Part shown: in pieces, positions 1-64,000 of the stretch
Numbering within the stretch: position 1 is the stretch's first letter
How the letters are laid out: every line of letters begins with the position of its first letter
Source of the DNA: a virus
Virus record (IMG/VR): IMGVR_UViG_3300032018_000004
Span: 1-64,000 of that record
DNA length: 64,000 bases
Strand: one strand, 5' to 3'
Translations under genes and position numbers: made by a program
Notes under the pieces: generated by a model
What the model was told of the DNA's origin: nothing
Database searches by the model: none
Seen by the model: only the letters and a program-made list of their open reading frames with translations

Positions 1-290
1 GATTGCTTTATCTGTACCATAGCCAGCCGCTGCAAGAGCGTATCTTGCTGTGCCTACTCCAGTAGTATCTGTGGCTACTACGCCTAAGTTGTTGACCAGA
101 TTTGTCATTGAGACATATGAACCTGTAGAGCCATAGCCAAAGATTGCTTTATCTGTACCATAGCCAGCCGCTGCAAGAGCGTATCTTGCTGTGCCTACTC
201 CAGTAGTATCTGTGGCTACTACGCCTAAGTTGTTGACCAGATTTGTCATTGAGACATATGAAGTTGTATAGCCATAGCCAAAGATTGCTT
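1..290 (-). repeat. 141-bp tandem repeat (at least 2 copies) encoding a 47-aa blade-like repeat in the tail fibre
   Basis: 1-141 and 142-282 identical except 3 nt; unit KAIFGYG(Y/S)T(T/G)SYVSMTNLVNNLGVVATDTTGVGTARYALAAAGYGTD. Confidence 0.95.
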
Positions 291-1878
291 TTTGGGTGGT
301 GGAATATGTTGATGCAAAAGTAGCAAGTACGATATTCTTAATCCTGCAAGTGGTAGAGGTGAGCATTTCAACATCAAACGTCATCCCTGCGTGAGTGACA
401 ATACTTGCCATACCCTGCGTGATGATCAAATCAGTTGTATGGTGCGTGATTATTCCCGCCCCTAAACACCGTCGATGGTATGTTACCCCAGCCGTACCAT
501 TAAAGGCTCCGATGGTTGCGGACGTATCGGATAAAGTGCCATTTAAGGACACTCCCAAGGTAGTAGTGGTTGCTCGTGTGTCAGCGGAAACAGTTTGGTC
601 TACCTGCTGGACATTGCCTGCTGCTACGCCAATCGGCACCCCGTCTTTCAACAACTTTCCCGTTGTCCCATTAAACCGAGCAAGACTATCCGCCGTACTA
701 GAAGATGGACCAACTACATCCCCATTGCCTGCTCCAGCAGCGCCTTTTGCGGAATAGTCAATTGAGCATTCTTCAGTATTTGTGAACCCAGAGCCAGAAA
801 GAAAAGTCACTCCAACGGTGAACCACCCGGTGTTATTCGTAACAGAGGTTATTGTGAATATTCCAAATGATGTATCTGCATTGGCATTTGAACTTATAAG
901 AATTGTGCTTCCAACAGTCCAAGCAGTCAGGAAGGCCGATACATCAGCCGAGGCTTCCGCCAAAGAATCAATGTAAATATTTGCTACTGAACCAATAGTG
1001 GCATTATCGAATCTAAAGATTCCGGCTCCAGGATCAGAGGCCGTAGTAGTAGAAGAAAATGAATACCTTAATCCCCCCTTATCCCCTTGAACTCCCGTAG
1101 AACCAGTTGAACCCGTAGCGCCTTTGTAGTTCTTCCATAATCCGGCAAAATCAGATACAATAGGAGGCGATAGGGGAGTCGTGGTAGATTTGACGGCAAT
1201 GTAATCGAGTGCGGAATTGAAAGTGTTGCTGAACCCGGTTCCATCAGCGGCAGAAGCATAAGCAACGTAAACATAACCCGTACTACCTGTAGCGCCAGTA
1301 GTGCCAGCAATACCAGAAATTGAAACATTCCATGCTACTATTGTTCCTGAACCACCTATGGCTACAACACTTACAATTAATACCCCAGTCAGATTAGCAT
1401 AGCTAGTGACCTGACCAAACATATAATTTGCATTATTTGCTTGATCTACAATGGAGATATATTGACCTTTCTGAAACATCTTTCCAGTTTCTACAGTGAG
1501 AGTTTTGCTCCCGGTTCCAATAGTTAATGAGGTAGTAGATGTAGAAATTAGAGTAGTTTTTGTATCAATCATTTCAAAAGCACGTTTGATGATTGTAGCT
1601 GTTTCTATATCCCCCTTCACAGGATAAGGATATCCCTGAACTGGGGTGAAATCTCTAGAAATAGCATAAACGGCTGCTGCATTTGTTGTTCCAGCATAAA
1701 CAGAAGATAAAGTTATATGAGTATTGTCTGTAATGGAAGCGACTTCGTAAGTAACGCCATCATCTATAACAACAAATAAATCTCCTGCTGCAATTTCAGC
1801 TAACCACAAAGTTCCTGTGCCTACTATAGCGGCAGAACCATTTGTTACAGAAACTGTTCCTGTTTTATATTGTGCCAT
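1..1878 (-). CDS. Tail fibre / receptor-binding protein (3' end runs off window; absent from ORF track)
   Basis: Open frame from ATG at 1878 (MAQYKTGTVSVTNGSAAIVGTGTLW, typical tail-fibre N-terminus) to base 1; short G-X-Y stretch (GATGSTGSTGVQGDKG); C-terminal 47-aa repeats; last gene of the tail module. Confidence 0.85.
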   Translation of the reverse strand, partial: MAQYKTGTVSVTNGSAAIVGTGTLWLAEIAAGDLFVVIDDGVTYEVASITDNTHITLSSVYAGTTNAAAVYAISRDFTPVQGYPYPVKGDIETATIIKRAFEMIDTKTTLISTSTTSLTIGTGSKTLTVETGKMFQKGQYISIVDQANNANYMFGQVTSYANLTGVLIVSVVAIGGSGTIVAWNVSISGIAGTTGATGSTGYVYVAYASAADGTGFSNTFNSALDYIAVKSTTTPLSPPIVSDFAGLWKNYKGATGSTGSTGVQGDKGGLRYSFSSTTTASDPGAGIFRFDNATIGSVANIYIDSLAEASADVSAFLTAWTVGSTILISSNANADTSFGIFTITSVTNNTGWFTVGVTFLSGSGFTNTEECSIDYSAKGAAGAGNGDVVGPSSSTADSLARFNGTTGKLLKDGVPIGVAAGNVQQVDQTVSADTRATTTTLGVSLNGTLSDTSATIGAFNGTAGVTYHRRCLGAGIITHHTTDLIITQGMASIVTHAGMTFDVEMLTSTTCRIKNIVLATFASTYSTTQKAIFGYGYTTSYVSMTNLVNNLGVVATDTTGVGTARYALAAAGYGTDKAIFGYGSTGSYVSMTNLVNNLGVVATDTTGVGTARYALAAAGYGTDKAI

Positions 1879-1900
1879 TTGTTATTTGCCTTTGTTTAAA

Positions 1901-2596
1901 TTAGTCATAGTCTGTACCGTTTATTATAGGAACAGCGAATGTTCCTCCTTCTCCACCATATCTTGAGACTGGGGGGTATGGGGTCGCTAAATGTAAATAT
2001 AAGTAATTTTCTAGCTTTATTCCACCCGCTGTATAATAATTTAGTCCTCTATAATACCAATCTTCATATCCCCCACCACGGACTAGCTGGAAGAACGAAT
2101 TCATTTGGAGAAATGCAGGCTTTGAAAAGTTTGTGAATGATGCCGTAGCCCCATTGTTATTAGAAATGGACGCTATTTCTCTCACCGATCCAAATTTCCC
2201 CCAACCAGAATCAAAAATAAGCACGCTTGATGCATTATACACTCTAAGGCCATATGTTTCGGATGATGGTGAATTATTAGATGGGTTAGAAAACCAGTAA
2301 ACATCAGCCGCTGTAGGAGAATTCAAAATAACTCTAGCATTCCAATAGCCGCCAGAAGCAGTAATTTGGTTAAGGTGTGTCACAACCCCAGAAGCGTTCG
2401 CTACAAAACAACAAGGCATTGGCATAGCAGAAGAAACAGGGCCAGTATTTGTATATGAATAATAAGATGACCCTAATGATGTCAATTGGGAAGGGGTTGA
2501 ATTGCTACCCTTCCCCATAAATAGCATTGCAGGAACTGTATCAGAAACTAACACTGACGAATCTACATTACTTAAAATCTCTAATCCGTAGCTCAT
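1901..2596 (-). CDS. Minor tail / tail-tip accessory protein
   Basis: MSYGLEI start and internal YGLRVYN motif typical of small genes following tail tip J; position. Confidence 0.6.
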   Translation of the reverse strand: MSYGLEILSNVDSSVLVSDTVPAMLFMGKGSNSTPSQLTSLGSSYYSYTNTGPVSSAMPMPCCFVANASGVVTHLNQITASGGYWNARVILNSPTAADVYWFSNPSNNSPSSETYGLRVYNASSVLIFDSGWGKFGSVREIASISNNNGATASFTNFSKPAFLQMNSFFQLVRGGGYEDWYYRGLNYYTAGGIKLENYLYLHLATPYPPVSRYGGEGGTFAVPIINGTDYD

Positions 2597-2895
2597 TTAT
2601 AAAATACCAAAATCGTAGACGGGTTATTTTGGTAAGTTGGACCCATTTCTGTTATAGTAAAATATGTCCATGAAACAACATATCCACTTACGCTTACTGT
2701 ATGACTACCTCCAAAATTTTGAGGAACTACCAATGCTAGTAATGTAAATCCAGAAGGAAGTATTCCTGTGTAGTCTTTACTGCTTGATTCGGTTTCGGCA
2801 ACAGAAATTGCTTCATATTGCCTCCATCCAACCGCATATGTGCTAGATAAAGCCAAAACTCCAGATGCGGTATATAATTCCAGCCCATATGCCAT
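2593..2895 (-). CDS. Small tail-tip accessory protein
   Basis: MAYGLELY start, overlaps J stop; similar N-terminus to neighbour. Confidence 0.6.
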   Translation of the reverse strand: MAYGLELYTASGVLALSSTYAVGWRQYEAISVAETESSSKDYTGILPSGFTLLALVVPQNFGGSHTVSVSGYVVSWTYFTITEMGPTYQNNPSTILVFYK

Positions 2896-5800
2896 TATGC
2901 CAAATTCCCTAATTTAATTCTTAAAGTCCCAAAAGAGTCGTAAACTTTAGTCCCATTCTCGGTTATTTCAGTTCTTGCCCCAGAAGTAGCCGATTTAACA
3001 TTTAATTTTCCAGCAAAAGTCAAATCTGTCCCGTTGTAAGATAAATAATTGTTAGCATCTACTCCGCTAAAATAAAATGTCCCGTCACTTTTTATATATG
3101 TTTTCCATGAAGTGCTCCAGAATCCCATATATGTACTGGACAGATACAGCCCAGCACTGGATTGAGCACCTAAAGTTGCTGGAAAATCTGAAAAATTAGA
3201 GAAACCAGAAGAACCAGAAGATATGGACAAAATCCCACGGTAACTCATTACTCCTGTTGTCTCATCCCAGTTCCATCCATTACCAGTTGGAGAGCCGACA
3301 GACATTTGTGCTTTCGCACCAGCAGTTCTACCAAGCCACCAACCGTTGCCAGTGTTATATGCTGTTTGTCCACTTCTTATTTGTCCTCCGTTCCCAACAA
3401 TAAAATCCTTGCCTGTAAAGGAGCCACTTAAAACTTTATCTAAAACCAATTCTTTGATTTCAGCACTTTCAACTTGTTGTGTTACAACCTCAACTTCAAC
3501 AGATGCAGACCCGTCATAATCAAATCCGTCAAAGGCTTGCATCGCAACATAATAAGAAGTTCCTGTTGTTAATTGCGTTCCTCCAGTCAATGCATCAATA
3601 ATTATGGTGGTGTCTGGGCCTTCATATACAATAGTCGTTGCATCTTTTGTGAATGAAGGAGTTTTAGAAACCCAAACTCTAACACCTTTCCAATCCAAGT
3701 CGGTCGGTTGAATATATGACAAGAATATATTTTTAAAAGAAGTTCTAGTAGAAATTCCAGTTGGCGTGGCAGGAGCGGGATTAGTTACTGTCATTTTTGC
3801 TGGAAGATATGAAAGCTGATTCTGCTTCCCACGCATATATACTTCTATCGTGAATGTTCTAAATGCACCCCCATCTTCTACATTTTTTTCATAAATATAG
3901 GTATATGAGTTATCCACGACATGCTCAGTTCTTAGAAGAGTAGCACCATTATAAATTCTTACTTCATAATCTTTGAAAAACAAATCCAATGAACCATCAT
4001 CAATCCCAAACCCACTTTCATCTATATCATAAGAGTTGCTTATAGATGCTGCTCTCCATACAAACTTAGCGTGTTTACCAGTAAACTCCTCGCTGTTATT
4101 CGACCCAAATAATTCAAGCCCACTAACCCTTGGCAATAATACAGGAGCATCGGTTGATCCAGTCACTAAATGGTCCAATTGGTATGTCCAACCAGAAGTC
4201 AATGCTGCTGAAAGATACCTAACCCTAATATCATAAGAAATCCCGTTTTCAACATTCACCAAATACAAACTTGTTGTTCCAGCAGGAAACACCTGAGAAG
4301 TATAAGGTCCAACAGAATTTGCGACCCTATATTGACACTCAATGGAAGATATGTTTTCTATTTTCCCGCTTGGTGGAGTTAACTCAACAAGAATTCTTGC
4401 AGTTGCGGGGTCAACTAAATTGTCCAACAACGCTCTTTTGTCAGAAGCAACTGAATAAATAACAGGATCGGGCAATGTTAATTTTGCAGTCAATGGAGAA
4501 ACGAATGCTGGAATTGTTCCTGCGTCAGCATTATAAATAGCAGATGCTAAATCAACGCAATTAAGTCTTGCTGTTAAGTCACCACTAGGCTCGATTGATT
4601 TAATTATACAATCGATTGCCTCGCTTCCAGATTCACCGAACATAACCAAATCGCCCACTGCTGGAGCAGAAGCTATCAATGTAGGCGTTGCGAGAGTAAA
4701 TGTGCTTGTGTCTCCAGCAACGGTGTTTACTGTTAATAAAACGCTTGCTCCACTAGACTGTCTTGCACGAACACAATAATACTTACCAGCCTCCATAGTG
4801 AACAATTCATCTGTCGTTATTGTTTGGACATATCCAGCATTGGTGGTTATAGACTTAACCCTTCCAGCCCCTAATCCAGTCAACAAAACATCGTGAGAGA
4901 ATTTTATCAAATCTCCCCTAGTGCAGACTAAATATTCCACATCAACATTAAAACTATATGTTTCTAATCGCAATCTTGAAGATGCAATATGGTATCTTCC
5001 ATGCTTCCATGCTAAATCAGAAGTGGTGATACCAACCAAATTTAATGTTTCAAACTTCGTAGCATTTACTGACGAATATCCATCGTCGTAAACAATTCTT
5101 TCGTCTTCTCTATATCCATTGCTCTCATTTATAAATTGAACTTTCCACCCATGAATTGGAGTAACAAAATCTTTCTTCGCAGAAAAACCCCAGGAATTTT
5201 TAGGAGTGAAATGCTGAACTGGAACTGTTTTTAGATAATCATAAACAACCCCTATTCTCCCATCTATCCTAGTAATTGATGCCCGACCAGCAGAACAAAT
5301 CATTGCTAGTGTTTCCCACACAGATGAACGATAGTCCTTTACATGATTAAATGTAAAGCCATTCGCTGCGCAAAAGACATGCCAATTTTGCAAAGTAGTC
5401 AAATCTATAAGGGAATCTGCCAATGGGCGATGATTAGCGACCCCTTGCAAAACATATCTTAAAATACTTGCTGGGTTGCTCGTAGCTCTTGATACCCAGG
5501 TAGACGATCCCGCATCCCAATCAAGGCACCTTAATTGACATAAAGCATTAAATTGATCTACAACGCCATTAAGTTGTTCAGTGGCCTTAATTCTGACTGC
5601 GACTAAAGCAGATTTTGTTGTAAGGTTTATGGGTGTTATATGTTTGATTGTTCTTAAAATTGTCCAATATGAATCATCAAGTATTTTAGAATCAGTGGTA
5701 TCGGCAGTAATCCTGGTTAGTCTCACATCGTATTGACCTGTAGTTACAGACCATTTTAATGACTTTCTTATAACTGTCGATCTTTTTTCAGATACCAAAA

Positions 5801-6755
5801 ATGCACCAGCAGACGACCAAAACCCCGTTCCTGTTGGGGCATAATCTACCTGGATATTTACAGTTCTTACTGTTTTACTACCATCGTCATTGAATTGGAC
5901 TAAACCTTGGAACGTGATATCTACTGATATTTCATCAGCATCAATTTGTGTTGTTCTGGTTTGCGCCCCCCCCGAATTTGTGACATTAATAGAAAGAGAG
6001 TCTTCATAGATATCATTTGTATAAATAGTGGGAACCCCATCTCCAGGATCACCCTTAAATATTTCATATTCGACATTATCATAAGAACTGATAGCTGTTT
6101 CGCCAATTTTCAAATCAGTAATATCTAATGGCCCATATCCAAAATCAAACAGCAATCTTAAATACTGGTCATCGCCAACAACTTCTGTATAGGGAACAGC
6201 CCCATAAGGAGGTGTAAATCTATGTTTCCCTAAAATTTGAGGACGAACGCCATATGGAGAAATAGTGTTTCTTGACCCAGAAATGGAATACTGTTGGCTT
6301 TCTGACTCAGTTCCCCCGCGCAAAGCAGGCATATCTGGCAATGGTGGTGGAAAAAAGGAATTAGCTGCAAGAGAACCCACTACCATTACGGCGGCACCGG
6401 CAATCGTAGCTCCCCACCCCCCGGCCACAAATGTACCTCCTGCTCCGCCAGTGACATATGCGGAAGCAGCAATAACCGCAATCATCATTATGGTACGCAG
6501 GGGGTTCTTTCCCCCGCCGCCACCTCCAGAAGGAATGACCCGGACTGTTACCAAATCTCCAGAAACAACAATCCTGTCGTAAGAGTTGCTATTGACATAA
6601 GCCCCGTTAATTGCTACTCTAACATTAACAAAATCAACGATTCCAGAATTGGCTATAACTTCGTTGACTGATTTTCCCTCTACATCAACCCTGTCTATCC
6701 TTTGAACGGAGAATGGGCTTGGGCATGTAGAAACTCTTACTGGATTATTTTTCAT
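2895..6755 (-). CDS. Central tail tip / host-specificity protein (lambda I+J-like fusion)
   Basis: 1286 aa; N-terminal ubiquitin-like I domain and GGGGKNPLR-hydrophobic segment, SNPA motif, Fn3-like C-terminal region ending LRIKLGNLA. Confidence 0.9.
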   Translation of the reverse strand: MKNNPVRVSTCPSPFSVQRIDRVDVEGKSVNEVIANSGIVDFVNVRVAINGAYVNSNSYDRIVVSGDLVTVRVIPSGGGGGGKNPLRTIMMIAVIAASAYVTGGAGGTFVAGGWGATIAGAAVMVVGSLAANSFFPPPLPDMPALRGGTESESQQYSISGSRNTISPYGVRPQILGKHRFTPPYGAVPYTEVVGDDQYLRLLFDFGYGPLDITDLKIGETAISSYDNVEYEIFKGDPGDGVPTIYTNDIYEDSLSINVTNSGGAQTRTTQIDADEISVDITFQGLVQFNDDGSKTVRTVNIQVDYAPTGTGFWSSAGAFLVSEKRSTVIRKSLKWSVTTGQYDVRLTRITADTTDSKILDDSYWTILRTIKHITPINLTTKSALVAVRIKATEQLNGVVDQFNALCQLRCLDWDAGSSTWVSRATSNPASILRYVLQGVANHRPLADSLIDLTTLQNWHVFCAANGFTFNHVKDYRSSVWETLAMICSAGRASITRIDGRIGVVYDYLKTVPVQHFTPKNSWGFSAKKDFVTPIHGWKVQFINESNGYREDERIVYDDGYSSVNATKFETLNLVGITTSDLAWKHGRYHIASSRLRLETYSFNVDVEYLVCTRGDLIKFSHDVLLTGLGAGRVKSITTNAGYVQTITTDELFTMEAGKYYCVRARQSSGASVLLTVNTVAGDTSTFTLATPTLIASAPAVGDLVMFGESGSEAIDCIIKSIEPSGDLTARLNCVDLASAIYNADAGTIPAFVSPLTAKLTLPDPVIYSVASDKRALLDNLVDPATARILVELTPPSGKIENISSIECQYRVANSVGPYTSQVFPAGTTSLYLVNVENGISYDIRVRYLSAALTSGWTYQLDHLVTGSTDAPVLLPRVSGLELFGSNNSEEFTGKHAKFVWRAASISNSYDIDESGFGIDDGSLDLFFKDYEVRIYNGATLLRTEHVVDNSYTYIYEKNVEDGGAFRTFTIEVYMRGKQNQLSYLPAKMTVTNPAPATPTGISTRTSFKNIFLSYIQPTDLDWKGVRVWVSKTPSFTKDATTIVYEGPDTTIIIDALTGGTQLTTGTSYYVAMQAFDGFDYDGSASVEVEVVTQQVESAEIKELVLDKVLSGSFTGKDFIVGNGGQIRSGQTAYNTGNGWWLGRTAGAKAQMSVGSPTGNGWNWDETTGVMSYRGILSISSGSSGFSNFSDFPATLGAQSSAGLYLSSTYMGFWSTSWKTYIKSDGTFYFSGVDANNYLSYNGTDLTFAGKLNVKSATSGARTEITENGTKVYDSFGTLRIKLGNLA

Positions 6756-7137
6756 ATCTATAGTATCCCAAAATCCTATTCTTCCACATTACAGAATTTA
6801 TATTTTCTATTGTAACGTTCGACCCTTTTAGACAATGGATAAATAGTCCATCATCTAAATAAACACCACAATGCATGGGTTGGCCTTTCAATCTAATTAA
6901 AATAGCATCAAACTTATGTGGGGTTTTGACTTCTAACCACTTTACTTTTTCTTGATTAATCAATTGACTCAATTCAATCTCGTCCTCAGAGCTTGCATAG
7001 TCCTCCACATAAGTAGGGACCATTATTCCACATTCTGTCAAATATATTAAATATAGCAAGCCCCAACAATTAACCCCTTCAAAATCCAATCCATGGTCTT
7101 TGTACGGAATAGAAATATATTTATTTAAAAAATCCAA
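6745..7137 (-). CDS. NlpC/P60 tail assembly protein (lambda K-like)
   Basis: G(V)NCWGL and HCGVYL...FIH catalytic motifs. Confidence 0.9.
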   Translation of the reverse strand: MDFLNKYISIPYKDHGLDFEGVNCWGLLYLIYLTECGIMVPTYVEDYASSEDEIELSQLINQEKVKWLEVKTPHKFDAILIRLKGQPMHCGVYLDDGLFIHCLKGSNVTIENINSVMWKNRILGYYRYEK

Positions 7138-7602
7138 TTAGAACAAACCAGGATGTGTTGAAGGGATGAAAGACTCTGCTGGATATGGCTCAGACGATAA
7201 ATTTTGGATTGTCAATGCTCCAGAAACAGTTAAATCGTCATATTGAACGTCAGTCAATTCAAAATATGGGAATGACGCTTCTACTGTATTAACATCAGAC
7301 GACAGAACAATTTCTATTGTTACGCTTGGTGGAGTAGATACAGCCCTTATAGTTTGTCCAATTTCTCTACTGACATTATCTATGGTCAATCTTGCCGCTG
7401 GCGGGGTTTCTCCATCATCAGTAGGCAATACCATATCAAATGGTAATGAAATAAATAAATTCGATCTACTAGTTGTATTAACAGCATCAGACGTTACCCT
7501 GATCGGAGTTGCTAAATTAACATGGTCAATCGTTATCAAAATTAAAAACGCTACTGATGTTTCTTGAGCATTTACTGCTTGTTTCATTGAAAGAGATGTC
7601 AT
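7138..7602 (-). CDS. Minor tail protein (DUF1833-like)
   Basis: LPFDMVLP, LTIDNV, EPYP...F.P...PGLF motifs; position between distal tail and NlpC genes. Confidence 0.8.
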   Translation of the reverse strand: MTSLSMKQAVNAQETSVAFLILITIDHVNLATPIRVTSDAVNTTSRSNLFISLPFDMVLPTDDGETPPAARLTIDNVSREIGQTIRAVSTPPSVTIEIVLSSDVNTVEASFPYFELTDVQYDDLTVSGALTIQNLSSEPYPAESFIPSTHPGLF

Positions 7603-7949
7603 GGCATTTGCTCTAACTTTAAATTAACATTCCAGTAATTACCAGAAGACAAAGAATATTCAGGAGGGGCAACAAATCTAAACGACTTTGAAGAATTAGT
7701 TCTTGGGTCGGTCATAGTGAATGATGCAGAACCGCCAACAGTTGTTGTGACATAAAATGTGTCAAGATACCCTATTTGGGCGGAAGATAGCAAATAAGAT
7801 ACACTAATTGGCCTCACATTTGCAGTAAACCGTCTTCTAATTTTGGCAGGTCCAGCATCCATAGAAGTTCTTATGGTTGTATCTGGTGGGGATTCTGAAA
7901 ATCCACTACGGAGAGGCAATGCCGGTAAGGTTGAGGGCCAAGATGACAT
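7599..7949 (-). CDS. Distal tail (Dit-like) protein
   Basis: WPSTLP...RTSMDAGPAKIRRRFT motif; directly after tape measure. Confidence 0.8.
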   Translation of the reverse strand: MSSWPSTLPALPLRSGFSESPPDTTIRTSMDAGPAKIRRRFTANVRPISVSYLLSSAQIGYLDTFYVTTTVGGSASFTMTDPRTNSSKSFRFVAPPEYSLSSGNYWNVNLKLEQMP

Positions 7950-7952
7950 ATA

Positions 7953-10900
7953 TTACCTCATCGCCAATTGTGGTTTCATTCCAAATGTATCCTTCAATGC
8001 TCTTGCCACTGGGCCTCCGGATTTAATGTCACCAGCCACGGCTTCTCCTATTTGAATAGTAAGTGATTTCCCTCCACTTGCAGTTTTGCCTTCTTTTGTC
8101 TCTACTTTTTCAGACCCAAAATTATTTACAATCACGCTCATTGTTCCACCAGAAGCCGACTCTGAATTACTCCCCCTAAACCTATTGGCAATATCAGCAG
8201 GGAGAACCATTTCTCTTTCATGCAATTGAGTTACTGGATTTGTCCCGGCAGGGATATCATATCCACCAGCAGCAGAGGCCATAGAAAATGAAGAAGAGGT
8301 TCCAACCATTGAATCATAAGAGCCGACATAAGATGTATTTGGGGCGGCGGCAGAAGTTATCCCGCCACCGCCTCCAAACATCCCCGCAATAGCCCCACCA
8401 AGAGTTCCTAGGAGGGAAGAAGAATTTTCTGCTAATGGACTGGTTATTGATTGTTGGATTTGAAATCTAATCAAATCAGTTATCATACTGTCAATCATAC
8501 TGGAGAAGTCCAGCTTCCCGGTTTTTACAAAATTTACTAAAGCATCTTCCATCCCCTTAAATGCTTTTTCTACGGATGCTCCTGCTGTTTTAAATGCATT
8601 GGTGGTAGAATTGGCATAGGTATCTAATCCAGATTGTGCTCCCATCACCCAATTATCATTCATGGTGGAAATGGTTTCGTAATATTCAGCCCACATCTCT
8701 GCCGAAATTCCAGATGCTTCTTTCTGGATATCGGTCATTTTATCCCAACTTTTCTTCCACTGTTCCAAATCAATCAACACTCGATTTTCTTTATTCTCTT
8801 CTTTGCTTCCGGGGAGATTAGTCACTTTCCACTTTGCCATTCCCTTCTGCAAATCCCCAATTGCTTTTTCTCCGGTGATAGATTTTGCCTTTCCCATCAT
8901 TTCATCAAATTTATCTAATTTTGTATAAATTTCATCCAATTGAGCTGCCGTAACAGTTGCTGAACTCCCAGCCTTAAACATTGCCTCTTCAAATGCATTT
9001 CCCCAATTTAATAACTGTTCTGTTTCTCCTGGAGCGCCTTCTAGGGATTCAAGTTTAGTTTTTAGGTTATCGTAGTATTTATCAGCGTCGGAATTGGCTT
9101 TATTTAATTCCTTTCTAGAATCAGCTCCTTTTGCTTCTTCAGTAACCATTCCCTCATATGCTTTCTTAAATCTATCAAATTGTTCTACAGACATTCCTAA
9201 CTCTTTTCTATATGAATCACTTGCAAATTTAGAGCGCCAAATAGCCTCTTGCGATTTTTCTTGTTCAAGATTCATGGAATGAAGAGAAGTTATTGTTCCT
9301 TCAATAGACTTAGAAGCTGAATCCCATTGTTGTTTTGATTTTTCACCCAACTTATTAGAGTCAATTGTATCTGCTGCTTTTCTTGCATCGGCGATCCACT
9401 TATTTAATGTATTTGAGGCTAACTCTCCACCACCATTCATTTCTTTAACTTCTGTTGCAAACTCACCTGTTGCTATCTTCAATTCAAGAGTTGCCCTTGC
9501 GCTATCTTTTATTTTTTCCGATTGCTTTTGCAATTGCTTTAAATAAGAATCCATTCCTGAATCTTTTGTGATATTGGCAACATCAGAAGAGGATAGAAAA
9601 TTTTCCTCCTTATTTCCTAAAATGTTTGAAGTGGAAAAATTAGAGCGATTTAGAAAATCAGATGGGGCAGAAGAAGTCATTGTCCCAGAACTCAACGGAC
9701 CCTGATACGAAGAAAGATTAAAGTTTTTAGCCAAGGCTTCTGACTTTTCTCTTGTTTCCCGCCCCCTTGGTACTTCTCCTCCACCAGTACTTAATAAAAA
9801 CTTATTAAATATATCCAACCAACTACCTTTTTCAGGCTCCTTATTTAATTCCTTTCTAAGATTACTAACCCAACTTAAATCAGGCTTGACTCCAGAAATT
9901 CTCTCTATCATAGCAGCCCAAGAATCAAGATTCGCTTGGGATGAAACCTCATCATTCAGAGCTTTCATTTTTGCCTTAACTTCGTCAAGTCCATTCGAGG
10001 TTTGATAAATTGCTTCTATTTTATCATAATAATCTTTTGTACTCTGCGTTGCTTTAATCGTTTCTTGGGTAGTCTCACTTATGGAATCTTTTATTTTCAT
10101 AATTCCATAAATAGCAGCGGCTGCCGCTGCTGCTATAAAAATAGGATTTAATAATGTCGCCGCCGTAAAAGCTATCATTGCGTCTTGAGCCAGCATTGTT
10201 CCTAATGTTAATGTCTCAATAATGGAGACACCATATTCAATAGCTACAAAAATTGGACCTGCAATCAAAGCTATCTTCCCTAACTCTGCTCCCCAATTAA
10301 CTATATTCTTTAGAAAATCAAGAGAGGACTTCCCAACGTCAATTATCATTTGTGCTGTAGGAGTTAAAAACCCCTCGGAATCCATTAAATTTCTATTCCA
10401 TTCTTTCGCAGTTTGGACAAGGGAATCATATGTTGGTTTGAACATACCACGAAGAATGCGAGTATGGATTGTTTCCATTGTGGAGCCTATTACAGCCCAT
10501 GTATTCTCCAAATCTTGTGCAGCGGGTCCAAAACCAGCAAGCAACTGACCCACATTTTCAAGAACGGTTCCTTGCTGTTTCCATAATTTAATGTGTTCTT
10601 TAATTTGCGGATCAATCCCTTTCAAAGTCTGGACAAGAATATTCTGGTCTCTGACTTGTCCTTGAGACAAGGCTCTAATTTCCTGACGCATCTGAATTTC
10701 TTGATTCTGCCCCTGAGTCAAAAGTTTCAATGCATTCGCAATATTTACGAAACCGTCTAATGAAGCTTTATTTGTGGTGTCAATTTTGATTCCACCCTTA
10801 ATAAACTGTTCCGCCATGGTTGTCAAATCTTTACCAGTTGCGATAGTTCTGGCATCTAAAATTTCCATAGTCTGAACAAGGTTCTGCGCTTCAATTTTCG

Positions 10901-11357
10901 CTTTGTCGTAAATAGTAGATGCATTTGTCGAAGTTAGATTCTTATCAAAGGTGGTTAAGAATGCGGACATAGATGCAACTTTCAATTGGTAATCTTCTAC
11001 CGCTGCAAGACCACCAGTGAATTCATCCCTCACCCCACGCAATGCAACATACACACCAGAAATTGCGGCAGTAGCAATAGCAAACCCTGGAGCGGCAGCA
11101 AGGATATTTTTAGAAGACTCCATGGTTTTTTCAATATAAGAACGATTAGCTTTATGAAATTTTTCCTCTTCTGCCAACCGCTGTTGGTTCATTCTTTTCT
11201 TGAAAGCAAGAGTTGCTTCATCACTGGATTTTTGCGTGGCTTCAATACCAGAGATGGTCTTTTCCGTTTCAGATTTTATCCTACTTAGGCCAGAACGAAA
11301 TTCCCTATCATCCAATTTAAGCTCAACATATATTGACCCAAGACTTCCCGCCATCAC
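7953..11357 (-). CDS. Tape measure protein
   Basis: 1134 aa, helical Ala/Lys-rich; lambda-like C-terminal motif FKGMEDALVNFVKTGKLDF; follows chaperones. Confidence 0.92.
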   Translation of the reverse strand: MMAGSLGSIYVELKLDDREFRSGLSRIKSETEKTISGIEATQKSSDEATLAFKKRMNQQRLAEEEKFHKANRSYIEKTMESSKNILAAAPGFAIATAAISGVYVALRGVRDEFTGGLAAVEDYQLKVASMSAFLTTFDKNLTSTNASTIYDKAKIEAQNLVQTMEILDARTIATGKDLTTMAEQFIKGGIKIDTTNKASLDGFVNIANALKLLTQGQNQEIQMRQEIRALSQGQVRDQNILVQTLKGIDPQIKEHIKLWKQQGTVLENVGQLLAGFGPAAQDLENTWAVIGSTMETIHTRILRGMFKPTYDSLVQTAKEWNRNLMDSEGFLTPTAQMIIDVGKSSLDFLKNIVNWGAELGKIALIAGPIFVAIEYGVSIIETLTLGTMLAQDAMIAFTAATLLNPIFIAAAAAAAIYGIMKIKDSISETTQETIKATQSTKDYYDKIEAIYQTSNGLDEVKAKMKALNDEVSSQANLDSWAAMIERISGVKPDLSWVSNLRKELNKEPEKGSWLDIFNKFLLSTGGGEVPRGRETREKSEALAKNFNLSSYQGPLSSGTMTSSAPSDFLNRSNFSTSNILGNKEENFLSSSDVANITKDSGMDSYLKQLQKQSEKIKDSARATLELKIATGEFATEVKEMNGGGELASNTLNKWIADARKAADTIDSNKLGEKSKQQWDSASKSIEGTITSLHSMNLEQEKSQEAIWRSKFASDSYRKELGMSVEQFDRFKKAYEGMVTEEAKGADSRKELNKANSDADKYYDNLKTKLESLEGAPGETEQLLNWGNAFEEAMFKAGSSATVTAAQLDEIYTKLDKFDEMMGKAKSITGEKAIGDLQKGMAKWKVTNLPGSKEENKENRVLIDLEQWKKSWDKMTDIQKEASGISAEMWAEYYETISTMNDNWVMGAQSGLDTYANSTTNAFKTAGASVEKAFKGMEDALVNFVKTGKLDFSSMIDSMITDLIRFQIQQSITSPLAENSSSLLGTLGGAIAGMFGGGGGITSAAAPNTSYVGSYDSMVGTSSSFSMASAAGGYDIPAGTNPVTQLHEREMVLPADIANRFRGSNSESASGGTMSVIVNNFGSEKVETKEGKTASGGKSLTIQIGEAVAGDIKSGGPVARALKDTFGMKPQLAMR

Positions 11358-11369
11358 TCAACTCCTATA

Positions 11370-11704
11370 TCAAGAAGATTTCTCTTCGCGTTCAAATCTA
11401 ACGATATTTTCATAAACACGAAGCACCTTCAAAAATGTATCAAATCTATCATCTACATCAAATTCATCAATCAATCGCCAAACTGGTTCATGCATCAATC
11501 CAGCACTCACTGGCTCACTCATTCCTCCGCCAACCCAAATTCTCTGGTCTTGAACCAGCCCCCATATCCTTGCGGCATTGATGTTTTCAGGAAGCAAGTC
11601 GGGGAGACATTCACTACAAGGAGGTTCCTGATCCTTCATGGCATACACATCTCTACAAGCTCTACAATCGGGCTTGGTCTGCACACGCTCCGTGTAGTCG
11701 ATCA
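11370..11704 (-). CDS. Tail assembly chaperone, frameshifted C-terminal part (lambda T-like)
   Basis: -1 frame is open from the slippery site (LIDYTERVQTKPDCRAC...); ENxxAxxIW motif; CxxC pairs. Confidence 0.75.
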
Positions 11705-12118
11705 GTTTCCCAATATTTGCCCACCAATTTCATCAATCTTGCCCTGGAGATTTGTCAAATGTGCAGAGACCCATGCTGAAAAGGAAGGCTCGCCATTCAT
11801 CAGAAGCTTCTTGTTTCCAAGATTGCAAGGAATAGCATTGCCGTCAGGCTCCACAAGATTCCAATTTGCGATTTGGTAGTCAAGGAAAAGGTCATTGAAC
11901 TGAGTGATCTTTTCTTCTGGAATGTCAAGGTCTGAGACAGATTCCATCTTTTTGGAAATGGTATTTACGATGTACTTCGTCTTAGGCTTCATTCCAATGG
12001 TCTTGCGGAACTCCTCCATCTTGTCTCCAGAAACAAGGCGAAGCTCTACCCATTCTTCCCCGTCCTCATCGTAGTTAAATCTAGTTGAGGGATTGAGATT
12101 TTTAAGATCGATAGACAT
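11702..12118 (-). CDS. Tail assembly chaperone (lambda G-like)
   Basis: QIANWNLVEPDGNAIPC motif; position before tape measure; slippery site at its end. Confidence 0.8.
   Translation of the reverse strand: MSIDLKNLNPSTRFNYDEDGEEWVELRLVSGDKMEEFRKTIGMKPKTKYIVNTISKKMESVSDLDIPEEKITQFNDLFLDYQIANWNLVEPDGNAIPCNLGNKKLLMNGEPSFSAWVSAHLTNLQGKIDEIGGQILGN
11705..11711 (-). other. -1 ribosomal frameshift slippery heptamer G GGA AAC
   Basis: XXXYYYZ heptamer immediately before the chaperone stop (TTG GGA AAC TGA); -1 shift joins the downstream ORF. Confidence 0.85.
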
Positions 12119-12147
12119 ATGTACTCCTTTTGTGGTATTTAATAAAA

Positions 12148-12312
12148 CTATTTTCTTGGGATTGATACAGTTGCTGTAAAAACACCCAATGCTAATAGTG
12201 CGTCACGCAATACATTCACGAAATCGGCAACTGGTGCCATCTTTAAAAACACCAATGCCGCCCAGGTCGTGAGAAGAAGTCCAGCGGCAATCATTTTATG
12301 GAGTGGTGTCAT
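12148..12312 (-). CDS. Small two-TM membrane protein, holin-like candidate (not in ORF track)
   Basis: 54 aa MTPLHKMIAAGLLLTTWAALVFLKMAPVADFVNVLRDALLALGVFTATVSIPRK; overlaps HNH stop. Confidence 0.45.
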   Translation of the reverse strand: MTPLHKMIAAGLLLTTWAALVFLKMAPVADFVNVLRDALLALGVFTATVSIPRK

Positions 12313-13213
12313 TTTGTTCCGAATTCAATAATTTGTTAAGGATATTGTATTGATACTCAATTTCTTTATGCTTCTTTTCGTGACACTCCTTGCAAAGAGT
12401 CATCCCGTTCTTTATATCCCAAAGAACATCGCATTCTAAAGCTTTATCCAAAGACTCTATATTGTTGTCAAATAATATCTGAATAAATGGGACTAAATGG
12501 TGAGCATTTAAATCGCCACCAGTAGTTTTCCCACAATCCTGGCAGATATAAATATCTCTTTTGTATACTTCATTTCTCCAAGTTTTATAGGCTGAAGAAC
12601 CCCTAATTAAATCAATTAACTTCTTCTCTTTCCTCTTCCAATTAGTTACGTCAAAACCCCTAAATTTTGCTTGAGAAAGAGACATCTTATCTTTTGATTC
12701 TTTAGAGTGTTTCTTTCCTTTCATGCCACGACAATGATTTTCTCCAGACGGTATTCTTGGGTCATCATTCGCCGTTAATCCAGCATTCCATCCAGGTATT
12801 CCTTTATGGCCGTCACTCATTCTCTTCAAAGTCTCTTCAGACCGATCCCGATGATGGTGAGTCTTTATATATTTATTTCCGTATTCAGCAAGTTCCCCAC
12901 ATCCACAAGCACACAGTGTTCTTTGAGACTCTTTCTCATTGTTCCGTGTCTCTATTTGTTTGTTTCTTTTATCTCTTTGGACATCATTCCATTTGGTCCC
13001 TAGTCTTGATTGTCTAATTTTTTCTTTAGCTTCATCAGAAAGCTTCTTCCCTTTCATAGAGGAGTTCTTCAATAATGTCTCAGATATTTTTCTTTTAGAC
13101 TCTTCTGAATGTTTAAAATTATTTGCTCTGTGGCAATGCCCTCTGGCATAATCTACATGAACTAATGTACCACAACCGCACTTGCATATTTTTTTCTTAA
13201 TTCTTTTACCCAT
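12296..13213 (-). CDS. Free-standing HNH homing endonuclease with NUMOD3-like repeats
   Basis: CxCGCG and KHSEESKxKIS repeats; C-terminal CQDCG...AHH...NGMTLCKECH. Confidence 0.9.
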   Translation of the reverse strand: MGKRIKKKICKCGCGTLVHVDYARGHCHRANNFKHSEESKRKISETLLKNSSMKGKKLSDEAKEKIRQSRLGTKWNDVQRDKRNKQIETRNNEKESQRTLCACGCGELAEYGNKYIKTHHHRDRSEETLKRMSDGHKGIPGWNAGLTANDDPRIPSGENHCRGMKGKKHSKESKDKMSLSQAKFRGFDVTNWKRKEKKLIDLIRGSSAYKTWRNEVYKRDIYICQDCGKTTGGDLNAHHLVPFIQILFDNNIESLDKALECDVLWDIKNGMTLCKECHEKKHKEIEYQYNILNKLLNSEQNDTTP

Positions 13214-13244
13214 AGTATTCCTCCTATGAAATCCATAATAAAAT

Positions 13245-13293
13245 GAGGGAAGAGATGGATTAAGTCTCTTATCGGATGGCCGTCCTATCCCTC
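13245..13293 (-). ncRNA. Structured cis-RNA motif, copy 1
   Basis: GAGGGA-TAGG-ACGGCCAT-CCGATAAG-AGA-loop-TCT-CT-TCCCTC; same core as 23665-23716 and 29344-29390 with compensatory stems. Confidence 0.7.
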
Positions 13294-13320
13294 AAAACCT
13301 GTCAAATAATAAACACTACA

Positions 13321-13743
13321 TTATACTCTTGCAAGCCCACCTGAGACCTTGCAAGAAAAACTAGCTGTCATAAGCGCTGAACGATCCGCTCCAATTTCCC
13401 ATGAAGTGATATAAACCCCTGACCCTGTGATGCTTGTATAGGCAGGGGTGTAATATGATTGAGAATTTAGCCAAAATTTAATAGATGTTAGAAGAGTCGC
13501 ATTTTCATTTGCGGTCCTCAACACATCCTGACCTGCCGTATCTGCTGGGTCAAACAAACCATTAAAACTAATAGTGCCACCATCTAGCAGTCCCATTTTA
13601 TATTTTTTATAGGTATCGCCAAAAGCCGTTTCTTCGAGCTGATCTGAACTCATCCCACTCAAAGACCACGTGCCCATTAATGAAATCACGCTATCTCCAG
13701 TCCCTACAGTTACCTTTGCTCCGTTACCTCTTTGACTAGCCAT
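13321..13743 (-). CDS. Major tail tube protein
   Basis: 140 aa; ETAFGD...GLLDGGTISFNG...GQ..L...SFSCKVSG pattern of siphovirus tube proteins. Confidence 0.85.
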   Translation of the reverse strand: MASQRGNGAKVTVGTGDSVISLMGTWSLSGMSSDQLEETAFGDTYKKYKMGLLDGGTISFNGLFDPADTAGQDVLRTANENATLLTSIKFWLNSQSYYTPAYTSITGSGVYITSWEIGADRSALMTASFSCKVSGGLARV

Positions 13744-13755
13744 ATTTTATACCTC

Positions 13756-14385
13756 CTAATTATTATTCTTCATTAAAGCTTTATGCAACTTATATGTATT
13801 CCAATCGACGGAAAGGCTACCGATATGTCCAATGCCCAATGTCGTATCTACAAAAATCCTATATCCCGCTTTCTTTAATTTGATACAAAACCCTATATCT
13901 TCACCAATGGGTCTACCATCTTCTCCAACTGTAAATTCGAACCAAGGCATTTCTGTTTTTAGAAAGACCTCTGTTTTGAAAAGGACACACCCTGTTCCCG
14001 TTGCGTCAACTTCGACTAATTCATTATCTAAAATTTCTTCATCCGGGACTGGCAGATATTTTCCCGGTAATCCCCGATAAAGAAGAGGGTCAAAGGGGGG
14101 GTAGCGCCTGTGGATAAGGCCACCAACCACCGGCAAATCATGTTTCAATAGTTTCGTGATAGTCTGAGGGCCGTAAGACTGGTCAGTATCTAACATGATT
14201 AAATGAGTGCAGCCAGAACCTAGTGATTGTTGAACAATACTATTTCTAACTGCCTCAATTGTCATGCCTGGATACTGGGGGCGAAGGTAAACAAAATCAG
14301 GCTTCTCCATTTTAACCCAGCTATCGAGAAAAACGGTATGGACATGATCTGACGTTAATGGCACCCCTATACCCAACTTCATCAA
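13756..14385 (-). CDS. Glycosyltransferase (GT-A fold, GT2-like)
   Basis: RNSIV...HLIMLDTD (DxD), ATGTGCVL, GEDIGFC, terminal GHIG. Confidence 0.85.
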   Translation of the reverse strand: MMKLGIGVPLTSDHVHTVFLDSWVKMEKPDFVYLRPQYPGMTIEAVRNSIVQQSLGSGCTHLIMLDTDQSYGPQTITKLLKHDLPVVGGLIHRRYPPFDPLLYRGLPGKYLPVPDEEILDNELVEVDATGTGCVLFKTEVFLKTEMPWFEFTVGEDGRPIGEDIGFCIKLKKAGYRIFVDTTLGIGHIGSLSVDWNTYKLHKALMKNNN

Positions 14386-15164
14386 TTTATCTCCCCAATA
14401 AATTCCAAAACTTCTTTCTTAGATTTACCTTGCAATTTCAGGTAATATATGGTCTTATTTATTCTCAATCTCTTTTCAAAATCTGGTATATTAAAAGCCG
14501 AATCATGTGCTTGGTGCAACGTCAACAAATCATCAGCCAGATAAAATGGGATATTATTTCTCTTTACCGTTTCTCTAAAGTCATCATCATCGTAGGCAAC
14601 TCCAAGAGAAAACATCTCATCAAAACCACCAATTCTTTCATATTGGACTTTTGAAATTGTGCTACAAAAATGAAACATTGCATTCCTATGTTTTGAATGC
14701 TGATACCACATTTGAGGTTCAAAATAGAAGTTTTCTATATCACCTTCCAATTCATTATAATTCACGACATTTAAACAAGAACATACCACATATTGATCTT
14801 TGTTCTCTGCAAATGCTTTATCTAACCCCTCTAGCACATTCCCATGGTGCATGACTTCTGGGTTAGTTATTACAATAAATTCACCTCTTGCCTTTTCAAC
14901 TCCTAAATTAAACAAAGGGGAAGGGTTATAACAATCAAAGAATTCAGATTCTATACATACCTTATCGGCACAATCATCAAAAAACTTTAATGTTTTTAAC
15001 AACTTCTCGTGTTCTTCTGCGTCTTTTCTGTTCTTCACATCTTCAACAATTACCAATTCATAATCATCACGATCTTTATAGTGATGGATGAACGAAGCAA
15101 TTGTGTTCTTCAACTGTTCCGATCTTTTTAAATATGGCATTACTATTGAGTATTTTTTACTCAC
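14382..15164 (-). CDS. Glycosyltransferase family 2
   Basis: YSIVMPY...ELVIVED, NLGVEKARGEFIV, GGFDE...YDDDDF. Confidence 0.9.
   Translation of the reverse strand: MSKKYSIVMPYLKRSEQLKNTIASFIHHYKDRDDYELVIVEDVKNRKDAEEHEKLLKTLKFFDDCADKVCIESEFFDCYNPSPLFNLGVEKARGEFIVITNPEVMHHGNVLEGLDKAFAENKDQYVVCSCLNVVNYNELEGDIENFYFEPQMWYQHSKHRNAMFHFCSTISKVQYERIGGFDEMFSLGVAYDDDDFRETVKRNNIPFYLADDLLTLHQAHDSAFNIPDFEKRLRINKTIYYLKLQGKSKKEVLEFIGEIN
14962..14989 (-). promoter_or_regulatory. sigma28-type promoter inside GT gene, facing last GT and tail tube gene
   Basis: TAAAGTTT-N12-GCCGATAA. Confidence 0.7.
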
Positions 15165-16011
15165 AAATCTCTCCCATTAATTTAAGCAAAAAAATGTCTT
15201 CGGACTCTTTAATATTATCTTTTGTTACTATGTTTTCATATTTTGATGTGCTATTTGCCCCTGCGTACCAATGAACTCCTATTGTCTTCTCCATAAATTG
15301 GTATTGGATTTTCTCAAATAAAGAATCTGCTTGGCTCCATGCAAAGGGATAAATAGCCACAAATGGAATGTTTAAAATGTTAGATTCGCACCTTTCATTA
15401 AATTCTCCAAATTTCAATTTATTATGATGAAAAAAATGTAAGAATAAGTTACTACCAAGCGATTGATATTCAAGCTCTTTGTTTTTTGACTCCTCCAAAG
15501 CTATCCCAAGCAAATAACTAAAAACCATGCTATTCGGAGTAGACATTAAAAACCCTATGCTATGATACCCCCCAGAAAAACAAAAGCAGGCATTTTCTCC
15601 GGGACCAATAGATTTTATATGCAATTCATCCATTGACTTCAAATATAGAATATCAAAATCACTCCAAACTCCTCCTTCGGTTGAAAGAATATATAGCCTT
15701 AAAATATCTGATTTATGAACTTCAGAACATAATTCACCAATGTTAAAAATAGAAAAATCAAATTCTACGACATCAGTATTTGCAATACCAGATAGATCGG
15801 CAAAGCAGTCTTCCCCTTGGTATTCATAACTTTTTTGCTCCTTACTGCCCCAAGATTCCGCTAAAGAAATCTCATTTGAACAATAAACTTTTATCTTCCA
15901 ATCTGGGTTCAAAATTGAAAATGATTTAACAGTTAAGTACTTCATATAGGAAAGTTTTTTATTTCTTCCCCAATACAAATGAAGAATCTTTGGGATGTTT
16001 AAATCTACCAT
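15157..16011 (-). CDS. DXD sugar-binding glycosyltransferase (GT32/OCH1-like)
   Basis: IPKILHLYWG, KSDILRLYILSTEGGVWSDFD, C-terminal VHWY. Confidence 0.88.
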   Translation of the reverse strand: MVDLNIPKILHLYWGRNKKLSYMKYLTVKSFSILNPDWKIKVYCSNEISLAESWGSKEQKSYEYQGEDCFADLSGIANTDVVEFDFSIFNIGELCSEVHKSDILRLYILSTEGGVWSDFDILYLKSMDELHIKSIGPGENACFCFSGGYHSIGFLMSTPNSMVFSYLLGIALEESKNKELEYQSLGSNLFLHFFHHNKLKFGEFNERCESNILNIPFVAIYPFAWSQADSLFEKIQYQFMEKTIGVHWYAGANSTSKYENIVTKDNIKESEDIFLLKLMGEICE

Positions 16012-16566
16012 TTATTTTTTACATTTTATAAAAAAGAAAGCTCCATCAAAAAGTTCTTCCATAAAACACACGCTACTGTAATACTCTCCTAGTTTTTTCA
16101 TCCACCACTCTTTATTTTCTTGGATGGGGTGTAACTCGATGTCAAGCATTCTATCTGAATGATTTGCAATCCCAAATAATGCTATTAATGATATAGAAGA
16201 AATACATTTCAATGTCTCATCGATATCTTCAATAGATATATGCTCAAGCATATCATTGCAAAGCACATTATCAAATCTCTTTTTTGATTTGCAAAATGTC
16301 ACGATGTCAGAACATTTATGAGGAACGTCACTCAAAAATTTATTGCAACACTCTTTACTAATTTCAACCCCAAACGCCTCAACACCCATATCCAAAGCCA
16401 TCTTCAAATTATGCCCAGAGCCACAACCTATATCAAGCAATGTCCCTTCAAGGCATGACAAATATGCTGAAATTGGCTCATCTTTTTTATCATGCCTTGA
16501 GGACGAATAACTATTATACGCTGGAATTTCTTTATAAATTTTATCGTATATTTCTTTATTATTCAT
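16012..16566 (-). CDS. Class I SAM-dependent methyltransferase
   Basis: LLDIGCGSG motif I, GVEIS, DMLEHI. Confidence 0.9.
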   Translation of the reverse strand: MNNKEIYDKIYKEIPAYNSYSSSRHDKKDEPISAYLSCLEGTLLDIGCGSGHNLKMALDMGVEAFGVEISKECCNKFLSDVPHKCSDIVTFCKSKKRFDNVLCNDMLEHISIEDIDETLKCISSISLIALFGIANHSDRMLDIELHPIQENKEWWMKKLGEYYSSVCFMEELFDGAFFFIKCKK

Positions 16567-17540
16567 ATAAAATTCACATGAGTTAAATCTTTCATCATGG
16601 CTCCTAATATTTCATTATAGTTTTTATAATAGCAAATTTCACATATTTTCCCATTAACAGGAATGTGGCTTCTTGCAATAATATCTTTTAGATCAAATAC
16701 GCTTCCAAGATTCAATTCAACAGGAAGTTTTTTGGGCGCGTCCTTCTTATAGTATTGACTTCCGCAACAACTATATACTTGATAATCCGCACTTATTACT
16801 GGTTTTAAAAAACAAATATAGCAATCACCACCTTGTTCTGGATGTTCTCTGTTTTGATAAATAACTAAGCTATCATCAGCGCCAAAAGCGGTCACAATAT
16901 TTTTAATCCTAACCATATCAATTTCTTCGGGGTTAAATAAATCTGCCACCAATCTAACATGAGTAAAATTATGATCATTCGCAAAATTAATACATCTCAA
17001 AATCCCATAGATATTAGGAGTTTTGGAAACAACATAGCTAAACGCCCAGTCAACATCGGGGGCTGACTTAATTACCTCTTTCAATTTCTCTTCATAATTA
17101 TCCGTGAATGGGCGAAAATCAGCATGGCTAATCCGGCACCAAGTCACCTTATTTAATATTTCTGGTTTTATGTTGTCCAGAGCAAGGCCATTGTCCACAA
17201 GACCAACTTCAATACCTGACTGGATAAAATACTCAATAATTTCATTAATATTAGGATGCAGACAAGGGCTTCCGCCACCAGTAATCGTTACTGCTCTTGT
17301 TCCCAAATCCTTGCAAATGTCAATAATCTCCATCGCCTTAAACAAAGACATTTCAATTTCTCTGTCTTCGTTAGCGCAACTACAGAATGGGCATTTGAGA
17401 TTACATTTGTTTGTCGGGATAAATTGGATATGGATTGGGGGAATTTTTTTACTGTCATTGATGGAACTAATTACCCTTTCGTCACGCAATAACTTCACTG
17501 GTAGTGTATCAGCAGCGGTAAAACTTAACTTGTCAGACAT
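16563..17540 (-). CDS. Radical SAM protein with C-terminal Cys-rich (SPASM/twitch-like) region
   Basis: CNLKCPFC (CxxxCxxC), VTITGGG, C-terminal C...CC...CEIC. Confidence 0.9.
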   Translation of the reverse strand: MSDKLSFTAADTLPVKLLRDERVISSINDSKKIPPIHIQFIPTNKCNLKCPFCSCANEDREIEMSLFKAMEIIDICKDLGTRAVTITGGGSPCLHPNINEIIEYFIQSGIEVGLVDNGLALDNIKPEILNKVTWCRISHADFRPFTDNYEEKLKEVIKSAPDVDWAFSYVVSKTPNIYGILRCINFANDHNFTHVRLVADLFNPEEIDMVRIKNIVTAFGADDSLVIYQNREHPEQGGDCYICFLKPVISADYQVYSCCGSQYYKKDAPKKLPVELNLGSVFDLKDIIARSHIPVNGKICEICYYKNYNEILGAMMKDLTHVNFI

Positions 17541-17737
17541 TTACTCTCCATTTATTTTCTGCACCTTTTAATTGACTTATTCAAGCGTTCTATCGCAGCA
17601 TCTAACAATGCGGAATCAATGTTGGGGTTTTGCATTCTGACAAGTTTAGCATAATATAAAACTTCAAGCATAGCATTAACAGTATCATGACAACAAATAT
17701 TGCATGGTGCTTCAAATTGTGAATCCATCAATAATCC

Positions 17738-17764
17738 TTATCGGAATATGATTAGAAAACTTTA
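17738..17764 (-). promoter_or_regulatory. sigma28-type promoter upstream of the radical SAM/GT cassette
   Basis: TAAAGTTT-N11-TCCGATAA. Confidence 0.7.
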
Positions 17765-18181
17765 AGACTTTTGCAAAATTATCTCATATTCTACTTGATA
17801 TGTCCATTCCTTTACCACGTTGTCCCAAAATGGACCTAGCACGTTATATCTCTCTACTTTTATATCATTCCATCCGGTTACTGTTATATCACAATTATCA
17901 AAATGAGATTTAAGGTATTCAAGAATTGTTCCAGCTTCCGAAGATGAATTTATGATATTAGAGTGAATGTTAAAAGCAACCTTGACAATTTCAAAGTTCG
18001 AAGCGTTTGTTGATTGGGCGTTTAGGTAATAATCTGGTTTGTCATGTATGAAGAAGTAGACAACGTATGGATATACAGCGGCATCTGCTGCTTTAACGAA
18101 GTAGAAACGATCAGCAATGGCTGTTTTAAAATTACTTGCAACTTGTGATCTTGAGTAGATTGCTGTAGAAAGCGCATTCAT
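17762..18181 (-). CDS. Tail completion/terminator protein (DUF3168-like)
   Basis: AIYSR...YPYVVY motif; position after gp10-like gene. Confidence 0.75.
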   Translation of the reverse strand: MNALSTAIYSRSQVASNFKTAIADRFYFVKAADAAVYPYVVYFFIHDKPDYYLNAQSTNASNFEIVKVAFNIHSNIINSSSEAGTILEYLKSHFDNCDITVTGWNDIKVERYNVLGPFWDNVVKEWTYQVEYEIILQKS

Positions 18182-18639
18182 ATCTTATGTTTCTCGACTA
18201 GATTTAAGATTTCATCTTCTGCATCGTAAAGTGCTGGGCGAAGGAATGGGCGCTTATCTGGATTTGTACTTGTCCCTAATTCATGCCACAACCCTTTAGC
18301 TTCTTTGGTCCCTACATGCCCCACAGCCTCTTGCCCACTAGCAGGGGCATCAATCCCCTCAACATCGGATGCTGGACCCAACCCACCAGTTTTGCCGCTA
18401 GAGGTTGCATAGCTTATTGAATCCTTCAATTCTTCTGTGTCTGGGGCGGGAGGGGCAGGAGCTGCTGAAGCTTGGTGCATTCCACCACCAGGTCGCCTTG
18501 ACCGATACATTTCACCCGTTCCCGCAACCATAGAATCTTTAGCTTTTTGAGTCACCAGTTCACAAGCATCCTCAATGATAGCGTTTTCCGCCATTTGAAC
18601 GGCACTTAAAACCGCTACATCATTCCAAACCGCTCTCAT
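18178..18639 (-). CDS. HK97 gp10-like neck protein
   Basis: HQASA...PPAPDT..L..SI, ELGT...RPFLRPA. Confidence 0.88.
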   Translation of the reverse strand: MRAVWNDVAVLSAVQMAENAIIEDACELVTQKAKDSMVAGTGEMYRSRRPGGGMHQASAAPAPPAPDTEELKDSISYATSSGKTGGLGPASDVEGIDAPASGQEAVGHVGTKEAKGLWHELGTSTNPDKRPFLRPALYDAEDEILNLVEKHKI

Positions 18640-19058
18640 TTAAGCAATTTCTCCCCACCCACAACTGCCCCTGCACCTAAAGCTGCCGCCGCAATCCCAG
18701 GAGCTACTAAAGCTGGAGCCAAGGCAGGAATGAACGGGGCAAGCGCCGTGGTCACAGCAGCCTTTACAGCCCCGTCAATTGCTTCTTTCAAAGCTCCAGA
18801 AGCAATTGCTTGCCCCTCAAAAGCTTTAACCCCCTGTTCGTTTAAATCAACTGTATAGTCATTACCTCTCTTTTCAATATGAGCCACAAGAGAAGAAATC
18901 TCCTTCCCGTTATCTACTACCACCTCGCAACAACTCATTTCTCCAGTCGTATGGTTTGTAACAAATGGTTTAACTGAATAATGAGCAGTACCAGCGTTTT
19001 GAAGAGAAGCGCACCCACAAAATGTAAAAAGAAAAACAACAACAAGTATTTTCTTCAT
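18636..19058 (-). CDS. Predicted lipoprotein inserted in the neck module
   Basis: MKK-hydrophobic-GC lipobox-like signal; hydrophobic C-terminus. Confidence 0.6.
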   Translation of the reverse strand: MKKILVVVFLFTFCGCASLQNAGTAHYSVKPFVTNHTTGEMSCCEVVVDNGKEISSLVAHIEKRGNDYTVDLNEQGVKAFEGQAIASGALKEAIDGAVKAAVTTALAPFIPALAPALVAPGIAAAALGAGAVVGGEKLLK

Positions 19059-19375
19059 TCTACTTTCCTCAGTGTTATTTGTAAAAATCTGTTCTTTAAA
19101 GCAACATCTTCTGGTTCTGCAATAATTTCATAAAGCTTCGCACCATTTCTGACGCGATCTTTAGTTGTAATATTCAACCCATCTTTATATTTCATCATCA
19201 GAATGTAAGTAGTTGAAACCCTTGTAGAATCACCAATAAATTTCTCCCACCCTTCAACCCTAGTCAATGTTCCCCTGATATTTTCTACATCAGTCCACAC
19301 AGTTACAAATCCGCCAGCGCCGTCACTAGCATCCGTTCTTCTCTGAATTTGAAAAATCGCTTTTGGACCTGCCAT
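19055..19375 (-). CDS. Head closure protein (SPP1 gp16-like)
   Basis: DGAGG...W, ITTKDRV...YEI motifs. Confidence 0.85.
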   Translation of the reverse strand: MAGPKAIFQIQRRTDASDGAGGFVTVWTDVENIRGTLTRVEGWEKFIGDSTRVSTTYILMMKYKDGLNITTKDRVRNGAKLYEIIAEPEDVALKNRFLQITLRKVE

Positions 19376-20529
19376 TATACTTTAACCTTCCTATATTTAA
19401 AGAGAATTCTAATGACTTCTTTAGGAAGTGATTCTTCTTTATCAAATGATGCCCAAATATTGTGGGCGCGATATTCTTTCAATCCAAAACTATCATCATC
19501 CCTCTTGTTATAAAAAAACTGAGCGAGAATCTTAACTGCAAGTTTCAAATCACTTGGCATATTCACTGAGGTGAACCCAGCGGTGTAGTCAATATAAATA
19601 TTTCCCGCTCCACAAGGCCATCCAGAATATTTTATCAACTGCCCTCTATCTAAATAGGTATCAAAATCAGAAATTGGATTATCTGGTTTTTTTAAGTAGC
19701 ACCAATTATTATCAATTGCACTTAACCCATATGTCTCAATCAATTCTGTGGACTTTACAGCCCCGTAGATGGACGAATTAAGTTTTGCTTCCCACCCATT
19801 GCCAAGAAGGTTAATCGCAGCCACAATGGCGTTTAAGGTGGTGTTAGAGGTGAACGTGACAGTAGCATCGGCAACACCATCAAACACAAGCCTCAACCCC
19901 GTAGGAAGAACAGAAACAGAAGCATATGAGTAAGTGTTTGTATTCTTTACACTAATCACATCTATCTCGCCAATTGCAACCCTATCTATTGCCGTTACAG
20001 GGAAATTATCAATATTGAGAATTGGGCTTCCATTTCCATCATATTTTTCTTTCCTGTATGATGTTTCTTCAAATGTCCTTCCACAATATTCTGAAGCAAT
20101 CTGTTCTGCTGCATCCTTGATAGAAGAAACAACTTGACTAGGGTCTCCGGTTTCAATATCTGAAGTAATTGTCTGGGTGGCTGTTTTGCTTGCCGTGAAT
20201 CCAACAGTTAGCCCAGCATCAGAAAGCGCATGATTATAGGCTATCGTTTTCCCAGTTCCGGCGTTTATGGAAAATTTCATTGTTCCGGGGCTATACGTCA
20301 CAGCAAAGATGATTGTCCCTGTTCCAGTTAGAGTGAGATTGGCATTCATTTTTGTTTGAATTTCTGTTGCTAATCCAGTGCCATTATAATTCCCATCTGC
20401 TAAATTAATATCTACTGGTCCACCAGAAGACGAAGTTACATTTAGCGTGTTATTTGACGGAGTTATGATGAAATATGATGTCTCTATTCCCAAAAATTCA
20501 AGAACTTCATCAAGAGTGGTGATTGCCAT
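19375..20529 (-). CDS. Head-tail connector (gp6/gp15-like), elongated by insertions
   Basis: TLDEVLEFL start, EYCGRTF, YTAGF...PSDLKLAV, ending LFKYRKV. Confidence 0.8.
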   Translation of the reverse strand: MAITTLDEVLEFLGIETSYFIITPSNNTLNVTSSSGGPVDINLADGNYNGTGLATEIQTKMNANLTLTGTGTIIFAVTYSPGTMKFSINAGTGKTIAYNHALSDAGLTVGFTASKTATQTITSDIETGDPSQVVSSIKDAAEQIASEYCGRTFEETSYRKEKYDGNGSPILNIDNFPVTAIDRVAIGEIDVISVKNTNTYSYASVSVLPTGLRLVFDGVADATVTFTSNTTLNAIVAAINLLGNGWEAKLNSSIYGAVKSTELIETYGLSAIDNNWCYLKKPDNPISDFDTYLDRGQLIKYSGWPCGAGNIYIDYTAGFTSVNMPSDLKLAVKILAQFFYNKRDDDSFGLKEYRAHNIWASFDKEESLPKEVIRILFKYRKVKV

Positions 20530-20536
20530 TTCCTAA

Positions 20537-20905
20537 TTACCTCAAGTAGATGATTGTTTTGCCACCCTTGTTGATGCCAGCGTTGGTTACAGACAAAGAC
20601 AAGGTGCTGTTCACGACAGCCCCTACGCCATGAGTATAGTCTTTGATAGTCGGAACTGCGTTTGAAAGATTAGCCCCAAGCCCATGGAGAACATCAACTC
20701 CGTCACTATCATTCACCACAACATCATAAAGAGTTGTTGGCTGTGTACCACCACCATCTGGAAGCTGAATTACCCTCTGAACCATTCCAGTAAACGGGCT
20801 GGTTGTGGTTGATGTAGCATTACCTGATCCATCTGAAAGCCAAGTAAATGCAACTTTTTTAACAGAAAAAACAGTTAGTTCTGATTTTGTCACTGTGCCA
20901 GCCAT
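20537..20905 (-). CDS. Probable virion structural protein
   Basis: Ser/Thr/Gly-rich beta-type composition within head module. Confidence 0.5.
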   Translation of the reverse strand: MAGTVTKSELTVFSVKKVAFTWLSDGSGNATSTTTSPFTGMVQRVIQLPDGGGTQPTTLYDVVVNDSDGVDVLHGLGANLSNAVPTIKDYTHGVGAVVNSTLSLSVTNAGINKGGKTIIYLR

Positions 20906-20971
20906 ATATTTATCTCCTAATTTAATTTAACAAGCTATATAATTATATTTGGTTATGTTACCTAAATCCAT

Positions 20972-21775
20972 CTAATTCTGTATTACCAATAAATGAAAAG
21001 CTATATCACACCTTGGGCTTCCGGTGATTACCGATGGAATAACCGAAGCCTTAATGAGGCTACCACCTGGACATTTCTGAGAATGTATTTTTTTTTCACT
21101 GCTAGTATTTAGAGCAAGGTATATAATCGAATTAAAATGGTAAACTGAGCTGACAGTATGATCATCTGCAAATACGGTTGCTCTTAGCCGTATATCCATA
21201 TCTTGATTGATTGCCGATCCCCACCACCCAGTTAAATATGCAGAGTAGCCAGTTGGCACTTTGTATCTCCCAGATAATGACCTATTTCCACCTGCTCGTA
21301 TAAACTCAACCGTAGTTGCTTCTATAGCAACGCCATTCGTTGATGATATGGTTATGGCCCCTGCGCTAGTCTCTGCATTTCCAGTAAGACTCGCAACCTC
21401 CATCCACTGAATGAAGCTATAGCCTGCCCCGATGTTTACAGGCGTTGTGCCTGTTAAAGTTTTAGTTACTACTTGTTGATTGCCACTCACATCCAAGTAC
21501 ACAATTCGTACTGTTACAGCCCCGGCACCACCAGCCGCATCACTCGCTGATGTACTGACCAGATAATAAGTTGTGCCAGATAAGGGAGTATTCAACAGAC
21601 TTTGCCCACCCACTAAATAATTACATATATCTTGAAACGTAGTGGCCGAATTAAAAGTAGTACGTCTCCCCAAAATGGAAACCACATTGGCTATTTTCCC
21701 ATTAAAATACCCTGTGTGTGAAATCTGAAAATCTTCACTGGCGATATCATTTCTTTCATTAAAAATGGTTGTCAT
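20972..21775 (-). CDS. Probable virion structural protein
   Basis: STSASDAAGGAGAVTVRIVYLD motif, beta-rich; head module. Confidence 0.55.
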   Translation of the reverse strand: MTTIFNERNDIASEDFQISHTGYFNGKIANVVSILGRRTTFNSATTFQDICNYLVGGQSLLNTPLSGTTYYLVSTSASDAAGGAGAVTVRIVYLDVSGNQQVVTKTLTGTTPVNIGAGYSFIQWMEVASLTGNAETSAGAITISSTNGVAIEATTVEFIRAGGNRSLSGRYKVPTGYSAYLTGWWGSAINQDMDIRLRATVFADDHTVSSVYHFNSIIYLALNTSSEKKIHSQKCPGGSLIKASVIPSVITGSPRCDIAFHLLVIQN

Positions 21776-22069
21776 TTACTGACTCAACCTTACAGTTGCA
21801 ACGCCGCTAACAAATTCTCCCAACTTAGTGCCAATGCGATAGAAAACACCAGCTTCTGGCTCAAATCCATATTCTTGGGCATTGCTAACAAAAGTCTTGA
21901 CATCAAACCAAGTGTCTCCAGAGTCGAAACTTCTTTGAACTGTCAAAGTGGCACTCCATGTTCCAGAAATAGATACATTAAAATGACCAGTCAATTCAAC
22001 GCTATCGGTAAATAAATTATCAGAGTTGATGACTCTATCTATTTTCTTTTTTGGTCTATTCAGAGCCAT
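21776..22069 (-). CDS. Small virion-associated protein
   Basis: SGTWSATLTVQRSFDSGDTW motif; head module. Confidence 0.55.
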   Translation of the reverse strand: MALNRPKKKIDRVINSDNLFTDSVELTGHFNVSISGTWSATLTVQRSFDSGDTWFDVKTFVSNAQEYGFEPEAGVFYRIGTKLGEFVSGVATVRLSQ

Positions 22070-22239
22070 GTTTACCCTCTTGGATTATTGGCTGAAAAAC
22101 GTCGTTCAAAACCTTACCGCTTAAATCAAAATAAACTTTCCTCCGACCTCTTTGAAAAAAAGACAAAAGAAAGTTTACAATTTTATCAATCATATTTTTC
22201 ATATTATTCTATTCAACTATTATTTTTATATCCCTATAA

Positions 22240-22270
22240 AGAAAAACAGGGAGGGTTTCCCCTCCCCATC
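22240..22270 (-). terminator. Intrinsic terminator
   Basis: GGGGAGGG-GAAA-CCCTCCCT then GTTTTTC, after 22283-22720. Confidence 0.8.
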
Positions 22271-22282
22271 AAATTCTAAAAA

Positions 22283-22720
22283 CTAAGCTTGTCTAGCCCA
22301 AATACCAACCATTTCCTGAATAATCCAACCATCAACGCCATCCGCAACAATCTTGATCATATCACCAAGTTTTGCAGTTGCCTTAGTATTGATAATTGCT
22401 TTATTATCAGCAGCGGTAATACCACAACCCTGGAACTTATCAATAGCAGCAGGAGCAACAGTCACTGCAACGGTACCGTTTGCGCCAGCGTTTACAAAAG
22501 TATACGAAAGGCCAGCAGCGGTAGAGGGAAGAGTGATAGTCTTAGCATCAGTATCGATATATGTCCGATAGCCACAATCGACAGCGGCTACGGTAGTGTC
22601 TGCACTGAGAGTCTGAACTTTTACAGCATCACTATCTTTTGAAACAGGTTTACCAGTTGCAACTACCTTGGTTACAAGTTCACCAGCATTCCAAACACTT
22701 TTAACTTTAGTTACAGGCAT
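22283..22720 (-). CDS. Capsid-associated/decoration protein candidate
   Basis: TITLP...GLSYTFV...GDMIKIV...W pattern; strong GGAGG RBS; downstream of capsid. Confidence 0.55.
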   Translation of the reverse strand: MPVTKVKSVWNAGELVTKVVATGKPVSKDSDAVKVQTLSADTTVAAVDCGYRTYIDTDAKTITLPSTAAGLSYTFVNAGANGTVAVTVAPAAIDKFQGCGITAADNKAIINTKATAKLGDMIKIVADGVDGWIIQEMVGIWARQA

Positions 22721-22768
22721 AATTTATCCTCCATGCGGATTTAACCGCTTATAGGGAGATGGTTCCCC

Positions 22769-23041
22769 CTATTTAATTTTCTTCGGCCTTCTAGCTTTCT
22801 TAACAGCTTTCGCTGATTTGTCAACTGGTGCTGCCGAAATCATTTTGTTATTAGGCGGTTCATCAATTGATTTTGTTTTAACCTCTTCTCTGAATCCCAC
22901 AAAGTCTCCCACGAATTCAACGGTCCCTCTTCCTTTCAGTTCGTTTGCTTTCACTTCAATTATAGAAAGAAGAGAACCTTCTGGATTGCCCATCCATTCA
23001 GATAGAAATTTAACTTTTACAAATTTATTCTGCCTAATCAT
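22769..23041 (-). CDS. Small head-module protein
   Basis: VKVKFL...G; PPNNKMI motif common after HK97 capsids; basic tail. Confidence 0.55.
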   Translation of the reverse strand: MIRQNKFVKVKFLSEWMGNPEGSLLSIIEVKANELKGRGTVEFVGDFVGFREEVKTKSIDEPPNNKMISAAPVDKSAKAVKKARRPKKIK

Positions 23042-23120
23042 ATTTTACCTTTTAAATTTTTAAAACTAGGGCTACTCAGACGGTAGCCCCATCTCCTTCA
23101 AGTCTTGCTTGATGAGTTAA

Positions 23121-23606
23121 TTAAACAATTGCAGTTGGGGAAACTTCCTGAACAACACGGCCCTTGGAAAGCAGACAGGTGATCGATCCACTAACCGGAC
23201 TATTTACAACTTCAGTTGCTTTTACCCGAACATATTTATTAGTACCGCTAAGAGAAGCAGAATTCACTTCTACGGCGTATACCTGATCAGTCCCGGCAGT
23301 GGTGGTAAAGCCAGACGCGGTTGCAGTCTGCATATCACCCCAAGTGTCACCAGTAGTGCATACCCAATAAACAAAGGGAATTGCAGTTGCAGTGCCAGGA
23401 ACAACGGTATCGCAAGACTCTACGGTAATGGTAGCGGTGCCAGTTGCACCAGCGGCCTTCTGAATGATAAAAGTTGCGTTCTCATACTTACCAAGATTGA
23501 TAATGTCCGTTGCTGGAGTACCATTGAACAAGTCGTCATAAGCAGCCGCACTTGCAGCAGGAAGTGCATTTACCACATGAACATTCTGAAAAAATCTTCC
23601 ACCCAT
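23121..23606 (-). CDS. Capsid accessory (cement/decoration) protein candidate
   Basis: Directly after major capsid, GGAGG RBS; DIINLGKYE...YVRVK pattern. Confidence 0.6.
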   Translation of the reverse strand: MGGRFFQNVHVVNALPAASAAAYDDLFNGTPATDIINLGKYENATFIIQKAAGATGTATITVESCDTVVPGTATAIPFVYWVCTTGDTWGDMQTATASGFTTTAGTDQVYAVEVNSASLSGTNKYVRVKATEVVNSPVSGSITCLLSKGRVVQEVSPTAIV

Positions 23607-23664
23607 AATTTATTCCTCCATATATTTTATAAAATTCTTTTTATTATTTACCCCAAATCAAACA

Positions 23665-23716
23665 GTGCGGAAATCAGCCGGGAGAGTTGCTGACTTATCG
23701 GTTCCCCTATCCGCAC
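23665..23716 (-). ncRNA. Structured cis-RNA motif, copy 3
   Basis: GTGCGGA-TAGG-GGAA-CCGATAAG-TCAGC-loop-GCTGA-TT-TCCGCAC, 11 nt after capsid stop. Confidence 0.7.
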
Positions 23717-23727
23717 CTAACTAAAAA

Positions 23728-24975
23728 CTATCGTGTTGCCAACGCCACAAACGGAGAAAGCGTATCGCTGGTAGCTTCAGGAGGTACCAATGCCTGTGGC
23801 ATCCAACTTTGACCCGCAACATAAAATGCAAATCTAAATGCTTGCTGGTCATTTTCAAATTTAATATGCATAGAGGTATCAAAACGCATACCTTCACTAC
23901 CAGCGAGCATACCAAGCAAATACTGCTTCATGTTGACAAGCATGATGTCGCCAACAGTACCAAGAGACTTAGCATGATGGCTGAACACAATTGGCAATCC
24001 AAACAAGGTCGCGAAAGGAACGCCAGCCGCGCCATTTGCAGGCATAAAGACAGGAACTCCGCCTGTGCCGACAGCGAGGCTCATCGATGCAAGCTGGGGA
24101 AGGGTATTCGGATTGACAACCCAAACAGCATTAGAAGGGTCAAGACAACGAGAATACATCTTGATTACATTTTCCCAAAGAATGGTAGTTGAAGCTTGAC
24201 CAGTTTCAGCAGTTACGGAAACTAGAGCAGGAGCATTGAGTACACCCTGAGGCTGACCTGCCCCAGTGCCCTTTAGAATTACCCGATTCATTTCATAGTT
24301 GAAGCCATCAACAAAACCCTCACGAAGAATGTTCTCCATAGACATCGGAGAAAACCGGAGAATTTCATCAGAAGCGTAGGCAAGGCCAGTTACTTTATGA
24401 AGGGTAAGGTTGATATAGCCAAGCTTGACACTCTTGGGAGTAAGAGCTTCTTCCTCGTCAGTCCAATTCCAAGCTACATTGCCATAAACCAAATTCCCGG
24501 ATTTGTCGAAGCCATTGACATAGGGGATTTTAACAACATTGCTCTGCATGGGAATCTGAGTACAACGAGCCATCAGTTCATTCTTCTCACGGGAAGCAAC
24601 AAGCAATTCCTGACGAAATTCTTCAGGAACTACATAGCCGCCAGATTCACCATCAGAAACATTCTGAGACGGGGTGCCAGCAGCCTTGGTACAAACAGAC
24701 TCCCAATCGCCCAACTCTTTAGAAACCTTGCGAAAGCCACTTTGTGCAGCCTTTGCAACATCAAGGGCAAAGTGAGAGAAAGACTTGAATCCAGCCTTCT
24801 TATCCACCAATTTCTCGCCAACAACAATCCGCTTCTCTACTTCACCTACAGCTTCCTTAATCTTTGCATCAATCTCAGCAGCCATAGCCTCACGATCTTC
24901 AGCCATCACGCCCTTAACCGCCTCAACAGTGGTGTCCTTTACAAGGGCTTCAAATTCACTTTTTTCCATTGACAT
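23728..24975 (-). CDS. Major capsid protein (HK97 fold)
   Basis: GGYVVPEEF, GTGAGQPQGVL, TLFGLPI, SPFVALATR. Confidence 0.95.
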   Translation of the reverse strand: MSMEKSEFEALVKDTTVEAVKGVMAEDREAMAAEIDAKIKEAVGEVEKRIVVGEKLVDKKAGFKSFSHFALDVAKAAQSGFRKVSKELGDWESVCTKAAGTPSQNVSDGESGGYVVPEEFRQELLVASREKNELMARCTQIPMQSNVVKIPYVNGFDKSGNLVYGNVAWNWTDEEEALTPKSVKLGYINLTLHKVTGLAYASDEILRFSPMSMENILREGFVDGFNYEMNRVILKGTGAGQPQGVLNAPALVSVTAETGQASTTILWENVIKMYSRCLDPSNAVWVVNPNTLPQLASMSLAVGTGGVPVFMPANGAAGVPFATLFGLPIVFSHHAKSLGTVGDIMLVNMKQYLLGMLAGSEGMRFDTSMHIKFENDQQAFRFAFYVAGQSWMPQALVPPEATSDTLSPFVALATR

Positions 24976-25126
24976 ATTTTATTCCTCCAGATTTTTTGTT
25001 TTTATTTCAATCACTTACGGCCTAATATCTCTTAAATATCTCTAGCCAGATTGAATTTTTTATTGACATCCCCGCATATTTTATGTAATGTTAAATTGGG
25101 GATATATGCCTTTTGTTTTATTTATA

Positions 25127-26533
25127 TTAAAAAATGATGCCTTTTGCCTTTTTGATTCTTTCTTCTACGAGATCACTAATTGATTGAGTTTTAGATTTTG
25201 CAGAGAGAACTGATTCGATTACCATCTTTTTAACATCTTCTGGTGTAAAATCCAGATCAATCGTTTGTTTTTTAATTTCAAAATCAATTACATCTTTTTC
25301 TTTCACTTTCTCTGTATATACCTTATCGGCATTTTCTTCAGGAAACTTTAATGTTTTTTCAATCTTTTCGTCAACATACGCACGAATTGATTTAATTTCT
25401 TCAAGAATTTCTTGGAATTTATCGATATCACTTTTGGTGGCAGTTTCTGTTTCTTTAGAATCGATTATCTTTTCTTCTGTATTATCTTCCTGATTATCAA
25501 TAACCATGGTTTCTTTTGTTTCTTCCTGAACGTCCAATGATTTCTTCGTTGGCTTGTCGCAACCTTCATATTGGGGGCAATTTTCTCCATCACAACTACC
25601 GTCTTCCCCATCACAAGGCATAGCATCCTTTTCAGATTTTTCTTCCGCTGCATCTTCTACAACTTCAGTCATTTCTGTTTTTTCTTCGGTTGATTCTGTC
25701 TTTTCTTCGGATGATTCGTCAGAAAAGCTTCCCCAATCTTTCTCCATTGCTTTCCGCAATTTACTCTCTTCGTCTTTAAGGGCGAGAGAAATTTTTTCTT
25801 CCATGGCATCTCTCATCTTGGACATATTGCCTTCGCATTTTTGGGAAACGCTGAGGCTCCCATCCTCATTTTTGACCAATGGCATATAGCCCTCGATATC
25901 AATATGACCAATTACTTTTGCTTTTTCTTCGGTGGGTTCGGAAGTAAGCTCGATGTATTCTTTTGAGTCTTTTAGTTTTTCAACCATTGATTTTACTTCA
26001 GCAGATTTGATTTCCCCCCTCTCTAGGGAGGCGACCATTGATTTAGCCCCGTTAATGATGGTCGCGGAGGGATTCGCTGGTATTGTTACACATGATAATT
26101 CGAGAAGTTCACACTCTTCATATACAGTACAAGGGACTTTCCCATTTTTATCAACATATTTCTGGCTCTTTTCATTGTCATATATTCTAACTGGTCGAAA
26201 TCCAACTGAAAAACTTGACATGAAACCATTTTTGTAAAGAGAATAAATCTCATTTCCCGCTTCCGTATCTGCGAACTTGATTTTGAATTTCAAACCATTA
26301 GAGTCAGTCTTTTGCCAAATAGATTTCGCAACTGGGAGTGACCAGTAATCATGATTTACCAAAATTACTGGATTCATTCTATAATTCTTCAATCCTTCTT
26401 CCGTCCAAGCAGAAGCAAGAATCATTTCATTATGCCTATCGACCTCATTGGTAGATGCATAGCAAACAATTGAGTTTTCATCGTCCAACATTTCGCTTTT
26501 TTGTGCATACGCGAACATTTTATTTTCAGCCAT
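25127..26533 (-). CDS. HK97-family prohead protease with long acidic scaffold-like C-terminus
   Basis: NPVILVNHD, SFSVGF, ELSCVTIPANPSA. Confidence 0.93.
   Translation of the reverse strand: MAENKMFAYAQKSEMLDDENSIVCYASTNEVDRHNEMILASAWTEEGLKNYRMNPVILVNHDYWSLPVAKSIWQKTDSNGLKFKIKFADTEAGNEIYSLYKNGFMSSFSVGFRPVRIYDNEKSQKYVDKNGKVPCTVYEECELLELSCVTIPANPSATIINGAKSMVASLERGEIKSAEVKSMVEKLKDSKEYIELTSEPTEEKAKVIGHIDIEGYMPLVKNEDGSLSVSQKCEGNMSKMRDAMEEKISLALKDEESKLRKAMEKDWGSFSDESSEEKTESTEEKTEMTEVVEDAAEEKSEKDAMPCDGEDGSCDGENCPQYEGCDKPTKKSLDVQEETKETMVIDNQEDNTEEKIIDSKETETATKSDIDKFQEILEEIKSIRAYVDEKIEKTLKFPEENADKVYTEKVKEKDVIDFEIKKQTIDLDFTPEDVKKMVIESVLSAKSKTQSISDLVEERIKKAKGIIF
25323..25350 (-). promoter_or_regulatory. 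sigma28-type promoter inside protease gene, facing major capsid gene
   Basis: TAAAGTTT-N12-GCCGATAA ~350 bp upstream of capsid start. Confidence 0.75.
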
Positions 26534-26554
26534 CTAAATTCCTCCTATCTTACA

Positions 26555-26773
26555 TTAAAATAATTGCATTGAATCAAATATGTAGTTTGATCTAATTTGT
26601 TTTATTACATTTCCTTGTTCAATGCCACAGCAATATTCTTCTCCGTTTTGACATACAGATTTTATTTGTTTGTCTTTATAAATAGGGCAAAAATCATGAT
26701 TTACAGGCTCAAATTGCCCATGTGTGTTCATCTTTATTCTTACTAGGTGGTAAATTTGGGTTTTATTTGCCAT
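26555..26773 (-). CDS. Hypothetical protein
   Basis: Coupled to neighbouring ORF in the late operon. Confidence 0.5.
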   Translation of the reverse strand: MANKTQIYHLVRIKMNTHGQFEPVNHDFCPIYKDKQIKSVCQNGEEYCCGIEQGNVIKQIRSNYIFDSMQLF

Positions 26774-27081
26774 TAACTTCTTCTACATAGAAAATTCATC
26801 AAACGTCTTGAGATAGATATGATATTATCAAAATATCTCCAATCCCCTTTTAATTCTGGGACCACTAAATTTTCATCTTCTTTAATTTCTACTAATTTAA
26901 ATTTCTTAAATAGTTTTACCAATTCTCCATCTTTAATTTCTGGAGTGTCTGGATAGTATTCACATGAAATAGTCAACAAGCTATCAACTTCGCATTCCAT
27001 ATTGAATTTCTTACAACGCTTTGGTAACCCAAGAATTTTAATTAAATCAGTTACTTCTTTGCTATGCCCATTAAAAGCCAT
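26773..27081 (-). CDS. Hypothetical protein
   Basis: Tightly packed between neighbours, same strand. Confidence 0.55.
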   Translation of the reverse strand: MAFNGHSKEVTDLIKILGLPKRCKKFNMECEVDSLLTISCEYYPDTPEIKDGELVKLFKKFKLVEIKEDENLVVPELKGDWRYFDNIISISRRLMNFLCRRS

Positions 27082-27082
27082 T

Positions 27083-27859
27083 TCAGTTCTCCCTCACCAT
27101 TCTCATTTTCTCCAAAGTGGTTGTTTCCATGTCGAATCTTCCTGGCTTAAATGAATCAAGAAGCACTAACCCCTTCCAGTATTCAATTATCCGACCATGA
27201 ATATAATCCTCTTCATCCTCAAAGAAACAACCAACAACCAGCACCTGTTGAAGATCATCCTGACCGTGACGCTTAAAATTTTCTTCTGCTTTACAATGCG
27301 TATGCGCGAATACAACACTACCAAACATTACTTGACTAACTTTCTTTGTTATATTAACACCAGAGATTTCTTTTGCCTTATTGAAAGGAATGTGGGTGAA
27401 GGCAATATCATTTATGTAGTAGTATTCACGATATGGAATAAATTTAATTCCACGCTCTCTCAATTTTAAGTCCTGATCTACGCTAACCAAACCCTCAAAT
27501 GTTGGATCGCTCTCAAGGTATCTGTCGAGGCGATTCTCGTGATTTCCATTCAAATAAATAATTTCTGGCCGATAAATTTTTTCTTTATTTTTCCTTTGTC
27601 TATCTTGCAACTCATTCAATGGGTAAAAAATAATATCAAGTGCTTTATTTCCAGTATCGATTTCTTTCTTGTACCTTTTCCCTTCCATTTTCATACGCTT
27701 ATCTCTATCCCAACCAGACAAGCACTGAAAAGTTAAAAAATCCCCCATAAAAACAATATAATCCGGCTTTTTTTCGATGATATATTGACCTAGATATAAA
27801 AACCTATCCAAATCATCATCCGCTGAAACGTGACAGTCGCCTATCGGCAAAATTAACAA
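27083..27859 (-). CDS. Calcineurin-like metallophosphoesterase
   Basis: GDCH, GDF, GNHE, FTH, AHTH motifs. Confidence 0.9.
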   Translation of the reverse strand: MLILPIGDCHVSADDDLDRFLYLGQYIIEKKPDYIVFMGDFLTFQCLSGWDRDKRMKMEGKRYKKEIDTGNKALDIIFYPLNELQDRQRKNKEKIYRPEIIYLNGNHENRLDRYLESDPTFEGLVSVDQDLKLRERGIKFIPYREYYYINDIAFTHIPFNKAKEISGVNITKKVSQVMFGSVVFAHTHCKAEENFKRHGQDDLQQVLVVGCFFEDEEDYIHGRIIEYWKGLVLLDSFKPGRFDMETTTLEKMRMVREN

Positions 27860-28311
27860 GTCTTTCTCTCCCTATTAAGATTTAAATTGCTGAATCCAAC
27901 CAATTGCTCTCTTGCAATTCTACTCGCATCATTCTTCCTGTAATTATTCCAAGCAACCCACCCTCCAATTCTTAAAGCCCTATAAATTACAGCTCTCTGC
28001 CATTTAGATACACCAAGGACATCCATTGCTTCTAACAGTAATTGGTCACTTGCTTTCTGCGACCCCAAAAGATTCGTTTTATAGAGATGATCATGTAGTA
28101 CAGCGGCCTTGCCATATTGCCCCCAAGGAGAGAGGATGTTTTGGACTATTCCTGGTATGCTTGCGCCATCAGTGATGAACCCAATCGGCACCTCTATAAT
28201 CTGTTTAGAGAGCATTCCCCCGACACGGTAGCGGAAATGCTCTCTAAGATAGAAGGTTTCAGATTCTCCGTCAACTGGGGTGAGGAGGAGTTGGGTTGTA
28301 AAACTAGACAT
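27853..28311 (-). CDS. DUF1353-like protein
   Basis: VPIGFITDGASIP...AAVLHDHLY...ALRIGG. Confidence 0.85.
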   Translation of the reverse strand: MSSFTTQLLLTPVDGESETFYLREHFRYRVGGMLSKQIIEVPIGFITDGASIPGIVQNILSPWGQYGKAAVLHDHLYKTNLLGSQKASDQLLLEAMDVLGVSKWQRAVIYRALRIGGWVAWNNYRKNDASRIAREQLVGFSNLNLNRERKTC

Positions 28312-28314
28312 TAA

Positions 28315-29307
28315 TTAACATCCTTTATGATCATGGCAGTCTTCGCATGTTATCAGTTGATGTGACATGTTATCTGCCTCGCTTATGTATTTAGATACCA
28401 TCATATTGTGATGGATAATTAATTCAGATTGCTGTTTCTCTTTTCCGCATTTATCGCAGAAATTATACCCGAATTCGTCTGTCTGCAATTCAAGCAGTGC
28501 CTGACGATTTACGGGTTGGTTGCAACGAGCTTGTTTTGCTACGTTCCTTAAAGATTTAGGGGTGTTCACTGTTCCAAATATATCGCACTCCTGCTTGCAC
28601 TTTTCAGAACAATAGAGTCTATTTTCTCCTCTTAAAACACCACTTAATGCACCTATTCTCCATCTAATTTCCGCATTCGTTACGGGAAAATATTCCTTAC
28701 AATGAGTGCACCTACACCATAATTCGTTATCCCCTACTAATATTGGCTCTTCTTCAATGGTTAATCTTACTGCATATGTAGAATAATTTGCAATTTTATT
28801 TCTATGGTTTCTGTCTCTTTCTATTATAATTTCCCTATTCTTCTTCCGGTATTCCTTGGTCTTTACTTCTATTATTTTTTTATTGTTATTATAATATTTG
28901 TTTGATTTATCTATAATTGCTTCAGAATTTCTTTGATAATACTCTTTTCTCCGCGCTACAAATTCTTTATCGTGTTTATTAATTAAATATTTTTTATTTA
29001 GTTTCTTTTTTATTATTTCCCTATTTTTAACCCGATATTTATTAAAACATTCTTTGCAAATATAGCAAAGCCCATCTTTACTTCTATTGTCTTTATAAAA
29101 TCTATTTATATTTTCAACTACATTGCAGCGACTGCATCTCTTCAATCCATCTGGTAAAATTTCTTTTGGTGGATGCTTTCTTATTCTGGCATTACGGCAC
29201 TGTTTACATTCATTTCTCCTTCCATCTTTTGAATCTTTCCTTTTATAAAATTCATTTAACCATTTTTCAATTTTACACTTTCTACAAACTTTTACTTTCG
29301 TTTTCAT
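28315..29307 (-). CDS. Free-standing HNH-type endonuclease with CxxC repeats
   Basis: KVCRKC..EK...F...DG...CK.C repeats; C-terminal CDKCG...HH...DN...TCEDCH. Confidence 0.8.
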   Translation of the reverse strand: MKTKVKVCRKCKIEKWLNEFYKRKDSKDGRRNECKQCRNARIRKHPPKEILPDGLKRCSRCNVVENINRFYKDNRSKDGLCYICKECFNKYRVKNREIIKKKLNKKYLINKHDKEFVARRKEYYQRNSEAIIDKSNKYYNNNKKIIEVKTKEYRKKNREIIIERDRNHRNKIANYSTYAVRLTIEEEPILVGDNELWCRCTHCKEYFPVTNAEIRWRIGALSGVLRGENRLYCSEKCKQECDIFGTVNTPKSLRNVAKQARCNQPVNRQALLELQTDEFGYNFCDKCGKEKQQSELIIHHNMMVSKYISEADNMSHQLITCEDCHDHKGC

Positions 29308-29343
29308 TATATACCTCTGTAGTATATTCTGATTAATTAAATG

Positions 29344-29390
29344 GTGGAAATTGGTTCAGAATACCAACTTGTCGGACGCCTCCTATCCAC
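29344..29390 (-). ncRNA. Structured cis-RNA motif, copy 2
   Basis: GTGGA-TAGG-AGGCGT-CCGACAAG-TTGGT-ATTCTGA-ACCAA-TT-TCCAC. Confidence 0.7.
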
Positions 29391-29411
29391 GCATTGCTCT
29401 AATTATAATCA

Positions 29412-30800
29412 TTATTTGTATTTTGTCAATAATTCCTTCATTTTTTCTGGGGAATGAATATTATTACCGCCAATTGAGCCTTTAGTCACCCTGCTTAAAA
29501 TTTCATCAATTACCGTTGTATTCAACTGGAGTAGAGGTTCATCAAAACGAGAATCAAACGGAATTTTCCCATCTTCTTTTCTAATTTCATTTATAGTTTC
29601 AAGACCATTTTGAACATATTTTACTTGTTTATTTAATTTAAACTCATCATCTTCTGGAACGCAATTATCAAACTTTACGAACAGGCGATCAGAGTACCTT
29701 GGAATTAATTTTTCATTCAACTTCTCTTGAAATCGTTGGAGCCTTGGCTGAATTGTAGAACTCAAGTAGAGCCAAGTAGCTCCTTGAAGGTTAGCTCTAT
29801 TGCTATCTTTTGAGTACATAGACAAACTTATTCCATAACTATTCAAAATTTGCTCTTTTACGAACTCTCTTCCTCCAAGGTGGGCCATTTCCTTTGGGGA
29901 CACAGACAAAGCCTTATATTTAAGTCCATGATCAAGCAACGGCTGTTTCCCGGCGTTTCTTGGTCCACTAAAAGCCTGTTGTATCTCGGTTTTCAACCGC
30001 TCGAACTCATGATCCCCAAGCTCTTGGTCTGTTTCAAATAACCCAGAGAGACTATTCCCGCCATTTCTAAACATTGCTTCTTCATATTCATTAATTGACC
30101 TATCAAGTCCATATATATCAGACACAGAAGAAAATGGAGAATATCCATAATATTGACTTTTGGGATTCGCCATTTTAAAATGAATAACTTCTGATTCTTC
30201 TAATAAGACTTCATTTTGGCCTTTAATATATTTATAGCCAGAAATAAATTTTTGAGCATCAGGAATAATTTTGCAAAATTGAGGGGGGATTGTCCAAATT
30301 TCTTTAGGTGTCCCAAATTTATCTGAAAGAATATTCCAGTAGCAATTGCCTGTAAGTTCCTGCCAAAGTTGAGTCATTTCAAATAAATCGAATGTGTTCA
30401 TGAACGGATTCACATTACGCATTAAAGTATGGTAAGGATGTTCTAGCACCTCTTCAAATTCTACTGCCTTCCTCACAGCAGGAATATTGGACAAGAAGGC
30501 ATTTTCCCTTATCCCAATCTCCTGAGCCTTACTTACTGCTCTAGTAGGATAACCTTTTAAACTTCCTTTATTGTTCTTTGCAACGTAGAGACGCAGGGGA
30601 ACATTAGCCACCGTAGTCGCATTTTTTGAACTCGCTACATACACCCAACTTCTATAAGCATTTATCATGCTATAGAAGTCATCATCGCTATACAACCCCC
30701 TGCCGTATTGCCAACTATTCAATTGCGGCAATGGTGATTTTCTGACAGGATAGTTTCCCGCCTTCCTCGCCTTTATCTCAAAATCAAACGGTGATCCCAT
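29412..30800 (-). CDS. Portal protein (HK97 family)
   Basis: HP...L...NPFM, TGNCYW, EVIHFKMANP...YGYSP, GPRNAGK, TINEIR. Confidence 0.95.
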   Translation of the reverse strand: MGSPFDFEIKARKAGNYPVRKSPLPQLNSWQYGRGLYSDDDFYSMINAYRSWVYVASSKNATTVANVPLRLYVAKNNKGSLKGYPTRAVSKAQEIGIRENAFLSNIPAVRKAVEFEEVLEHPYHTLMRNVNPFMNTFDLFEMTQLWQELTGNCYWNILSDKFGTPKEIWTIPPQFCKIIPDAQKFISGYKYIKGQNEVLLEESEVIHFKMANPKSQYYGYSPFSSVSDIYGLDRSINEYEEAMFRNGGNSLSGLFETDQELGDHEFERLKTEIQQAFSGPRNAGKQPLLDHGLKYKALSVSPKEMAHLGGREFVKEQILNSYGISLSMYSKDSNRANLQGATWLYLSSTIQPRLQRFQEKLNEKLIPRYSDRLFVKFDNCVPEDDEFKLNKQVKYVQNGLETINEIRKEDGKIPFDSRFDEPLLQLNTTVIDEILSRVTKGSIGGNNIHSPEKMKELLTKYK

Positions 30801-30805
30801 ATATT

Positions 30806-31138
30806 TTAAACCTCAAGAGCTTGATTTACTTTTACACGATTTCTCAAAAAATCTTCGTGAAATGATTTGTTCAAAAATTCTTTCTTTTCAATATCAAAAT
30901 ATTCGCAATGAATATAGAGTTTGCATTCGTTGAGTGTTGCTACTTTATTTATAAAATTTTCACTTGAAGAGTAGTCAAGGACATAAAATTCAATCCCATT
31001 ATATTCAACCATCATCCCTCTTGGAAATGAGTATTGCAATGTCTCTTCATAGAATTTGAATTCCACTTTTCTTTCTTGAATTGGAAATAGGAGTGATCTT
31101 AAAATAAAGAAGATGTGTTTTAGAGATTGGAGATTCAT
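30806..31138 (-). CDS. Hypothetical protein
   Basis: ORF with AGGA RBS between tRNA and portal. Confidence 0.55.
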   Translation of the reverse strand: MNLQSLKHIFFILRSLLFPIQERKVEFKFYEETLQYSFPRGMMVEYNGIEFYVLDYSSSENFINKVATLNECKLYIHCEYFDIEKKEFLNKSFHEDFLRNRVKVNQALEV

Positions 31139-31155
31139 TTTGTCCTTTAAAAAGT

Positions 31156-31231
31156 TGGAGCTGGCAGCAGGAATCGAACCCGCGACAATCTACTTACAAG
31201 GCAGAGGCTCTACCGACTGAGCTATACCAGC
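31156..31231 (-). tRNA. tRNA-Thr (UGU)
   Basis: GCTGGTA/TGCCAGC acceptor, TAGCTCAGTCGGTAGAGC D-arm, CTTGTAA anticodon loop, GGTTCGATTCC T-arm, encoded CCA. Confidence 0.95.
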
Positions 31232-31234
31232 CAT

Positions 31235-32971
31235 TTATATTAGCCTTACCCTTGGTGTCGCTTGCTCATAGAAACACATTCTTAAAGCAGCAAATTTATC
31301 GTCACTATTCCCATTTATTTTCTTCTTTACTGTCTTTTTATCGCTTACTTTAATTTTTCCAGAATTTTGATCTTCTCCATAGTCATATGCCATCATCTGC
31401 TCTTTCAATTCTGGATCATCTGGAATCATTGCGGAAGGCTCTTTCTTTAACCATTCGGCAACTTTCCACGCAAGCTCGTCGCGAATCAGACCAAATCTGC
31501 CTATATCACACTTCTTATCGCTTGGAGCAGAAACATAAATCTTTTTTACATTAAAGTGTTGACGAATCATTTCTTTATGACAAATTGGGCATTTAAAGAA
31601 ATCTTCGTCTGTATATGTTTTATCAACACCTTCGCATTCAGAGTTACAGCATTTCCAGTAAAACATTCTGGAAATTTTTGGAGGGATAGCAGCGCCAATT
31701 CCGTCGCTTTCTACATTGATCTGTTGACCGTCTAATTCAGCAGATATCTTTGCTATTTTGTCGGCAGATAAATCAACATCAATCCCACGCCACATGTCGA
31801 AGCCAGCGACATAGTTGCCATACTTCTTAGCTACACAACTATTGTCAGTTCCTTCATCTGCTATATCACAACCAAGAATTGGCTTGATTCCCTTAATTGC
31901 ATCTTTCCCGTATTGAGCGGTATATAATTTCCATCTTGTTACCGCATTATCAATATCGGTTTCGGAGAATAGAGAATTTGCAGTGCTGGTGGGATACAGG
32001 CCCAACACTTTATACGAAAATGCAGAATTAATTATCCTGCGCCATCCACCTTCAAGCGGTGGATACTCTTTGCCAGATGGAGATATGGCAATACAACCAA
32101 CTAAAAATTCCGGTACTTCAAAACAAGATGAATCTGGCTCTTCATCTTCCTTTAGAGGAATTGTCCAATCGTAAATACGCTCTACTGTTTTATCTCTCGA
32201 AACAGCCCCAGGAATTACATTTTCTCCGGTCATGACATTCGGATGAGCGAACGCGCTCAGGATTATTACATTTGCCCTTTGGTTCTTTACTTGATCATAT
32301 ATCCATCCAGAGCGTCTTTTAGGGTTATAAAGATTTAACTGCCTACTCCCATCACCTGATAAACAACCATCTTCCCCTCTAAATACCTCATTCGGGATGG
32401 CATCGCATTCATCATTCACAAAAAGTAAAAATGGGGCGTGAGAACCTGAGAATTTAGACTCTCTCTCCTCTTCGCTGCCGGAAGTAGGAACAGTCTTACC
32501 AAGAATAAAATGTTTGTTACTTCCTTCTGATTCTTCACCTTCTTTGTAACTTACATCATCTGTTATTTTAAGAGTGAGAATTTTATCTGTCTTGAAAAGT
32601 TTTCTGTTGGCAAGAACCATATCATTGATTTCGCTAAACAGTTTGCTTTTCAAATTCTCCTCTGGTGGTGCAGCAGTAGCAATTACCTGTGACTGTGGGA
32701 AGCACTTGTACCACCATGCAGAAACAGCGGCAGCGATGTACGTCTTCCCAACTCCCGTGGCTGATTGGCAAACAGTTACTTTGTTGTCCCTGACCGACTC
32801 TGCAATGATGACAAGATCAGGAGGGATATTTGCAATCCCTAATTCCTCTCTAAAGAATCCAACGGGATCGCTCTGGTATTGTGTTAGATCATTTCCAAGA
32901 GAGTTTTTAATCTCATCTTCGCCAAATGCCTTAATCAAGCTATCTAAGGCGGCATCGTCAAATTCAGTCAT
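31235..32971 (-). CDS. Terminase large subunit
   Basis: DPVGF, SATGVGKT Walker A, FVNDE Walker B, LGCDIADEGTD and ESDGIGA nuclease motifs. Confidence 0.93.
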   Translation of the reverse strand: MTEFDDAALDSLIKAFGEDEIKNSLGNDLTQYQSDPVGFFREELGIANIPPDLVIIAESVRDNKVTVCQSATGVGKTYIAAAVSAWWYKCFPQSQVIATAAPPEENLKSKLFSEINDMVLANRKLFKTDKILTLKITDDVSYKEGEESEGSNKHFILGKTVPTSGSEEERESKFSGSHAPFLLFVNDECDAIPNEVFRGEDGCLSGDGSRQLNLYNPKRRSGWIYDQVKNQRANVIILSAFAHPNVMTGENVIPGAVSRDKTVERIYDWTIPLKEDEEPDSSCFEVPEFLVGCIAISPSGKEYPPLEGGWRRIINSAFSYKVLGLYPTSTANSLFSETDIDNAVTRWKLYTAQYGKDAIKGIKPILGCDIADEGTDNSCVAKKYGNYVAGFDMWRGIDVDLSADKIAKISAELDGQQINVESDGIGAAIPPKISRMFYWKCCNSECEGVDKTYTDEDFFKCPICHKEMIRQHFNVKKIYVSAPSDKKCDIGRFGLIRDELAWKVAEWLKKEPSAMIPDDPELKEQMMAYDYGEDQNSGKIKVSDKKTVKKKINGNSDDKFAALRMCFYEQATPRVRLI

Positions 32972-32977
32972 AAAATC

Positions 32978-33187
32978 CTATAGTCTGTTCGCAACTAAAT
33001 ATGCGCCGCGCTTAATTACCTTAACACAATCACTGGCTTTCTGAATTGTTCTATGACCACCAACACAATCGCACAATGGGATAACATCTTCCTCTGTTAC
33101 AAAGAAAGCCCTAAAATAATTCATCGAGAAATTATCACCGAAATGAAAACATCGGATTAGAAAATCTATCCCAAGATCAGAGTACAT
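32978..33187 (-). CDS. Hypothetical protein
   Basis: Coupled between terminase genes. Confidence 0.45.
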   Translation of the reverse strand: MYSDLGIDFLIRCFHFGDNFSMNYFRAFFVTEEDVIPLCDCVGGHRTIQKASDCVKVIKRGAYLVANRL

Positions 33188-33375
33188 TATTTATTCTCTT
33201 TAATTTCTGAAGAATCATCACGAAGAAAAGTAGGAATTACATTCTCCATCTTAGCAAAATGCAAGAAATTATTATCCGTGGTATGAAATGTCATTATTCC
33301 CTTTTTCCACATCTCCCAATCTTGTTCAACTTCAAGATATAGAATCCTATCAGTTCCTTTTTCAAAAAATCTCAT
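33187..33375 (-). CDS. Hypothetical protein
   Basis: Overlaps terminase small subunit stop. Confidence 0.5.
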   Translation of the reverse strand: MRFFEKGTDRILYLEVEQDWEMWKKGIMTFHTTDNNFLHFAKMENVIPTFLRDDSSEIKENK

Positions 33376-34070
33376 TTATTTCCACCTATGCGCCTAGCTA
33401 ACGAGACCCGAATGTTGTCTTGTGTTTCTTGGGGGAGCATTGCAAGAAACTGCTTAAAATCGACTGGCAATGTTCTCTCTGCATCTTTATCAAATAACCC
33501 TAAATTCTTGGAAAGAGCATCAAGGCCATAATTCTTCTGGAGCAATCGATAACTTTTTGGATTCCCCTTTCGGTCATATACAATATCTTGGATTGCTGCT
33601 GCTTGTTCGCGTGTCAATTTCTGTATTGGCTTTAGAACACCTTCTTCATCATAATAATCTTGGAGATTGCTATAGGCAACCGAAGCATATTCAGTTAAGA
33701 CACGCTCTTGAGTGATTTGAAGCTTCTTGGTGATCTTCTTCTGCCTATTCTCAATTTCCCGTTTCACACGCGGGATTGTGAGAAGCCTTCGTCCAAACAC
33801 AGCGGCGTTCCAAATAGGCCATCCAGCCTCTTGCGCTGCCTTTTCCTCGTTGTAGTGAATCACATATTCATTACAGAATCGCTCAACCTTGAAGGGGAGT
33901 TCATCCTTGTCTGTGATGCCATCTAATTCTTTGACTGCTGCAATATATTCTTCAGGTTCGTATGGTTGAGTTTGAATTATCTCTAATTCAGTGTCAATAT
34001 ATTCTTGTTTTACAGCAGTTTTTTCTTTTTTAGAGACTCTTTTTGGTTTTTCAATCATTAAATTCTTCAA
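33372..34070 (-). CDS. Terminase small subunit
   Basis: RFCNEY...AAQEAG...ITQERVL.E...AYSN...LSKNLGLF. Confidence 0.9.
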   Translation of the reverse strand: MKNLMIEKPKRVSKKEKTAVKQEYIDTELEIIQTQPYEPEEYIAAVKELDGITDKDELPFKVERFCNEYVIHYNEEKAAQEAGWPIWNAAVFGRRLLTIPRVKREIENRQKKITKKLQITQERVLTEYASVAYSNLQDYYDEEGVLKPIQKLTREQAAAIQDIVYDRKGNPKSYRLLQKNYGLDALSKNLGLFDKDAERTLPVDFKQFLAMLPQETQDNIRVSLARRIGGNK

Positions 34071-34274
34071 TTATCTCTTTTAAAACGTCGATAAATCCCT
34101 CAAATTCTTCCTTTCTAATCATAGCAATCGCTTCTGATTCAGGAAAAAACTCAATAAATTCTTCCATTTTTACGATTTCTTCTTCGTAATTTTCGATTGT
34201 TTCTTCTATTTTTTCTAAAATTTCGTTCATCTTATTTAAGTTTTCACACTTCCTCCGTTAAATTTATATATATC

Positions 34275-34302
34275 TTATCGGCATTTTACTTAAAAAACTT
34301 TA
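34275..34302 (-). promoter_or_regulatory. sigma28-type promoter upstream of terminase operon
   Basis: TAAAGTTT-N12-GCCGATAA. Confidence 0.75.
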
Positions 34303-34334
34303 ATAATTTGTTGTATTTATGTTATATGAGCTTT

Positions 34335-34526
34335 TTACCAATGAATATGATCAAGACTTCCTTCATGGTAATCAGAGGTATAATCATATTCTACCATTTT
34401 TCTTCTATGACACTTAGGAATTCTTGAACCATTACTCGTTTTAGTTTTTCTGCACTGCTCGCAAATAAAAATATTCCCGATTAAATGAGCGTCTGAACCA
34501 TCGAACAATTGATCAAAACTTTTCAT
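34335..34526 (-). CDS. Small Cys-containing hypothetical protein
   Basis: CEQC...C motif; purine-rich RBS. Confidence 0.5.
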   Translation of the reverse strand: MKSFDQLFDGSDAHLIGNIFICEQCRKTKTSNGSRIPKCHRRKMVEYDYTSDYHEGSLDHIHW

Positions 34527-34697
34527 ATCTCTTCCTTCCCTCGTTCAAAATCTTTTAAAATCCTAAGAGAATCTTCTTCCTCAAACCTACTCTTTCTCGA
34601 TTTTCCAAATCTGTCTCTAATTTTGATCTTTTTCTTTGATTTATTGCTATGATCTCTTTTCTCTCTTGCATCTTCCTCAAAATCTTCCTGAAACATC

Positions 34698-35042
34698 CTA
34701 ATCTCCTGAAATATTATTCTCTTCTCCGATATTTACATTGCATTCCTTATTCCCATCCCAAATCATTGTCCCATATTCCCAATCACCTTGGTTTAGGTAG
34801 TGGCAAAATCCATTCTGCTCTTGAGGCTTCTTTAAGACTAAACTCCAGTACGGGCAATAGTGCGTTTCTTGGCTATACGATGAAACTGAGTGGGTGAAAT
34901 AGCATTTTGTCCCAAGTGGGATGTAGGTTGGGTTTGATTCGATAGAAGTTTTAATGTTTTTATCTCTTCCTGGGCATGTATTACAATCTGAGTGGTCATA
35001 GTATGGGTCATTTCTATTAAAGCATTGTCTTGTGCAGGACAT
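34698..35042 (-). CDS. Cys-rich hypothetical phage protein
   Basis: IPLGTKCY...CPYW...FCHYL...WD..KEC; GGAGG RBS. Confidence 0.65.
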   Translation of the reverse strand: MSCTRQCFNRNDPYYDHSDCNTCPGRDKNIKTSIESNPTYIPLGTKCYFTHSVSSYSQETHYCPYWSLVLKKPQEQNGFCHYLNQGDWEYGTMIWDGNKECNVNIGEENNISGD

Positions 35043-35068
35043 TTAAATCCTCCAGTTCAATTTCACAT

Positions 35069-35097
35069 ACTATAATCACAATATATTCTTTTGTCAA
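35069..35097 (-). promoter_or_regulatory. sigma70-type promoter
   Basis: TTGACA-N17-TATAGT. Confidence 0.7.
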
Positions 35098-35132
35098 GTC
35101 GTTTAAATATCTTTTCTAGCCTATACAATCAC

Positions 35133-35160
35133 TTATCGGAATATTTCATTAAAAACTTTA
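35133..35160 (-). promoter_or_regulatory. sigma28-type promoter at the head of the late strand
   Basis: TAAAGTTT-N12-TCCGATAA. Confidence 0.72.
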
Positions 35161-35211
35161 ATTTATTTTGTTTCTTTAGTTGACTTTTCTAGCCTAGTGA
35201 TTACTTTTCGT

Positions 35212-35238
35212 TTAAGTTTTCGGTAGAAATGCCGATAA
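35212..35238 (+). promoter_or_regulatory. sigma28-type promoter, divergent, facing ncRNA candidate
   Basis: TTAAGTTT-N11-GCCGATAA. Confidence 0.7.
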
Positions 35239-35244
35239 GGTGTA

Positions 35245-35575
35245 GAAATCCATCATTCCTTGTACTTAATGGTGAACAGACGGTTCTTGATTTTAACTTA
35301 CTGATCCGTACCACGCCGGAAGTGGTGAAAAAGTAATGCGAGGTTGCGCTTATCCGGCAAAAGAATCACACAGCCCTCAAGACGTAATATGGGACGGGGT
35401 TACGGAAGAGATAATCAGCAAATAGCTGGTGTTAAATCCAAAACAGGCTTACGTATACGATGCCGTGAAAGCGGTGAGTGCTTGGGACACTTTAAAAACT
35501 CGCCTGATAATTCGTGTGATTCTTTCTTAGCTTGTTGACTTCTATTCCTATCGGAAGGGATAACAAGGAGTTCTT
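35245..35575 (+). ncRNA. Large structured non-coding RNA candidate
   Basis: GC-richer intergenic block with many complementary segments (see findings), directly after a promoter. Confidence 0.55.
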
Positions 35576-35717
35576 AATTAGTCGTTGTATAAATAATATA
35601 GGTTGTATAGTAAAAGAATATAAACTACTATCTACTTAATATTATATACATCGGTGCGTAAGTCCCGAAATAGGTTTAAAATTAGATAATAACAAATACT
35701 AAAAGAAAGAGAAGTAT

Positions 35718-36329
35718 ATGGCAAAGTGGAAAACTAAGGAAGATAGACAAAAATTTTATAACTCTATAGAATGGAAAGCTATCAAGGAGAATCTGTTTTC
35801 TGTAAGAGGACGGAAATGTGAAATTTGCGGGAAGACAGAATCAATCCAAGTTCACCACTTAACTTATGACAGGTTTGGCGGAAACGAAGAATTAACCGAC
35901 CTAAAAATATTGTGTGGGTTTCATCACATGGAAGAGCATGGACTTATTTTCAATAACAATAGTCGCTGTGTTAGCCTTGGGTTAATGTACGTTGACATTG
36001 TTGACGATCTAGTTGCTGGATTGTTGTTGTCTCAAATTATTTATTGGCATCTACCAGGGAAAACCGGCCAAACAAAATTAAGAATCCTGAAAGAAGACAG
36101 GAAATGGCTTGCTAAAAGAAGACAAGATTGGTTTGATGAATGTAGAATAACTATTCGTCAATATGTCAGAGCAATTAAAATCTTGGAAGATATGAATATT
36201 GTTGTGACAAAGATTTTTAAATTTAACGGAGAGCCAACCGTACACATTTCATTAAATCAAGATATATTTTTAGGGTTAGTAGAAAAGTATTTAAACAACC
36301 AACCAGTTGAGAATGACGATGGCGAATAA
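35718..36329 (+). CDS. HNH domain fused to replication-initiator-like winged HTH
   Basis: CEICG...VHHLTY...LC..HH then AGLLLSQIIYW...W..E..I....RAIKIL. Confidence 0.75.
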   Translation: MAKWKTKEDRQKFYNSIEWKAIKENLFSVRGRKCEICGKTESIQVHHLTYDRFGGNEELTDLKILCGFHHMEEHGLIFNNNSRCVSLGLMYVDIVDDLVAGLLLSQIIYWHLPGKTGQTKLRILKEDRKWLAKRRQDWFDECRITIRQYVRAIKILEDMNIVVTKIFKFNGEPTVHISLNQDIFLGLVEKYLNNQPVENDDGE

Positions 36330-36711
36330 GTTTTACGACAGCAAAGAGTGGGCAGTTATAAAGAATGACCTTTTCATGATAAGAGGGAAGAAGTGCGAGA
36401 TTTGTGGGAGCACTGTGAGAATAAATGTCCACCACTTGAGTTATAAGAATTTTGGCGGGAATGAAGAACCAGAAGATTTGATCGTTCTATGCAGGATATG
36501 TCATGAAGGCGAACATGGGATTGTAAGACCAACTACAATTAGTAAAACTGCTAAAAGGAAAGCAGCGAGAAGAGAACGGCTTCGCCTTAAAAGAATACGG
36601 CAAAGAGAAGGCCGTGCTGAATGGGAATTGTCGCAAGAAGTTAAGAGAAAGAGATTTGAAACGAAACTAATTATAAGAAGAGTTGGATCAGACGATATAA
36701 TTAGAAAATAG
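36307..36711 (+). CDS. HNH endonuclease with Arg-rich C-terminal helix
   Basis: CEICG...VHHLSY...LCRICH; KRKAARRERLRLKRIRQR. Confidence 0.85.
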   Translation: MRMTMANKFYDSKEWAVIKNDLFMIRGKKCEICGSTVRINVHHLSYKNFGGNEEPEDLIVLCRICHEGEHGIVRPTTISKTAKRKAARRERLRLKRIRQREGRAEWELSQEVKRKRFETKLIIRRVGSDDIIRK

Positions 36712-37047
36712 GAGGCACTATGTTTAACTACCTATGCAGAAAATGTAATACAGTGTTTAGTTCAGTCCAAGGAACAATAGCTAATATCTGCCCATGTTGT
36801 GGTGGAGATGCAGTGAGGGTGGAATGAAAACTAAAATAATACCACTCCTTATTTTTACTATTTGCCTTAAACCTAAATCAAGAACCCTTGGATGCCTCTT
36901 CTCAATTCTATCTTCCACGGTCAAAGCAAGAAAATAAGAAACAAATGGCGATCTATCCGAATTTCACGCTTGACATTTCTGAAATAAATGGTAATACTGA
37001 GTTGACTGGTGGTAGCATAAGATTAAGCTTTAGATTTTAGGATAATT

Positions 37048-38070
37048 ATGGACGAAGGAATTAATGTTTTAAGTTTGTTTGACGGAATGAGTTGTGGGCA
37101 GATAGCATTAGAAAGGGCGGGAATAAAAGTTAAAAATTATTTTGCTAGTGAAATTGATAAATACGCTATTAAGGTAACTCAATCTAATTACCCAAATACA
37201 ATTCAGCTAGGAGATGTGACAAAAGTAGATAGTTCTAATTTACCTAAAATTGATTTGTTAATTGGTGGCAGCCCATGCCAGGGATTTAGCTTTGCTGGAA
37301 AACAACTGAATTTCGAGGATGTTAGGAGTAAGCTCTTCTTTGAATATGTTCGTCTTTTGAAAGAATTAAATCCTAGATATTTCTTGCTTGAAAATGTTAG
37401 GATGAAAAAAGAAAGTAAAGATATTATTTCTGAATATTTAGGATTTGAACCGATTGAAATAAATTCTGCATTGGTTTCTGCGCAAAATAGAAAAAGATTA
37501 TATTGGACGAATATACCTAATGTTGAGCAACCGGAAGATAATGGTATTTTTCTTAAAGACATTATTGAGAATGGGCTTATTGATAGAGATAAAAGCTATT
37601 GCGTAGATGCAAATTATTTTAAAAGGGGGAATCTGAAAAGTAACTTTTCAGATTGTAGAAGGCAATTAGTTTTTGAGAAACCTCATGGATGGAATAAGGG
37701 TGGAGTACAAGAGAAGGATAAATTTGGTTCTCTGAGGGAATGCACTAACGGAAATTATGCTGTATATGATAGCCAACGATGCGTCCAAACAGGAGAAGCC
37801 GACTTAAATGGATTTGACTGTATAAAAAGAACTTACGATATTTCTGGTAAGTGTCCGACACTTACCACTATGACAGGAGGACATAGAGAACCTAAGATAA
37901 CTTTATCAGAAATGAAGTGGCGTAAATTAACCCCAATCGAGTGCGAAAGATTACAAACAGTGCCAGATAATTACACAAATTATGTTTCAAATGCTCAAAG
38001 ATATAAAATGCTAGGGAATGGTTGGACGGTAAACGTAATTGTGCATATTTTTAAAAACATAGAGATTTGA
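37048..38070 (+). CDS. DNA (cytosine-5) methyltransferase
   Basis: SLFDG, GGSPCQGFS, LENV, QNRKRLYW, MLGNGW. Confidence 0.95.
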   Translation: MDEGINVLSLFDGMSCGQIALERAGIKVKNYFASEIDKYAIKVTQSNYPNTIQLGDVTKVDSSNLPKIDLLIGGSPCQGFSFAGKQLNFEDVRSKLFFEYVRLLKELNPRYFLLENVRMKKESKDIISEYLGFEPIEINSALVSAQNRKRLYWTNIPNVEQPEDNGIFLKDIIENGLIDRDKSYCVDANYFKRGNLKSNFSDCRRQLVFEKPHGWNKGGVQEKDKFGSLRECTNGNYAVYDSQRCVQTGEADLNGFDCIKRTYDISGKCPTLTTMTGGHREPKITLSEMKWRKLTPIECERLQTVPDNYTNYVSNAQRYKMLGNGWTVNVIVHIFKNIEI

Positions 38071-38071
38071 T

Positions 38072-38377
38072 ATGAGTAAGTGTGTTAAACAAGATGTCGT
38101 AGCAATTATAAAGAATAGAAATAAAATATTTATAGGAATTAATTCTTGTAATAATCCTCAATTTGTTTGCCCAAGAGACAATATGCCGTCTGGCATTGGA
38201 TATGAGTTATGCAAATCTATATGTAGGCAAACTAATCATGCTGAAGTAAACGCTTGTATAAATGCAGGAGAATATGCTAGTGGGGCTACCTTATATTTAA
38301 TTGGGCATTCTTATTGTTGTGATGATTGCTTGCAAATAATGAAAGAGTATGGTATTAAGGAAATTATAATTCTATGA
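38072..38377 (+). CDS. dCMP deaminase-like Zn deaminase
   Basis: HAEVNA...CDDC...GIKEII. Confidence 0.8.
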   Translation: MSKCVKQDVVAIIKNRNKIFIGINSCNNPQFVCPRDNMPSGIGYELCKSICRQTNHAEVNACINAGEYASGATLYLIGHSYCCDDCLQIMKEYGIKEIIIL

Positions 38378-38386
38378 GGTTCTAAA

Positions 38387-38812
38387 ATGAAAAAATTATT
38401 AACCCTTATATTTTTCCTGAACGCAACTATCGCCCATGCAAGTGGCTATGGAGACCTGAATGATGTCGAGTACGTAAAAAATTACGATGGAGATACAATC
38501 ACATTCAACATCAAATCAGTCCATCCTATAATTGGAGACAAAATCCCAATCAGGGTAAATGGCATTGACACTCCAGAGATTAAAGGAAAATGCGAGAAAG
38601 AATCTATACTTGCAAAAAAAGTTAAGGAATTTGTGAAACAGGAAATGAAACAAGCCAAGACCATTAACCTAAGAAATATCAACAGGGAAAAGTATTTCAG
38701 AATCCTTGCAGATGTTGAATATGACAATAAACTTCTTTCACAAGAATTGATTAAAAGAAATATGGCTGTTGAGTATCACGGCGAAACAAAACTTAAAAAC
38801 TGGTGTGAATGA
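38387..38812 (+). CDS. Thermonuclease (SNase-like) with signal peptide
   Basis: YDGDTI, IRVNGIDTPE, KYFRILA. Confidence 0.92.
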   Translation: MKKLLTLIFFLNATIAHASGYGDLNDVEYVKNYDGDTITFNIKSVHPIIGDKIPIRVNGIDTPEIKGKCEKESILAKKVKEFVKQEMKQAKTINLRNINREKYFRILADVEYDNKLLSQELIKRNMAVEYHGETKLKNWCE

Positions 38813-38998
38813 GATGGGAATAGGATGCAAATATCTAGGTGGAACAAAACTTCTGAAATATGTTGTTCATAGGAATAAATACAAATGGGATTTAAAACCT
38901 AAGTATCAACCTGACAAAGATGATAAAGAACCAACCTTGTGGCCTCTTGTATGGGCTTTACTTGGATTTATATTCCTAATCTCACTCTTAAAATAATC

Positions 38999-39027
38999 TT
39001 GACATAATCCAGAACATTTCCTATAAT
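38999..39027 (+). promoter_or_regulatory. sigma70 consensus promoter
   Basis: TTGACA-N17-TATAAT. Confidence 0.8.
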
Positions 39028-39116
39028 CAGAACAAATAGGGGGTGGTAGTAATGCTAGGATTCACATATAGGCAAATGAACAAGAACATTCAAAATCCTT
39101 CTCCTCCAATGCCAGG

Positions 39117-39419
39117 GTGGTTGAAGGCTATATTATGGATATTGGCGATCATAGAATTATTATGACAAAACTAAATGAAGTACACGTTGATATTAGCATT
39201 GATGATAGGATTCAGAGAAAGGAAACTTTCTGTTGCCCTAATTGTAAACACTCATGCTTGTATACAAATGGAGTCCAAAAAAATACAGAGCGTGGATTTT
39301 TCAATGTGGAGTCTTTCGCTGAACGAAATATGGGGACATTTATAGAACAACACTATGTTTATGGGTGCCCAAACTGTAAAATGTTATTTCATAGTTTTAT
39401 GCCTATTCCGAGCATTTGA
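39117..39419 (+). CDS. Zn-ribbon hypothetical protein
   Basis: Two CPNC motifs. Confidence 0.6.
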   Translation: MVEGYIMDIGDHRIIMTKLNEVHVDISIDDRIQRKETFCCPNCKHSCLYTNGVQKNTERGFFNVESFAERNMGTFIEQHYVYGCPNCKMLFHSFMPIPSI

Positions 39420-39569
39420 ACTTTTTCAACCAGAAAATAAATATTATAATATTTTGACATCCAGTATTCAGAATCTGGTTTATTTCCTACGTTAAGACCC
39501 ATACCCATGGATAAGATTGGGTATAACCTGTATATTATATTTGTTTAATGATTTTATAATGAATGTGTT

Positions 39570-39839
39570 ATGAAAAGGATTATTATGGCAAGAAGTCCAA
39601 TTGAAATGATGATAGATAAGGGTTGTGGGTTGGAAATTGGATGGGAACTAAAAATACCTCCCAGTGATCTCGTAACACTTTGTTGTCCTATTTGTAAAAA
39701 AGAAAAGATGGTTGATAGAGAAGACCATGATTTGCCAGGAACTGTTGTAGTAGAAGTATATTGTCGGGATTGCCCTATGGATGGATTCGAGGAAGTTCAT
39801 TGTTACCGTTTAGACGGCACGGAGATTTTAGATGGGTAG
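39570..39839 (+). CDS. Zn-ribbon hypothetical protein
   Basis: CPIC...CRDC. Confidence 0.6.
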   Translation: MKRIIMARSPIEMMIDKGCGLEIGWELKIPPSDLVTLCCPICKKEKMVDREDHDLPGTVVVEVYCRDCPMDGFEEVHCYRLDGTEILDG

Positions 39840-40156
39840 TAATGTTATTACTTGAAAAAAGATTTTATAACATCCGGTTAAGGTAGTTACCGAGATTGAA
39901 GTGTTTTGAATTTGAAAATATAAAATGGTGTGAATAATGCCGAGCCTCCCATATAGGGGGTGGGGTGTTCGGTAAATAAAGCCCCATACCCCCTGATACC
40001 CTGCCTCCCCACAGGAGGTTACAGGAGCGTCACCACGCCACGTTTACACCTCTAGCCATACATCCCTACACTATAGCCCTAGCACGTCACCTTGCACGCT
40101 CTATGATCCCTAGAACGCGATACGCCCCTGTATGCCCTGCTATTGCTATACACTAG

Positions 40157-40263
40157 TCATGCACTCATGCACTCATGCACTCATGCACTCATGCACTCAT
40201 GCACTCATGCACTCATGCACCTAGCATCATGCACCTAGCATCATGCACCTAGCATCATGCACT
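40157..40263. repeat. Non-coding tandem repeats: CATGCACT 8-mer (~7-8 copies) then CATGCACCTAGCAT 14-mer (3 copies)
   Basis: Directly visible in sequence. Confidence 0.95.
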
Positions 40264-40423
40264 ATCCTAGCAACGCCCTAAACAAAGGTTCATATACCAC
40301 CACTATACGCTTGGCCCCTTCCTTGCTCATGCCTAGCTTCATCAACCGTGCCCATATATGCAGCGGGTTGGTATAGTGACGTACTGTATCGAGTGTGCTT
40401 ATGTGTAGTGTTGTAGTTGTCAT
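40262..40423 (-). CDS. 53-aa protein (not in ORF track)
   Basis: AAGGAGG RBS, ATG at 40423, MTTTTLHISTLDTVRHYTNPLHIWARLMKLG...; consensus promoter upstream. Confidence 0.7.
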   Translation of the reverse strand: MTTTTLHISTLDTVRHYTNPLHIWARLMKLGMSKEGAKRIVVVYEPLFRALLG

Positions 40424-40470
40424 GGCGTTTCCCTCCTTTCTTTGTGTGATCTAATACATCTCTTTATTTT

Positions 40471-40499
40471 ATTATATTAAATGATACATACTTTGTCAA
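40471..40499 (-). promoter_or_regulatory. sigma70 consensus promoter
   Basis: TTGACA-N17-TATAAT. Confidence 0.85.
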
Positions 40500-40586
40500 T
40501 GGGTAGTAGCGTTATTAAACTTATTCAATGATATTGCATACTTAATTTAATTCTACAAAATAAATGCATTTAATAAATAAAAATGC

Positions 40587-40614
40587 TTGACTCTATATAT
40601 GGATATGGTAAAAA
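40587..40614 (+). promoter_or_regulatory. sigma70-type early promoter, divergent from 40471-40499
   Basis: TTGACT, extended TG, TAAAAA; AT-rich upstream tract. Confidence 0.55.
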
Positions 40615-40657
40615 GAAGGCAAGAGCATTAAATATTACTAAATAAGGAGATAAGGCA

Positions 40658-40813
40658 ATGGAAGCATATGACCGAGTAAAACAGGCAAGGATTGAAGGGA
40701 AGGCCACTTATCTCAATGGAGCCAACTATGTTGATTGCCCTTACCCTGCACACACTGCTGAGTGGAGAGCATGGAGAGAGTTTTACCGCATGGCAAAACG
40801 TGGGCGTATTTAG
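40658..40813 (+). CDS. 51-aa Rmf/CrpP-like small protein (not in ORF track)
   Basis: AAGGAG RBS; ARIEGKATYLNG...DCPYP...WRAW resembles the G..A...G....CPY.....W pattern. Confidence 0.55.
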   Translation: MEAYDRVKQARIEGKATYLNGANYVDCPYPAHTAEWRAWREFYRMAKRGRI

Positions 40814-40953
40814 TTATATTAAACAATGGATGTGGTAAAACGTAGTCAAGAGGAGAGACGACAATGCTTAAATTGATCCTGGCAGTGGTAGCAGTTGGCG
40901 CATGGGCAGATGTAATCGCATTACTCAATAAAATGTTTTAAGGAGATACGGCA

Positions 40954-41154
40954 ATGAGCAGAGCAAAGGCAAAGATAGCTAAACAGGATAATGGGACGTT
41001 TCTTGTCAGGCTGTATGTCAATGGAGTCTGCTCCCCCTACTCTGACACTATATGTAACACCCTTGAGGAAGCACAAAAGGCAGCTGGGAACATGGAAGAG
41101 AGAAGCAAGCGGCACGATACATACAGGAAGAACAAACACGGAAGGAGGTACTAG
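40954..41154 (+). CDS. Early hypothetical protein
   Basis: AAGGAG RBS. Confidence 0.6.
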   Translation: MSRAKAKIAKQDNGTFLVRLYVNGVCSPYSDTICNTLEEAQKAAGNMEERSKRHDTYRKNKHGRRY

Positions 41155-41497
41155 AAATGCCGAACCATTGCACTTACAAGAATTGCCCAAAATATCTTGT
41201 TTGCTCAGTTAAGATCGAGCCGGGATGTGTTCCGGTATGTAAGCCGGTAGAGAATAGGGAGTTGGTGAACATTGCAGCTCAAATATTAACCTTGCTGTAC
41301 ATTGCAGAATAGGGGGAGAAAATGAAAAGCCGATACTACCAGGCCAGGATAAAAGGTACAGATATATGGATTCGACTATTGACGTATTTCCCGGATTCTG
41401 ATAAATATCTATGTAGGACGGGAAAGCGAAAAGAGTTTTTCTGGTCAGACGAATTAACAGACTTTTGCGATTAAAAACAAATTAAGGAGATTGAGAG

Positions 41498-41779
41498 ATG
41501 GAAAGGATCACAGAGAAGATGCTACAAATGAGAATTGACAGACTAAACACGATAACCGAAAACCCGCTTACGCCATACAGCAAGGGCGAGGACGGGAAAC
41601 ACCGGGCAAACGTGGGAAACTATCGCCTTGATATTGCTTATGGTGGTTATGCACTGGAACAAATGTGCAATGACGGGGGCGGAGTCAATAGCGTCTTGAG
41701 TAGGGGAACAAAGAGGGAATTGTTTGACAAGCTTTGCGCTCTTATCCGAGGCATTGAGATTGGAAGAGGCCAACAATGA
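41498..41779 (+). CDS. Early hypothetical phage protein
   Basis: AAGGAG RBS; GNYRLDIAYGGYAL motif. Confidence 0.7.
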   Translation: MERITEKMLQMRIDRLNTITENPLTPYSKGEDGKHRANVGNYRLDIAYGGYALEQMCNDGGGVNSVLSRGTKRELFDKLCALIRGIEIGRGQQ

Positions 41780-41954
41780 TCTACCCACTATCAATAATAA
41801 TCATCATTGGATTTTTTGTATTGCTCGACCTAATGCTATACGCCGCTGAAGTATTCCAGAAAAACCAGGACTGGAAAAACGGGGTGCGGCAATGTGGGCG
41901 CTGGAAGTGGTAGCATTTTGTAATATTAAATAAATATTTTGTACACTAAATGAG

Positions 41955-42206
41955 GTGGCAATTATGAAACAGCTTTTAAAGGAAAACGGTTTTCCCACAA
42001 AATACGGCTACGCCTGCGGGTATGGAAAGGAAGAATGGTCAGAAGATAAAAAAAGGAGAAAAACAATCTTTGAGGATGATTCCCATAATTGTATAAACGT
42101 GAGGTGGGAAGATGATAGTGGCTATCACTGGGAACAGTTTTTTTACTGGGACGGAGCAGGGGCAGCAAAGAGAGCGGAAAAACTCTATAAAAGTATTAAA
42201 ATGTAA
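41955..42206 (+). CDS. Early hypothetical protein
   Basis: GAGGT RBS; TKYGYACGY motif. Confidence 0.6.
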   Translation: MAIMKQLLKENGFPTKYGYACGYGKEEWSEDKKRRKTIFEDDSHNCINVRWEDDSGYHWEQFFYWDGAGAAKRAEKLYKSIKM

Positions 42207-42312
42207 TAAGGGGGCAATATGAGAACCGAAACGACAACCAGAACATTGTACTTTTTCAATGAATTTACAGAAGATGGAAAACTCGCATAACTAACAAATA
42301 AAGGGGAAGAAA

Positions 42313-42546
42313 ATGAAAAAAGAGTATTCATTATCTACACAAATAGGATGGAAGGAAACAACTTTCGAGAAGGCAGAAGATGCATATTATACAAATAACA
42401 CACACTTCCCGGCGCAGATAAACAATGACCTGCTGCAATCTCTAATCGAGCTAATTGACAAGATAAAGTATTTCCCTGGGGAGTTGTCCAAGGATCATTA
42501 TGCGGTGAAACGTGCCGAAAAATTAATTGATAGCATTGGAGGGTGA
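42313..42546 (+). CDS. Early hypothetical protein
   Basis: Purine-rich RBS; coupled to next ORF. Confidence 0.55.
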   Translation: MKKEYSLSTQIGWKETTFEKAEDAYYTNNTHFPAQINNDLLQSLIELIDKIKYFPGELSKDHYAVKRAEKLIDSIGG

Positions 42547-42752
42547 AGAAAATGAGACAAGACATTTGTAATATATGCGGGAAAGATAAATACAATCCAT
42601 ATCGCTCATATGACGAGAAAGGGAACATTGTACAAGGTTGCGTATCTTCCTTCCACGACAATTCGCTTGTTCCTTGTAGCAATAATTCATATTGGCATAA
42701 CAGGAAAGAGGCAAAGGCGATTAGAAAAAACCTAAAGAAATATGGTTGCTAA
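42543..42752 (+). CDS. Early hypothetical protein
   Basis: CNICG...GC...H; followed by terminator. Confidence 0.55.
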   Translation: MKKMRQDICNICGKDKYNPYRSYDEKGNIVQGCVSSFHDNSLVPCSNNSYWHNRKEAKAIRKNLKKYGC

Positions 42753-42766
42753 ACAAAACAATCATG

Positions 42767-42804
42767 GCCCCTCAGCTTGACGGATGAGGGGCTTCCTTTT
42801 ATTT
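42767..42804 (+). terminator. Intrinsic terminator closing the first early cluster
   Basis: GCCCCTCA-loop-TGAGGGGC then TTCCTTTTATTT. Confidence 0.75.
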
Positions 42805-43653
42805 CCTATAGGTAGATATGGCAATAGACAAAGACTGCTGATACAAGCCTTCCTGTACGTTTTATAAGGGTATAGTTTCCAGCTATCCGGTGCAAGGCCG
42901 GTGAAGTGGTGCATTAAAATTGCTGCACTGGAAACTAAAGTATACAATTCTATTGTTTTACCCTCAAGCAACATCCCTAATTGATCTATTCCATTTCGTA
43001 TAACTAATTCCAAAAGACATAACTACATTCGTGTGAATTGTTTTTGGAATTACATAACTGATTGTGTGTGAATTTTTCCGGGGTGCAGCAATTTTGCTTC
43101 AGTGCATCAAAAAGTATGCAACATAACGGGAAGTGTGTGGCCTGCCCTATACACTAAATCATTACACTATATTACACTATATTACAGGATTTCTTCGCCT
43201 GAATTTAGGGAAGCATATACACTAAATTACAGGATCATTACAGGTAAAAGATTCTTACTGACAACCTGAATTAATGAACTCTATAACGCCATTCTTTTCC
43301 CTCTTAATAGAACATTACACACTATCTCTCTATGGTTCAATCATACCTATTCCCCTTCCTAGTTATCCTATTGTGATATTCTTCTATTTTGTATTACATT
43401 ATCTCTTGCATTTTGTTTTAATTAAATATACAATATATCTATGTTGCGTTTAGTGGAATGATTTAGTTTTATTGTTGTCTTAAATGCAATGGTATAGGTT
43501 TACCTTACTTTTTAAAATTAGTGGGGAATTGGGGAATTAAGTGGTAATTTGTGCCAGAATAGTTGAAAGAATAGAAATTAGTTTTTGTAAGTTATTGATT
43601 TTATTGAAAATGAATTTAGTTTTAGAATATTCAATTTAGTTTTAGGAAATGTA

Positions 43654-43682
43654 TTGCAAAATGAATTTAGATTTTGTATATT
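43654..43682 (+). promoter_or_regulatory. sigma70-type early promoter
   Basis: TTGCAA-N17-TATATT with extended TG. Confidence 0.65.
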
Positions 43683-43738
43683 GAAATTGTAAATAGGATT
43701 TAGTTATTTAAAATAGATTTGGAGGATTGAAATGAAAA

Positions 43739-44254
43739 ATGAAATTAGAAATGGGTAACAAATACTTGGTAGTAAACGTAGCTCCTTACAATCCTTATAC
43801 TGGGCATTCTAAAGTCGAGCCTAAGTTCCTTGAACTGACCGTCTTCGAGGAACGTACAGATGCCAACGGCGAGTTCACTGGCGAAGTCGGTACTGGCTAT
43901 CTAGCCCGTGGAAGTGATGGAAAGATATATGGTTTAAACTACCCAACCGTCAATGAAGGATACGGGGATACATCTTGGCGCAGATATTGTACCGACAAAG
44001 ATTTCCTTGCATTGACTGAGGGACAGAAGGAACAATTCATCATTGACTTATACTGGCGTGACGTAACATACTACCAGTGTCCAGCAGAACCAGATTTTGT
44101 GAAAGGCCATGACTACTTGGCTTTTTGTAATGTTCACCAAATACTCCACTACAAACGTGATTCTTGCTTCTACTGCCAAATTAAACCAGAAATGCGGAGA
44201 AAAGTTGAAATGAATATGAACGAACATAAGTGGGTAGGATGGTATGCGGAATAA
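43739..44254 (+). CDS. Early hypothetical protein
   Basis: GGAGG RBS, promoter upstream. Confidence 0.65.
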   Translation: MKLEMGNKYLVVNVAPYNPYTGHSKVEPKFLELTVFEERTDANGEFTGEVGTGYLARGSDGKIYGLNYPTVNEGYGDTSWRRYCTDKDFLALTEGQKEQFIIDLYWRDVTYYQCPAEPDFVKGHDYLAFCNVHQILHYKRDSCFYCQIKPEMRRKVEMNMNEHKWVGWYAE

Positions 44255-44258
44255 ATCC

Positions 44259-44287
44259 TTGATTTTCTCAGCCTCATTTTGTATACT
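44259..44287 (+). promoter_or_regulatory. sigma70-type early promoter
   Basis: TTGATT-N17-TATACT with extended TG. Confidence 0.65.
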
Positions 44288-44342
44288 TAAATCATGGAAA
44301 AGGAATTTAGATTTTGTTAAATTAAATAGGAGGGATTTAGAC

Positions 44343-44807
44343 ATGTTTTCTATCATTAGCGAAACAAAAATTGAAAAGGGTATTTTCTTCAGATCACCGA
44401 TCCAGAAAGTTCAAGTGGAAACGTATTTAGGGGAAGCTTATTCCTGGGTAGATAATGCAAAGCGTCTTGTTATCCCATACCTACTCAATATGGACAAATA
44501 CAGTCATTTTAAAGAGATTATTGAAGATGACGACCTTGCTGGTCTTGTCGTTAGGGTTTTTGCCTCCCCAATATATTTCAAGCGTTATGTTCGGACAGCA
44601 ATTCACAAGTTCAAAAATCATCCCGATGGTTTGCTTGAGATTCGAGTTTTTGGAGAAGAACCCTTTAAGAATAATTGCTCTGGTGCATGTATCTGTGAAA
44701 AGGCCATTTTTGTTTTCGACAACGAGAAGAAAGAAACAGTCAAGACTTATGGCTCATTTCACTATTACTACAAACATGTTGTAGAAGCTGAATTCGGAAT
44801 TAAATAA
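44343..44807 (+). CDS. Early hypothetical protein (start re-assigned to ATG 44343)
   Basis: AGGAGG RBS before 44343; the longer ORF start overlaps the promoter. Confidence 0.6.
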   Translation: MFSIISETKIEKGIFFRSPIQKVQVETYLGEAYSWVDNAKRLVIPYLLNMDKYSHFKEIIEDDDLAGLVVRVFASPIYFKRYVRTAIHKFKNHPDGLLEIRVFGEEPFKNNCSGACICEKAIFVFDNEKKETVKTYGSFHYYYKHVVEAEFGIK

Positions 44808-44821
44808 TAGAGGATTCAACC

Positions 44822-45124
44822 ATGAAAAAATCTAAATTCAATTGCATAAACATGAATAAGGAATTGTTTGAAGTCTCTGGCTATGTCTCTGAGCATTTCG
44901 GGATTCATAAAGTTAGCATCAGAGGTGGAACATTGTGGGATGTAACACATCTTAAAACAGGTGGGGCAATTGTTCCATTTGAATTAAAGAAGAAAGCCAG
45001 GGAGTTTGTTGGCAGGCTGGAAAATGAAACACCTACAATCCCCTGGCAGGATATGACTCTTGAGAATTGTTACATGAACACAGAAATTATTCGCCAGAAC
45101 AGAGATATTGTCTTGGGTTATTGA
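44822..45124 (+). CDS. Early hypothetical protein
   Basis: GAGG RBS; WDVTHLKTGG motif. Confidence 0.65.
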   Translation: MKKSKFNCINMNKELFEVSGYVSEHFGIHKVSIRGGTLWDVTHLKTGGAIVPFELKKKAREFVGRLENETPTIPWQDMTLENCYMNTEIIRQNRDIVLGY

Positions 45125-45158
45125 AAACAAACATAACAATCAAATAGGAGATAAAAGA

Positions 45159-45839
45159 ATGAAACTCTACAAATTGACAAAACAAGATGGCACTACTCAT
45201 GATGGATATAAATATGGAATTATTGGTAAAATTCATAAAAAAGAAGAAAAACATAACCCCCGACTTTGTTCTTCTGACGTCTTTCACGCCTACAAGAATA
45301 TTAATTTAGCTTTTCTATTAAATTCCAACCATGCCAATATTAATAACCCTGTTTTGTGGGAGATTGAAGGAGATATTTGTTGCGAAGATTTTGGGAAGGT
45401 TGGTTCTTTCCAACAAAAAGTTATTGGTAAAATAAATTATCCCAAATGGGTGAATTCCGATAGAGATAATAAAGTCAGAGTTTTATTTGCTATTCTCTGC
45501 GCTGAATCAGTTTATCCTTTATGGGAAAAATATAATGGAAAAGATAAGCGGGTTTTGGAGGCTATTTTAGCAGCACGGGAATATCTAAAAAACCCAAGCA
45601 GCGCTGCTGCTGCTGCTGCTGCTGCTGCTTATGCTGCTGCTGCTGCTGCTGCTTATGCTTATGCTGCTGCTGCTGCTTATGCTGCTGCTTATGCTGCTGC
45701 TGCTGCTTATGCTTATGCTGCTTATGCTGATGCTGCTGCTGCTGCTGCTGCTGCTGATGCTGCTTATGCTTATGCAGCTTATGAGATCGACTTCTGTGAA
45801 TTGGCAGATAGATCGGTTATTGAAAATGGATTTACATAA
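45159..45839 (+). CDS. Phage protein with poly-Ala/Tyr low-complexity tract
   Basis: AGGAG RBS; MKLYKLT...LCS...H; AILCAE..D.R..AI then Ala tract. Confidence 0.75.
   Translation: MKLYKLTKQDGTTHDGYKYGIIGKIHKKEEKHNPRLCSSDVFHAYKNINLAFLLNSNHANINNPVLWEIEGDICCEDFGKVGSFQQKVIGKINYPKWVNSDRDNKVRVLFAILCAESVYPLWEKYNGKDKRVLEAILAAREYLKNPSSAAAAAAAAAYAAAAAAAYAYAAAAAYAAAYAAAAAYAYAAYADAAAAAAAADAAYAYAAYEIDFCELADRSVIENGFT
45602..45782 (+). repeat. (GCT)n/TAT trinucleotide tract
   Basis: Directly visible; encodes AAAAAAAAAYAAAAAAYAY... Confidence 0.95.
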
Positions 45840-45848
45840 CTATATCAT

Positions 45849-46367
45849 GTGAATTTTTTAGAAAAGGAGACCAAAATGGGCGTTTCAGCAAAGATAATCA
45901 CAAATGCAAAATATAATGCGGAAGATGTAGAAACCATTCTTGAGAATATGGATGGAGTGGCTAATCTAAAAATGCGATCAACGCATGCTTGCTCATACAC
46001 AATCCTAGATTTTGAATTTAAGCAATATGAAGATAGCGAAGTTGAACAACGCCAGATGAACATTTTCACAAACTCAAATGAATACGGGTTGCCACACACA
46101 ATGATTGATCTTGGAGCATGGGGAAGTGCCGAATTCATCCTTGAAAAGATTTGGAAGGTTCTTGGTGGGTTTTATTGCAAGAATGATTGTAAAGACGTTT
46201 GGGAGAATTGTGCTGGCTCTTTATCAGAGACAAATGGATTTCCGTACTTCATCAAAAAAGCATTATTGAGTGGAACAATGAAGAATGAAAATGATGGGAA
46301 GGGCTTGATCCAGTTTATTTCTGACTGGAAAGAAAGAATTGGGCATGGAACTAATGTTGTATTTTGA
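45849..46367 (+). CDS. Hypothetical protein
   Basis: AAGGAG RBS before internal ATG (MGVSAK). Confidence 0.65.
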   Translation: MNFLEKETKMGVSAKIITNAKYNAEDVETILENMDGVANLKMRSTHACSYTILDFEFKQYEDSEVEQRQMNIFTNSNEYGLPHTMIDLGAWGSAEFILEKIWKVLGGFYCKNDCKDVWENCAGSLSETNGFPYFIKKALLSGTMKNENDGKGLIQFISDWKERIGHGTNVVF

Positions 46368-46369
46368 TC

Positions 46370-46398
46370 TTGACATTTAAATATACAAAATGTAAAAT
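46370..46398 (+). promoter_or_regulatory. sigma70-type promoter
   Basis: TTGACA-N17-TAAAAT with extended TG. Confidence 0.7.
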
Positions 46399-46437
46399 GG
46401 ATTTCTAAATACTGGACTGAGAATTAAGGAGGTTAAT

Positions 46438-46749
46438 ATGAATTATATCATTTCTATTCAAGGGAAGATAATGGTGAATGATCCTTTCGTTATTTATCAA
46501 TGCGAAAATATCGTCTTAGTTTCTCTTGATTTAAAAAGCAAATATGCCGAATTGGATTATATCGGTGCGGACAATAACATCCCATTTGTTATTTTGAAAT
46601 CTACAGAATCAACAATTAACGAGAACCAAGAAGTAAGTCTTGGTAATTATACGGAAATTCAATTTCCAGATTTGGATGGTTGGGACATATGGGCGACTTC
46701 TATTGGGGGATATACACTTAATATTTGTTTTGTAAAAGAAAAGGAATAA
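46438..46749 (+). CDS. Hypothetical protein
   Basis: AAGGAGG RBS. Confidence 0.65.
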   Translation: MNYIISIQGKIMVNDPFVIYQCENIVLVSLDLKSKYAELDYIGADNNIPFVILKSTESTINENQEVSLGNYTEIQFPDLDGWDIWATSIGGYTLNICFVKEKE

Positions 46750-46753
46750 CCAA

Positions 46754-46993
46754 ATGCAAACCACAATTAAAGAAATGGCAAACACATTTTCAATCAATGG
46801 GATAATCCCCAACAAGGCAGAGCTAGGAATCCTCCTGAAATTCGCACAAGCCTCTGGAGAGGCGAAGGTTGCAGGACACGAACCTAATTTTGGAAGAAAG
46901 GGAAGGCCGGGAATTGTGTGGGAGATTTCAAACAATCTGAATTTCAAGATCGTTAAACGTGGGAAGTTGATGCCTAAGAAGAAGGAGAAGTGA
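46754..46993 (+). CDS. Small basic hypothetical protein
   Basis: AAGGA RBS; GRKGRP motif. Confidence 0.55.
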   Translation: MQTTIKEMANTFSINGIIPNKAELGILLKFAQASGEAKVAGHEPNFGRKGRPGIVWEISNNLNFKIVKRGKLMPKKKEK

Positions 46994-47613
46994 AGATGCA
47001 TTGTCATTGTGAAGTTATTATGCCCCCGACAAACGACATTCAAAAAACCATAACTGAAATTCTCGAACCGTTTAATGAGAAAAACGAGGAGAATTCATCC
47101 GGGCATCCATTCTTCAATTGGTTTGTTATCGGAGGAAAATGGGCCGGGACAAAAGAGACATGTAGATATGATACCGACAAAATCGACTTGTTTTGTAAAC
47201 GATTGGAGGAAGCGAAGGTAACTGTTTCTGGAATTCAATTTGGAAAGCAAGAATTATCTTCCAAAAGTCAGATACCTATTGTTGACAAGATGTGGAACGA
47301 TCTTTTCCCCACGGAGAATGGGGAAATAACGCCCTGCCCTATTTGTATGTTTGATGAAATCCCGGATAGTCTTTCATGTTCGCGGGTAATTATTGCTGCT
47401 CCTTCTCATAACGGAGAATCTATTGAGGCAAAATTTATGATTTGTGAAGATCAGTGGAATGGAGTAAACCACATGCCTATCGAGTGGGATGGGAAAGTAA
47501 AACAAGCAATTAAGATGTTCACTGATAAATTCAAAACATACAGTCCTGAATATGTGAAGACAATAATGCCACAATCGAACTGGATATGTGTCACGATTGA
47601 CTATCATTCATAA
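46990..47613 (+). CDS. Hypothetical phage protein
   Basis: FNWFVIGGKWAG and terminal VTIDYHS motifs. Confidence 0.7.
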   Translation: MKMHCHCEVIMPPTNDIQKTITEILEPFNEKNEENSSGHPFFNWFVIGGKWAGTKETCRYDTDKIDLFCKRLEEAKVTVSGIQFGKQELSSKSQIPIVDKMWNDLFPTENGEITPCPICMFDEIPDSLSCSRVIIAAPSHNGESIEAKFMICEDQWNGVNHMPIEWDGKVKQAIKMFTDKFKTYSPEYVKTIMPQSNWICVTIDYHS

Positions 47614-47859
47614 ATAGGAGAAGTGATAATGGATAATGAAATTCTAATCTTAAAGGAAGATGGAAAGGCCAAGGTCAAAATAACCAATGCGAAATTAAAG
47701 CTGGGATGAGAGGTGGATTTGTAATAACAAGCCAAATTGATAAGGAATATCCCGACTTATTTTGCTCAGAGCCATATGTTGATTAAGTCCCTTTGATATT
47801 GTGAATGGTGGGGTTTATAAAGGAAATGTAGTAGGATGGCTTTAATTACGATTTAACCC

Positions 47860-47888
47860 TTGACAAAACACAAAACATTTCTTAGAAT
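47860..47888 (+). promoter_or_regulatory. sigma70-type promoter
   Basis: TTGACA-N17-TAGAAT. Confidence 0.7.
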
Positions 47889-47966
47889 ATAATTAAAGGG
47901 CAATATAGCCCCATGTAGTGCCAGCAGTTTAAAAACGTCAAACTCAATCTATAAGGAGGAAAAGTC

Positions 47967-48326
47967 ATGACGAATCTGGCAGTAGTCGAAAGAACCATTG
48001 AGCAGGTAAATGAAGCAAAGATCAACAACAAATTCCGGCTCACTCCTGGGAGATTGAATGAGGTTTTTGAATTTCTGAAAATCCCGTACAAGACTTCCAG
48101 CCGTAAGATCGGGAAAGGAAGTAGGGTGTACGAATTGGAGAACAAGAAGGGCACAACCATTGCTTTCAATTCCATGAAGGATTTGCTCTATTCTACTCCA
48201 ATTGCAAAAGCCATTCAGAAGAGGGCGAAGGCTCAGATGACCATTGTGGAGAACTTCTTCGCTGATCTGAATGGGGAGAAGAAGCACAGGAAGGTTAGAA
48301 AGCCTTCTCTGGTGAAAGCTGCATAG
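47967..48326 (+). CDS. Basic hypothetical protein, likely abundant
   Basis: AAGGAGG RBS; own promoter and terminator; Lys/Arg-rich. Confidence 0.7.
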   Translation: MTNLAVVERTIEQVNEAKINNKFRLTPGRLNEVFEFLKIPYKTSSRKIGKGSRVYELENKKGTTIAFNSMKDLLYSTPIAKAIQKRAKAQMTIVENFFADLNGEKKHRKVRKPSLVKAA

Positions 48327-48429
48327 GTTTAGAGTTTGTCTGGTGGGAGCGCCCAAGCTGGCGGCGGTGATGTCTAGTCAACATTGCGATGAAGTGTGAC
48401 AGCTTCTACTCCAACCTGACAATTTGTTT

Positions 48430-48471
48430 AATGCCGTTCTTGGAGAAATCTTTGGGCGGCATTTTTATTTT
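48430..48471 (+). terminator. Intrinsic terminator
   Basis: ATGCCGTTC...GGGCGGCAT then TTTTATTTT. Confidence 0.7.
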
Positions 48472-48489
48472 CAAAATTAGATTTTGTTG

Positions 48490-48518
48490 TTGATTTGAGG
48501 ATTAACATTTTGTATATT
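48490..48518 (+). promoter_or_regulatory. sigma70-type promoter
   Basis: TTGATT-N17-TATATT; shares ATTTTGTATA with 43654 and 44259 promoters. Confidence 0.65.
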
Positions 48519-48559
48519 GAATTATAGATTTTAGATTATTTGACGATAAGGAGAAGGAA

Positions 48560-48964
48560 ATGAAAAAGAAAATTGATCCAAACATTTACCCAATAATCGA
48601 ACAAGCAATCGACAAAGCGGCAGAAATTAGTTCCAAAATCAAACAACTCGAAAAAGAAATCGAGCCATTGAAGAAAGAGATTGAAAAATTCGTGAGGGAT
48701 AACTACACAGATAGGGAAATTCTGGTTGGTGTAACTCTTTCAGGTCAAAACGGAATTGATAAGATTGCAGGATCAGAAAAACGAGCAGACGCAAAACCTG
48801 ACGCTGTTTTTGAGTACCTGGATAAGAAAGGATTGGGAGATCGGTTCCTCGATTTGGTGAAGGTCCAAGTAAAATGTCTTGATGATCTCGTTGGTGCTGA
48901 GAAGTCTCATGAGTTCCGGCCAGTTATTGGGATTCAGATGCGCCAATCATTGAGTTTGAAATAA
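48560..48964 (+). CDS. Coiled-coil hypothetical protein
   Basis: RBS; heptad-like KIKQLEKEIEPLKKEI. Confidence 0.65.
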   Translation: MKKKIDPNIYPIIEQAIDKAAEISSKIKQLEKEIEPLKKEIEKFVRDNYTDREILVGVTLSGQNGIDKIAGSEKRADAKPDAVFEYLDKKGLGDRFLDLVKVQVKCLDDLVGAEKSHEFRPVIGIQMRQSLSLK

Positions 48965-48989
48965 CATAACTATTAAAAGGAGAAATAAA

Positions 48990-49592
48990 ATGAGAACTTT
49001 GGTTTTGACAGAAAAGGATTTTAAGAAAAGAGAAGATGGCTATAAAGAGTATAATGGGAATGAAGATTTTTCTAAATTTGAGGGGAATCTTGAGATTGAA
49101 ACTAGTGGATGTTTCTTCTTTAAGGAGATATTCGTATCAGGCCATTTATGGATTAAAGCCGGTGGTTCCATTAAAGCCGGTGGTTCCATTAAAGCCGGTG
49201 GTTCCATTGAAGCCGGTGGTTCCATTGAAGCCGGTGGTTCCATTGAAGCCGGTGATTCCATTAAAGCCGGTGATTCCATTAAAGCCGGTGATTCCATTAA
49301 AGCCGGTGATTACATTGAAGCCGCAAGAGGTGGGATTTGTTGTGGGCTGACGATAACCTGTAATGGAATTTTGAAATTTGCATTGAAATTATTCGCCGGG
49401 GTTTCCCCTCATTCTTGGAATTCAAATTGCAAAAATACCGTGACTTGCGGGAAGCTTGAAGGTAATGTTGTTTATGGAACAGTTGTTGAAACAGGGATTA
49501 AGGTAGAAAAAGAAACCATTAATATCGGAGGAAATGTTTATGAAGTCACGGAAGAATTGAAAAATGCTTTGGAAAATTTGAAGAAGATTTGA
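48990..49592 (+). CDS. Hexapeptide-repeat (I[KE]AG[GD]S) beta-helix-like protein
   Basis: AAGGAG RBS; nine full repeats plus a partial. Confidence 0.75.
   Translation: MRTLVLTEKDFKKREDGYKEYNGNEDFSKFEGNLEIETSGCFFFKEIFVSGHLWIKAGGSIKAGGSIKAGGSIEAGGSIEAGGSIEAGDSIKAGDSIKAGDSIKAGDYIEAARGGICCGLTITCNGILKFALKLFAGVSPHSWNSNCKNTVTCGKLEGNVVYGTVVETGIKVEKETINIGGNVYEVTEELKNALENLKKI
49152..49323 (+). repeat. 18-bp coding tandem repeat
   Basis: ATT(A/G)AAGCCGGTG(G/A)TTCC units. Confidence 0.95.
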
Positions 49593-49619
49593 AGTAACAT
49601 AACTACAAGGATGTGAATC

Positions 49620-49826
49620 ATGTTCAAACTCATAAACCAAAACGAAAATCATGACTTCTATTATGAACCAGAAGGACCACTCTTCAATATTGTCCCGAAA
49701 GGCGATCCGTGCGGATTCGGTGGATATAAATCATGCGTGACGGTTATGAAGAAGTTTGGGTATGATGCAAATTGGTCAAGAGAAATTGCAGCTAGGGAAA
49801 AATTCATGGGGATTAAGAAGAAATAA
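49620..49826 (+). CDS. Hypothetical protein
   Basis: Same-strand packing. Confidence 0.5.
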   Translation: MFKLINQNENHDFYYEPEGPLFNIVPKGDPCGFGGYKSCVTVMKKFGYDANWSREIAAREKFMGIKKK

Positions 49827-49971
49827 CTAGAGTAGGCAGAATTTAGAGGTATAGAGCCTCGTATTTGGACGATTGATGGGTAAGTAATAGGGAAGGATAT
49901 TAATCTCTGAAGTCGGCTAATTTGAGCGTGTATGATAGCTTAAATTTGATTTCCTTTAAAACATTAGGAAA

Positions 49972-50277
49972 ATGAGGCAAAACATGAGACTACTTGAAGA
50001 CGAATTCAATCGCCGTGGCTTTAGATATAAATTAATTTGCAAGAATTCTAAGGCTTTTTGCTATCAGATCAGTGATGGAAATGATCTAAGAGGATTTGAA
50101 GTTTTCAAGAAAAAGATTTCTAAACCAGCAACAACCGTTATGAATGGCGTTGAAATTAGTTTTGAAGAATGTGAACGATTTCCTGGGAATAATGATTTTG
50201 GTTCATGGGCTTGGAGTTATATCACATTGCCTTATGCTATGAAACGATTTGAATCAATTAAAATTGGGGAGAAATAA
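49972..50277 (+). CDS. Hypothetical phage protein
   Basis: FEVFK...ERFPGNNDFGSWAWSY motif. Confidence 0.7.
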   Translation: MRQNMRLLEDEFNRRGFRYKLICKNSKAFCYQISDGNDLRGFEVFKKKISKPATTVMNGVEISFEECERFPGNNDFGSWAWSYITLPYAMKRFESIKIGEK

Positions 50278-50445
50278 AATGAGTAAAATAAAATGTTGCG
50301 ATGATTGCGATCGTTTTTTGGAAGTAGAAAAAATAGGAGAAGAGGGTTTTTCTGAAGGAATATGCCAAAGATTTCCTCCTGTCTTGGTTTATGCAGACAC
50401 TCATCTTTATCCTGACGGATGGGAACAACCTATGGTTAGAGGGAA

Positions 50446-51846
50446 TTGCCGTTGTGGGGAATTTTTAGAGAAGGCGGCTGGGATTTGAAAATCTCCCTAA
50501 AAAGAATTGACCCAACATGCCTTCAAATACTTTCTGGATTAGATCAAATCAAGGAGTGTCTTTCCTATAAGTCTGAAATATGGGTTAAGGGTCCGTTCAA
50601 AAAACACAAGAAAATCATAACTAAAGATTTTGTATACGGAAAGAAAGAAAAATTCGTATATGCAGGATTTGAAAATAGAATTTCAGATTATGCAAAGAGA
50701 AGAGATATTGAATTTGAAGTGATTGGGGAAAGAGAAATCCTGACTCCGGTAAGGAAGCCGGAATTGGAGGGGATAACTCTAAGAGACTACCAATTACAGG
50801 CTGTAGAAGAAGCATTTAGACATCAGCAAGGGATCATACAAGCCGGGACGGGCACAGGCAAGAGCTATATGGCGATGGCAATTTGTTCCCGTCTTAAAAA
50901 TCCAAGCGTTCTTTTTCTTGTTCCGAATCTTGATCTTGCTACACAAATCACTAATGATTTCAAGAAGTTCGGATATGATGTTTCTAAGTTGGGTGGTGGA
51001 GAAAAAGAAATCAAACATCATATTGTTGTTTCTACCATCCAAACATATTCCAGATTAAATTTAGTAGAATTATCTTGCAATTATGATTTAGTAATTGTGG
51101 ATGAAGTTCATCTTGCTTCTGCGAAGAACGCGACCCTAGAAAAAATACTAAGCACATGCCTTGCTCCAATGAGGATTGCTTTTTCCGCAACCGTTCCAAA
51201 AGAGAATGAAAGGAAACTTGTGCTGGAGGGGTTGTTTGGTCCGATTATATTTGATATGGGTATTAAAAAAGGAATTGAAATGGATATATTAGCAACCCCA
51301 ACCTTAAAGTTGTTAAGAATCCCAATTAGCAAATCTATAGATGAAAAAATAAGTCAAGAGAAAACTTACAAAGCTGCCTATAAATACGGGATTGTTGAGA
51401 ATGATTCTCGGAATAGAATTATTGCTAGCACAGCGAAGTTGTTGACAGATGAGGGGAAGATTTGTATAATTTATGTGAATGAAATAGAACACTTAAATAG
51501 AATCTCCAGAGAATTGGACAAGTTGGGGGTTATTCATAAAAAAGTTCAGGGTGTTTTAGAGGGAAGTGATAGAGAAACAATTATCTCTAATTTTAAATCT
51601 AGGAGATTGAAGTGTGTTGTGGCAACCATATGGAAAGAAGGGACTGATATTCCAGTATTGGATGTGGTAATGTTGGCCGGTGGAGGAAAAGCCGAAAGAA
51701 CTCAATTGCAAATATTTGGTCGTGGATTCAGGAAGGCAGAAGGGAAGGATGGGGTTTTGATTTACGATTGTGTTGACTGTTATAAATATCTGGCTGTTCA
51801 TTTTGCAATTAGGATCAATTTATATTTGGAACTAGGTTGGATTTAG
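50446..51846 (+). CDS. Superfamily 2 DEAD/H helicase (true start probably ~10 codons in)
   Basis: LRDYQ, GTGTGKS, IVDEVH, FSAT, EGTDIP, QIFGRGFR. Confidence 0.93.
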   Translation: MPLWGIFREGGWDLKISLKRIDPTCLQILSGLDQIKECLSYKSEIWVKGPFKKHKKIITKDFVYGKKEKFVYAGFENRISDYAKRRDIEFEVIGEREILTPVRKPELEGITLRDYQLQAVEEAFRHQQGIIQAGTGTGKSYMAMAICSRLKNPSVLFLVPNLDLATQITNDFKKFGYDVSKLGGGEKEIKHHIVVSTIQTYSRLNLVELSCNYDLVIVDEVHLASAKNATLEKILSTCLAPMRIAFSATVPKENERKLVLEGLFGPIIFDMGIKKGIEMDILATPTLKLLRIPISKSIDEKISQEKTYKAAYKYGIVENDSRNRIIASTAKLLTDEGKICIIYVNEIEHLNRISRELDKLGVIHKKVQGVLEGSDRETIISNFKSRRLKCVVATIWKEGTDIPVLDVVMLAGGGKAERTQLQIFGRGFRKAEGKDGVLIYDCVDCYKYLAVHFAIRINLYLELGWI

Positions 51847-52293
51847 AGTTGACAACCGGAAAGATATTTAGTTCGATATCTAAAGAGAAGAAATATGGAA
51901 CAACCAAAATTGACCAAGAAAGAGTGGGAGCAGTTGCTTGAGTATGTTGAAAGGGCCAATGGGTGGTATTATCCTGATTTGAGAGGTGGGTTCTGGACTC
52001 GCCACCACAGAATTCTTGATTTTGTAACCCGTATGACAAAGGGAGAATAAATGAATAAAAATCAGTGGGATGAAATTAAAGTAGCTCTCAACAAGGGAGG
52101 AGAAAAATTATGATGACTGAAGAGGAAAAAGAATTGTACGATAGTTTTAGGGAAGAGGTAGAAAAATGTTATGAAGTTGCAAATTCTTTATGCCAGATAA
52201 ATCCAGAAATTTATGGGACTTGGGTTGGTTCCCCAAGTGAAAGAATAAAGGCACAACTTAAATTTATGAACATTCTTAAATAGAGGAGTAAAC

Positions 52294-52485
52294 ATGCCAG
52301 TTTGGGACATCTACACCTACACAATGCTAGTCTACACAATTTTCGGGTTCTTATGGGGAATGAAGCTTGTACCATTGGCAAAAACACAAGGGCAAAGATG
52401 GATAACATTAGGAGTTGGAGGACCGCTAATTTGGATTTTGTTTATGTATTACTTGACACGTGTGGTGATATTTGATAAGAAGTAG
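52294..52485 (+). CDS. Small membrane protein
   Basis: GAGGAG RBS; two hydrophobic segments. Confidence 0.55.
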   Translation: MPVWDIYTYTMLVYTIFGFLWGMKLVPLAKTQGQRWITLGVGGPLIWILFMYYLTRVVIFDKK

Positions 52486-52495
52486 GTAAGAGTTT

Positions 52496-52603
52496 GAGAT
52501 TGGTAATGCAACGGAGCATCTTTGTGTACACACTGGCTATGGCAGATAAACGAATGCGTTGATTTCTGCGAAAGTTTGCAGGTTCGAGTCCTGCCCAATC
52601 TCA
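52496..52603 (+). ncRNA. tRNA-like RNA with 8-bp acceptor stem and enlarged anticodon arm
   Basis: GAGATTGG/CCAATCTC acceptor, ATGC-AACGGA-GCAT D-arm, GCAGG-TTCGAGT-CCTGC T-arm; TTGACA upstream at 52453. Confidence 0.65.
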
Positions 52604-52629
52604 ATTTTAATTAAACGAGGGTAATTGTA

Positions 52630-53055
52630 ATGAAATTTTATGATTCAAATGGGGTTTTAGATAAATTAAAAACTTCAATTTTCAATAAAACTTCGACAAA
52701 TAAAGAATGCTCGGGTTTGATTTTTTATGATAACGATGGGAACCAATTCGCCCCATTTGATGTAGAAAAAAGAATGAAGAAACTTGAAAGCAAAATATTG
52801 AATGAGGAAATAAAAATGAAAAAGATTATTTTGAACGGCAGTACAGACGAGGTTCATATTAAAGATGTTGATGTGAATAGGCCGATTTTTGTGAAGAAGG
52901 ATGGGCGATTGATTGGAATTGTATGTAAGGAAATTCATACCACTCATTGTGGAATTTATAATGGGAGGAGCAATGCTTGTTCTTCTCACTATAATCTTCA
53001 TGATCTTATTCAGAACTATTCACAGTATGGCTATACCTTTCATGTGGAGGACTGA
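52630..53055 (+). CDS. Hypothetical protein
   Basis: GAGG RBS. Confidence 0.55.
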   Translation: MKFYDSNGVLDKLKTSIFNKTSTNKECSGLIFYDNDGNQFAPFDVEKRMKKLESKILNEEIKMKKIILNGSTDEVHIKDVDVNRPIFVKKDGRLIGIVCKEIHTTHCGIYNGRSNACSSHYNLHDLIQNYSQYGYTFHVED

Positions 53056-53057
53056 AA

Positions 53058-53324
53058 ATGGAAACACTATTTATTGCAGCGATCATTGCACTACTACCGG
53101 CGTATATCGCACAATCTAAGGGATATGTCGCGTGGAAATGGTATTTGTACGGCTTCCTTCTCTGGATTATCGCCTTTCCCCATTCATTATTTCTGAAGAG
53201 GAATCTTGAAGTCATGGCGGAAGAAGATGGGTTGGTGAAATGCCCGTATTGCGCTGAGTTCGTCAAGAAGGAGGCAATCAAGTGCAGGCATTGTCAGAGT
53301 GATTTGGTGGAGAAGGTGGCGTGA
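53058..53324 (+). CDS. Membrane protein with C-terminal zinc ribbon
   Basis: IAQSKG...W..YG TM segments; KCPYCAE...AIKCRHC. Confidence 0.85.
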   Translation: METLFIAAIIALLPAYIAQSKGYVAWKWYLYGFLLWIIAFPHSLFLKRNLEVMAEEDGLVKCPYCAEFVKKEAIKCRHCQSDLVEKVA

Positions 53325-53539
53325 TGGAAGACAATTTTCGAGAAAGAATATTTTCGGGTTGGGTTGAAAAGTACAGGGATAAATTCAATGACGCAACTAT
53401 ATTTGGAATTCCAATCTCCGAATTGAATGAAGACGAGCTGAGAGCGTCAATTTGTTTTCAAATGGATGATGGAAAGCAGAAAGCAGAAAGCAAAAGTAGA
53501 GAACGCGAAATGTGGAAATTATTTAATAGGAGAAAATAG
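53321..53539 (+). CDS. Hypothetical protein
   Basis: Coupled to upstream gene. Confidence 0.55.
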   Translation: MMEDNFRERIFSGWVEKYRDKFNDATIFGIPISELNEDELRASICFQMDDGKQKAESKSREREMWKLFNRRK

Positions 53540-53540
53540 G

Positions 53541-53846
53541 ATGAGCAATTTTTGGAATTGTAATAGAGAAATTGTGATTAAGCATGTTGTAGATATGGAA
53601 TCACTAGAAAGGAAAATCAAAAGTATCGAAACTCGACTTCTGCAACTTGAATGCAGTCATCCAGAAGTCGAGTTTTATAGAGAGAGAAATGAGTATAATT
53701 GGAGTATTTTCCACTTTTATAAAAAATGCAAGAGATGTGATAAGGTTTTGATGTCAACTAATTATGAGAAGGAATGGCTGGTTGAGAAAGCAGGAGATTT
53801 AGAAAAGAAGCAGAATGCTATCATGAATCAAATTAACGGGATGTAA
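53541..53846 (+). CDS. Hypothetical protein (start re-assigned to ATG 53541)
   Basis: AGGA RBS; CSH...CKRC. Confidence 0.55.
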   Translation: MSNFWNCNREIVIKHVVDMESLERKIKSIETRLLQLECSHPEVEFYRERNEYNWSIFHFYKKCKRCDKVLMSTNYEKEWLVEKAGDLEKKQNAIMNQINGM

Positions 53847-53847
53847 A

Positions 53848-54798
53848 ATGGTAGAAGATTACGAATTCCATACTGAAATTAATGAATTGAAAAGCAGAAT
53901 CGAGAGTCTTGAGTATAAAGTCGAAGATTTGCAGAGAGATATCTTAAACAGGCAAGAAGAACCAATAGCAGATTTAACACAACCAACACCAGATTTAACA
54001 CAACTAACACCTAAATTGAATAGAAAGATAAAACCACTTGCCACAAAGAAACCTAAACCCGTTGCCAAAGTTCCAGAAGATGTTCAAAAGATAATCAATT
54101 TCTGGAACAGTCTTGGATTGCGGCAGCACTCTAACCCAAATGCCAAAATTTATCTTGAAATTGTTAAGATGCTAAAAAAGTTGATGAATGCAAAATTCTT
54201 TGAATCAACTTCGCCATATGCAAAATATGCCGGAACTGAATTCACACCAAAACAAATTATGGATTCAATTCACCAATTCTCATTTGCTGCTCTTAATTTT
54301 AATTACAAACCACAAGGATCATTTAAGGAAACTCTAAAGAAGACAAGCCTCCAGGATTTTTTATATAATAATAGGATTGACAAATCCTTCTTTATTGAGT
54401 ACCATGAAAATGAAGCTAAGTTATTGGCTGAATCAGATAAGATGGTTGATGATCCCGATCCAGAACAAACCATGATTCTGAAAGATGTTTGGGTGAAACA
54501 AATTTTGAAGGATATTGCTCCCAATTCATGGTCAACATTCCAGGAGCGTGATTTCAGGAAATGCTCAAAAGAAATTGGTGTTTGGTTCGGTAATAATGGA
54601 AAGAAGATCGGGAATTATTGGAACGTGAATGGCGATACGGTCATGCACAAGAGGAAGAGGGCAGAACTTTTGATGAGTTGCTTGTTGAGTTCAGTGAATG
54701 AGGATGTTACAAAATTAACCGTTTCTCATTTAGCATATCCAAGCACATTTAATGAGAAATTTCCGAAGTACTTGAATCAACAGGGGGTTTTGGAATGA
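53848..54798 (+). CDS. Probable replication-associated protein
   Basis: IINFWN motif as in phage initiator C-terminal domains; internal 21-bp direct repeat; replication region. Confidence 0.45.
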   Translation: MVEDYEFHTEINELKSRIESLEYKVEDLQRDILNRQEEPIADLTQPTPDLTQLTPKLNRKIKPLATKKPKPVAKVPEDVQKIINFWNSLGLRQHSNPNAKIYLEIVKMLKKLMNAKFFESTSPYAKYAGTEFTPKQIMDSIHQFSFAALNFNYKPQGSFKETLKKTSLQDFLYNNRIDKSFFIEYHENEAKLLAESDKMVDDPDPEQTMILKDVWVKQILKDIAPNSWSTFQERDFRKCSKEIGVWFGNNGKKIGNYWNVNGDTVMHKRKRAELLMSCLLSSVNEDVTKLTVSHLAYPSTFNEKFPKYLNQQGVLE

Positions 54799-54995
54799 TT
54801 GAGAAAAAATGTCATGCTGTTTTATATCATGGGCCAGGGCACCAAAGCAGCACAAAATGCCAAATAACTGGACCTCATTCAATACATAGGGCAGAGTATG
54901 GAGGCTATAGACAGGTGGCGTATTGGATCGGTGATGAAAAATTTACTGGGTATTTTGATGAGCCACCAACAGAGCCAGAATGGGATTATGAATAG
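54795..54995 (+). CDS. Hypothetical protein
   Basis: Coupled start; His/Cys motif. Confidence 0.55.
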   Translation: MIEKKCHAVLYHGPGHQSSTKCQITGPHSIHRAEYGGYRQVAYWIGDEKFTGYFDEPPTEPEWDYE

Positions 54996-55488
54996 CCCTC
55001 AAGGAACAAGATAGAGATACCCGCCATGCTTGTGCGGAAGCGGTTATTGGACTATCAGAGCGTCAATTTGGTGGTGAGATAAATAAAAGTGAAGCACACG
55101 CTGCATGTATGAATGCGATTGCTTTATAAAGGAGAGGGTATTATGTTCATCATGAAGTAATTAATGATTTGGTTTTAGAAGCAATTAAGAAAAGTAAACC
55201 TATTTTCACAAGCATTCAAGGTACTTATTGTAGGTGAAAAATATGAAAAGTAGAACTAAATGGCTGACATTTCTAACTGCACTTTGGTTTGTGATAATAA
55301 TGACTCTTTTGTGGTTGGCTAAATAGGAGGGGAACATGCCTATAGATATATTTGTAGAGAAAATTGTTCTATCATTAGTATTTTGTGGGTTTGGTATATA
55401 TTGTTTGCATTTGACCAGGGGCAATAATGGGATGTGGCAAACAATATTAAGGCTTGCAATTATATGGTTTTCCTAAATAGGAGAAAAA

Positions 55489-55698
55489 ATGGAGATTAGT
55501 AAAGAATGCATTGAAAACTTAATTAATGGGGCAGCGCTGAACGGGCCTGGAATATTAAGCCATTATGAAGCAAGCTTAATTTTTAAGATTGCACTAGAAA
55601 GAATATCGCCCGACAAAAATATAGGTGAATTGGCTATTGAAATCTTGAGGGAGTTATTTCCGGCCACAAGACCAATAGGAATATTGAATAATGACTAG
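55489..55698 (+). CDS. Hypothetical protein
   Basis: AGGAG RBS. Confidence 0.5.
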   Translation: MEISKECIENLINGAALNGPGILSHYEASLIFKIALERISPDKNIGELAIEILRELFPATRPIGILNND

Positions 55699-56245
55699 CC
55701 AAAATCAAAAATCTCTCTGGCTCTTTGGAATCGCTTTCTACATTCTAATTGCAATTGGATTCATGCAAGCAGAGAAGAAGGCCGATAAGCTCCAAGAGCA
55801 AGTAGATACACTAACAAATGAACTAAGTGGGAATTATAACCTTGACTTTTACTGGACAGATAATGTAAAATTATCAGCACCAGAAGAACATATCCTCGCT
55901 AAGAACATTTATTACGAATCTGGGGTTGAAGGATATGATGGAAAGCTTGCTGTTGCCCAGGTGACATTAAACAGACTAGAATCTGGAAAATGGGGGAATA
56001 CGATAAAGGAAGTCGTGTATTCCCCAAACCAGTTTTCCTGGACATTGAAGAAGAAACAGGAAGAGCCGAATGGGGTGTTGTGGGAAGAGAGTAAGCGTGT
56101 TGCTAGAGACTTCAATAGGGGATTAAGGATTAAGGAATTGGATTCAGCAACATCATATCATTCTGATTCGGTTAAGCCTGGGTGGGCTGTTTATGGTGAG
56201 CCAATCATTAAGATTGGAAAGCACATTTTTTATAGACAGTCATAA
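55691..56245 (+). CDS. Cell wall hydrolase (SleB/Hydrolase_2) with N-terminal TM
   Basis: LAKNIYYES, AVAQVTLNR, QFSW, IGKHIFY. Confidence 0.92.
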   Translation: MTSQNQKSLWLFGIAFYILIAIGFMQAEKKADKLQEQVDTLTNELSGNYNLDFYWTDNVKLSAPEEHILAKNIYYESGVEGYDGKLAVAQVTLNRLESGKWGNTIKEVVYSPNQFSWTLKKKQEEPNGVLWEESKRVARDFNRGLRIKELDSATSYHSDSVKPGWAVYGEPIIKIGKHIFYRQS

Positions 56246-56246
56246 A

Positions 56247-57365
56247 TTATCGAAATAATTCACTTTCTTTGTTAGAGGAACTATAAATGCCTCTATTGTG
56301 GATATTAATAGCGCCGTTTGACTTATCAACTACGCCACATGAAGAACAGGTTTGGCTTGTATATGCTGGATCAACGGAGAGAAGATAGAAACCTTCTTCT
56401 TCAGACCGTAATGCCAGTTTAGCCAGAACCTGCTTGTAAGACCAATATTGAAGTCTGTTTTTAAATTTAGTATTTAGTTTCGATTTGTATTTTACATTCT
56501 TAAGGTCTTCAACCACTACGAGATTATACGACCCAAGGTCGATGTTGTTTACAATTTGGTTAGTGAGATTTTTCTTGTGGATTAGTAGCTGTTTATAGTT
56601 CTTAGAGCCTCGTTTTTTGTCGGCAAGTTTTGCATAAATCTGTTTTAATTCCTCACCATAGTGAAAGCCATTTGAATCAGAAATTAACTTATTATAGCCG
56701 CAATCCAACCCGATTGATTTGCCATGTTGTTTTACTTGTGCTTGTTCTTTCTCATAGAAAAATGTGACGTAGAAATTTCCATTGATTTTAGATAATTGAA
56801 TAGTATTTTTTCGAGTCCAATCTTTAAATTTCAAACTATTCTTGTGCTGTTTAATTGGGACATTAATTGTTTGGTATAGGCGCTTATCTTTCTTATACGG
56901 AGTAGTTATCCTAATAAATGAGTCAAATGAACTGCTTTCCTTAATGTTCCATAAATGATATCCTAAATTTATTGAAATAGTTTTTACGTCAATTTTAATA
57001 CGTTTCAAATAATTAATGTTTAGTTCTGAATATTTCTTATTTAAAAACGATTGATGGATATCCTTTATCTTACACTTGGTATAAAGTTTCTGATATCGCT
57101 TGAATGTTTTGTTTTTTGTGTATTTTAGATTTGAGCGGATTATTTCAGAAGCTGTTTTATAGGATAACTCTTTCCACGAACTATATTCAAAAACATCATT
57201 ATGGAGATCTTTGCATGACATTAACTTCTTGAGTGGCAACTCGCCTTTGACGATGAGATCGATATACAAAATTACACACTGCTTAAAGTCCTCATGAATC
57301 TTTTCGAGGAGGGCAAGTTTGCGTTTATTTGCGAATTTAAGAGTATGTTTAGATGATCTTATCAT
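56247..57365 (-). CDS. tnpB: TnpB/Cas12f-like RNA-guided nuclease homologue lacking RuvC-III; no transposase adjacent
   Basis: IGLDCG (RuvC-I), VVEDLK (RuvC-II), VDPAYTSQTCSSCG, then directly NGAINI with no second CxxC or D-x-D. Confidence 0.85.
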   Translation of the reverse strand: MIRSSKHTLKFANKRKLALLEKIHEDFKQCVILYIDLIVKGELPLKKLMSCKDLHNDVFEYSSWKELSYKTASEIIRSNLKYTKNKTFKRYQKLYTKCKIKDIHQSFLNKKYSELNINYLKRIKIDVKTISINLGYHLWNIKESSSFDSFIRITTPYKKDKRLYQTINVPIKQHKNSLKFKDWTRKNTIQLSKINGNFYVTFFYEKEQAQVKQHGKSIGLDCGYNKLISDSNGFHYGEELKQIYAKLADKKRGSKNYKQLLIHKKNLTNQIVNNIDLGSYNLVVVEDLKNVKYKSKLNTKFKNRLQYWSYKQVLAKLALRSEEEGFYLLSVDPAYTSQTCSSCGVVDKSNGAINIHNRGIYSSSNKESELFR

Positions 57366-57372
57366 AATTATG

Positions 57373-57401
57373 TTGACTTTGGTTGAATTAATTATTATAG
57401 T
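57373..57401 (+). promoter_or_regulatory. sigma70-type promoter for downstream plus-strand genes
   Basis: TTGACT-N17-TATAGT. Confidence 0.6.
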
Positions 57402-57404
57402 ATC

Positions 57405-57432
57405 TTATCGGCATAATTAACTAAAAACTTTA
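57405..57432 (-). promoter_or_regulatory. sigma28-type promoter facing tnpB-like gene
   Basis: TAAAGTTT-N12-GCCGATAA, ~40 bp upstream of ATG. Confidence 0.75.
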
Positions 57433-57816
57433 ATGAAATTAGAAAAGGAAATAACTATGGGCTTGTCGTGCTCGTGTCCAGATTGGGATGGTGATGGGTG
57501 GTATTACATTCCAGCCAGTGAAGATTTCACAAAACTAAATACTAAAACTCGCAAACGGTGTTGTTCCTGTAAAGAGTTAATTGATGTTGGGGCTGATAGT
57601 TTGAAATTCAAGCGTTGTCGTGGGCCAATTTCCGATGTTGAAGAGCGTATTTGTGGAGATGAGGTTAGAATTGCCCCTTGGTATATGTGTGAGAAGTGTG
57701 GTGAGCAATACATGAATTTGGAAGACTTGGGCTATTGTATTTATATTGGAGACAATATGTTCCAGTTGTTGGAAGAATATAAGGAAATGCAGAAATGGAG
57801 GAGTGAAAATGCTTAA
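57433..57816 (+). CDS. Cys-rich hypothetical phage protein
   Basis: RKRCCSCKELI...MCEKC. Confidence 0.7.
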   Translation: MKLEKEITMGLSCSCPDWDGDGWYYIPASEDFTKLNTKTRKRCCSCKELIDVGADSLKFKRCRGPISDVEERICGDEVRIAPWYMCEKCGEQYMNLEDLGYCIYIGDNMFQLLEEYKEMQKWRSENA

Positions 57817-58087
57817 ATACCTAACATTTTTCTTCTTGCTATTTCTGCTAATTTTGTGTATACCTTATTTATCAAATGCCCAGACATACACAGAGCCGGA
57901 TGAATACTACCAGAACATCCCTAAATTGAAAGACTGTCAAGAAATTGTAATTGATGAGCGTTTTATTGGTGGAAAACTGAGCAAGAAAACTATATGCTTT
58001 TGGGAAGTTAAGATTGCTTCTGGAGTTATGACATTCTGGAAGGAAATTGGGAAAGACCATTACGGATTTTGTGAATAGGGGAATGAG

Positions 58088-58294
58088 ATGAAGAGTTGGA
58101 TTGTTCGCAATGTTCCAGAGTTCCCGAAGCTAATGAAAATGAATAGCTGTGGATGTGTTGTCCTATTTATTAATAATTCTAAAGGGTTTGTAGTAAAATC
58201 TGATTTTGACGTGATTGATGATTACATGTATGAGGTTGGACATGAAAGTGACGAGTGGGAGATTTCTCAGTTTGTTTTTTTGACGGAATTATAA
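58088..58294 (+). CDS. Hypothetical protein
   Basis: FPKLM...VVLF...G.VV pattern; RBS. Confidence 0.55.
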   Translation: MKSWIVRNVPEFPKLMKMNSCGCVVLFINNSKGFVVKSDFDVIDDYMYEVGHESDEWEISQFVFLTEL

Positions 58295-58460
58295 AACTAC
58301 AGAATTGAGAAATAATAATTTTGTGAATAGGAGAGTGGGATGGTAGAAACAGTTTTATCTCTTGCTTTGGAAATGGGGAAATGCCTTCTACATATATGAT
58401 GCTGAAATTTAAGAAATATCTTGAGAGTGTCGTGATTGAAAACATATAAAGGTAAACACT

Positions 58461-58913
58461 ATGAATGAAATTCTTTTCCTACTAATTTTAGGCCATTTGT
58501 TTGGAGATTATTTGCTCCAGTCATATTGTCTTGCCGTCAATAAGAAGAAATATTCATTGATTGGTTGGAGTTCTGCAACTTATCATTGCCTTATTTATAC
58601 CACTACAATTTATGGATTTTTATTAATTGAGGGAATTAAATTAAATTTCATTCAATGCCTCTTAATTTTCCTGTCACATTTTATCATTGACAAGTTTCCA
58701 GTTATTGAATACTATATGAAAGTGATGGATATTAGAAGTTGGGATAGAGAGCTTCCTAAAACAGGCAATGGTGTAGATTTTGAAAATAAAGAACCAATTA
58801 CAATTATTCAATTAGTTACGACATCGTTTGGGTCGTTTGTTTATATTATGTGTGATAATACATTTCATTTATTCTTTATGTATTTAATTCTGAAATTCAG
58901 TATTGGAGTATAA
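58461..58913 (+). CDS. DUF3307-like membrane protein
   Basis: GHLFGDYLLQ, HCLIY, SHFIID, DNTFH. Confidence 0.88.
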   Translation: MNEILFLLILGHLFGDYLLQSYCLAVNKKKYSLIGWSSATYHCLIYTTTIYGFLLIEGIKLNFIQCLLIFLSHFIIDKFPVIEYYMKVMDIRSWDRELPKTGNGVDFENKEPITIIQLVTTSFGSFVYIMCDNTFHLFFMYLILKFSIGV

Positions 58914-59832
58914 AATGAAGGTAGTATATCCTGGCACATTTAACCCATTCACAATTGGACATAAATATGTTCTTGATCAGACGTGTCGTATGTTTGGTGG
59001 TGAAAATGTGACAATCTTATTGGCAGAGAATACAGAAAAAGATCAAGGATATTTTAAGTCCAGGAAAAGGCATATTGTCCCGGTACACAATAATGTCGAT
59101 TGTTATAAAGGTCTTACTACAGGTTATTGTTTTAAGAATGAAATAGAATTGATTGTTCGCGGGGTGAGAAATCAATCGGATTTCCAGAATGAATACAATA
59201 TGTCAAGTTGGAACAATGAACTATCAGATAATGATGTCAAGACTATTTTAATTCCATGCCCACCAAAATTGCAGAATATATCTAGCAGCGCCATTAGAAC
59301 CTTATATGATTGCGATGTAGACGTTAAAAAATATTTCTGCAATGATTATTCATATCATAGGTGGACAGTCAAGGAACCTAAATACAAAATTTATTTTGGC
59401 AAGATGGCAGTTGGCAAATCTAGCTTATTGAGTGGGGAAAAATATGTAGATTTTGACAAATTCATTTATAGCCAATTTTCTGTAGAGGAAGAGTCAAGAT
59501 ATAGGGAATTATTTTCTGATGCTATTAGAAAAAGAGATCATACTCAATATAATTTTGCAATTGATTCAATGTCTTTAAATATAGATAAAGTCAAATTATT
59601 CAAGGATGCTTTTAAAATTTCCAACACATTTGAAATATCGGCAATTGGGTCGTGGTTTGATGAAATTCCTATAGGAATCATAAGAGATGCAGAAATTATT
59701 AAGGTCGAATGTTCAGAAGAGGAACGGGTAAATAGGGCAATCAAAAGGGGCATAAGTATGGAAGATTTTGAAAATTTTAATTCTTTTTATAAAGACCCAC
59801 CATTTTGGGACAGGACAATAGTTAGTGAATAA
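58903..59832 (+). CDS. coaD: Phosphopantetheine adenylyltransferase (CoaD) fused to dephospho-CoA-kinase-like P-loop domain
   Basis: YPGTFNPFTIGH, IVRGVR..SDF..E, ISSSAIR; then GKMAVGKSS, VDFD, IIKVECSEEERVNRAIKRG. Confidence 0.8.
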   Translation: MEYKMKVVYPGTFNPFTIGHKYVLDQTCRMFGGENVTILLAENTEKDQGYFKSRKRHIVPVHNNVDCYKGLTTGYCFKNEIELIVRGVRNQSDFQNEYNMSSWNNELSDNDVKTILIPCPPKLQNISSSAIRTLYDCDVDVKKYFCNDYSYHRWTVKEPKYKIYFGKMAVGKSSLLSGEKYVDFDKFIYSQFSVEEESRYRELFSDAIRKRDHTQYNFAIDSMSLNIDKVKLFKDAFKISNTFEISAIGSWFDEIPIGIIRDAEIIKVECSEEERVNRAIKRGISMEDFENFNSFYKDPPFWDRTIVSE

Positions 59833-60736
59833 TTTTGATTTTCTAAAATACTTCTCTGATAAAGACCTAAGATATAAGACTTCTGGAAAAAATATCGGGG
59901 GAGACTGGGCGGCACTTTCGGACTGTTTTTTTTGTGGTAAAGAAAATTATCACCTAGCCGTGAATCAAAAAAAACAACAAATAAGTTGCTGGGTGTGCGG
60001 AAAACACACTACGACTGAACTAATAAAAGCAATCGAAAATTGTTCCTGGCAAAAAGCAAAACAAATCCTAGAACAATATTCCCTCACTCCAGACTCTATA
60101 CTGGATCAAGAGGAAGAGATTGAAATTGTAAGGCCAAATTCTTACAAACTTCCACAAGAATTTACAGAGCTATTTCCAAAAGAAGCTAAGGATTATCTGG
60201 TAAGGAGAAGATACGATTTTCTGACGCTGAGAAAAAAATACGGAATTCTATGGTCAGAAAATTTTGGAAGAGGCAAATTTAGAATTATCTTTCCTGTCTT
60301 TGAAAATAACAAAATTGTGAATTGGGTTGGAAGAGATATCACTGGCAATAAATCAATCATGCCATATATGTTTGAGAAGAACGAAGTGGCTTTAGTCCCA
60401 AGGAATGAGCTAATCTATAATCTTGATAACGTAAAAAATGAAAAGTGTGTGCTATTTGAAGGTTTGTTTAATGTATTAAGATTTGGGAATAATTCATTAG
60501 CTCTTTTGAGTCAGCAATTCACGAAACAACAGATCGTGAAATTGAAAAATAAAGGAATAAAGAAATTCTATATTTGTTTTGACAATGAAGAGAAGGCCCA
60601 GGAGAAAGCGAAATTGCTGGAAGGGTATCTCACCTGGGCAGATGAAATAAATTATATTGATTTACCAGAAAACGTGAATGATTTTGACGAGTTAGATGAC
60701 GAATCGGTAAATTATATTAAAAGGATGATATTTTGA
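59825..60736 (+). CDS. DNA primase (Zn finger + TOPRIM)
   Basis: CFFC...CWVCG, RIIFPV...GRDI, LFEG, CFDNE, NDFDE. Confidence 0.9.
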   Translation: MNNFDFLKYFSDKDLRYKTSGKNIGGDWAALSDCFFCGKENYHLAVNQKKQQISCWVCGKHTTTELIKAIENCSWQKAKQILEQYSLTPDSILDQEEEIEIVRPNSYKLPQEFTELFPKEAKDYLVRRRYDFLTLRKKYGILWSENFGRGKFRIIFPVFENNKIVNWVGRDITGNKSIMPYMFEKNEVALVPRNELIYNLDNVKNEKCVLFEGLFNVLRFGNNSLALLSQQFTKQQIVKLKNKGIKKFYICFDNEEKAQEKAKLLEGYLTWADEINYIDLPENVNDFDELDDESVNYIKRMIF

Positions 60737-61101
60737 AAACACCATATAGAGTAATGAAAGTTAATGAGTGGAAGAATCAACCCGCAATCACCCATAGAGT
60801 TGCCTGTATGTGCGGAAGCAAGGACTGCGATATGACGATTGATTTTGAGATTGACCATGGGTATTTAACACTTAATCTCTACAAACGAATGATTTTCAAT
60901 ACTTATGTTTGGGGAGAAAATAGATTTATCAGTTTTCTCAAAACATGGAAAAAGAAAATTGTAACTATTTTCAAGATTTTGTTCTATGGTTATCTTGAAA
61001 CTGAAGAGTGTTTGATTCTTCAAGGAGAAGATCATATTCAAGGGTTTATTGATGCTCTTGAGGAAGGAAGACAATTCATTGCTGAGAATAGGGAGAAATA
61101 G
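60733..61101 (+). CDS. Hypothetical protein
   Basis: CMCGSKDC motif; coupled. Confidence 0.6.
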   Translation: MKTPYRVMKVNEWKNQPAITHRVACMCGSKDCDMTIDFEIDHGYLTLNLYKRMIFNTYVWGENRFISFLKTWKKKIVTIFKILFYGYLETEECLILQGEDHIQGFIDALEEGRQFIAENREK

Positions 61102-61103
61102 AA

Positions 61104-61325
61104 ATGGAATACAAAATCACGCCAATTGCTTATTCAGTTCATAATGCAAAAGAAAATCCTATTTATAGTGAAACAGCAATTCATGTTAAGATGGAAGATG
61201 AAGGGGCTGGGCCATTTATTGTGATAACTCAAGATGGGAGTGAAGAAAAAGAAATTCGTGTTGAGGTTGAGGAATTGGAGAAGATTCTTGAAGCTTCTAG
61301 GATGCTGTGTGGAGAGGGGAAATGA
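61104..61325 (+). CDS. Hypothetical phage protein
   Basis: EDEGAGPF motif. Confidence 0.65.
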   Translation: MEYKITPIAYSVHNAKENPIYSETAIHVKMEDEGAGPFIVITQDGSEEKEIRVEVEELEKILEASRMLCGEGK

Positions 61326-61609
61326 TCATGGAGATGAAAAAACCAAAGCCCTGCCCGTTCTGTAATGCCATACCTCACACTTTTGAAGGTATGGGTGGAA
61401 CATGTGTACTGTTGGAATGAAGATGGTAGTTGCGGTCATCGTGGTATCATTATGACGTTGGGGGAATGGAACACCCGCACCCAACCAAAATATAAATGGA
61501 AAGACCAATATGAATGGATGAATGCCCACACCAAAATGTATAGAGGCGATAACGCGTCTGATTGTATGATGAATGCATTTAACGCTGGACGAGAATTAAA
61601 GGAGAATAA

Positions 61610-62233
61610 ATGAAAATTTTTGTAGGCAAATATTGTTCGTGGTGGGGAGCGTATCAGATTGCCGATCTCTTGCAGCATTTAGGAGTATCAGAAGATAGAT
61701 GCTATAAAATTGGGGAATGGCTTTCCAACACCAAACTCCAGACTTTTCTTGAATGGATTGATTCTAAAAAGAAGAGAGCAATAAATATTCATATTCACGA
61801 CTACGACATTTGGAGCGCAGATCATACCCTTTCCATTATCATATTGCCAATGCTCAAAATGATTCAAGAGGACAAGCATGGAGCACCATTTGTGGATGAT
61901 GAGGACGTTCCAGATGAATTGAAGTCAACCAATGCCCCACCTAAAAATAATGAATGGGATGTAGATTTGTTATGGTTCCAACGCTGGGACTGGGTGCTGG
62001 ACGAGATGATTTTTGCGATGTCCTCAATTTTAGATGATTCGTGGGAGGAAAAATTTCATTCTGGTAACATGGATTTAGTTTGGGAAAAGTGCGAGGGTTC
62101 TGATTTGTCTGAAATGAAGGATGGGCCAAATAATACCCATGTCTTTGATGCGGTAGGGTATAAAATTTATGCAGACAGAATTCAAAATGGGTGTAGGCTT
62201 TTGGGACGATATTTTCGCTCACTTTGGACCTGA
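61610..62233 (+). CDS. Hypothetical phage protein
   Basis: YDIWSADHTL, HGAPFVDDEDVP, WDWVLDEMIFA, GRYFRSLW. Confidence 0.8.
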   Translation: MKIFVGKYCSWWGAYQIADLLQHLGVSEDRCYKIGEWLSNTKLQTFLEWIDSKKKRAINIHIHDYDIWSADHTLSIIILPMLKMIQEDKHGAPFVDDEDVPDELKSTNAPPKNNEWDVDLLWFQRWDWVLDEMIFAMSSILDDSWEEKFHSGNMDLVWEKCEGSDLSEMKDGPNNTHVFDAVGYKIYADRIQNGCRLLGRYFRSLWT

Positions 62234-62261
62234 TTTATTTCACTACTACACTTAAAATCGT

Positions 62262-62289
62262 TAAAGTTTTGATACATTTATGCCGATAA
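62262..62289 (+). promoter_or_regulatory. sigma28-type promoter upstream of HTH gene
   Basis: TAAAGTTT-N12-GCCGATAA. Confidence 0.75.
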
Positions 62290-62310
62290 GGTATATGAAG
62301 GAGGAAGGAT

Positions 62311-62517
62311 ATGACACCTATTACAAGGCTGTTATTTGAGTTTATTAAACAAAATAGAGATAGCAACAATCAACTCAAACTCAGCAATGAAGAGATTTCG
62401 GGTAAGCTTGAAGTGAACAAATCAAGTGTCTCCCGATGCGTGAAGCTGCTGAAATTAGAGGGGGTGATTTCAACGGCATACGATGATGACTTGAGGAGGA
62501 CTATCACGGTCCTCTAA
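62311..62517 (+). CDS. Winged helix-turn-helix DNA-binding protein
   Basis: SNEEISGKLEVNKSSVSRCVKLLKLEGVI; AAGGAGG RBS. Confidence 0.85.
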   Translation: MTPITRLLFEFIKQNRDSNNQLKLSNEEISGKLEVNKSSVSRCVKLLKLEGVISTAYDDDLRRTITVL

Positions 62518-62572
62518 GAGATGAGGGGGTGGATGGGAAAGAAACTTAAAACAAGGAGAACTGTGATATCTT

Positions 62573-64000
62573 ATGACCGTTTCAATTAGGCCCAGATCAA
62601 TCGATCAAAATTCAGAAAAAAGCATTATCACTCAAATCATAACAGATACTGAATTCTGCTGCGCTATCCTCCCAATTGCCAAACAAGAATATTTTGAAAT
62701 TAAATATGCAAAAATTATTTTTGGATGGTGCAAAGATTATTATGATAAATATGAATCCGCTCCTGGGAAATATATCACTGATATTTTTAATACGAAGAAG
62801 AAAAAGCTCTCATCTGAGGATATAGAACTCTTAGAAGATTTCTTACAGGGTTTGTCAGGGAAGTATATTGAAGATGGGGAAAAAAGAAACAATAAATTTT
62901 ATATTGAAGAAGCTATAATTTATCTTAAAAAACAATCATATATGCGCTTGTCTGAAAATCTTGCTAGTTATGCGAAGCTTGGGGAAGTTGCAGAGTGTGA
63001 GAATCAATTAGTCAATCACAAAAAAGTAGAAGTATCTACTTCTATCGCCGTTAATTTGAATGATCCAGAAGTAGCAAAAAATATTTTAAAGAAGAGTGGG
63101 GAAAATAAACTATTTTCTCTTCCTGGCGCTATCGGCAAATTACTTGGAAATTTTGAATCTTCGAGGACATATGTTGTATTGGCTAAGAGCGGAATTGGCA
63201 AAAGCTGGTTCTTAACCGAATTGGCCCTTTGCGCTGCAATGAATAGAATTAAAGTAGTTATGGCAAATTGGGAAATGTCTCAAGAACAAGTAGCCAGTAG
63301 GTATTATAAGAGACTTACGGGGCTTGGGGATTCTGCTCAAAACTGGAACTACCCTTGCATTGATTGCCAAAAATCACAGATGGGCACTTGTAATATAAAA
63401 AGTAATAGAATCCCCCTTGTAAATTCTTCTGGAGAAATTCCATCATTTGAAGATTCAATATCTTCTGGATATGAGCCATGTAGTAAGTGTAGAAATGATC
63501 TAGATTTCAAGGCTGCTGTTTGGCATGAAAGTATTTACAGAGATGCTTTAAATACGGAGAAATTGACAAAAACACTTAGCGGGTTTGATTTAATGTTTGG
63601 GAAAGATATGGTTAGGTCAATCTGCTTCCCAAAGTTTTCTGCAACCATTTCTGATCTCGAAAGAGAAATTCTATCTCTCCAGTATAGGGAGGGATTTTTC
63701 CCGTCAGTGATTACCATCGACTACGATGCCCTGGTGCTCCCAGAAAGGTTTTACAGCGAACAAAGACACAACTCTGACGAAGTGTTTAAAAGCATTGGCA
63801 AACTATCTCACAAGTACGGTATTTGCATTTTTGTAGCCAGCCAAGTGAACCGTGAGGGTGCAAAAATGAAGTCGGCAAAAGTCACATCAATAGGGGATGA
63901 TTGGAGAAAAGTGCAACATGCAGATGGAATTTTTATTTTAAATCAGTCTGATGAGGAAAAACGTAATAAAATAATTAGGATAGGGCTTGGCAAAATGCGT
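62573..64000 (+). CDS. DnaB-like replicative helicase (runs off window; not in ORF track)
   Basis: Open from ATG 62573 (MTVSIRPRS...); AKSGIGKSW Walker A, WEMS, IDYD, ASQVNREG, KVQHADG. Confidence 0.9.
   Translation, partial: MTVSIRPRSIDQNSEKSIITQIITDTEFCCAILPIAKQEYFEIKYAKIIFGWCKDYYDKYESAPGKYITDIFNTKKKKLSSEDIELLEDFLQGLSGKYIEDGEKRNNKFYIEEAIIYLKKQSYMRLSENLASYAKLGEVAECENQLVNHKKVEVSTSIAVNLNDPEVAKNILKKSGENKLFSLPGAIGKLLGNFESSRTYVVLAKSGIGKSWFLTELALCAAMNRIKVVMANWEMSQEQVASRYYKRLTGLGDSAQNWNYPCIDCQKSQMGTCNIKSNRIPLVNSSGEIPSFEDSISSGYEPCSKCRNDLDFKAAVWHESIYRDALNTEKLTKTLSGFDLMFGKDMVRSICFPKFSATISDLEREILSLQYREGFFPSVITIDYDALVLPERFYSEQRHNSDEVFKSIGKLSHKYGICIFVASQVNREGAKMKSAKVTSIGDDWRKVQHADGIFILNQSDEEKRNKIIRIGLGKMR

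What the first reader, a model, noticed from the sequence alone, without database searches (positions are those of the whole stretch)
13230..29390. Three-copy covarying RNA motif after portal, capsid and tail-tube genes, linked to endonuclease genes by a pseudoknot
Seen, minus strand: 13245-13293 GAGGGA TAGG ACGGCCAT CCGATAAG AGA[CTTAATCCA]TCT CT TCCCTC; 29344-29390 GTGGA TAGG AGGCGT CCGACAAG TTGGT[ATTCTGA]ACCAA TT TCCAC; 23665-23716 GTGCGGA TAGG GGAA CCGATAAG TCAGC[AACTCTCCCG]GCTGA TT TCCGCAC. The junction core (GGAUAGG..CCGAYAAG..YUUCC) is conserved while the outer and third stems change sequence yet keep pairing, as expected for a selected RNA fold. Each copy lies just past the stop of a major structural gene. 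Two lead into free-standing HNH-type genes, and in both the third loop is complementary to a segment just before the RBS (AAUCCA/UGGAUU at 13230-13235; UAUUCUGA/UCAGAAUA at 29325-29332), again covarying. Inference: a cis element travelling with mobile endonucleases (translational control, ribozyme-like processing or protein-binding site); the post-capsid copy may be an orphan. I do not recognise the family.
Basis: partly seen in the sequence, partly recalled or inferred. Interest (0 to 1): 0.88.

Follow-up and report, generated by a model that had tools for sequence, protein, structure and literature searches.

The report
Folded leader RNA of phage homing-endonuclease cassettes
The three repeats are copies of a small three-armed RNA fold that sits in front of selfish DNA-cutting-enzyme genes in many uncultured phages; it is a divergent form of a catalogued RNA family of untested function and most likely limits how much nuclease is translated.

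Summary
Three minus-strand copies (13245-13293, 23665-23716, 29344-29390) share a three-way junction (UA / GAYAAG / YU) with covarying stems. A core-pattern scan of viral contigs gave 116 loci. Together with the window's three, 51 distinct sites have the full fold.

It is not a new family. Rfam's int-alpA model (RF02996) hits the same sites in related contigs and passes its cut-off in 18 of 48 records. The window's own copies do not reach it even at E=10.

An ORF starts 25-57 nt downstream in 46 of 51 sites. Of the 48 ORFs called, 31 look like homing endonucleases: HNH, GIY-YIG, EndoVII-like or Vsr-like.

Loop 3 pairs with two competing sites, a decoy just after P1 and the Shine-Dalgarno region. 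Both are present in 38 of 48 leaders, against a permuted mean of 9.5.

The post-capsid copy is a solo remnant. A relative, L039, has an HNH gene behind the same leader, and 15 other relatives have no leader there.

My best reading is a cis-acting translational throttle for the nuclease gene. The mechanism is inferred, not shown.

This scan has already noted the same leader on other DNA, in at least 30 genomes.

The parts
13245..13293 (-). Leader copy 1: three-way junction. P1 is GAGGGA/UCCCUC and can extend by one pair to 13244-13294. P2 is GGA-CGGCCA-UCC. J2/3 is GAUAAG. P3 is AGA/UCU with the loop CUUAAUCCAUC.
   Evidence: 36.1 bits, E 8e-8 with model R1, not in the seed
13230..13236 (-). 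Copy 1, site 1 (decoy): AUGGAUU, complementary to loop 3.
   Evidence: duplex -6.8 kcal/mol
13220..13225 (-). Copy 1: Shine-Dalgarno AGGAGG of the HNH gene. It pairs only weakly with loop 3.
   Evidence: -3.7 kcal/mol, interrupted
12296..13213 (-). Free-standing homing endonuclease gene, 305 aa, NUMOD3 plus HNH.
   Evidence: NUMOD3 E 2.8e-14; HNH_2 and HNH weak; HNH 32.7 bits summed in this frame
13321..13743 (-). Upstream host gene: tail tube protein (weak Pfam match).
   Evidence: Phage_TTP_11 E 5.4e-6, below the curated cut-off; 47% identical to the gene before the same cassette in L032
23665..23716 (-). Leader copy 2, a solo copy with no endonuclease gene behind it. P1 is GUGCGGA/UCCGCAC. 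P2 is GG-GGAA-CC. P3 is UCAGC/GCUGA with the loop AACUCUCCCG.
   Evidence: 39.0 bits; for its solo status
23651..23655 (-). Copy 2, site 1 remnant: UGGGG. It corresponds to ACGGGAU in relative L039.
   Evidence: -5.8 kcal/mol
23121..23606 (-). 161-aa conserved hypothetical protein (P0001) with its own SD GGAGG at 23615-23619. It is a resident gene that follows the capsid gene in relatives, not a nuclease.
   Evidence: phrog_5707, unknown function; 204 homologues
23728..24975 (-). Upstream host gene: HK97-type major capsid protein.
   Evidence: Phage_capsid E 4.5e-43
29344..29390 (-). Leader copy 3. P1 is GUGGA/UCCAC. P2 is GGA-GGCG-UCC. J2/3 is GACAAG. P3 is UUGGU/ACCAA with the loop AUUCUGA.
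   Evidence: 57.4 bits; in the seed; the minimum-energy fold gives exactly this junction, z -2.71
29325..29332 (-). Copy 3, site 1 (decoy): UCAGAAUA, complementary to the whole of loop 3.
   Evidence: -6.9 kcal/mol
29309..29327 (-). Copy 3, hairpin P4. Its loop holds site 2 (CAGAG, 29315-29319) and the SD (AGAGG). The start codon is at 29305-29307.
   Evidence: -4.3 kcal/mol to loop 3
29402..29429 (-). Perfect sigma-70-type promoter match, TTGACA-16-TATAAT (12 of 12). It ends 11 nt before P1 of copy 3 and overlaps the end of the portal gene.
28315..29307 (-). Free-standing endonuclease gene, 330 aa. It has N-terminal zinc-ribbon repeats and a C-terminal motif of the CxxC...HHN...N...CxxCH kind.
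   Evidence: PHROGs endonuclease VII / HNH endonuclease, E 3e-11 to 1e-7, N-terminal part only; motif read by eye; no Pfam family at E 0.01
29412..30800 (-). Upstream host gene: portal protein.
   Evidence: Phage_portal E 6.5e-55

Best explanation
Each copy is the 5' leader of a homing-endonuclease gene cassette. It belongs to the same RNA family as Rfam int-alpA (RF02996), in a divergent AT-rich form. The RNA folds into a three-way junction with a conserved core (UA, GAYAAG, YU, plus flanking G-C pairs) that presents the loop of P3. That loop can pair with either of two nearly identical downstream segments. Site 1 is a decoy 6-12 nt after P1 and gives a pseudoknot. Site 2 overlaps the Shine-Dalgarno region, which usually sits in the loop of a small hairpin P4, and gives a kissing complex. 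Pairing with site 2 hides the ribosome-binding site; pairing with site 1 leaves it free. The partition between the two states sets a low rate of nuclease translation, and the state may depend on conditions. This would let the selfish gene sit behind heavily expressed structural genes without harming the phage. Copy 2 is a leader left behind after its HNH gene was lost. Shown here: the fold, its covariation, the two complementary sites, the gene context and the solo status of copy 2. Inferred: that the pairing controls translation, which state is on, and what the conserved junction core does.
For: Structure. Model R1 matched 53 sites (49 distinct rows). In these, 97.1% of cells form standard pairs against 69.1% in shuffles, and 167 cells carry changes on both sides against 43.5. 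None of 500 shuffles reached either value, and all slid registers give 34-59% paired. Context. An ORF on the same strand starts 25-57 nt after P1 in 46 of 51 sites. Pfam finds nuclease or homing-endonuclease modules in 20 of the 48 ORFs called. BLAST links 7 more to these, and PHROGs or BLAST add 4 EndoVII/HNH-like proteins, giving 31 of 48. At most 3 of 39 upstream ORFs are nucleases. Two sites. Loop 3 has two non-overlapping complementary sites in 38 of 48 leaders. With loops permuted among leaders the mean is 9.5 and the maximum 19 in 500 runs; with reversed loops it is 12. Site 1 starts 4-17 nt (mostly 6-12) after P1. Site 2 ends 4-13 nt before the called start codon in most leaders. Mean duplex energies are balanced, -8.6 against -8.0 kcal/mol. 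Site 2 lies in a hairpin loop in 22 of 38 leaders by a strict test. Orthologues covary. Window copy 1, L039:5084-5133 and L032 share the insertion site or cassette, while P1, loop 3 and its targets change together. Precedent. T-even homing endonucleases are held down by RNA structures at the ribosome-binding site (PMC2988022, passages read).
Against: There is no experimental or RNA-seq evidence: no listed sequencing run that holds this DNA is RNA. In the window's two nuclease-leading copies the SD pairing is weak (-3.7 and -4.3 kcal/mol) compared with the decoy (-6.8 and -6.9), so here the decoy state should dominate. A pure throttle does not explain why the junction core is so strongly conserved across phages of very different GC content; that pattern is more typical of a ligand site, a protein site or a catalytic core. 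Four of the 48 downstream genes are clearly not nucleases (a helicase, a glycosyltransferase, an RNAP alpha-CTD-like protein and a DUF6874 protein) and 13 are unknown. Copies 1 and 2 do not fold better than shuffled sequence. The set was collected with a fixed core pattern, so core conservation within it is partly by construction. The structure counts were made on an alignment fitted to the model.
Confidence: 0.55

Rival explanations
1. A constitutive structural element, not a switch. The junction plus the site 1 pseudoknot forms a compact 5' knot that protects the nuclease mRNA from 5'-end-dependent decay, or insulates it from ribosomes and RNases arriving from the upstream gene. On this reading, the likeness of site 2 to site 1 is secondary.
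For: Sigma-70-type -10 boxes (TAnAAT) end 3-13 nt before P1 in many loci. The best promoter match reaches at least 9 of 12 in 14 of 51 sites, against 1.8% of 2,040 control windows. Copy 3 has a 12-of-12 promoter ending 11 nt before P1. Cassette transcripts would therefore begin at the base of P1, with a paired 5' end. Rfam's own model includes the 3' tail that carries site 1. In the window the decoy duplex is the stronger one.
Against: This does not explain why site 2 tracks loop 3 in positions that are not SD-like, as in L057, L089 and L090. Nor does it explain why 38 of 48 leaders keep two sites against 9.5 expected.
Confidence: 0.15
2. A sensor. The conserved junction binds a universal ligand or host factor (a metabolite, an ion, a ribosomal protein or the 30S subunit), and binding decides whether loop 3 takes the decoy or the SD. 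This would make it a riboswitch-like or protein-dependent switch.
For: The junction strands are invariant next to freely covarying stems. The two mutually exclusive partners have balanced energies. The motif occurs in phages from 42% to 79% GC at the motif itself, so any trans factor would have to be universal.
Against: There is no match to any riboswitch or ribosomal-protein leader in Rfam. No candidate ligand is suggested by the gene context. Part of the core conservation comes from how the set was collected.
Confidence: 0.12
3. A small self-cleaving ribozyme or RNase processing site that cuts the nuclease message free from the structural-gene transcript.
For: It is a three-way junction with a conserved core plus a tertiary loop contact, as in small ribozymes. 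It sits just past the stops of heavily transcribed genes. A structured RNA ahead of a homing-endonuclease ORF has a precedent in the GIR1 lariat-capping ribozyme (recalled, not checked).
Against: No ribozyme family in Rfam matches. The junction strand lengths (2, 6, 2) differ from the hammerhead core as I recall it. Many loci seem to have their own promoter right before P1, which makes cleavage unnecessary there.
Confidence: 0.08
4. A trans-acting small RNA, which is how Rfam files int-alpA ('Gene; sRNA').
For: The Rfam type label. U-rich sequence follows P1 in the three window copies.
Against: A same-strand ORF follows at a fixed short distance in 46 of 51 sites, and the loop matches that ORF's own SD. 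The scan calls no terminator at the copies. The sequence after P1 is not U-rich in the GC-rich loci.
Confidence: 0.04
5. A DNA-level signal, such as a promoter or a protein-binding palindrome. In this phage J2/3 (CCGATAAG) is identical to the -10 box of seven sigma-28-like promoter matches.
For: Searches show the shared octamer. The P2 tips are often palindromic.
Against: The three copies lack the TAAAGTTT -35 box at any workable spacing. The covarying stems and the long-range loop pairing are strand-specific and follow the gene's orientation. The motif occurs in phages whose promoters must differ.
Confidence: 0.03

Closest known systems
Rfam RF02996, int-alpA RNA motif (filed as 'Gene; sRNA'; no function on record in what I could read)
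   Same: The architecture and junction are the same: P1, UA, a short G-C-rich P2, a GA(A/Y)AAG strand, P3 with a loop rich in C and U, a YU strand, P1', then a 3' tail whose AGGG pairs with the loop (consensus shown). The Rfam model hits the very sites collected here: L018 at 46.7 bits and L010 at 36.3 bits, against a cut-off of 35.8. It passes the cut-off in 18 of 48 records that carry the motif, and reaches E<=1 in 25 of 48. One model, R1, scores both those sites and the window's copies.
   Different: The window's three copies do not reach RF02996 even at E=10. They are AT-rich, have GAYAAG where the model has GAAAAG, and have a fixed GGA/UCC end to P1. The Rfam model stops at site 1, so it lacks hairpin P4 and the SD site. 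The family's name points to integrase and alpA neighbours; that is my reading of the name, since the describing supplement was closed. Here the neighbours are homing endonucleases.
RBS-sequestering RNA hairpins of T-even phage homing endonucleases (I-TevI, I-TevII, I-TevIII, segB, Aeh1 mobE)
   Same: Both give RNA structure at the ribosome-binding site of a selfish nuclease gene that sits inside host operons and keep its translation low (PMC2988022, passages read). This is what the leader most likely works like.
   Different: The T-even elements are simple local hairpins with no shared fold between genes, and a late promoter inside the hairpin bypasses the block. Here a conserved junction acts through a loop, there is a competing decoy, and the promoter-like boxes lie upstream of P1, so cassette transcripts carry the whole leader.
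GIR1 lariat-capping ribozyme ahead of the I-DirI homing endonuclease ORF
   Same: A junction-plus-pseudoknot RNA placed directly before a homing-endonuclease ORF that shapes the 5' end of its mRNA.
   Different: It is about four times larger, eukaryotic and intron-borne, and its catalysis has been demonstrated. No sequence or Rfam relation was found.
Translational riboswitches and leaders that use a pseudoknot with the SD (for example SAM-II or preQ1-II type; recalled)
   Same: A loop-to-SD pairing decides ribosome access.
   Different: No ligand is known or suggested here. There is a second, decoy partner, and no Rfam match.

Membership tests
Rfam RF02996 int-alpA | Scores at or above the family's gathering threshold (35.8 bits) with the Rfam covariance model. 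| tested here: not met
   The window's copies give no RF02996 match at E<=10 in a 301-base search, in loci L001-L003 or in the whole record. Sites with the same core in other contigs do pass: L018 at 46.7 bits and L010 at 36.3 bits, and 18 of 48 records.
Rfam RF02996 int-alpA | Three-way junction with junction strands UA / GAnAAG / YU and a short G-C P2. | tested here: met
   compared with the Rfam consensus and structure line printed.
Rfam RF02996 int-alpA | A 3' tail complementary to the P3 loop (AGGG against CCU in the consensus). | tested here: met
   Site 1 is at 13230-13236, 23651-23655 and 29325-29332.
Rfam RF02996 int-alpA | Homology shown by one model covering both Rfam-positive sites and the window's copies. 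| tested here: met
   R1 scores L010 at 60.7, L018 at 38.4, L054 at 39.5, L068 at 39.8 and L092 at 35.6 bits, and the window copies at 57.4, 39.0 and 36.1 bits. L010 and copy 3 were seeds.
Rfam RF02996 int-alpA | Neighbourhood of integrase or alpA genes (inferred from the family's name). | tested here: not met
   The downstream genes are HNH, GIY-YIG, EndoVII-like or Vsr-like nucleases in 31 of 48 cases. No integrase or AlpA family appeared. The original description could not be read because supplements are closed.
T-even-type RBS-sequestering hairpins of homing endonuclease genes | The SD is enclosed in a stable local hairpin stem. | tested here: not met
   The SD usually lies in the loop of a weak hairpin P4, 22 of 38 by a strict test, with energies of 0 to -8 kcal/mol. 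Any occlusion would come from the distant loop 3.
T-even-type RBS-sequestering hairpins of homing endonuclease genes | A promoter inside the structure, so that late transcripts escape the block. | tested here: not met
   The promoter-like -10 boxes end 3-13 nt upstream of P1. None was seen inside the leader except the -10-only octamer CCGATAAG, which has no -35 box.
Small self-cleaving ribozymes (hammerhead, twister, twister-sister, pistol, hatchet, hairpin, HDV-like) | A match to a family model, and site-specific self-cleavage. | tested here: not met
   No Rfam ribozyme family matches at E<=10 or at gathering scores. Cleavage itself cannot be tested with these tools.

The most novel reading that the evidence does not exclude
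The leader is a self-contained RNA switch that has become the common regulatory front end of mobile nuclease cassettes built from unrelated enzymes (HNH, GIY-YIG, EndoVII-like, Vsr-like). Its conserved junction senses a universal signal, or the way the transcript was made (read-through from the host gene against the cassette's own promoter). It then flips loop 3 between a decoy and the ribosome-binding site. On this reading the RNA, not the enzyme, is the conserved and mobile module, able to persist alone, as in copy 2, and to be reused before other genes.
Probability: 0.25. Interest if true: 0.8.

Novelty: new variant of a known kind. Interest (0 to 1): 0.6.

Why it matters
Homing endonucleases must be expressed without damaging the phage that carries them. 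So far their control is known case by case, as individual hairpins in T-even phages. A single conserved RNA fold shared by cassettes with unrelated nucleases, in phages ranging from 42% to 79% GC at the motif, would be a general and portable control device for selfish genes.

It would also give a concrete function and test system to an orphan Rfam family. In addition, the work shows that the Rfam model misses AT-rich members, and that a leader can outlive its nuclease gene and end up heading a resident structural-module gene.

Tried and rejected
**Rfam.** The whole window at gathering scores gave only a tRNA. Copy 1 at E<=10 gave only chance miRNA and lncRNA matches. RF02996 on the whole record found nothing at E<=10.

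**Cultured relatives.** Megablast of 12000-32000 against cultured phages gave no match. tblastn of the capsid gave at best 37% identity, to a Streptomyces phage, so the host stays unknown.

**RNA evidence.** No RNA holder was listed. The six listed runs are sediment metagenome DNA kept as contigs.

**Folding energy.** It is not informative for copies 1 and 2.

**Promoter reading of J2/3.** I rejected this because the -35 box is absent at the three copies, but the shared octamer remains unexplained.

**Terminator reading.** The scan calls no terminator at the copies, and the sequence after P1 is not U-rich in GC-rich loci.

**Alignment.** The first MAFFT alignment of all 51 sites (A3) misaligned the 3' strands and was not used for the model. 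A gap-free subset was used instead (A4).

**Rows dropped or doubtful.**
- Of the 119 loci with the core pattern, 58 sites passed my fold filter (P1 of at least 5 bp, P3 of at least 3 bp). Seven of these were exact duplicates, leaving 51. The other pattern hits look like chance matches inside genes.
- Three of the 51 had no callable downstream ORF because the contig ended or none was found.
- Two ORF calls, L042 and L075, start only 5 and 8 nt after P1 and are doubtful.
- The cut ORF of L108 has no Pfam hit and is counted as nuclease-like only through the BLAST cluster.

**Literature.**
- 'int-alpA' is held by 2 papers. One uses it as a gene order. The other only lists it among predicted sRNAs.
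- 'homing endonuclease' + 'RNA motif' + 'pseudoknot' + 'phage' gave 4 papers, none relevant judged from title and abstract.
- 'homing endonuclease' + 'kissing loop' + 'Shine-Dalgarno' gave 2 reviews on recoding.
- The main text of PMC5737381 does not contain 'alpA', 'HNH' or 'homing endonuclease'. Its supplements, which may describe int-alpA and its gene context, were closed.
- So my statement that the link to homing endonucleases is not in print rests on these searches only.

Full report
**1. The observation**

The three sequences are in the window as written, on the minus strand. The core GATAGG-N(2-14)-CCGAYAAG occurs three times, against none in 100 shuffles. It occurs nowhere else in the 80,974-base virus record that holds the window.

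The genes ahead of the copies are a tail tube (weak Pfam match), an HK97-type capsid and a portal. Their stop codons lie 26, 10 and 21 nt before the widest P1 helix.

**2. A family, not a local repeat**

I filtered these, together with the window's three loci, for a P1 helix of at least 5 bp that closes the motif and a P3 hairpin of at least 3 bp. This left 58 sites, 51 of them distinct. The other pattern hits lie in coding sequence and look like chance matches.

I built a covariance model, R1, from 11 sites that align without gaps; only copy 3 comes from the window. With filters off, R1 finds the window's other two copies at 39.0 and 36.1 bits. It finds no fourth copy, and the next hit scores 14.1 bits.

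Over the window plus 99 loci, R1 finds 53 sites. On their alignment (49 distinct rows):
- 97.1% of cells form standard pairs, against 69.1% in shuffles.
- 167 cells carry changes on both sides, against 43.5 in shuffles.
- None of 500 shuffles reaches either value, and every slid register gives 34-59% paired.
- The two outer P1 pairs and all five modelled P3 pairs show four or more pair types.
- The inner GGA/UCC of P1 and the two G-C pairs of P2 do not vary, so they say nothing either way.

Two caveats apply. The alignment was fitted to the model, and the fixed core comes partly from how I collected the set.

**3. It is catalogued**

A note from this scan's earlier work pointed to Rfam int-alpA, and I tested that lead. 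RF02996 does not hit the window's copies, either in a 301-base search at E<=10, in loci L001-L003 or in the whole record.

It does hit the same sites in other contigs: L018 at 46.7 bits, L010 at 36.3, L054 at 35.7, L068 at 33.3 and L092 at 30.2, against a cut-off of 35.8. It passes its cut-off in 18 of the 48 records that carry my sites, and reaches E<=1 in 25 of 48.

The printed Rfam consensus has the same plan: P1, UA, P2, GAAAAG, P3, CU, P1', and then a tail ending in AGGG that can pair with the CCU of the loop. R1 scores both the Rfam-positive sites and the window's copies.

I therefore file the window's copies as divergent, AT-rich relatives of int-alpA that the current Rfam model misses. 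I found no functional study of the family, and the supplement that presumably describes it was closed.

**4. What lies behind it**

An ORF on the same strand starts 25-57 nt after P1 in 46 of 51 sites. Two further ORF calls are doubtful, and three sites have none.

Of the 48 downstream ORFs:
- **Pfam, 20 ORFs.** These carry nuclease or homing-endonuclease modules: HNH, HNH_2, HNH_3, HNH_5, GIY-YIG, NUMOD1/3/4, and a Vsr-like DUF559.
- **BLAST, 7 more.** These Pfam-negative proteins join the same cluster.
- **PHROGs or BLAST, 4 more.** These are EndoVII/HNH-type proteins: L003, L007 and L027 by PHROGs and L089 by BLAST to L003/L007.
- **Clearly something else, 4 ORFs.** These are a helicase, a glycosyltransferase, an RNAP alpha-CTD-like protein and a DUF6874 protein.
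- **Unknown, 13 ORFs.**

That makes 31 of 48 nuclease-like. By the same Pfam method, the 39 upstream ORFs are capsids, terminases, portals, tail tubes, a ribonucleotide reductase and others, and at most 3 have a nuclease domain.

In the window:
- The gene behind copy 1 is NUMOD3 plus HNH.
- The gene behind copy 3 has no Pfam hit. It matches endonuclease VII / HNH PHROGs in its N-terminal zinc ribbons, and by eye it ends in an HNH-type motif.
- Two other HNH-like frames in the genome, at about 35.8 and 36.4 kb on the plus strand, have no leader.

**5. The orphan**

Behind copy 2 lies a 161-aa protein with no nuclease signature. It has 204 uniform-length homologues. In 15 related viral loci that encode a homologue of this protein, R1 finds no leader before it at E<=0.1. 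In most of the 13 loci I read, the gene follows a capsid-type ORF after a short spacer that sometimes holds a terminator-like hairpin.

One relative, L039, has a capsid 46% identical to the window's. There the order is capsid, leader, a 314-aa HNH gene (Pfam HNH, E 1.8e-6), and then the homologue of the 161-aa gene (54% identical).

The L039 leader resembles copy 2 in P1 and loop 3. The window's SD GGAGGAATAAA...ATG matches the L039 homologue's own ribosome-binding site, not the nuclease's. So copy 2 is a leader that kept site 1 and lost its site 2, its SD and its nuclease gene. The converse is possible, that L039 gained the gene, but either way the leader stands alone here.

**6. Two partners for loop 3**

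- Allowing for two stem-end bases on each side, 38 of 48 leaders have two non-overlapping sites of about 5 bp or more, 7 have one, and 3 have none.
- With loops permuted among leaders, the mean with two sites is 9.5 and the maximum 19 in 500 runs. With reversed loops it is 12.
- Site 1 starts 4-17 nt (mostly 6-12) after P1.
- Site 2 ends 4-13 nt before the called start codon in most leaders.
- The two sites use the same loop bases, so they compete.
- Mean duplex energies are -8.6 kcal/mol for the proximal site and -8.0 for the SD site.
- Site 2 lies in the loop of a small hairpin in 22 of 38 leaders by a strict test, and partly so in several more. The SD contact would therefore be a loop-loop kiss.

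In the window, copy 3 shows the full design: site 1 at 29325-29332, and hairpin P4 at 29309-29327 with CAGAG in its loop. Here the decoy is stronger than the SD contact: -6.8 against -3.7 kcal/mol for copy 1 and -6.9 against -4.3 for copy 3.

Orthologous cassettes covary. Window copy 1 and L039:5084-5133 keep the same loop and target while P1 and P2 differ. L032 has the same insertion site after a 47%-identical tail tube and a 34%-identical HNH gene, but a different P3 loop, and both of its targets have changed to match.

**7. Promoters**

A perfect TTGACA-16-TATAAT lies at 29429-29402 (minus strand) and ends 11 nt before P1 of copy 3. Across the family, the best sigma-70-type match in the 55 nt before P1 reaches at least 9 of 12 in 14 of 51 sites, against 1.8% of 2,040 control windows. 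The -10 box typically ends 3-8 nt before P1.

Cassette transcripts would therefore start at the base of P1 and carry the whole leader. This differs from the T-even design, in which a late promoter inside the hairpin lets late transcripts escape the block (PMC2988022, passages read).

**8. Mechanism**

The best-supported reading is a cis-acting control of translation. Loop 3, held out by the junction, is shared between a decoy and the SD, and the partition sets how much nuclease is made. The following points are inferred, not shown:
- that the pairing affects ribosome binding;
- which state prevails in vivo;
- whether anything shifts the balance, such as a ligand, a protein, ribosomes ending the upstream gene, or the order of folding during transcription;
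- why the junction core is so conserved.

The rivals are a constitutive 5' protective knot, a sensor, a ribozyme or processing site, a trans-acting sRNA and a DNA-level signal. They are listed separately with their evidence. None is excluded by experiment.

**9. Novelty and score**

The RNA fold is already in Rfam, and this scan has flagged the same leader in at least 30 other genomes. It is therefore not categorically new.

What I did not find in print, within the searches, is:
- the link to homing endonucleases of several unrelated families;
- the two-partner design;
- the solo remnant.

The window adds a divergent AT-rich variant outside the reach of the Rfam model, and a clean natural comparison (window against L039) that shows a leader without its nuclease. 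I rate it a new variant of a known kind, of solid interest to people who work on mobile elements and regulatory RNA.

Noticed in passing
window 14962-14989(-), 17738-17764(-), 25323-25350(-), 34275-34302(-), 35133-35160(-), 57405-57432(-), 62262-62289(+): There are seven matches to TAAAGTTT-N(10-15)-CCGATAA, against 0 expected. As I recall it, this is the consensus of FliA/SigD (sigma-28) promoters. A near-match (TAAGTTTT in the -35 box) lies at about 35205-35239(+), seen. Some matches lie inside genes ahead of structural genes. No Sigma70_r2 gene was found in the record, so the phage may borrow a host flagellar-type sigma factor.
   Followed up: partly
window 13268-13275(-) and 23694-23701(-), compared with the promoter boxes above: The J2/3 strand plus the P2 end of leader copies 1 and 2 (CCGATAAG) is the same octamer as the -10 box of the sigma-28-like promoter matches. 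The pattern CCGAYAAG has 12 matches in the window against 2.06 expected. The leaders lack the -35 box. Whether this is coincidence or function is unresolved.
   Followed up: partly
P2 hairpins of the 51 sites (for example window 13276-13287(-), GGACGGCCAUCC): The tip of P2 is very often self-complementary (GGCC, GCGC, CGCG). This holds for 10 of 18 distinct even-length P2 segments, against about 1.1 expected, and 4 are perfect palindromes. Odd-length segments carry CTGCAG, CTCGAG, TCTAGA, TGTACA, ACCGGT or AGCT. This could allow loop-loop dimerisation of the RNA, or it could reflect a constraint at the DNA level.
   Followed up: partly
L039:6563-7591(-) and L039:5084-5133(-): A related phage contig carries orthologues of window copies 2 and 1. 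Its post-capsid leader still heads a 314-aa HNH gene, which the window lacks.
   Followed up: yes
window 23121-23606(-): A 161-aa beta-rich protein follows the capsid gene. It has 204 homologues of nearly constant length, 44-72% identical among the 120 listed, all unnamed. It matches phrog_5707 of unknown function. From its position, it is likely a conserved head-module protein.
   Followed up: partly
window 31159-31231(-): A tRNA gene (65.9 bits) lies between a small ORF next to the portal gene and the 578-aa ORF at 31235-32971.
   Followed up: no
window 35817-35915(+) and 36394-36516(+): Two further HNH-like frames (18.9 and 32.5 bits) lie next to a divergent promoter region. Neither has a leader copy.
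   Followed up: no
L024:2344-2415(+): A strong RAGATH-18 RNA match (69.5 bits, cut-off 44.9) lies about 2 kb from a leader copy in the same small viral contig. A paper seen only in a search listing reports RAGATH-18-derived RNAs as guides of IS607 TnpB nucleases (PMC11061315).
   Followed up: no
downstream ORFs of L023, L028, L031 and L110: Four leaders head a ~170-aa protein family (phrog_6737, unknown function). This may be an unrecognised nuclease or another kind of cargo.
   Followed up: no

What the first reader, a model, noticed from the sequence alone, without database searches (positions are those of the whole stretch)
14962..62289. Eight near-consensus flagellar sigma28 (FliA/SigD-type) promoters define a second transcription class
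Seen: TAAAGTTT-N11/12-(G/T)CCGATAA at 14962, 17738, 25323, 34275, 35133, 57405 (minus) and 35212 (one mismatch), 62262 (plus). Established: TAAAGTTT-N11-GCCGATAA is the FliA consensus. The sites face the terminase operon, major capsid, glycosylation cassette, tail tube, the tnpB-like gene, an HTH gene and the ncRNA candidate; two are embedded in coding sequence. Early genes instead have TTGACA/TATAAT-type promoters. No sigma factor gene is in this window. Inference: late transcription uses the host motility sigma (tying development to the flagellated state) or a phage FliA-like sigma encoded elsewhere; six of eight have a 12-bp spacer, hinting at a variant specificity.
Basis: partly seen in the sequence, partly recalled or inferred. 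Interest (0 to 1): 0.75.

Follow-up and report, generated by a model that had tools for sequence, protein, structure and literature searches.

The report
Flagellar-type (sigma-28) promoters in a phage
An uncultured sediment phage with no sigma factor gene of its own starts its capsid, packaging, tail, helicase and some accessory genes from near-perfect copies of the promoter that bacteria use for late flagellar genes, so it probably depends on its host's motility sigma factor, though no transcript data exist.

Summary
Seven exact TAAAGTTT-N11/12-(G/T)CCGATAA sites and one with a single mismatch lie at the stated coordinates, against 0 expected by chance. All 8 point at the next gene. By my reading 6 of 8 are intergenic in a window that is 90% coding.

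The boxes stay at six matching gene positions in related uncultured phage contigs while the spacers change. The spacer is 12 nt at 32 sites, 11 nt at 14 and 10 nt at 1, of 47 sites. This is how a two-box sigma-type promoter behaves.

I found no sigma, RNA polymerase or FlgM gene in the 81-kb contig or its large relatives. The four large contigs share only virion and replication genes. The best reading is therefore host sigma-28 (confidence 0.55).

The class is not purely late, because it also heads a DnaB operon, a TnpB-like gene and a non-coding stretch. The 12-nt spacer does not point to a new specificity, because bacterial flagellin, FlgM, FlgN and chemoreceptor genes carry it too.

The host is unknown and no RNA data exist. 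One distant relative carries a cut-off sigma region-4 fragment.

This scan had already noted the same wiring on other DNA, including two relatives of this phage. Six literature searches found no paper on it.

The parts
14962..14989 (-). Sigma-28-type promoter, 12-nt spacer. It lies inside the GT2 glycosyltransferase gene (14382-15164) and faces a second transferase-like gene (13756-14385) and the tail tube gene (13321-13743).
   Evidence: Exact match. Pfam gives GT2 and tail tube and Anp1-like. The same intragenic position is kept in G001 (55834) and G002 (68453) with different spacers.
17738..17764 (-). Sigma-28-type promoter, 11-nt spacer, TCCGATAA box. It heads a ~59-codon ORF (17552-17731) and the radical SAM gene (16563-17540).
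   Evidence: Exact match. A start codon lies 6-9 nt after the box. Matching sites are G001 48043, G002 71745 and G175 22291.
25323..25350 (-). Sigma-28-type promoter, 12-nt spacer. It lies inside the prohead protease/scaffold ORF (25127-26533), 347 nt before the major capsid gene (23728-24975).
   Evidence: Exact match. Pfam gives Peptidase_S78 and Phage_capsid. The site is kept before the capsid gene in G001, G002, G174, G175 and G183, with 2 mismatches in G172p. In G176 the best candidate has 3 mismatches.
34275..34302 (-). Sigma-28-type promoter, 12-nt spacer. It heads a small ORF (34051-34230), the small terminase (33372-34070) and the large terminase (31235-32971).
   Evidence: Exact match. 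Pfam gives Terminase_2. Matching sites before the small terminase gene are G001 25284, G002 93808, G174 21063 and G172p 36838.
35133..35160 (-). Sigma-28-type promoter, 12-nt spacer, TCCGATAA box. It heads a 114-aa cysteine-rich ORF (34698-35042). A sigma-70-type promoter (35069-35097, 11 of 12) follows it in tandem.
   Evidence: The ORF matched no Pfam or PHROG family.
35212..35238 (+). Sigma-28-type promoter with one mismatch (TTAAGTTT), 11-nt spacer. It faces a stretch without a credible ORF (about 35239-35574) and two HNH genes.
   Evidence: HNH Pfam hit for 36307-36711. The RNA candidate comes from earlier notes and I did not test it.
57405..57432 (-). Sigma-28-type promoter, 12-nt spacer, 39 nt before the TnpB-like gene (56247-57365).
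   Evidence: Gene and promoter are both kept in G174 (72.6% aa identity), where the promoter has an 11-nt spacer.
62262..62289 (+). Sigma-28-type promoter, 12-nt spacer, 21 nt before a 68-aa winged-helix gene (62311-62517). A DnaB-like helicase gene follows (62573 to 64099 of the contig).
   Evidence: The matching promoter plus gene in G001 is at 141110.
38999..39027 (+). Perfect sigma-70-type promoter (12 of 12), one member of the other promoter class.
   Evidence: Two more perfect ones lie at 40471-40499 (-) and 51442-51470 (+).

Best explanation
The eight sites are promoters of the class-3 flagellar type. Host core RNA polymerase carrying the host's sigma-28 (FliA/SigD-type) factor would bind the TAAAGTTT box at -35 and the (G/T)CCGATAA box at -10. 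It would start a few bases after the second box and transcribe the packaging, head, glycosylation/tail and helicase operons, a TnpB-like gene and a non-coding stretch. The small-gene block at 39-52 kb is started by ordinary sigma-70 holoenzyme from consensus promoters. The phage would therefore need no sigma of its own, and its development would be tied to cells in which sigma-28 is active. Shown here: the sites, their placement, their conservation, and the lack of any detectable phage sigma or RNA polymerase. Inferred: that they fire, and that the host factor reads them. The rule that sigma-28 is released only when the flagellar basal body is finished is recalled from the E. coli/Salmonella literature and was not tested here.
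For: 1. There are 7 exact sites plus 1 with a single mismatch, against 0 in 100 shuffles. All 8 are co-directional with the next gene, and the script counted 5 as wholly intergenic where 10% of the DNA is non-coding (P = 0.0005; 6 by my reading). Several stand 20-45 nt before a ribosome-binding site and start codon.
2. Both boxes equal the FliA-bound motif rows of E. coli, for example the tar row in Table 2 of PMC4183435 (passages read).
3. Boxes are retained and spacers changed at six matching positions in relatives. These are before the capsid gene, inside the GT2 gene, before the small terminase gene, after the 139-aa head-tail gene, before the HTH gene and before the TnpB-like gene. Before the capsid gene the site sits in different coding contexts: a scaffold tail in G000 and an AAA+ lid in G174.
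4. With spacers of 9-14 nt allowed, 47 sites in 8 contigs use only 12 nt (32 sites), 11 nt (14) or 10 nt (1).
5. No sigma was found. Pfam r2, r4 and r4_2 gave nothing on G000. r2 and r4 on G001-G005 gave only one sub-threshold r4 hit. TIGR02937 and TIGR02479 gave nothing over threshold on G000-G003 and on the phage contig of G172. TIGR02937 on 10 more contigs gave only a fragment in G183. Pfam on 86 ORFs of G000 and PHROGs on 10 of them showed no sigma and no RNA polymerase.
6. phmmer shows that the four large contigs share only virion and replication genes, so no conserved specificity factor is seen.
7. G001 covers the part that G000 lacks, and G000 covers the part that G001 lacks (synteny). 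A conserved sigma gene should therefore have appeared in one of them.
8. Cellular sigma-28-type promoters with exactly this 12-nt form exist. Among 78 ORFs downstream of bacterial matches, 3 are flagellin, 3 chemoreceptor, 2 FlgM and 2 FlgN.
Against: There is no transcript evidence, because all 7 listed runs that hold this DNA are sediment DNA runs.

The host is unknown. Two relatives were binned into Bacteroidota MAGs. The Lutibacter MAG has no FliA-type sigma over threshold, and 3% of its ORFs have a Shine-Dalgarno word against 41-49% in the phages. The Melioribacteraceae MAG is flagellated, but the flagellin promoters of its family differ. Of 20 boxes, 18 have an 11-nt spacer and 19 have C at box position 5, whereas the phage always has G there and mostly a 12-nt spacer.

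Every contig is incomplete (G000 86% by CheckV). One distant relative, G183, ends in a 60-aa Sigma70_r4_2 fragment directly upstream of its capsid promoter.

If sigma-28 is already active at infection, it is unclear how early and late genes are separated in time.
Confidence: 0.55

Rival explanations
1. A phage-encoded sigma factor with FliA-like specificity reads the sites. It would lie in the unassembled part of the genome or be too diverged to detect.
For: All contigs are fragments (81-86% complete for the three largest). G183 carries a Sigma70_r4_2 fragment (27.3 bits, cut-off 25.7) whose gene runs off the contig end, right upstream of its capsid promoter. Earlier notes of this scan describe other phages with their own FliA/WhiG-like sigma (not checked by me). 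The near-perfect identity of the boxes is typical of phage-specific promoters.
Against: No sigma-like hit over threshold in G000, G001, G002, G003, the phage contig of G172, or 10 further contigs apart from G183. The G183 fragment has no homologue in the other 7 contigs or in three large collections. No non-replication, non-virion protein is shared by the four large contigs. G000 and G001 cover each other's missing parts.
Confidence: 0.2
2. A host factor other than the flagellar sigma reads the sites. Examples are a sigma-28-type factor of a non-motile host, as in chlamydiae or actinomycetes (recalled), or sigma-70 holoenzyme redirected by an unrecognised small phage protein.
For: The host is unknown. 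One relative was binned with a Lutibacter MAG that has no FliA-type sigma over threshold. Many small phage ORFs have no known family.
Against: The Lutibacter link rests on binning only and is contradicted by Shine-Dalgarno use. Neither box resembles the sigma-70 hexamers that the same phage uses in perfect form elsewhere. No small protein is conserved across the clade.
Confidence: 0.12
3. The sites are not promoters. They would be operators for a phage DNA-binding protein, such as the 68-aa winged-helix protein, or remnants of a mobile cassette.
For: A small HTH gene follows one site here and three near-identical sites in G001.
Against: The two boxes are neither direct nor inverted repeats of each other. 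Spacing is fixed at 11-12 nt. Orientation always follows the downstream gene. Several sites stand at promoter distance from a ribosome-binding site. The HTH gene has a homologue only in G001, whereas the sites occur in all relatives.
Confidence: 0.05

Closest known systems
Class 3 flagellar and chemotaxis promoters read by sigma-28 (FliA of E. coli and Salmonella; SigD and WhiG in other phyla, recalled)
   Same: Both boxes are the same as in the FliA-bound sites of E. coli (Table 2 of PMC4183435, passages read). The layout is two-box with a fixed spacer. Some sites are intragenic and drive the next gene, like the flhC-internal motAB promoter described in that paper.
   Different: They stand in a phage and head virion, replication and accessory genes. 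The spacer is 12 nt at 6 of 8 sites, whereas the E. coli rows I read have 11. A G follows the second box at all 8 sites.
Phage temporal classes set by a phage-encoded sigma (phiEco32 and 7-11 gp36, abstract of PMC8948821 seen in the listing; SPO1 gp28 and gp33/34 and T4 gp55, recalled)
   Same: A second promoter class with its own consensus heads the later genes, while the first genes use host sigma-70 promoters.
   Different: No phage sigma gene is found here or in the large relatives, and the consensus is that of a cellular alternative sigma.
Sigma factors carried by phages of Bacillota (PMC9429907, title and start of abstract only)
   Same: Both link phage biology with host alternative-sigma programmes.
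   Different: There the phage brings the sigma. Here the phage appears to bring only the promoters.

Membership tests
Sigma-28 (FliA/SigD-type) dependent promoters | A TAAAGTTT-like -35 box and a GCCGATAA-like -10 box | tested here: met
   7 exact sites and 1 with one mismatch. The boxes are the same as in the E. coli FliA ChIP motif rows.
Sigma-28 (FliA/SigD-type) dependent promoters | Fixed spacer of 11 nt between the boxes | tested here: inconclusive
   2 of 8 sites have 11 nt and 6 of 8 have 12 nt. The 12-nt form occurs before flagellin, FlgM, FlgN and chemoreceptor genes in bacteria. In 101 genomes of one class there are 10 sites with 12 nt (2 of them in the genome chosen as centre) and 8 with 11 nt.
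Sigma-28 (FliA/SigD-type) dependent promoters | Placed upstream of, and co-directional with, the transcribed gene | tested here: met
   8 of 8 are co-directional. The distance from the box to the next start codon is 6 to 576 nt.
Sigma-28 (FliA/SigD-type) dependent promoters | Transcription starts just downstream of the -10 box and needs sigma-28 holoenzyme | not testable with these tools
   No RNA run holds this DNA.
Sigma-28 (FliA/SigD-type) dependent promoters | A sigma-28 gene is present in the cell where the promoters work | not testable with these tools
   The host is unknown. The MAG that holds relative G001 has flagellin and a 215-aa FliA-like ORF below the curated cut-off, but binning is weak evidence of a host.
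Regulon of a phage-encoded sigma factor | A sigma-70-family gene in the phage genome | tested here: not met
   Nothing over threshold in G000 or the large relatives (plus per-ORF Pfam). The only exception is a 60-aa region-4 fragment in the distant relative G183. All contigs are incomplete.
Regulon of a phage-encoded sigma factor | The factor is conserved among phages that share the promoters | tested here: not met
   phmmer core of the four large contigs holds only virion and replication proteins. The G183 fragment has no homologue in the other 7 contigs.
Promoters of a phage single-subunit or multi-subunit RNA polymerase | A phage RNA polymerase gene and a contiguous conserved promoter of about 20 bp | tested here: not met
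   No RNA polymerase family appeared among the 86 ORFs scanned. The largest ORFs are a gpJ-like tail tip protein and the tape measure candidate. The motif has two boxes with a variable spacer.

The most novel reading that the evidence does not exclude
A whole clade of uncultured sediment siphoviruses, about 80 to 145 kb assembled and carrying no sigma gene, has wired its virion, replication and accessory operons to the host's flagellar sigma factor. Productive infection would then be conditional on the host being in its motile, sigma-28-active state, as would suit a phage that adsorbs to flagella. Together with the other cases this scan has noted, it would be a general and so far undescribed phage transcription strategy.
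Probability: 0.45. Interest if true: 0.8.

Novelty: new variant of a known kind. Interest (0 to 1): 0.62.

Why it matters
Phages are known to switch promoter classes with their own sigma factors, RNA polymerases or activators. A phage that carries only the promoters of a host developmental sigma would be different. It would couple its gene expression to a host cell state, namely motility, and would predict that non-flagellated or fliA-mutant cells are non-permissive after adsorption. It would also give a sequence-only handle for annotating the transcription units of uncultured phages and for narrowing their hosts to bacteria that have sigma-28. The claim is directly testable, because the boxes equal the E. 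coli FliA consensus.

Tried and rejected
Host identification failed.
- Nucleotide search of 22 kb against 50,697 phage records found nothing. Protein searches found only distant phages of many hosts.
- A 20-kb stretch against 166 Melioribacteraceae genomes gave tRNA-like and methylase matches and no clear CRISPR-spacer-like hit. The methylase neighbour G022:C2 shares nothing else with the phage.
- Searches of bacterial genomes with the endolysin and the TnpB-like protein gave only relative G001, or nothing.
- An ESM Atlas look-up of the CCA enzyme gave mixed phyla.

Expression could not be tested. No RNA holder is listed among the 7 runs that hold the DNA, so I did not use read laying.

Hidden-sigma leads were rejected.
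- The weak region-4-like hits in G002 and G172p lie in a replication-organiser-like protein with an N-terminal winged helix.
- A 72-aa region-4-like ORF in G172p has no homologue in the other phages.
- The unknown ORFs of G000 show no sigma-like features by eye.
- No FlgM was found in 6 contigs.

I could not extend the G183 sigma fragment. The portal search found no complete relative.

I rejected the idea that the 12-nt spacer marks a new specificity.

Literature searches found no paper describing a phage regulon of host sigma-28 promoters. I read PMC8244752 at its three FliA passages, which concern host promoters only. I did not run structure prediction.

Full report
**What the window is.** The window is the first 64,000 bases of a single 80,974-base IMG/VR virus contig. 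The contig is linear and CheckV rates it 86% complete. Genes at 1-35.1 kb lie on the minus strand. They are the small and large terminase, portal, prohead protease/scaffold, HK97-type capsid, a radical SAM and glycosyltransferase cassette, a lambda-like tail tube, a tape measure candidate and a gpJ-like tip protein. From 35.2 kb onward the genes run on the plus strand. They include HNH nucleases, a C5 methylase, a block of small genes, an SF2 helicase, a replication-organiser-like protein, a SleB-type wall hydrolase, primase and a DnaB-like helicase. Beyond the window come an RNA repair cluster, DnaE, a ligase and NAD salvage genes. No cultured phage is close. The DNA is held by sediment metagenome runs only.

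**The observation.** One search found seven exact matches to TAAAGTTT-N11/12-KCCGATAA at the stated coordinates, and none of 100 shuffles gave a match. One search added the eighth site at 35212 (one mismatch) and showed that the rest of the contig has no site with at most one mismatch. Each box alone is only about twofold enriched, so the signal is in the pairing. All eight sites point at the next gene. The script counted five as wholly intergenic where 10.2% of the DNA is non-coding (P = 0.0005). I count six, because the 76-codon opposite-strand ORF over 34275 looks spurious. The distance from the second box to the next start codon is 21 to 105 nt at five sites and 6 nt at one. At the two intragenic sites it is 347 and 576 nt. 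Conservation extends slightly beyond the boxes. An A-rich stretch and AT precede the first box, AT usually precedes the second box, and a G follows it at all eight sites.

**Conservation in relatives.** A capsid search in IMG/VR gave 17 related loci. I read four large relatives:
- G001: 144,548 bases, capsid 80% identical.
- G002: 113,349 bases, capsid 73% identical.
- A 107,614-base contig in a MAG labelled Lutibacter (here G172p): capsid 63% identical.
- G174: 74,715 bases.

I also read three smaller ones, G175, G176 and G183.

Sites with at most one mismatch number 14 in G001, 6 in G002, 4 in G172p, 5 in G174, 4 in G175, 5 in G176 and 1 in G183. G174, G175 and G183 overlap in content, so they are not independent. 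The reversed-pattern control gave 0 in all five contigs tested.

The sites recur at six matching gene positions:
- Before the capsid gene: G000, G001, G002, G174, G175 and G183, with two mismatches in G172p. In G176 the best candidate has three mismatches.
- Inside the GT2 gene: G000, G001 and G002.
- Before the small terminase gene: G000, G001, G002, G174 and G172p.
- After the 139-aa head-tail gene: G000, G001, G002 and G175.
- Before the small HTH gene: G000 and G001.
- Before the TnpB-like gene: G000 and G174.

The boxes are kept while the spacers differ. The G000 and G174 promoters before the TnpB-like gene differ in spacer length, 12 against 11 nt. Before the capsid gene the site sits in a scaffold-like tail in G000 but in the lid of an AAA+ ATPase in G174.

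Only one reading frame is open through the motif, since the other two meet a TAA. In that frame the boxes read Leu-Lys-Phe and Ala-Asp-Lys, and the same codons are kept in G000, G001 and G002 although synonyms exist (my reading of the sequences). More distant relatives, with capsid identity of 46% or less and mostly high G+C, had no site with up to two mismatches in the 11 stretches I held. With spacers of 9 to 14 nt allowed, the 47 sites use 12 nt (32 sites), 11 nt (14) or 10 nt (1), and never 9, 13 or 14. This is how a two-box promoter read by a sigma factor behaves.

**What it matches.** Both boxes are those of the FliA-bound sites of E. coli. In Table 2 of PMC4183435 (passages read) the tar row has the same two boxes with an 11-nt spacer, and the motAB, fliC, flxA and tsr rows are close variants. 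That paper also reports that 30 of 52 FliA sites are intragenic and that some drive the next gene. This is a precedent for the two intragenic phage sites.

**The other promoter class.** Between 34 and 54 kb there are three perfect TTGACA-N17-TATAAT matches (38999+, 40499-, 51442+) and three with 11 of 12. From base composition I estimate about 0.02 perfect matches by chance. The tool's shuffles cover only its looser definition, which gave 77 found against a mean of 70.

**Who reads the sites.**
- Pfam Sigma70_r2, r4 and r4_2 gave nothing on G000 at E up to 10.
- r2 and r4 on G001-G005 gave only one sub-threshold hit, in a 439-aa frame that continues as a phosphoesterase-like protein.
- TIGR02937 and TIGR02479 gave nothing over threshold on G000-G003 or on the phage contig of G172.
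- Pfam on 86 ORFs of G000, and PHROGs on 10 of them, showed no sigma and no RNA polymerase.
- FlgM was absent from six contigs.
- phmmer of every G000 ORF against the ORFs of G001, G002 and G172p shows that the only proteins shared by all four are virion proteins, an SF2 helicase, the replication organiser, primase, DnaB, an HNH-containing 384-aa protein and DnaE.

A factor that reads boxes this strictly conserved should itself be conserved, and none is seen. By synteny, G001 bridges the two ends of G000 and G000 covers the region at the ends of G001. A conserved sigma gene should therefore have shown up in one of them. This last point is inference.

**The one contrary lead.** Contig G183 (capsid 46% identical) ends in a 60-aa open frame that matches Sigma70_r4_2 over the curated cut-off (27.3 against 25.7 bits). 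The gene runs off the contig and stops just before the capsid promoter. It has no homologue in the other seven contigs. I could not extend it from IMG/VR, the protein collection or the metagenome contigs.

**The 12-nt spacer.** They come from many phyla, including Desulfobacterota, Bdellovibrionota/Oligoflexia, Acidobacteriota, Treponema and Melainabacteria. I called the first ORF of at least 60 codons downstream of each match and set aside the phage's own relative. Among the 78 ORFs, Pfam found flagellin in 3, chemoreceptor signalling domains in 3, FlgM in 2 and FlgN in 2. In 101 genomes of the class of one such genome, the 11-nt form occurs 8 times in 7 genomes. The 12-nt form occurs 10 times in 7 genomes, and 2 of those lie in the genome chosen for having it. 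Cellular sigma-28-type promoters therefore come with either spacer.

**The host.** G001 is also filed as a contig of a Melioribacteraceae MAG, and G172p as a contig of a Lutibacter MAG.
- The Melioribacteraceae MAG has flagellin and a 215-aa FliA-like ORF below the curated cut-off, and 34 of 41 genomes of that family have flagellin.
- Their flagellin promoters differ from the phage sites. 18 of 31 flagellin-type ORFs carry a box. Of the 20 boxes, 18 have an 11-nt spacer and 19 have C at the fifth position of the first box, where the phage always has G.
- In that MAG, 10 of the 11 exact phage-type sites and both perfect sigma-70 consensus matches lie on the phage contig itself.
- A crude count of Shine-Dalgarno words before ORFs gives 41-49% in the four phages, 15% on one Melioribacteraceae contig (34 ORFs) and 3% on two Lutibacter contigs (34 ORFs).
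- The Lutibacter MAG has no FliA-type sigma over threshold.

I conclude that the Lutibacter link is probably a binning artefact, that the Melioribacteraceae link is possible but unproven, and that the host is unknown.

**Verdict.** The sites are almost certainly promoters of sigma-28 type. That the host's own sigma-28 reads them is the most economical reading (0.55), because nothing in about 450 kb of four large related contigs looks like a specificity factor. It is unproven for three reasons: there are no transcripts, no host, and all contigs are fragments. The class is a second class but not a late class. How timing is achieved is open if sigma-28 is already active in the infected cell.

**Earlier notes of this scan.** The same wiring was noted before on other DNA. 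This includes a 144.5-kb phage with 14 sites and a 113-kb phage with 6 sites. Both match what I counted in G001 and G002, so these notes are probably about those relatives. It was also noted in several unrelated uncultured phages, and two notes describe phages with their own FliA-like sigma. These are unchecked AI notes apart from the two counts I repeated. They reduce the uniqueness of this window but not the interest of the phenomenon. I found it in no paper in six searches.

Noticed in passing
L262 (G183:C1) 17114-17293, minus strand: A relative's contig ends in a 60-aa C-terminal fragment matching Sigma70_r4_2 over the Pfam cut-off. Its stop codon lies just before the capsid-gene promoter. 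The rest of the gene lies beyond the contig end and I found no homologue anywhere I searched.
   Followed up: yes
window 38999-39027 (+), 40471-40499 (-), 51442-51470 (+): Three perfect TTGACA-N17-TATAAT promoters lie within 20 kb. In the 3.7-Mb MAG that holds relative G001, the only two perfect matches lie on the phage contig itself.
   Followed up: partly
G001 (= contig 1 of a Melioribacteraceae MAG) and G172:C153 (in a Lutibacter MAG): Two large relatives are filed inside Bacteroidota MAGs. Shine-Dalgarno use (phages 41-49%, Lutibacter contigs 3%, Melioribacteraceae contig 15%) suggests that at least the Lutibacter assignment is a binning artefact.
   Followed up: partly
window 17726-17738, minus strand: Start codons lie 6-9 nt after the second box of the 17738 promoter, so the ~59-codon ORF before the radical SAM gene may be translated from a leaderless or nearly leaderless mRNA. 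In G001 the matching site has ATG 7 nt after the box.
   Followed up: no
window 56247-57432; G174 57486-58733: The TnpB-like gene and its sigma-28-type promoter are both conserved in relative G174 (72.6% aa identity), so the gene is a stable part of these phages and not a recent insertion. No close relative of the protein was found in bacterial genomes.
   Followed up: partly
L001 12179-15483 (contig 73179-76483): DnaE is in three ORFs here (a 318-aa PHP part, a 103-aa piece and a 679-aa part with a UDG-like end). G001 and G002 have one ORF of about 1,100 aa.
   Followed up: no
L001 1573-3099 (contig 62573-64099): The DnaB-like helicase has a weak homing-endonuclease (Hom_end) hit between its N- and C-terminal domains, so it may hold an intein.
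   Followed up: no
G001 3404, 80751 and 141110 (minus strand): Three near-identical cassettes, each a sigma-28-type promoter plus ribosome-binding site plus a tiny gene. The one at 141110 heads the homologue of the window's 68-aa winged-helix gene.
   Followed up: no
G174 about 9911-10400, compared with window 25351-25800: In G174 (and, by tblastn, in G001 and G002) the ORF before the capsid gene ends in an AAA+ ATPase, and the capsid promoter lies in its lid region. In G000 the same place is an acidic scaffold-like tail.
   Followed up: no
window 55691-56245: The SleB-type wall hydrolase has a hydrophobic N-terminal segment conserved in G001 (by eye). It may be a membrane-anchored or signal-anchor-release endolysin.
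   Followed up: no
window 31156-31231, minus strand: A tRNA-Thr (TGT) gene lies between the large terminase and the 110-aa ORF. It is 73-80% identical to tRNA genes of Melioribacteraceae genomes, which says little about the host.
   Followed up: partly

What the first reader, a model, noticed from the sequence alone, without database searches (positions are those of the whole stretch)
35212..36711. ~330-nt structured ncRNA candidate with its own promoter, followed by two paralogous HNH proteins
Seen: right after a sigma28-type promoter lies a GC-richer block with many complementary pairs: CATCATT/AATGGTG (35251/35268), GATTTTAAC/GTTAAATC (35289/35431), CTGAT/ATCAG, TCCGTA/TACGGA (35305/35401), GCCGGA/TCCGGC (35315/35353), CAGGC/GCCTG (35444/35502), a CCGT-GAAA-GCGG GNRA hairpin, CTTGTT/AACAAG, and a 12-bp AAAGAATCACAC/GTGTGATTCTTT pairing (35360/35514) that crosses the TCCGTA helix (pseudoknot or alternative fold). 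Downstream are two small HNH proteins, one with an Arg-rich helix. Established: IscB/HEARO systems pair an HNH protein and Arg-rich helix with a large RNA, but these ORFs lack RuvC. Inference: an uncharacterised RNA-HNH module, or a replication/packaging RNA at the early/late switch point.
Basis: partly seen in the sequence, partly recalled or inferred. Interest (0 to 1): 0.8.

Follow-up and report, generated by a model that had tools for sequence, protein, structure and literature searches.

The report
Conserved structured late phage RNA gene
A non-coding RNA gene of about 330-440 bases with its own late promoter is kept, with matching base-pair changes, in two distantly related uncultivated phages, and the nuclease genes beside it look like later lodgers, not partners.

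Summary
A FliA/sigma28-type promoter (35212-35239, one of 8 such sites in the window) is followed by about 470 nt with no gene, then by two paralogous HNH genes.

Folding energy alone gives no support for an RNA (z about -1.2). No Rfam family matches. Close strains show too few changes to test pairing.

A covariance model of 35355-35530 then found a homologue in the only known relative phage (terminase 55% identical). That copy has the same promoter type and 13 collinear shared motifs over about 410-450 nt. On the structure-guided alignment, 11 of 46 pairs changed on both sides and still pair.

In the relative, the RNA gene lies elsewhere, has no co-oriented gene after it, and is far from any HNH gene. 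None of 27 HNH-homologue loci carries it.

So this is a real, conserved, structured non-coding RNA gene expressed with the late genes. Its core is about 330 nt, about 440 nt with the 3' domain. The proposed RNA-HNH (IscB-like) module is not supported. HNH1 is absent from some near-identical strains and behaves like a free-standing homing-type gene.

The RNA's function is unknown. Support rests on two lineages only.

The scan had noted this same stretch once more from an overlapping window (e1-6117239), not on other DNA.

The parts
35212..35239 (+). FliA/sigma28-type promoter of the RNA gene (-35-like box 35212-35219, -10 box GCCGATAAG 35231-35239)
   Evidence: one of 8 sites sharing the TTAAAGTTT-N11/12-CCGATAAG pattern, here with one mismatch. 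Both boxes are unchanged in L016 and X4 although the spacer and surroundings vary. The same motif precedes the homologue in G001. It matches E. coli FliA promoters as printed in PMC4183435 (passages).
35246..35358 (+). 5' domain of the RNA: hairpin ACGG/CCGT (35280-83 / 35306-09) and hairpin GCCGGA/TCCGGC (35315-20 / 35353-58)
   Evidence: ACGG/CCGT is invariant in G001, 4 of 4 pairs. The second helix reads GCCATGA/TCATGGC in G001. Model R2 aligns L007:1343-1455 collinearly but weakly (11.5 bits). The start at about 35246 is inferred from the -10 box.
35360..35525 (+). Core domain closed by the 12-bp long-range helix (35360-71 / 35514-25). Inside are a GCCC/GGGG hairpin, a long hairpin with loop AAAUA (35414-35430), and a three-way junction closed by CAGGC/GCCTG (35444-48 / 35502-06)
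   Evidence: Models R1 and R3 hit G001. Eleven of 46 pairs changed on both sides and still pair. Mapping from fixed shared motifs without gaps: long-range helix 9 of 12 kept with 5 two-sided changes; junction helix 5 of 5 kept with 2 two-sided changes.
35462..35475 (+). GNRA-tetraloop hairpin (stem CCGT/GCGG, loop GAAA)
   Evidence: In G001 a hairpin ACTC-GTAA-GAGT sits at the same offset. Two pairs changed on both sides and the loop is still GNRA. It also appears in G001's own MFE and centroid folds.
35531..35579 (+). Hairpin (35531-35567) followed by a U-rich stretch. Possibly a weak terminator or pause that would end a core RNA of about 330 nt
   Evidence: MFE -13.1 kcal/mol. G001 has a hairpin followed by UUUUAUUU at the matching place (-6.7 kcal/mol, z -2.1). 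The terminator scan did not call it (0 found). In close strains C>T changes keep G-U pairs on the + strand only.
35580..35682 (+). AT-rich 3' domain of the RNA gene, ending in a 21-nt motif (35662-35682) shared 20 of 21 with G001
   Evidence: The motifs are collinear. A scan of viral contigs with the motif finds only G001. Positions 35589-35713 have no change in L016, and the X13 piece 35590-35713 has one.
35718..36329 (+). HNH1: HNH nuclease domain (about 1-78) fused to a replication-organiser-type winged-helix domain (about 88-197)
   Evidence: PHROG HNH families, plus phrog_6493 'DnaD-like helicase loader' at 5e-14 on residues 88-197. An Atlas structure match to a 'putative Replication protein' cluster, TM 0.92 by query, is a lead only. 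The gene is cleanly absent in X4 (joint 35708>36309) and X13. Against L016, 31 of 45 changes fall at third codon positions.
36319..36711 (+). HNH2: small HNH endonuclease with a basic tail
   Evidence: Pfam HNH 3.5e-7. Present in every close strain seen. The middle of the tail is replaced in P0002 and X4.
36720..36827 (+). 35-aa zinc-ribbon ORF, the last gene of the inserted block
   Evidence: Zn_ribbon_8 at 2.9e-6, below Pfam's cut-off.
35133..35161 (-). Leftward sigma28-type promoter of the terminase-side operon, back to back with the RNA promoter
   Evidence: It is homologous to the one in L005.
36970..36998 (+). Sigma70-like early promoter (TTGACA-N17-AATACT) in front of the methylase gene. 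It marks the right edge of the block that the relative lacks at this site
   Evidence: Read. L005 has TTGACATTTC at the matching place. This is my reading by eye; MAFFT did not align the two.

Best explanation
Positions 35212-35682 are a self-contained gene for a structured non-coding RNA.

Transcription: a FliA/sigma28-type promoter, the class that also precedes the terminase, capsid and tail genes, starts transcription near 35246.

Fold: a 5' domain with two hairpins comes first. A core follows, closed by a 12-bp long-range helix, and holds a three-way junction and a GNRA hairpin. A hairpin with a U-rich tail comes next and may end a species of about 330 nt. An AT-rich 3' domain ends in a 21-nt conserved motif, giving about 440 nt in all.

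Conservation: the same gene, with the same promoter type, exists once in the only known relative phage. There it lies at another place and has no co-oriented gene after it. The RNA is therefore the unit under selection and should act in trans as a folded RNA. A protein-binding scaffold or decoy made late in infection is my guess (inferred, not shown).

The HNH genes are not its partners. They are free-standing, homing-type endonuclease genes lodged 35 nt after the conserved end of the RNA gene, and are probably expressed by read-through from the RNA promoter. HNH1 is an HNH domain fused to a replication-organiser DNA-binding domain, and it comes and goes among near-identical strains.

Shown: promoter motif class, lack of coding, purifying selection, homology, kept pairing. 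Inferred: transcription itself, the RNA ends, action in trans, homing.
For: Non-coding:
- There are stops in all six frames, also under single stop reassignments.
- Strain changes show no codon periodicity, and there are 1-nt indels.
- 0 of 9 stop-free frames match Pfam or PHROGs at E<=1.

Selection:
- Against L016, the GC block differs at 16 of 330 positions and the AT-rich part at 4 of 147.
- HNH1 third codon positions differ at 31 of 204. Fisher p = 4e-6, run with 20 of 472 for the leader.

Promoter:
- 8 sites share the motif.
- The other 7 lie 6-90 nt from the next ORF; this one lies 479 nt from HNH1.

Homologue:
- R1 hits L007:1448-1642 at 21.6 bits, E 0.0026 over 260 kb; the next best hit scores 8.8 bits.
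- The same promoter type lies upstream.
- 13 motifs are collinear, with 70% identity over aligned bases.
- Two motif scans of viral contigs return only that contig.
- There is one copy in each of the 2 genomes.

Structure:
- On the model-guided alignment 96% of cells pair.
- 11 of 46 pairs changed on both sides, against 0-5 in slid controls and 0 of 500 shuffles.
- RNAalifold recovers the same helices with 11 compensatory pairs.
- Mapping from fixed shared motifs without gaps gives 5 of 5 pairs for the junction helix, 2 of them two-sided; controls give 1-2.
- G001's own fold contains three of the helices.

Independence from HNH.
Against: - Folding energy is ordinary in both phages. z is -1.2 to -1.3 in the window and 0.02 in G001.
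- Only two diverged lineages exist, and the covariation count rests on an alignment fitted to the model.
- On the structure-blind MAFFT alignment only 1 pair changes on both sides, and 147 of 500 shuffles reach that.
- The long-range helix in G001 is A/U-rich, and slid registers give 5-9 pairs against 9 in register.
- Among close strains, changes are not depleted in predicted helices: 9 of 18 fall in paired columns, 5 kept and 4 broken.
- The genome search with R1 missed the G001 copy.
- The terminator scan called no terminator.
- No RNA data exist. Transcription, the RNA ends and any trans action are inferred.
Confidence: 0.6

Rival explanations
1. RNA-HNH partnership. The RNA guides, activates or is bound by the HNH proteins, for instance through the basic tail of HNH2 and the GNRA hairpin, as an IscB/HEARO-like or N/boxB-like pair.
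For: The RNA and HNH2 are adjacent in all four close lineages seen: the window, L016/X6, X4 and X13. HNH2 has a Lys/Arg-rich tail. The GNRA hairpin is invariant in close strains and kept in G001.
Against: G001 has the RNA without any neighbouring HNH. None of 27 HNH-homologue loci matches the RNA model, and 23 of the 24 that hold an upstream ORF have gaps of 182 nt or less. There is no RuvC and no HEARO hit. The basic stretch of HNH2 is swapped for another sequence in P0002 and X4 while the RNA stays the same.
Confidence: 0.1
2. Primer or origin RNA. The transcript forms a persistent RNA-DNA hybrid and primes DNA replication, as ColE1 RNA II or the T4 R-loop origins do (comparison recalled, not read here).
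For: The RNA strand is purine-rich (GC skew +0.19, AT skew +0.28 at 35325-35474). A G cluster (GGAC-N-GGGG) is conserved in both phages. An AT-rich conserved stretch follows it. In the window the gene sits at the point where the two gene arms diverge, beside a protein with a replication-organiser domain.
Against: In G001 the gene lies about 11 kb from the divergence point and from the initiator-like gene. The promoter belongs to the late class. HNH1 is dispensable. No iterons are conserved; the GTTGTATA repeat is broken in L016.
Confidence: 0.1
3. Cis-acting leader. The 470 nt are the 5' untranslated region of the HNH operon and limit or time nuclease expression by attenuation or by masking the ribosome site, as in T4 homing endonuclease genes.
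For: T4 endonuclease genes use late promoters and RNA hairpins that hide the ribosome site (PMC2988022, passages). A fold of 35246-35745 pairs 35258-35267 with the HNH1 start region; unpaired probability is 0.04 or less at 35713-35717. A hairpin with a U-rich tail follows the core.
Against: The G001 copy has no co-oriented gene to regulate. The predicted start-codon pairing is broken by 35714 G>A in L016 with no compensating change.
Confidence: 0.08
4. A DNA-level site read as DNA, not RNA: a cos/pac site for the terminase (with HNH help) or a single-strand initiation signal.
For: In the window the element lies between the terminase-side operon and HNH genes. Small HNH proteins next to terminase genes help packaging in cos phages (PMC12967558, abstract and passages). 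The sequence is strongly conserved.
Against: In G001 the element is about 14 kb from the terminase genes, and no HNH gene lies near them there. Pairing includes many G-U pairs, which would be A-C mismatches on the other strand. The promoter is conserved and points into the element. Contigs of other samples run through it.
Confidence: 0.07

Closest known systems
Large phage-associated structured RNAs of unknown function (GOLLD, ROOL; Rfam families; their biology is recalled, not read here)
   Same: A multi-helix non-coding RNA several hundred bases long, encoded by a phage, with conserved junctions and loops and covarying stems, and no known function.
   Different: No sequence or structure match to these or to any of 4227 Rfam families, in the window or in G001. 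It is smaller (about 330-440 nt). It is known from only two phage lineages and carries a FliA-type late promoter.
HEARO / omega RNA with IscB
   Same: A long structured RNA next to a gene with an HNH domain. HEARO was named for that association (PMC9755519, search listing and abstract only).
   Different: The proteins here lack RuvC and are 130-203 aa. The RNA lies upstream of the gene with its own promoter. The association is absent in the relative phage. Rfam gives no HEARO hit.
Free-standing homing endonuclease genes of T4-like phages (seg and mob genes)
   Same: Small HNH genes sit between conserved genes, are present or absent among close relatives, and are expressed late (PMC2988022, passages). 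HNH1 shows exactly such a clean presence/absence.
   Different: The neighbour here is an RNA gene, not a protein gene. HNH1 carries a replication-organiser winged-helix domain as its likely DNA-binding part. Neither cleavage nor homing has been shown.
Packaging-associated HNH proteins (HK97 gp74, Skunavirus HrdP)
   Same: A small HNH protein encoded close to terS and terL and, by promoter type, expressed late (PMC12967558, abstract and passages).
   Different: The HNH genes here are transcribed away from the terminase operon. The relative with 55% identical terL has no HNH near its terminase genes. PHROG matches are to generic HNH families.
phi29 pRNA (Rfam family; its role in packaging is recalled)
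   Same: A phage-encoded structured RNA that works in trans in a virion-assembly step, which is one possible role here.
   Different: No Rfam pRNA hit. The length is different. This phage has a TerS/TerL packaging system.

Membership tests
IscB / HEARO (omega RNA) system | Effector protein with a split RuvC domain as well as HNH | tested here: not met
   HNH2 (130 aa) reaches Pfam's cut-off for HNH only. HNH1 (203 aa) has sub-threshold HNH-type matches only: PF01844 at E 0.02, 15.5 bits against a cut-off of 21.4, and AI2M-like_HNH at E 0.14. No RuvC family appears in either.
IscB / HEARO (omega RNA) system | RNA matches the HEARO / omega RNA family | tested here: not met
   cmscan of the window at gathering scores, and of 34900-35800 at E<=10, gives no such hit.
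IscB / HEARO (omega RNA) system | RNA and nuclease gene stay together in relatives | tested here: not met
   G001 has the RNA alone. None of 27 HNH-homologue loci matches model R3.
Group I intron carrying a homing endonuclease gene | Group I ribozyme core, and a host gene split into two exons | tested here: not met
   No Intron_gpI hit even at E<=10. A promoter lies upstream and no exon reading frame is present.
FliA/sigma28-type promoter | TAAAGTTT, 11 nt, GCCGATAA | tested here: met
   35212-35239 fits with one mismatch in the -35 box. There are 8 such sites in the window. E. coli FliA promoters are printed in PMC4183435.
FliA/sigma28-type promoter | Transcription depends on a sigma28-family factor | not testable with these tools
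   No Sigma70_r2 or r4 domain is found in the 81-kb record. The factor would then be the host's or a divergent one, and the host is unknown.
Structured non-coding RNA gene (general criteria) | No coding capacity | tested here: met
   No ORF is shared between the window and G001 copies.
Structured non-coding RNA gene (general criteria) | Helices kept through compensatory changes in homologues | tested here: met
   11 of 46 pairs on the model-guided alignment. Checks from fixed shared motifs agree. It is not seen on the structure-blind alignment, and only two lineages are available.
Structured non-coding RNA gene (general criteria) | Folds more stably than shuffled sequence | tested here: not met
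   z is -1.3 to 0.0.
Structured non-coding RNA gene (general criteria) | A discrete transcript exists | not testable with these tools
   No listed sequencing run that holds the stretch is on record as RNA.
Free-standing homing endonuclease gene | Nuclease gene present or absent at one fixed site among near-identical genomes | tested here: met
   HNH1: the X4 contig joins 35708 to 36309 and X13 runs from 35713 into the HNH2 start. The window, L016 and X6 hold the gene.
Free-standing homing endonuclease gene | Site-specific cleavage of the empty site, and gene conversion | not testable with these tools
   Needs an enzyme assay or mixed infections.
Packaging-type HNH (HK97 gp74 / HrdP) | Conserved partnership with the terminase genes across relatives | tested here: not met
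   The relative with 55% identical terL and 54% identical terS has its only HNH relative (33% identity) about 100 kb from its terminase genes.

The most novel reading that the evidence does not exclude
This RNA founds a new class of large structured phage RNA that is a working part of a late process. It could be an RNA subunit of an assembly or packaging machine, or a folded decoy against a host defence. It would also be conserved enough to serve as the homing target of HNH endonuclease genes, which would make it the first free-standing RNA gene known to be used that way in a phage.
Probability: 0.15. Interest if true: 0.85.

Novelty: new variant of a known kind. Interest (0 to 1): 0.62.

Why it matters
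Few large structured RNAs are known from phages, and none of them has an understood function. This one has a defined promoter class, so its timing can be predicted. It has a compact multi-domain fold with conserved junctions and loops. It also provides a natural comparison: the same gene sits at two different genomic places, once alone and once followed by endonuclease genes. That makes it a tractable case for asking what such RNAs do.

The finding also shows that a gene-free, G+C-richer island behind a phage promoter can be a real RNA even when folding energy is unremarkable.

The HNH1 fusion joins a nuclease domain to a replication-organiser DNA-binding domain. Its clean gain or loss beside the RNA gene gives a testable example of homing next to an RNA gene.

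The limits are clear. Only two diverged lineages are known, the host is unknown, and there is no expression data.

Tried and rejected
Rfam: nothing was found for the window. For G001 only sub-threshold chance-level hits appeared. ARAGORN finds only tRNA-Thr at 31156-31231.

Coding readings were rejected. No frame is open under single stop reassignment. Stop-free frames have no Pfam or PHROG match. tblastx of the intergenic region against all loci matches only L016.

A target for antisense pairing was not found. The best complementarity of the leader to the rest of the 81-kb record is 14 nt at E 0.12.

Repeats inside the leader are broken in close strains, so I do not read them as binding sites (CGGAAG.GATAA twice, GTTGTATA twice).

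A minus-strand sigma28-like site at 35549-35580 loses its -10 box in all relatives.

Masking of the start codon is not upheld by L016.

Searches that found no further relatives:
- blastn of the window element and of the G001 element against the phages collection
- a 32-nt pattern in viral contigs
- terL, terS, HNH1 and HNH2 scans of viral contigs, which gave only G001 and distant HNH loci
- a genome-contig scan with P0002, which gave 2 distant loci
- a tblastn of HNH2 against the phages collection, which gave 40 records, all below 60% identity; I opened the best one and saw no similar leader there

Expression: no listed holder of the stretch is on record as RNA.

In X3 the stretch 35005-35652 had no cover, and short pieces there had loose ends. 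I draw nothing from that.

L016 and X6 share the same differences, so I count them as one lineage.

The genome search with R1 did not report the G001 copy, although cmsearch did. R3 found it.

I made no literature search that could find an unnamed RNA. Novelty is therefore stated against Rfam 15 and the sequence collections searched, not against all print. Supplementary files were not opened.
Full report
SETTING. The window is the first 64 kb of an 80,974-bp IMG/VR virus record of about 33% G+C. IMG/VR classes it as linear, and CheckV puts it at 86% complete.

Genes to the left of the finding lie on the minus strand:
- terL, 31235-32971
- terS, 33372-34070 (Pfam Terminase_2, 4e-22)
- three small ORFs
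- a Cys-rich 114-aa ORF, 34698-35042

Genes to the right lie on the plus strand:
- HNH1, 35718-36329
- HNH2, 36319-36711 (Pfam HNH, 3.5e-7)
- a 35-aa zinc-ribbon ORF
- a C5 methyltransferase gene from 37048

The finding therefore covers the right part of a 675-nt divergent intergenic region plus the two HNH genes.

OBSERVATION. The block 35250-35550 is 41-47% G+C, against 27-28% on each side.

The promoter belongs to a real motif class. CCGATAA occurs 14 times against 5.85 expected. Eight of those sites have a TTAAAGTTT-like box 11-12 nt upstream. This is the pattern of E. coli FliA promoters as printed in PMC4183435 (passages). Five of the eight face the tail, capsid and terminase-side genes on the minus strand.

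The other seven sites lie 6-90 nt from the next ORF. The site at 35212-35239 lies 479 nt from HNH1. Its boxes are unchanged in strains whose spacer and surroundings vary. No sigma-factor domain was found in the record.

FIRST TESTS WERE NEGATIVE OR NEUTRAL.
- Rfam gave nothing at gathering scores. At E<=10 it gave only one chance-level microRNA match, on the minus strand outside the block.
- Folding energy is no better than that of shuffled sequence. z is -1.34 for 35212-35580. For 35246-35575 it is -1.16 on the plus strand and -0.93 on the minus strand.
- Only the segment bracketed by the 12-bp repeat stands out, at z -2.6 on both strands. That repeat is one of about 6 in the window, where 2.3 12-mer pairs are expected.

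The stretch is non-coding.

CLOSE STRAINS. Contigs from other sediment, groundwater and soil runs, and one JGI contig (L016), hold the region at 94-97% identity. L016 and X6 share their differences, so I count them as one lineage.

Divergence from L016 by segment:
- GC block: 16 of 330 (4.8%)
- AT-rich part: 4 of 147 (2.7%)
- HNH1 overall: 7.4%
- HNH1 third codon positions: 31 of 204 (15%)

A Fisher test gave p = 4e-6; I ran it with 20 of 472 for the leader. HNH1 itself is more diverged than its flank, so recent co-conversion does not explain the conservation. The non-coding stretch is under purifying selection.

These strains cannot test the fold, however. Of 18 substitutions, 9 fall in columns paired in the window's own MFE structure, where 58% of columns are paired. 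Five keep the pair and 4 break it.

The strains also show that HNH1 is optional. An X4 contig joins 35708 directly to 36309, and an X13 contig runs from 35713 into the HNH2 start. The window, L016 and X6 contain HNH1.

THE RELATIVE PHAGE AT THE SAME SITE. One IMG/VR contig (G001, 144,548 bp) has a terL 55% identical and a terS 54% identical to the window's. Its divergent junction is syntenic. The leftward sigma70-like and sigma28-type promoters align. By eye, the rightward TTGACATTTC promoter recurs at window 36970; MAFFT did not align it.

Between those promoters G001 has 255 nt of unrelated hairpins. The window has about 1.8 kb: promoter, leader, HNH1, HNH2 and the zinc-ribbon ORF. At this site the whole block is therefore an insertion.

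THE TURN. A covariance model of 35355-35530 (R1, built from the window and L016) was searched over all 260 kb held. It hit L007:1448-1642, which is G001 positions 12473-12667, at 21.6 bits and E 0.0026. The next best hit scored 8.8 bits.

Reading that locus shows:
- a sigma28-type promoter of the same pattern at L007:1309-1341
- about 410 nt without a shared ORF
- the same run of short motifs as in the window

Thirteen motifs occur in the same order in both, from the -10 box to a 21-nt 3' motif identical at 20 of 21 places. Identity is 70% over aligned bases. Two pattern scans of 2.9 million viral contigs return only this contig. A second model for the 5' domain aligns collinearly but weakly (11.5 bits). 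A three-sequence model (R3) finds exactly one copy in each of the two genomes and nothing else at E<=1, apart from a 15.5-bit chance-level hit. Homology is secure.

STRUCTURE. On the model-guided alignment, 96% of cells pair. Eleven of 46 pairs changed on both sides and still pair. Slid controls give 0-5, and 0 of 500 shuffles reach 11. RNAalifold run freshly on that alignment returns the same helices.

Such an alignment leans towards the model, so I ran two further checks.

(a) Strands that abut invariant motifs can be mapped without gaps.
- The junction helix CAGGC/GCCTG becomes CAAGT/ACTTG: 5 of 5 pairs kept, 2 changed on both sides, controls 1-2.
- The 12-bp helix keeps 9 of 12 pairs, 5 changed on both sides. 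Its G001 form is A/U-rich, and slid registers give 5-9 pairs, so this helix is weaker evidence.
- ACGG/CCGT is invariant.
- GCCGGA/TCCGGC becomes GCCATGA/TCATGGC.
- The GNRA hairpin changes its stem but keeps a GNRA loop.

(b) G001's own fold, made without reference to the window, contains three of these helices.

Two results count against the structure. On the structure-blind MAFFT alignment, which misaligns the 3' half, only one two-sided change is seen. G001's folding z-score is 0.02.

I judge the fold supported, though on two lineages only.

Both copies have a hairpin with a U-rich tail just after the core, and a GTATAG hairpin in the 3' domain. That fits a core species of about 330 nt plus a longer one of about 440 nt. 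No tool here can show the RNA ends.

THE HNH GENES. In G001 the flanking genes are on the other strand and no co-oriented gene follows the RNA. G001's only HNH relative (33% identity) lies at 128.7 kb, directly abutting its upstream gene.

I examined 27 loci with more distant HNH homologues. Of these, 24 hold an upstream ORF, and 23 of the 24 have gaps of 182 nt or less. None matches the RNA by blastn or by model.

The proteins lack RuvC. HNH1 is an HNH domain fused to a winged-helix domain of the kind found at the N-terminus of phage replication organisers (phrog_6493 at 5e-14; Atlas structural lead). It is under purifying selection. HNH2 is mosaic in its basic tail.

Together with the gain and loss of HNH1, this fits free-standing homing-type endonuclease genes. 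In T4 such genes sit beside conserved genes and are expressed late (PMC2988022, passages). Packaging-type HNH proteins are the other known kind (PMC12967558, abstract and passages). That reading fits less well, because the relative has no HNH by its terminase genes.

VERDICT. This is a real, conserved, structured non-coding RNA gene with a late-class promoter. Its function is unknown. The neighbouring HNH genes are lodgers, not partners.

Noticed in passing
window 14962, 17738, 25323, 34275, 35133, 57405 (minus strand); 35232, 62283 (plus strand): Eight near-consensus FliA/sigma28-type promoters sit in front of late genes, a TnpB-like gene and the RNA gene. No sigma-factor domain is found in the 81-kb record. 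The same motif occurs in the relative G001.
   Followed up: partly
window 35718-36329 (HNH1), residues about 88-197: An HNH nuclease domain is fused to a replication-organiser (DnaD-like / O-like) winged-helix domain. In X3, and in a minor X4 contig, the winged-helix part is preceded by unlike sequence, so the fusion may be a recent chimera.
   Followed up: partly
window 36521-36661 (HNH2 tail): The basic middle of HNH2 is replaced by a different basic sequence in P0002 and in X4, while both ends stay nearly identical. This looks like mosaic recombination inside a 130-aa gene.
   Followed up: no
protein P0002: NCBI names the closest HNH2 relative as coming from a 'Candidatus Doudnabacteria bacterium' MAG (24-kb contig). 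That host hint sits oddly with flagellar-type promoters and may reflect a phage contig binned into the MAG. The host is unknown.
   Followed up: no
L005:5265-5627: The relative phage encodes a 120-aa protein with a GGQ motif, like the peptidyl-tRNA hydrolase domain of release factors, between the junction and terS. The motif reading is by eye; no family search was run.
   Followed up: no
L005:4145-4400 (reverse strand view): Where the window has the RNA-HNH block, the relative has about 255 nt with a 12-bp G+C-rich hairpin, a second hairpin and a perfect inverted repeat of about 15 bp. Their function is unknown.
   Followed up: no
window 34722-34959 and 36823/36824: The X4 strain replaces 236 nt inside the Cys-rich ORF with 182 other letters and has 121 extra letters after the zinc-ribbon ORF. 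The junction region is a mosaic hot spot.
   Followed up: no
window 41328-41468 (plus strand): This is the only window homologue (57% identity) of a gene flanking the RNA in G001. No RNA copy lies beside it in the window, so the RNA gene has moved between the two phages.
   Followed up: partly
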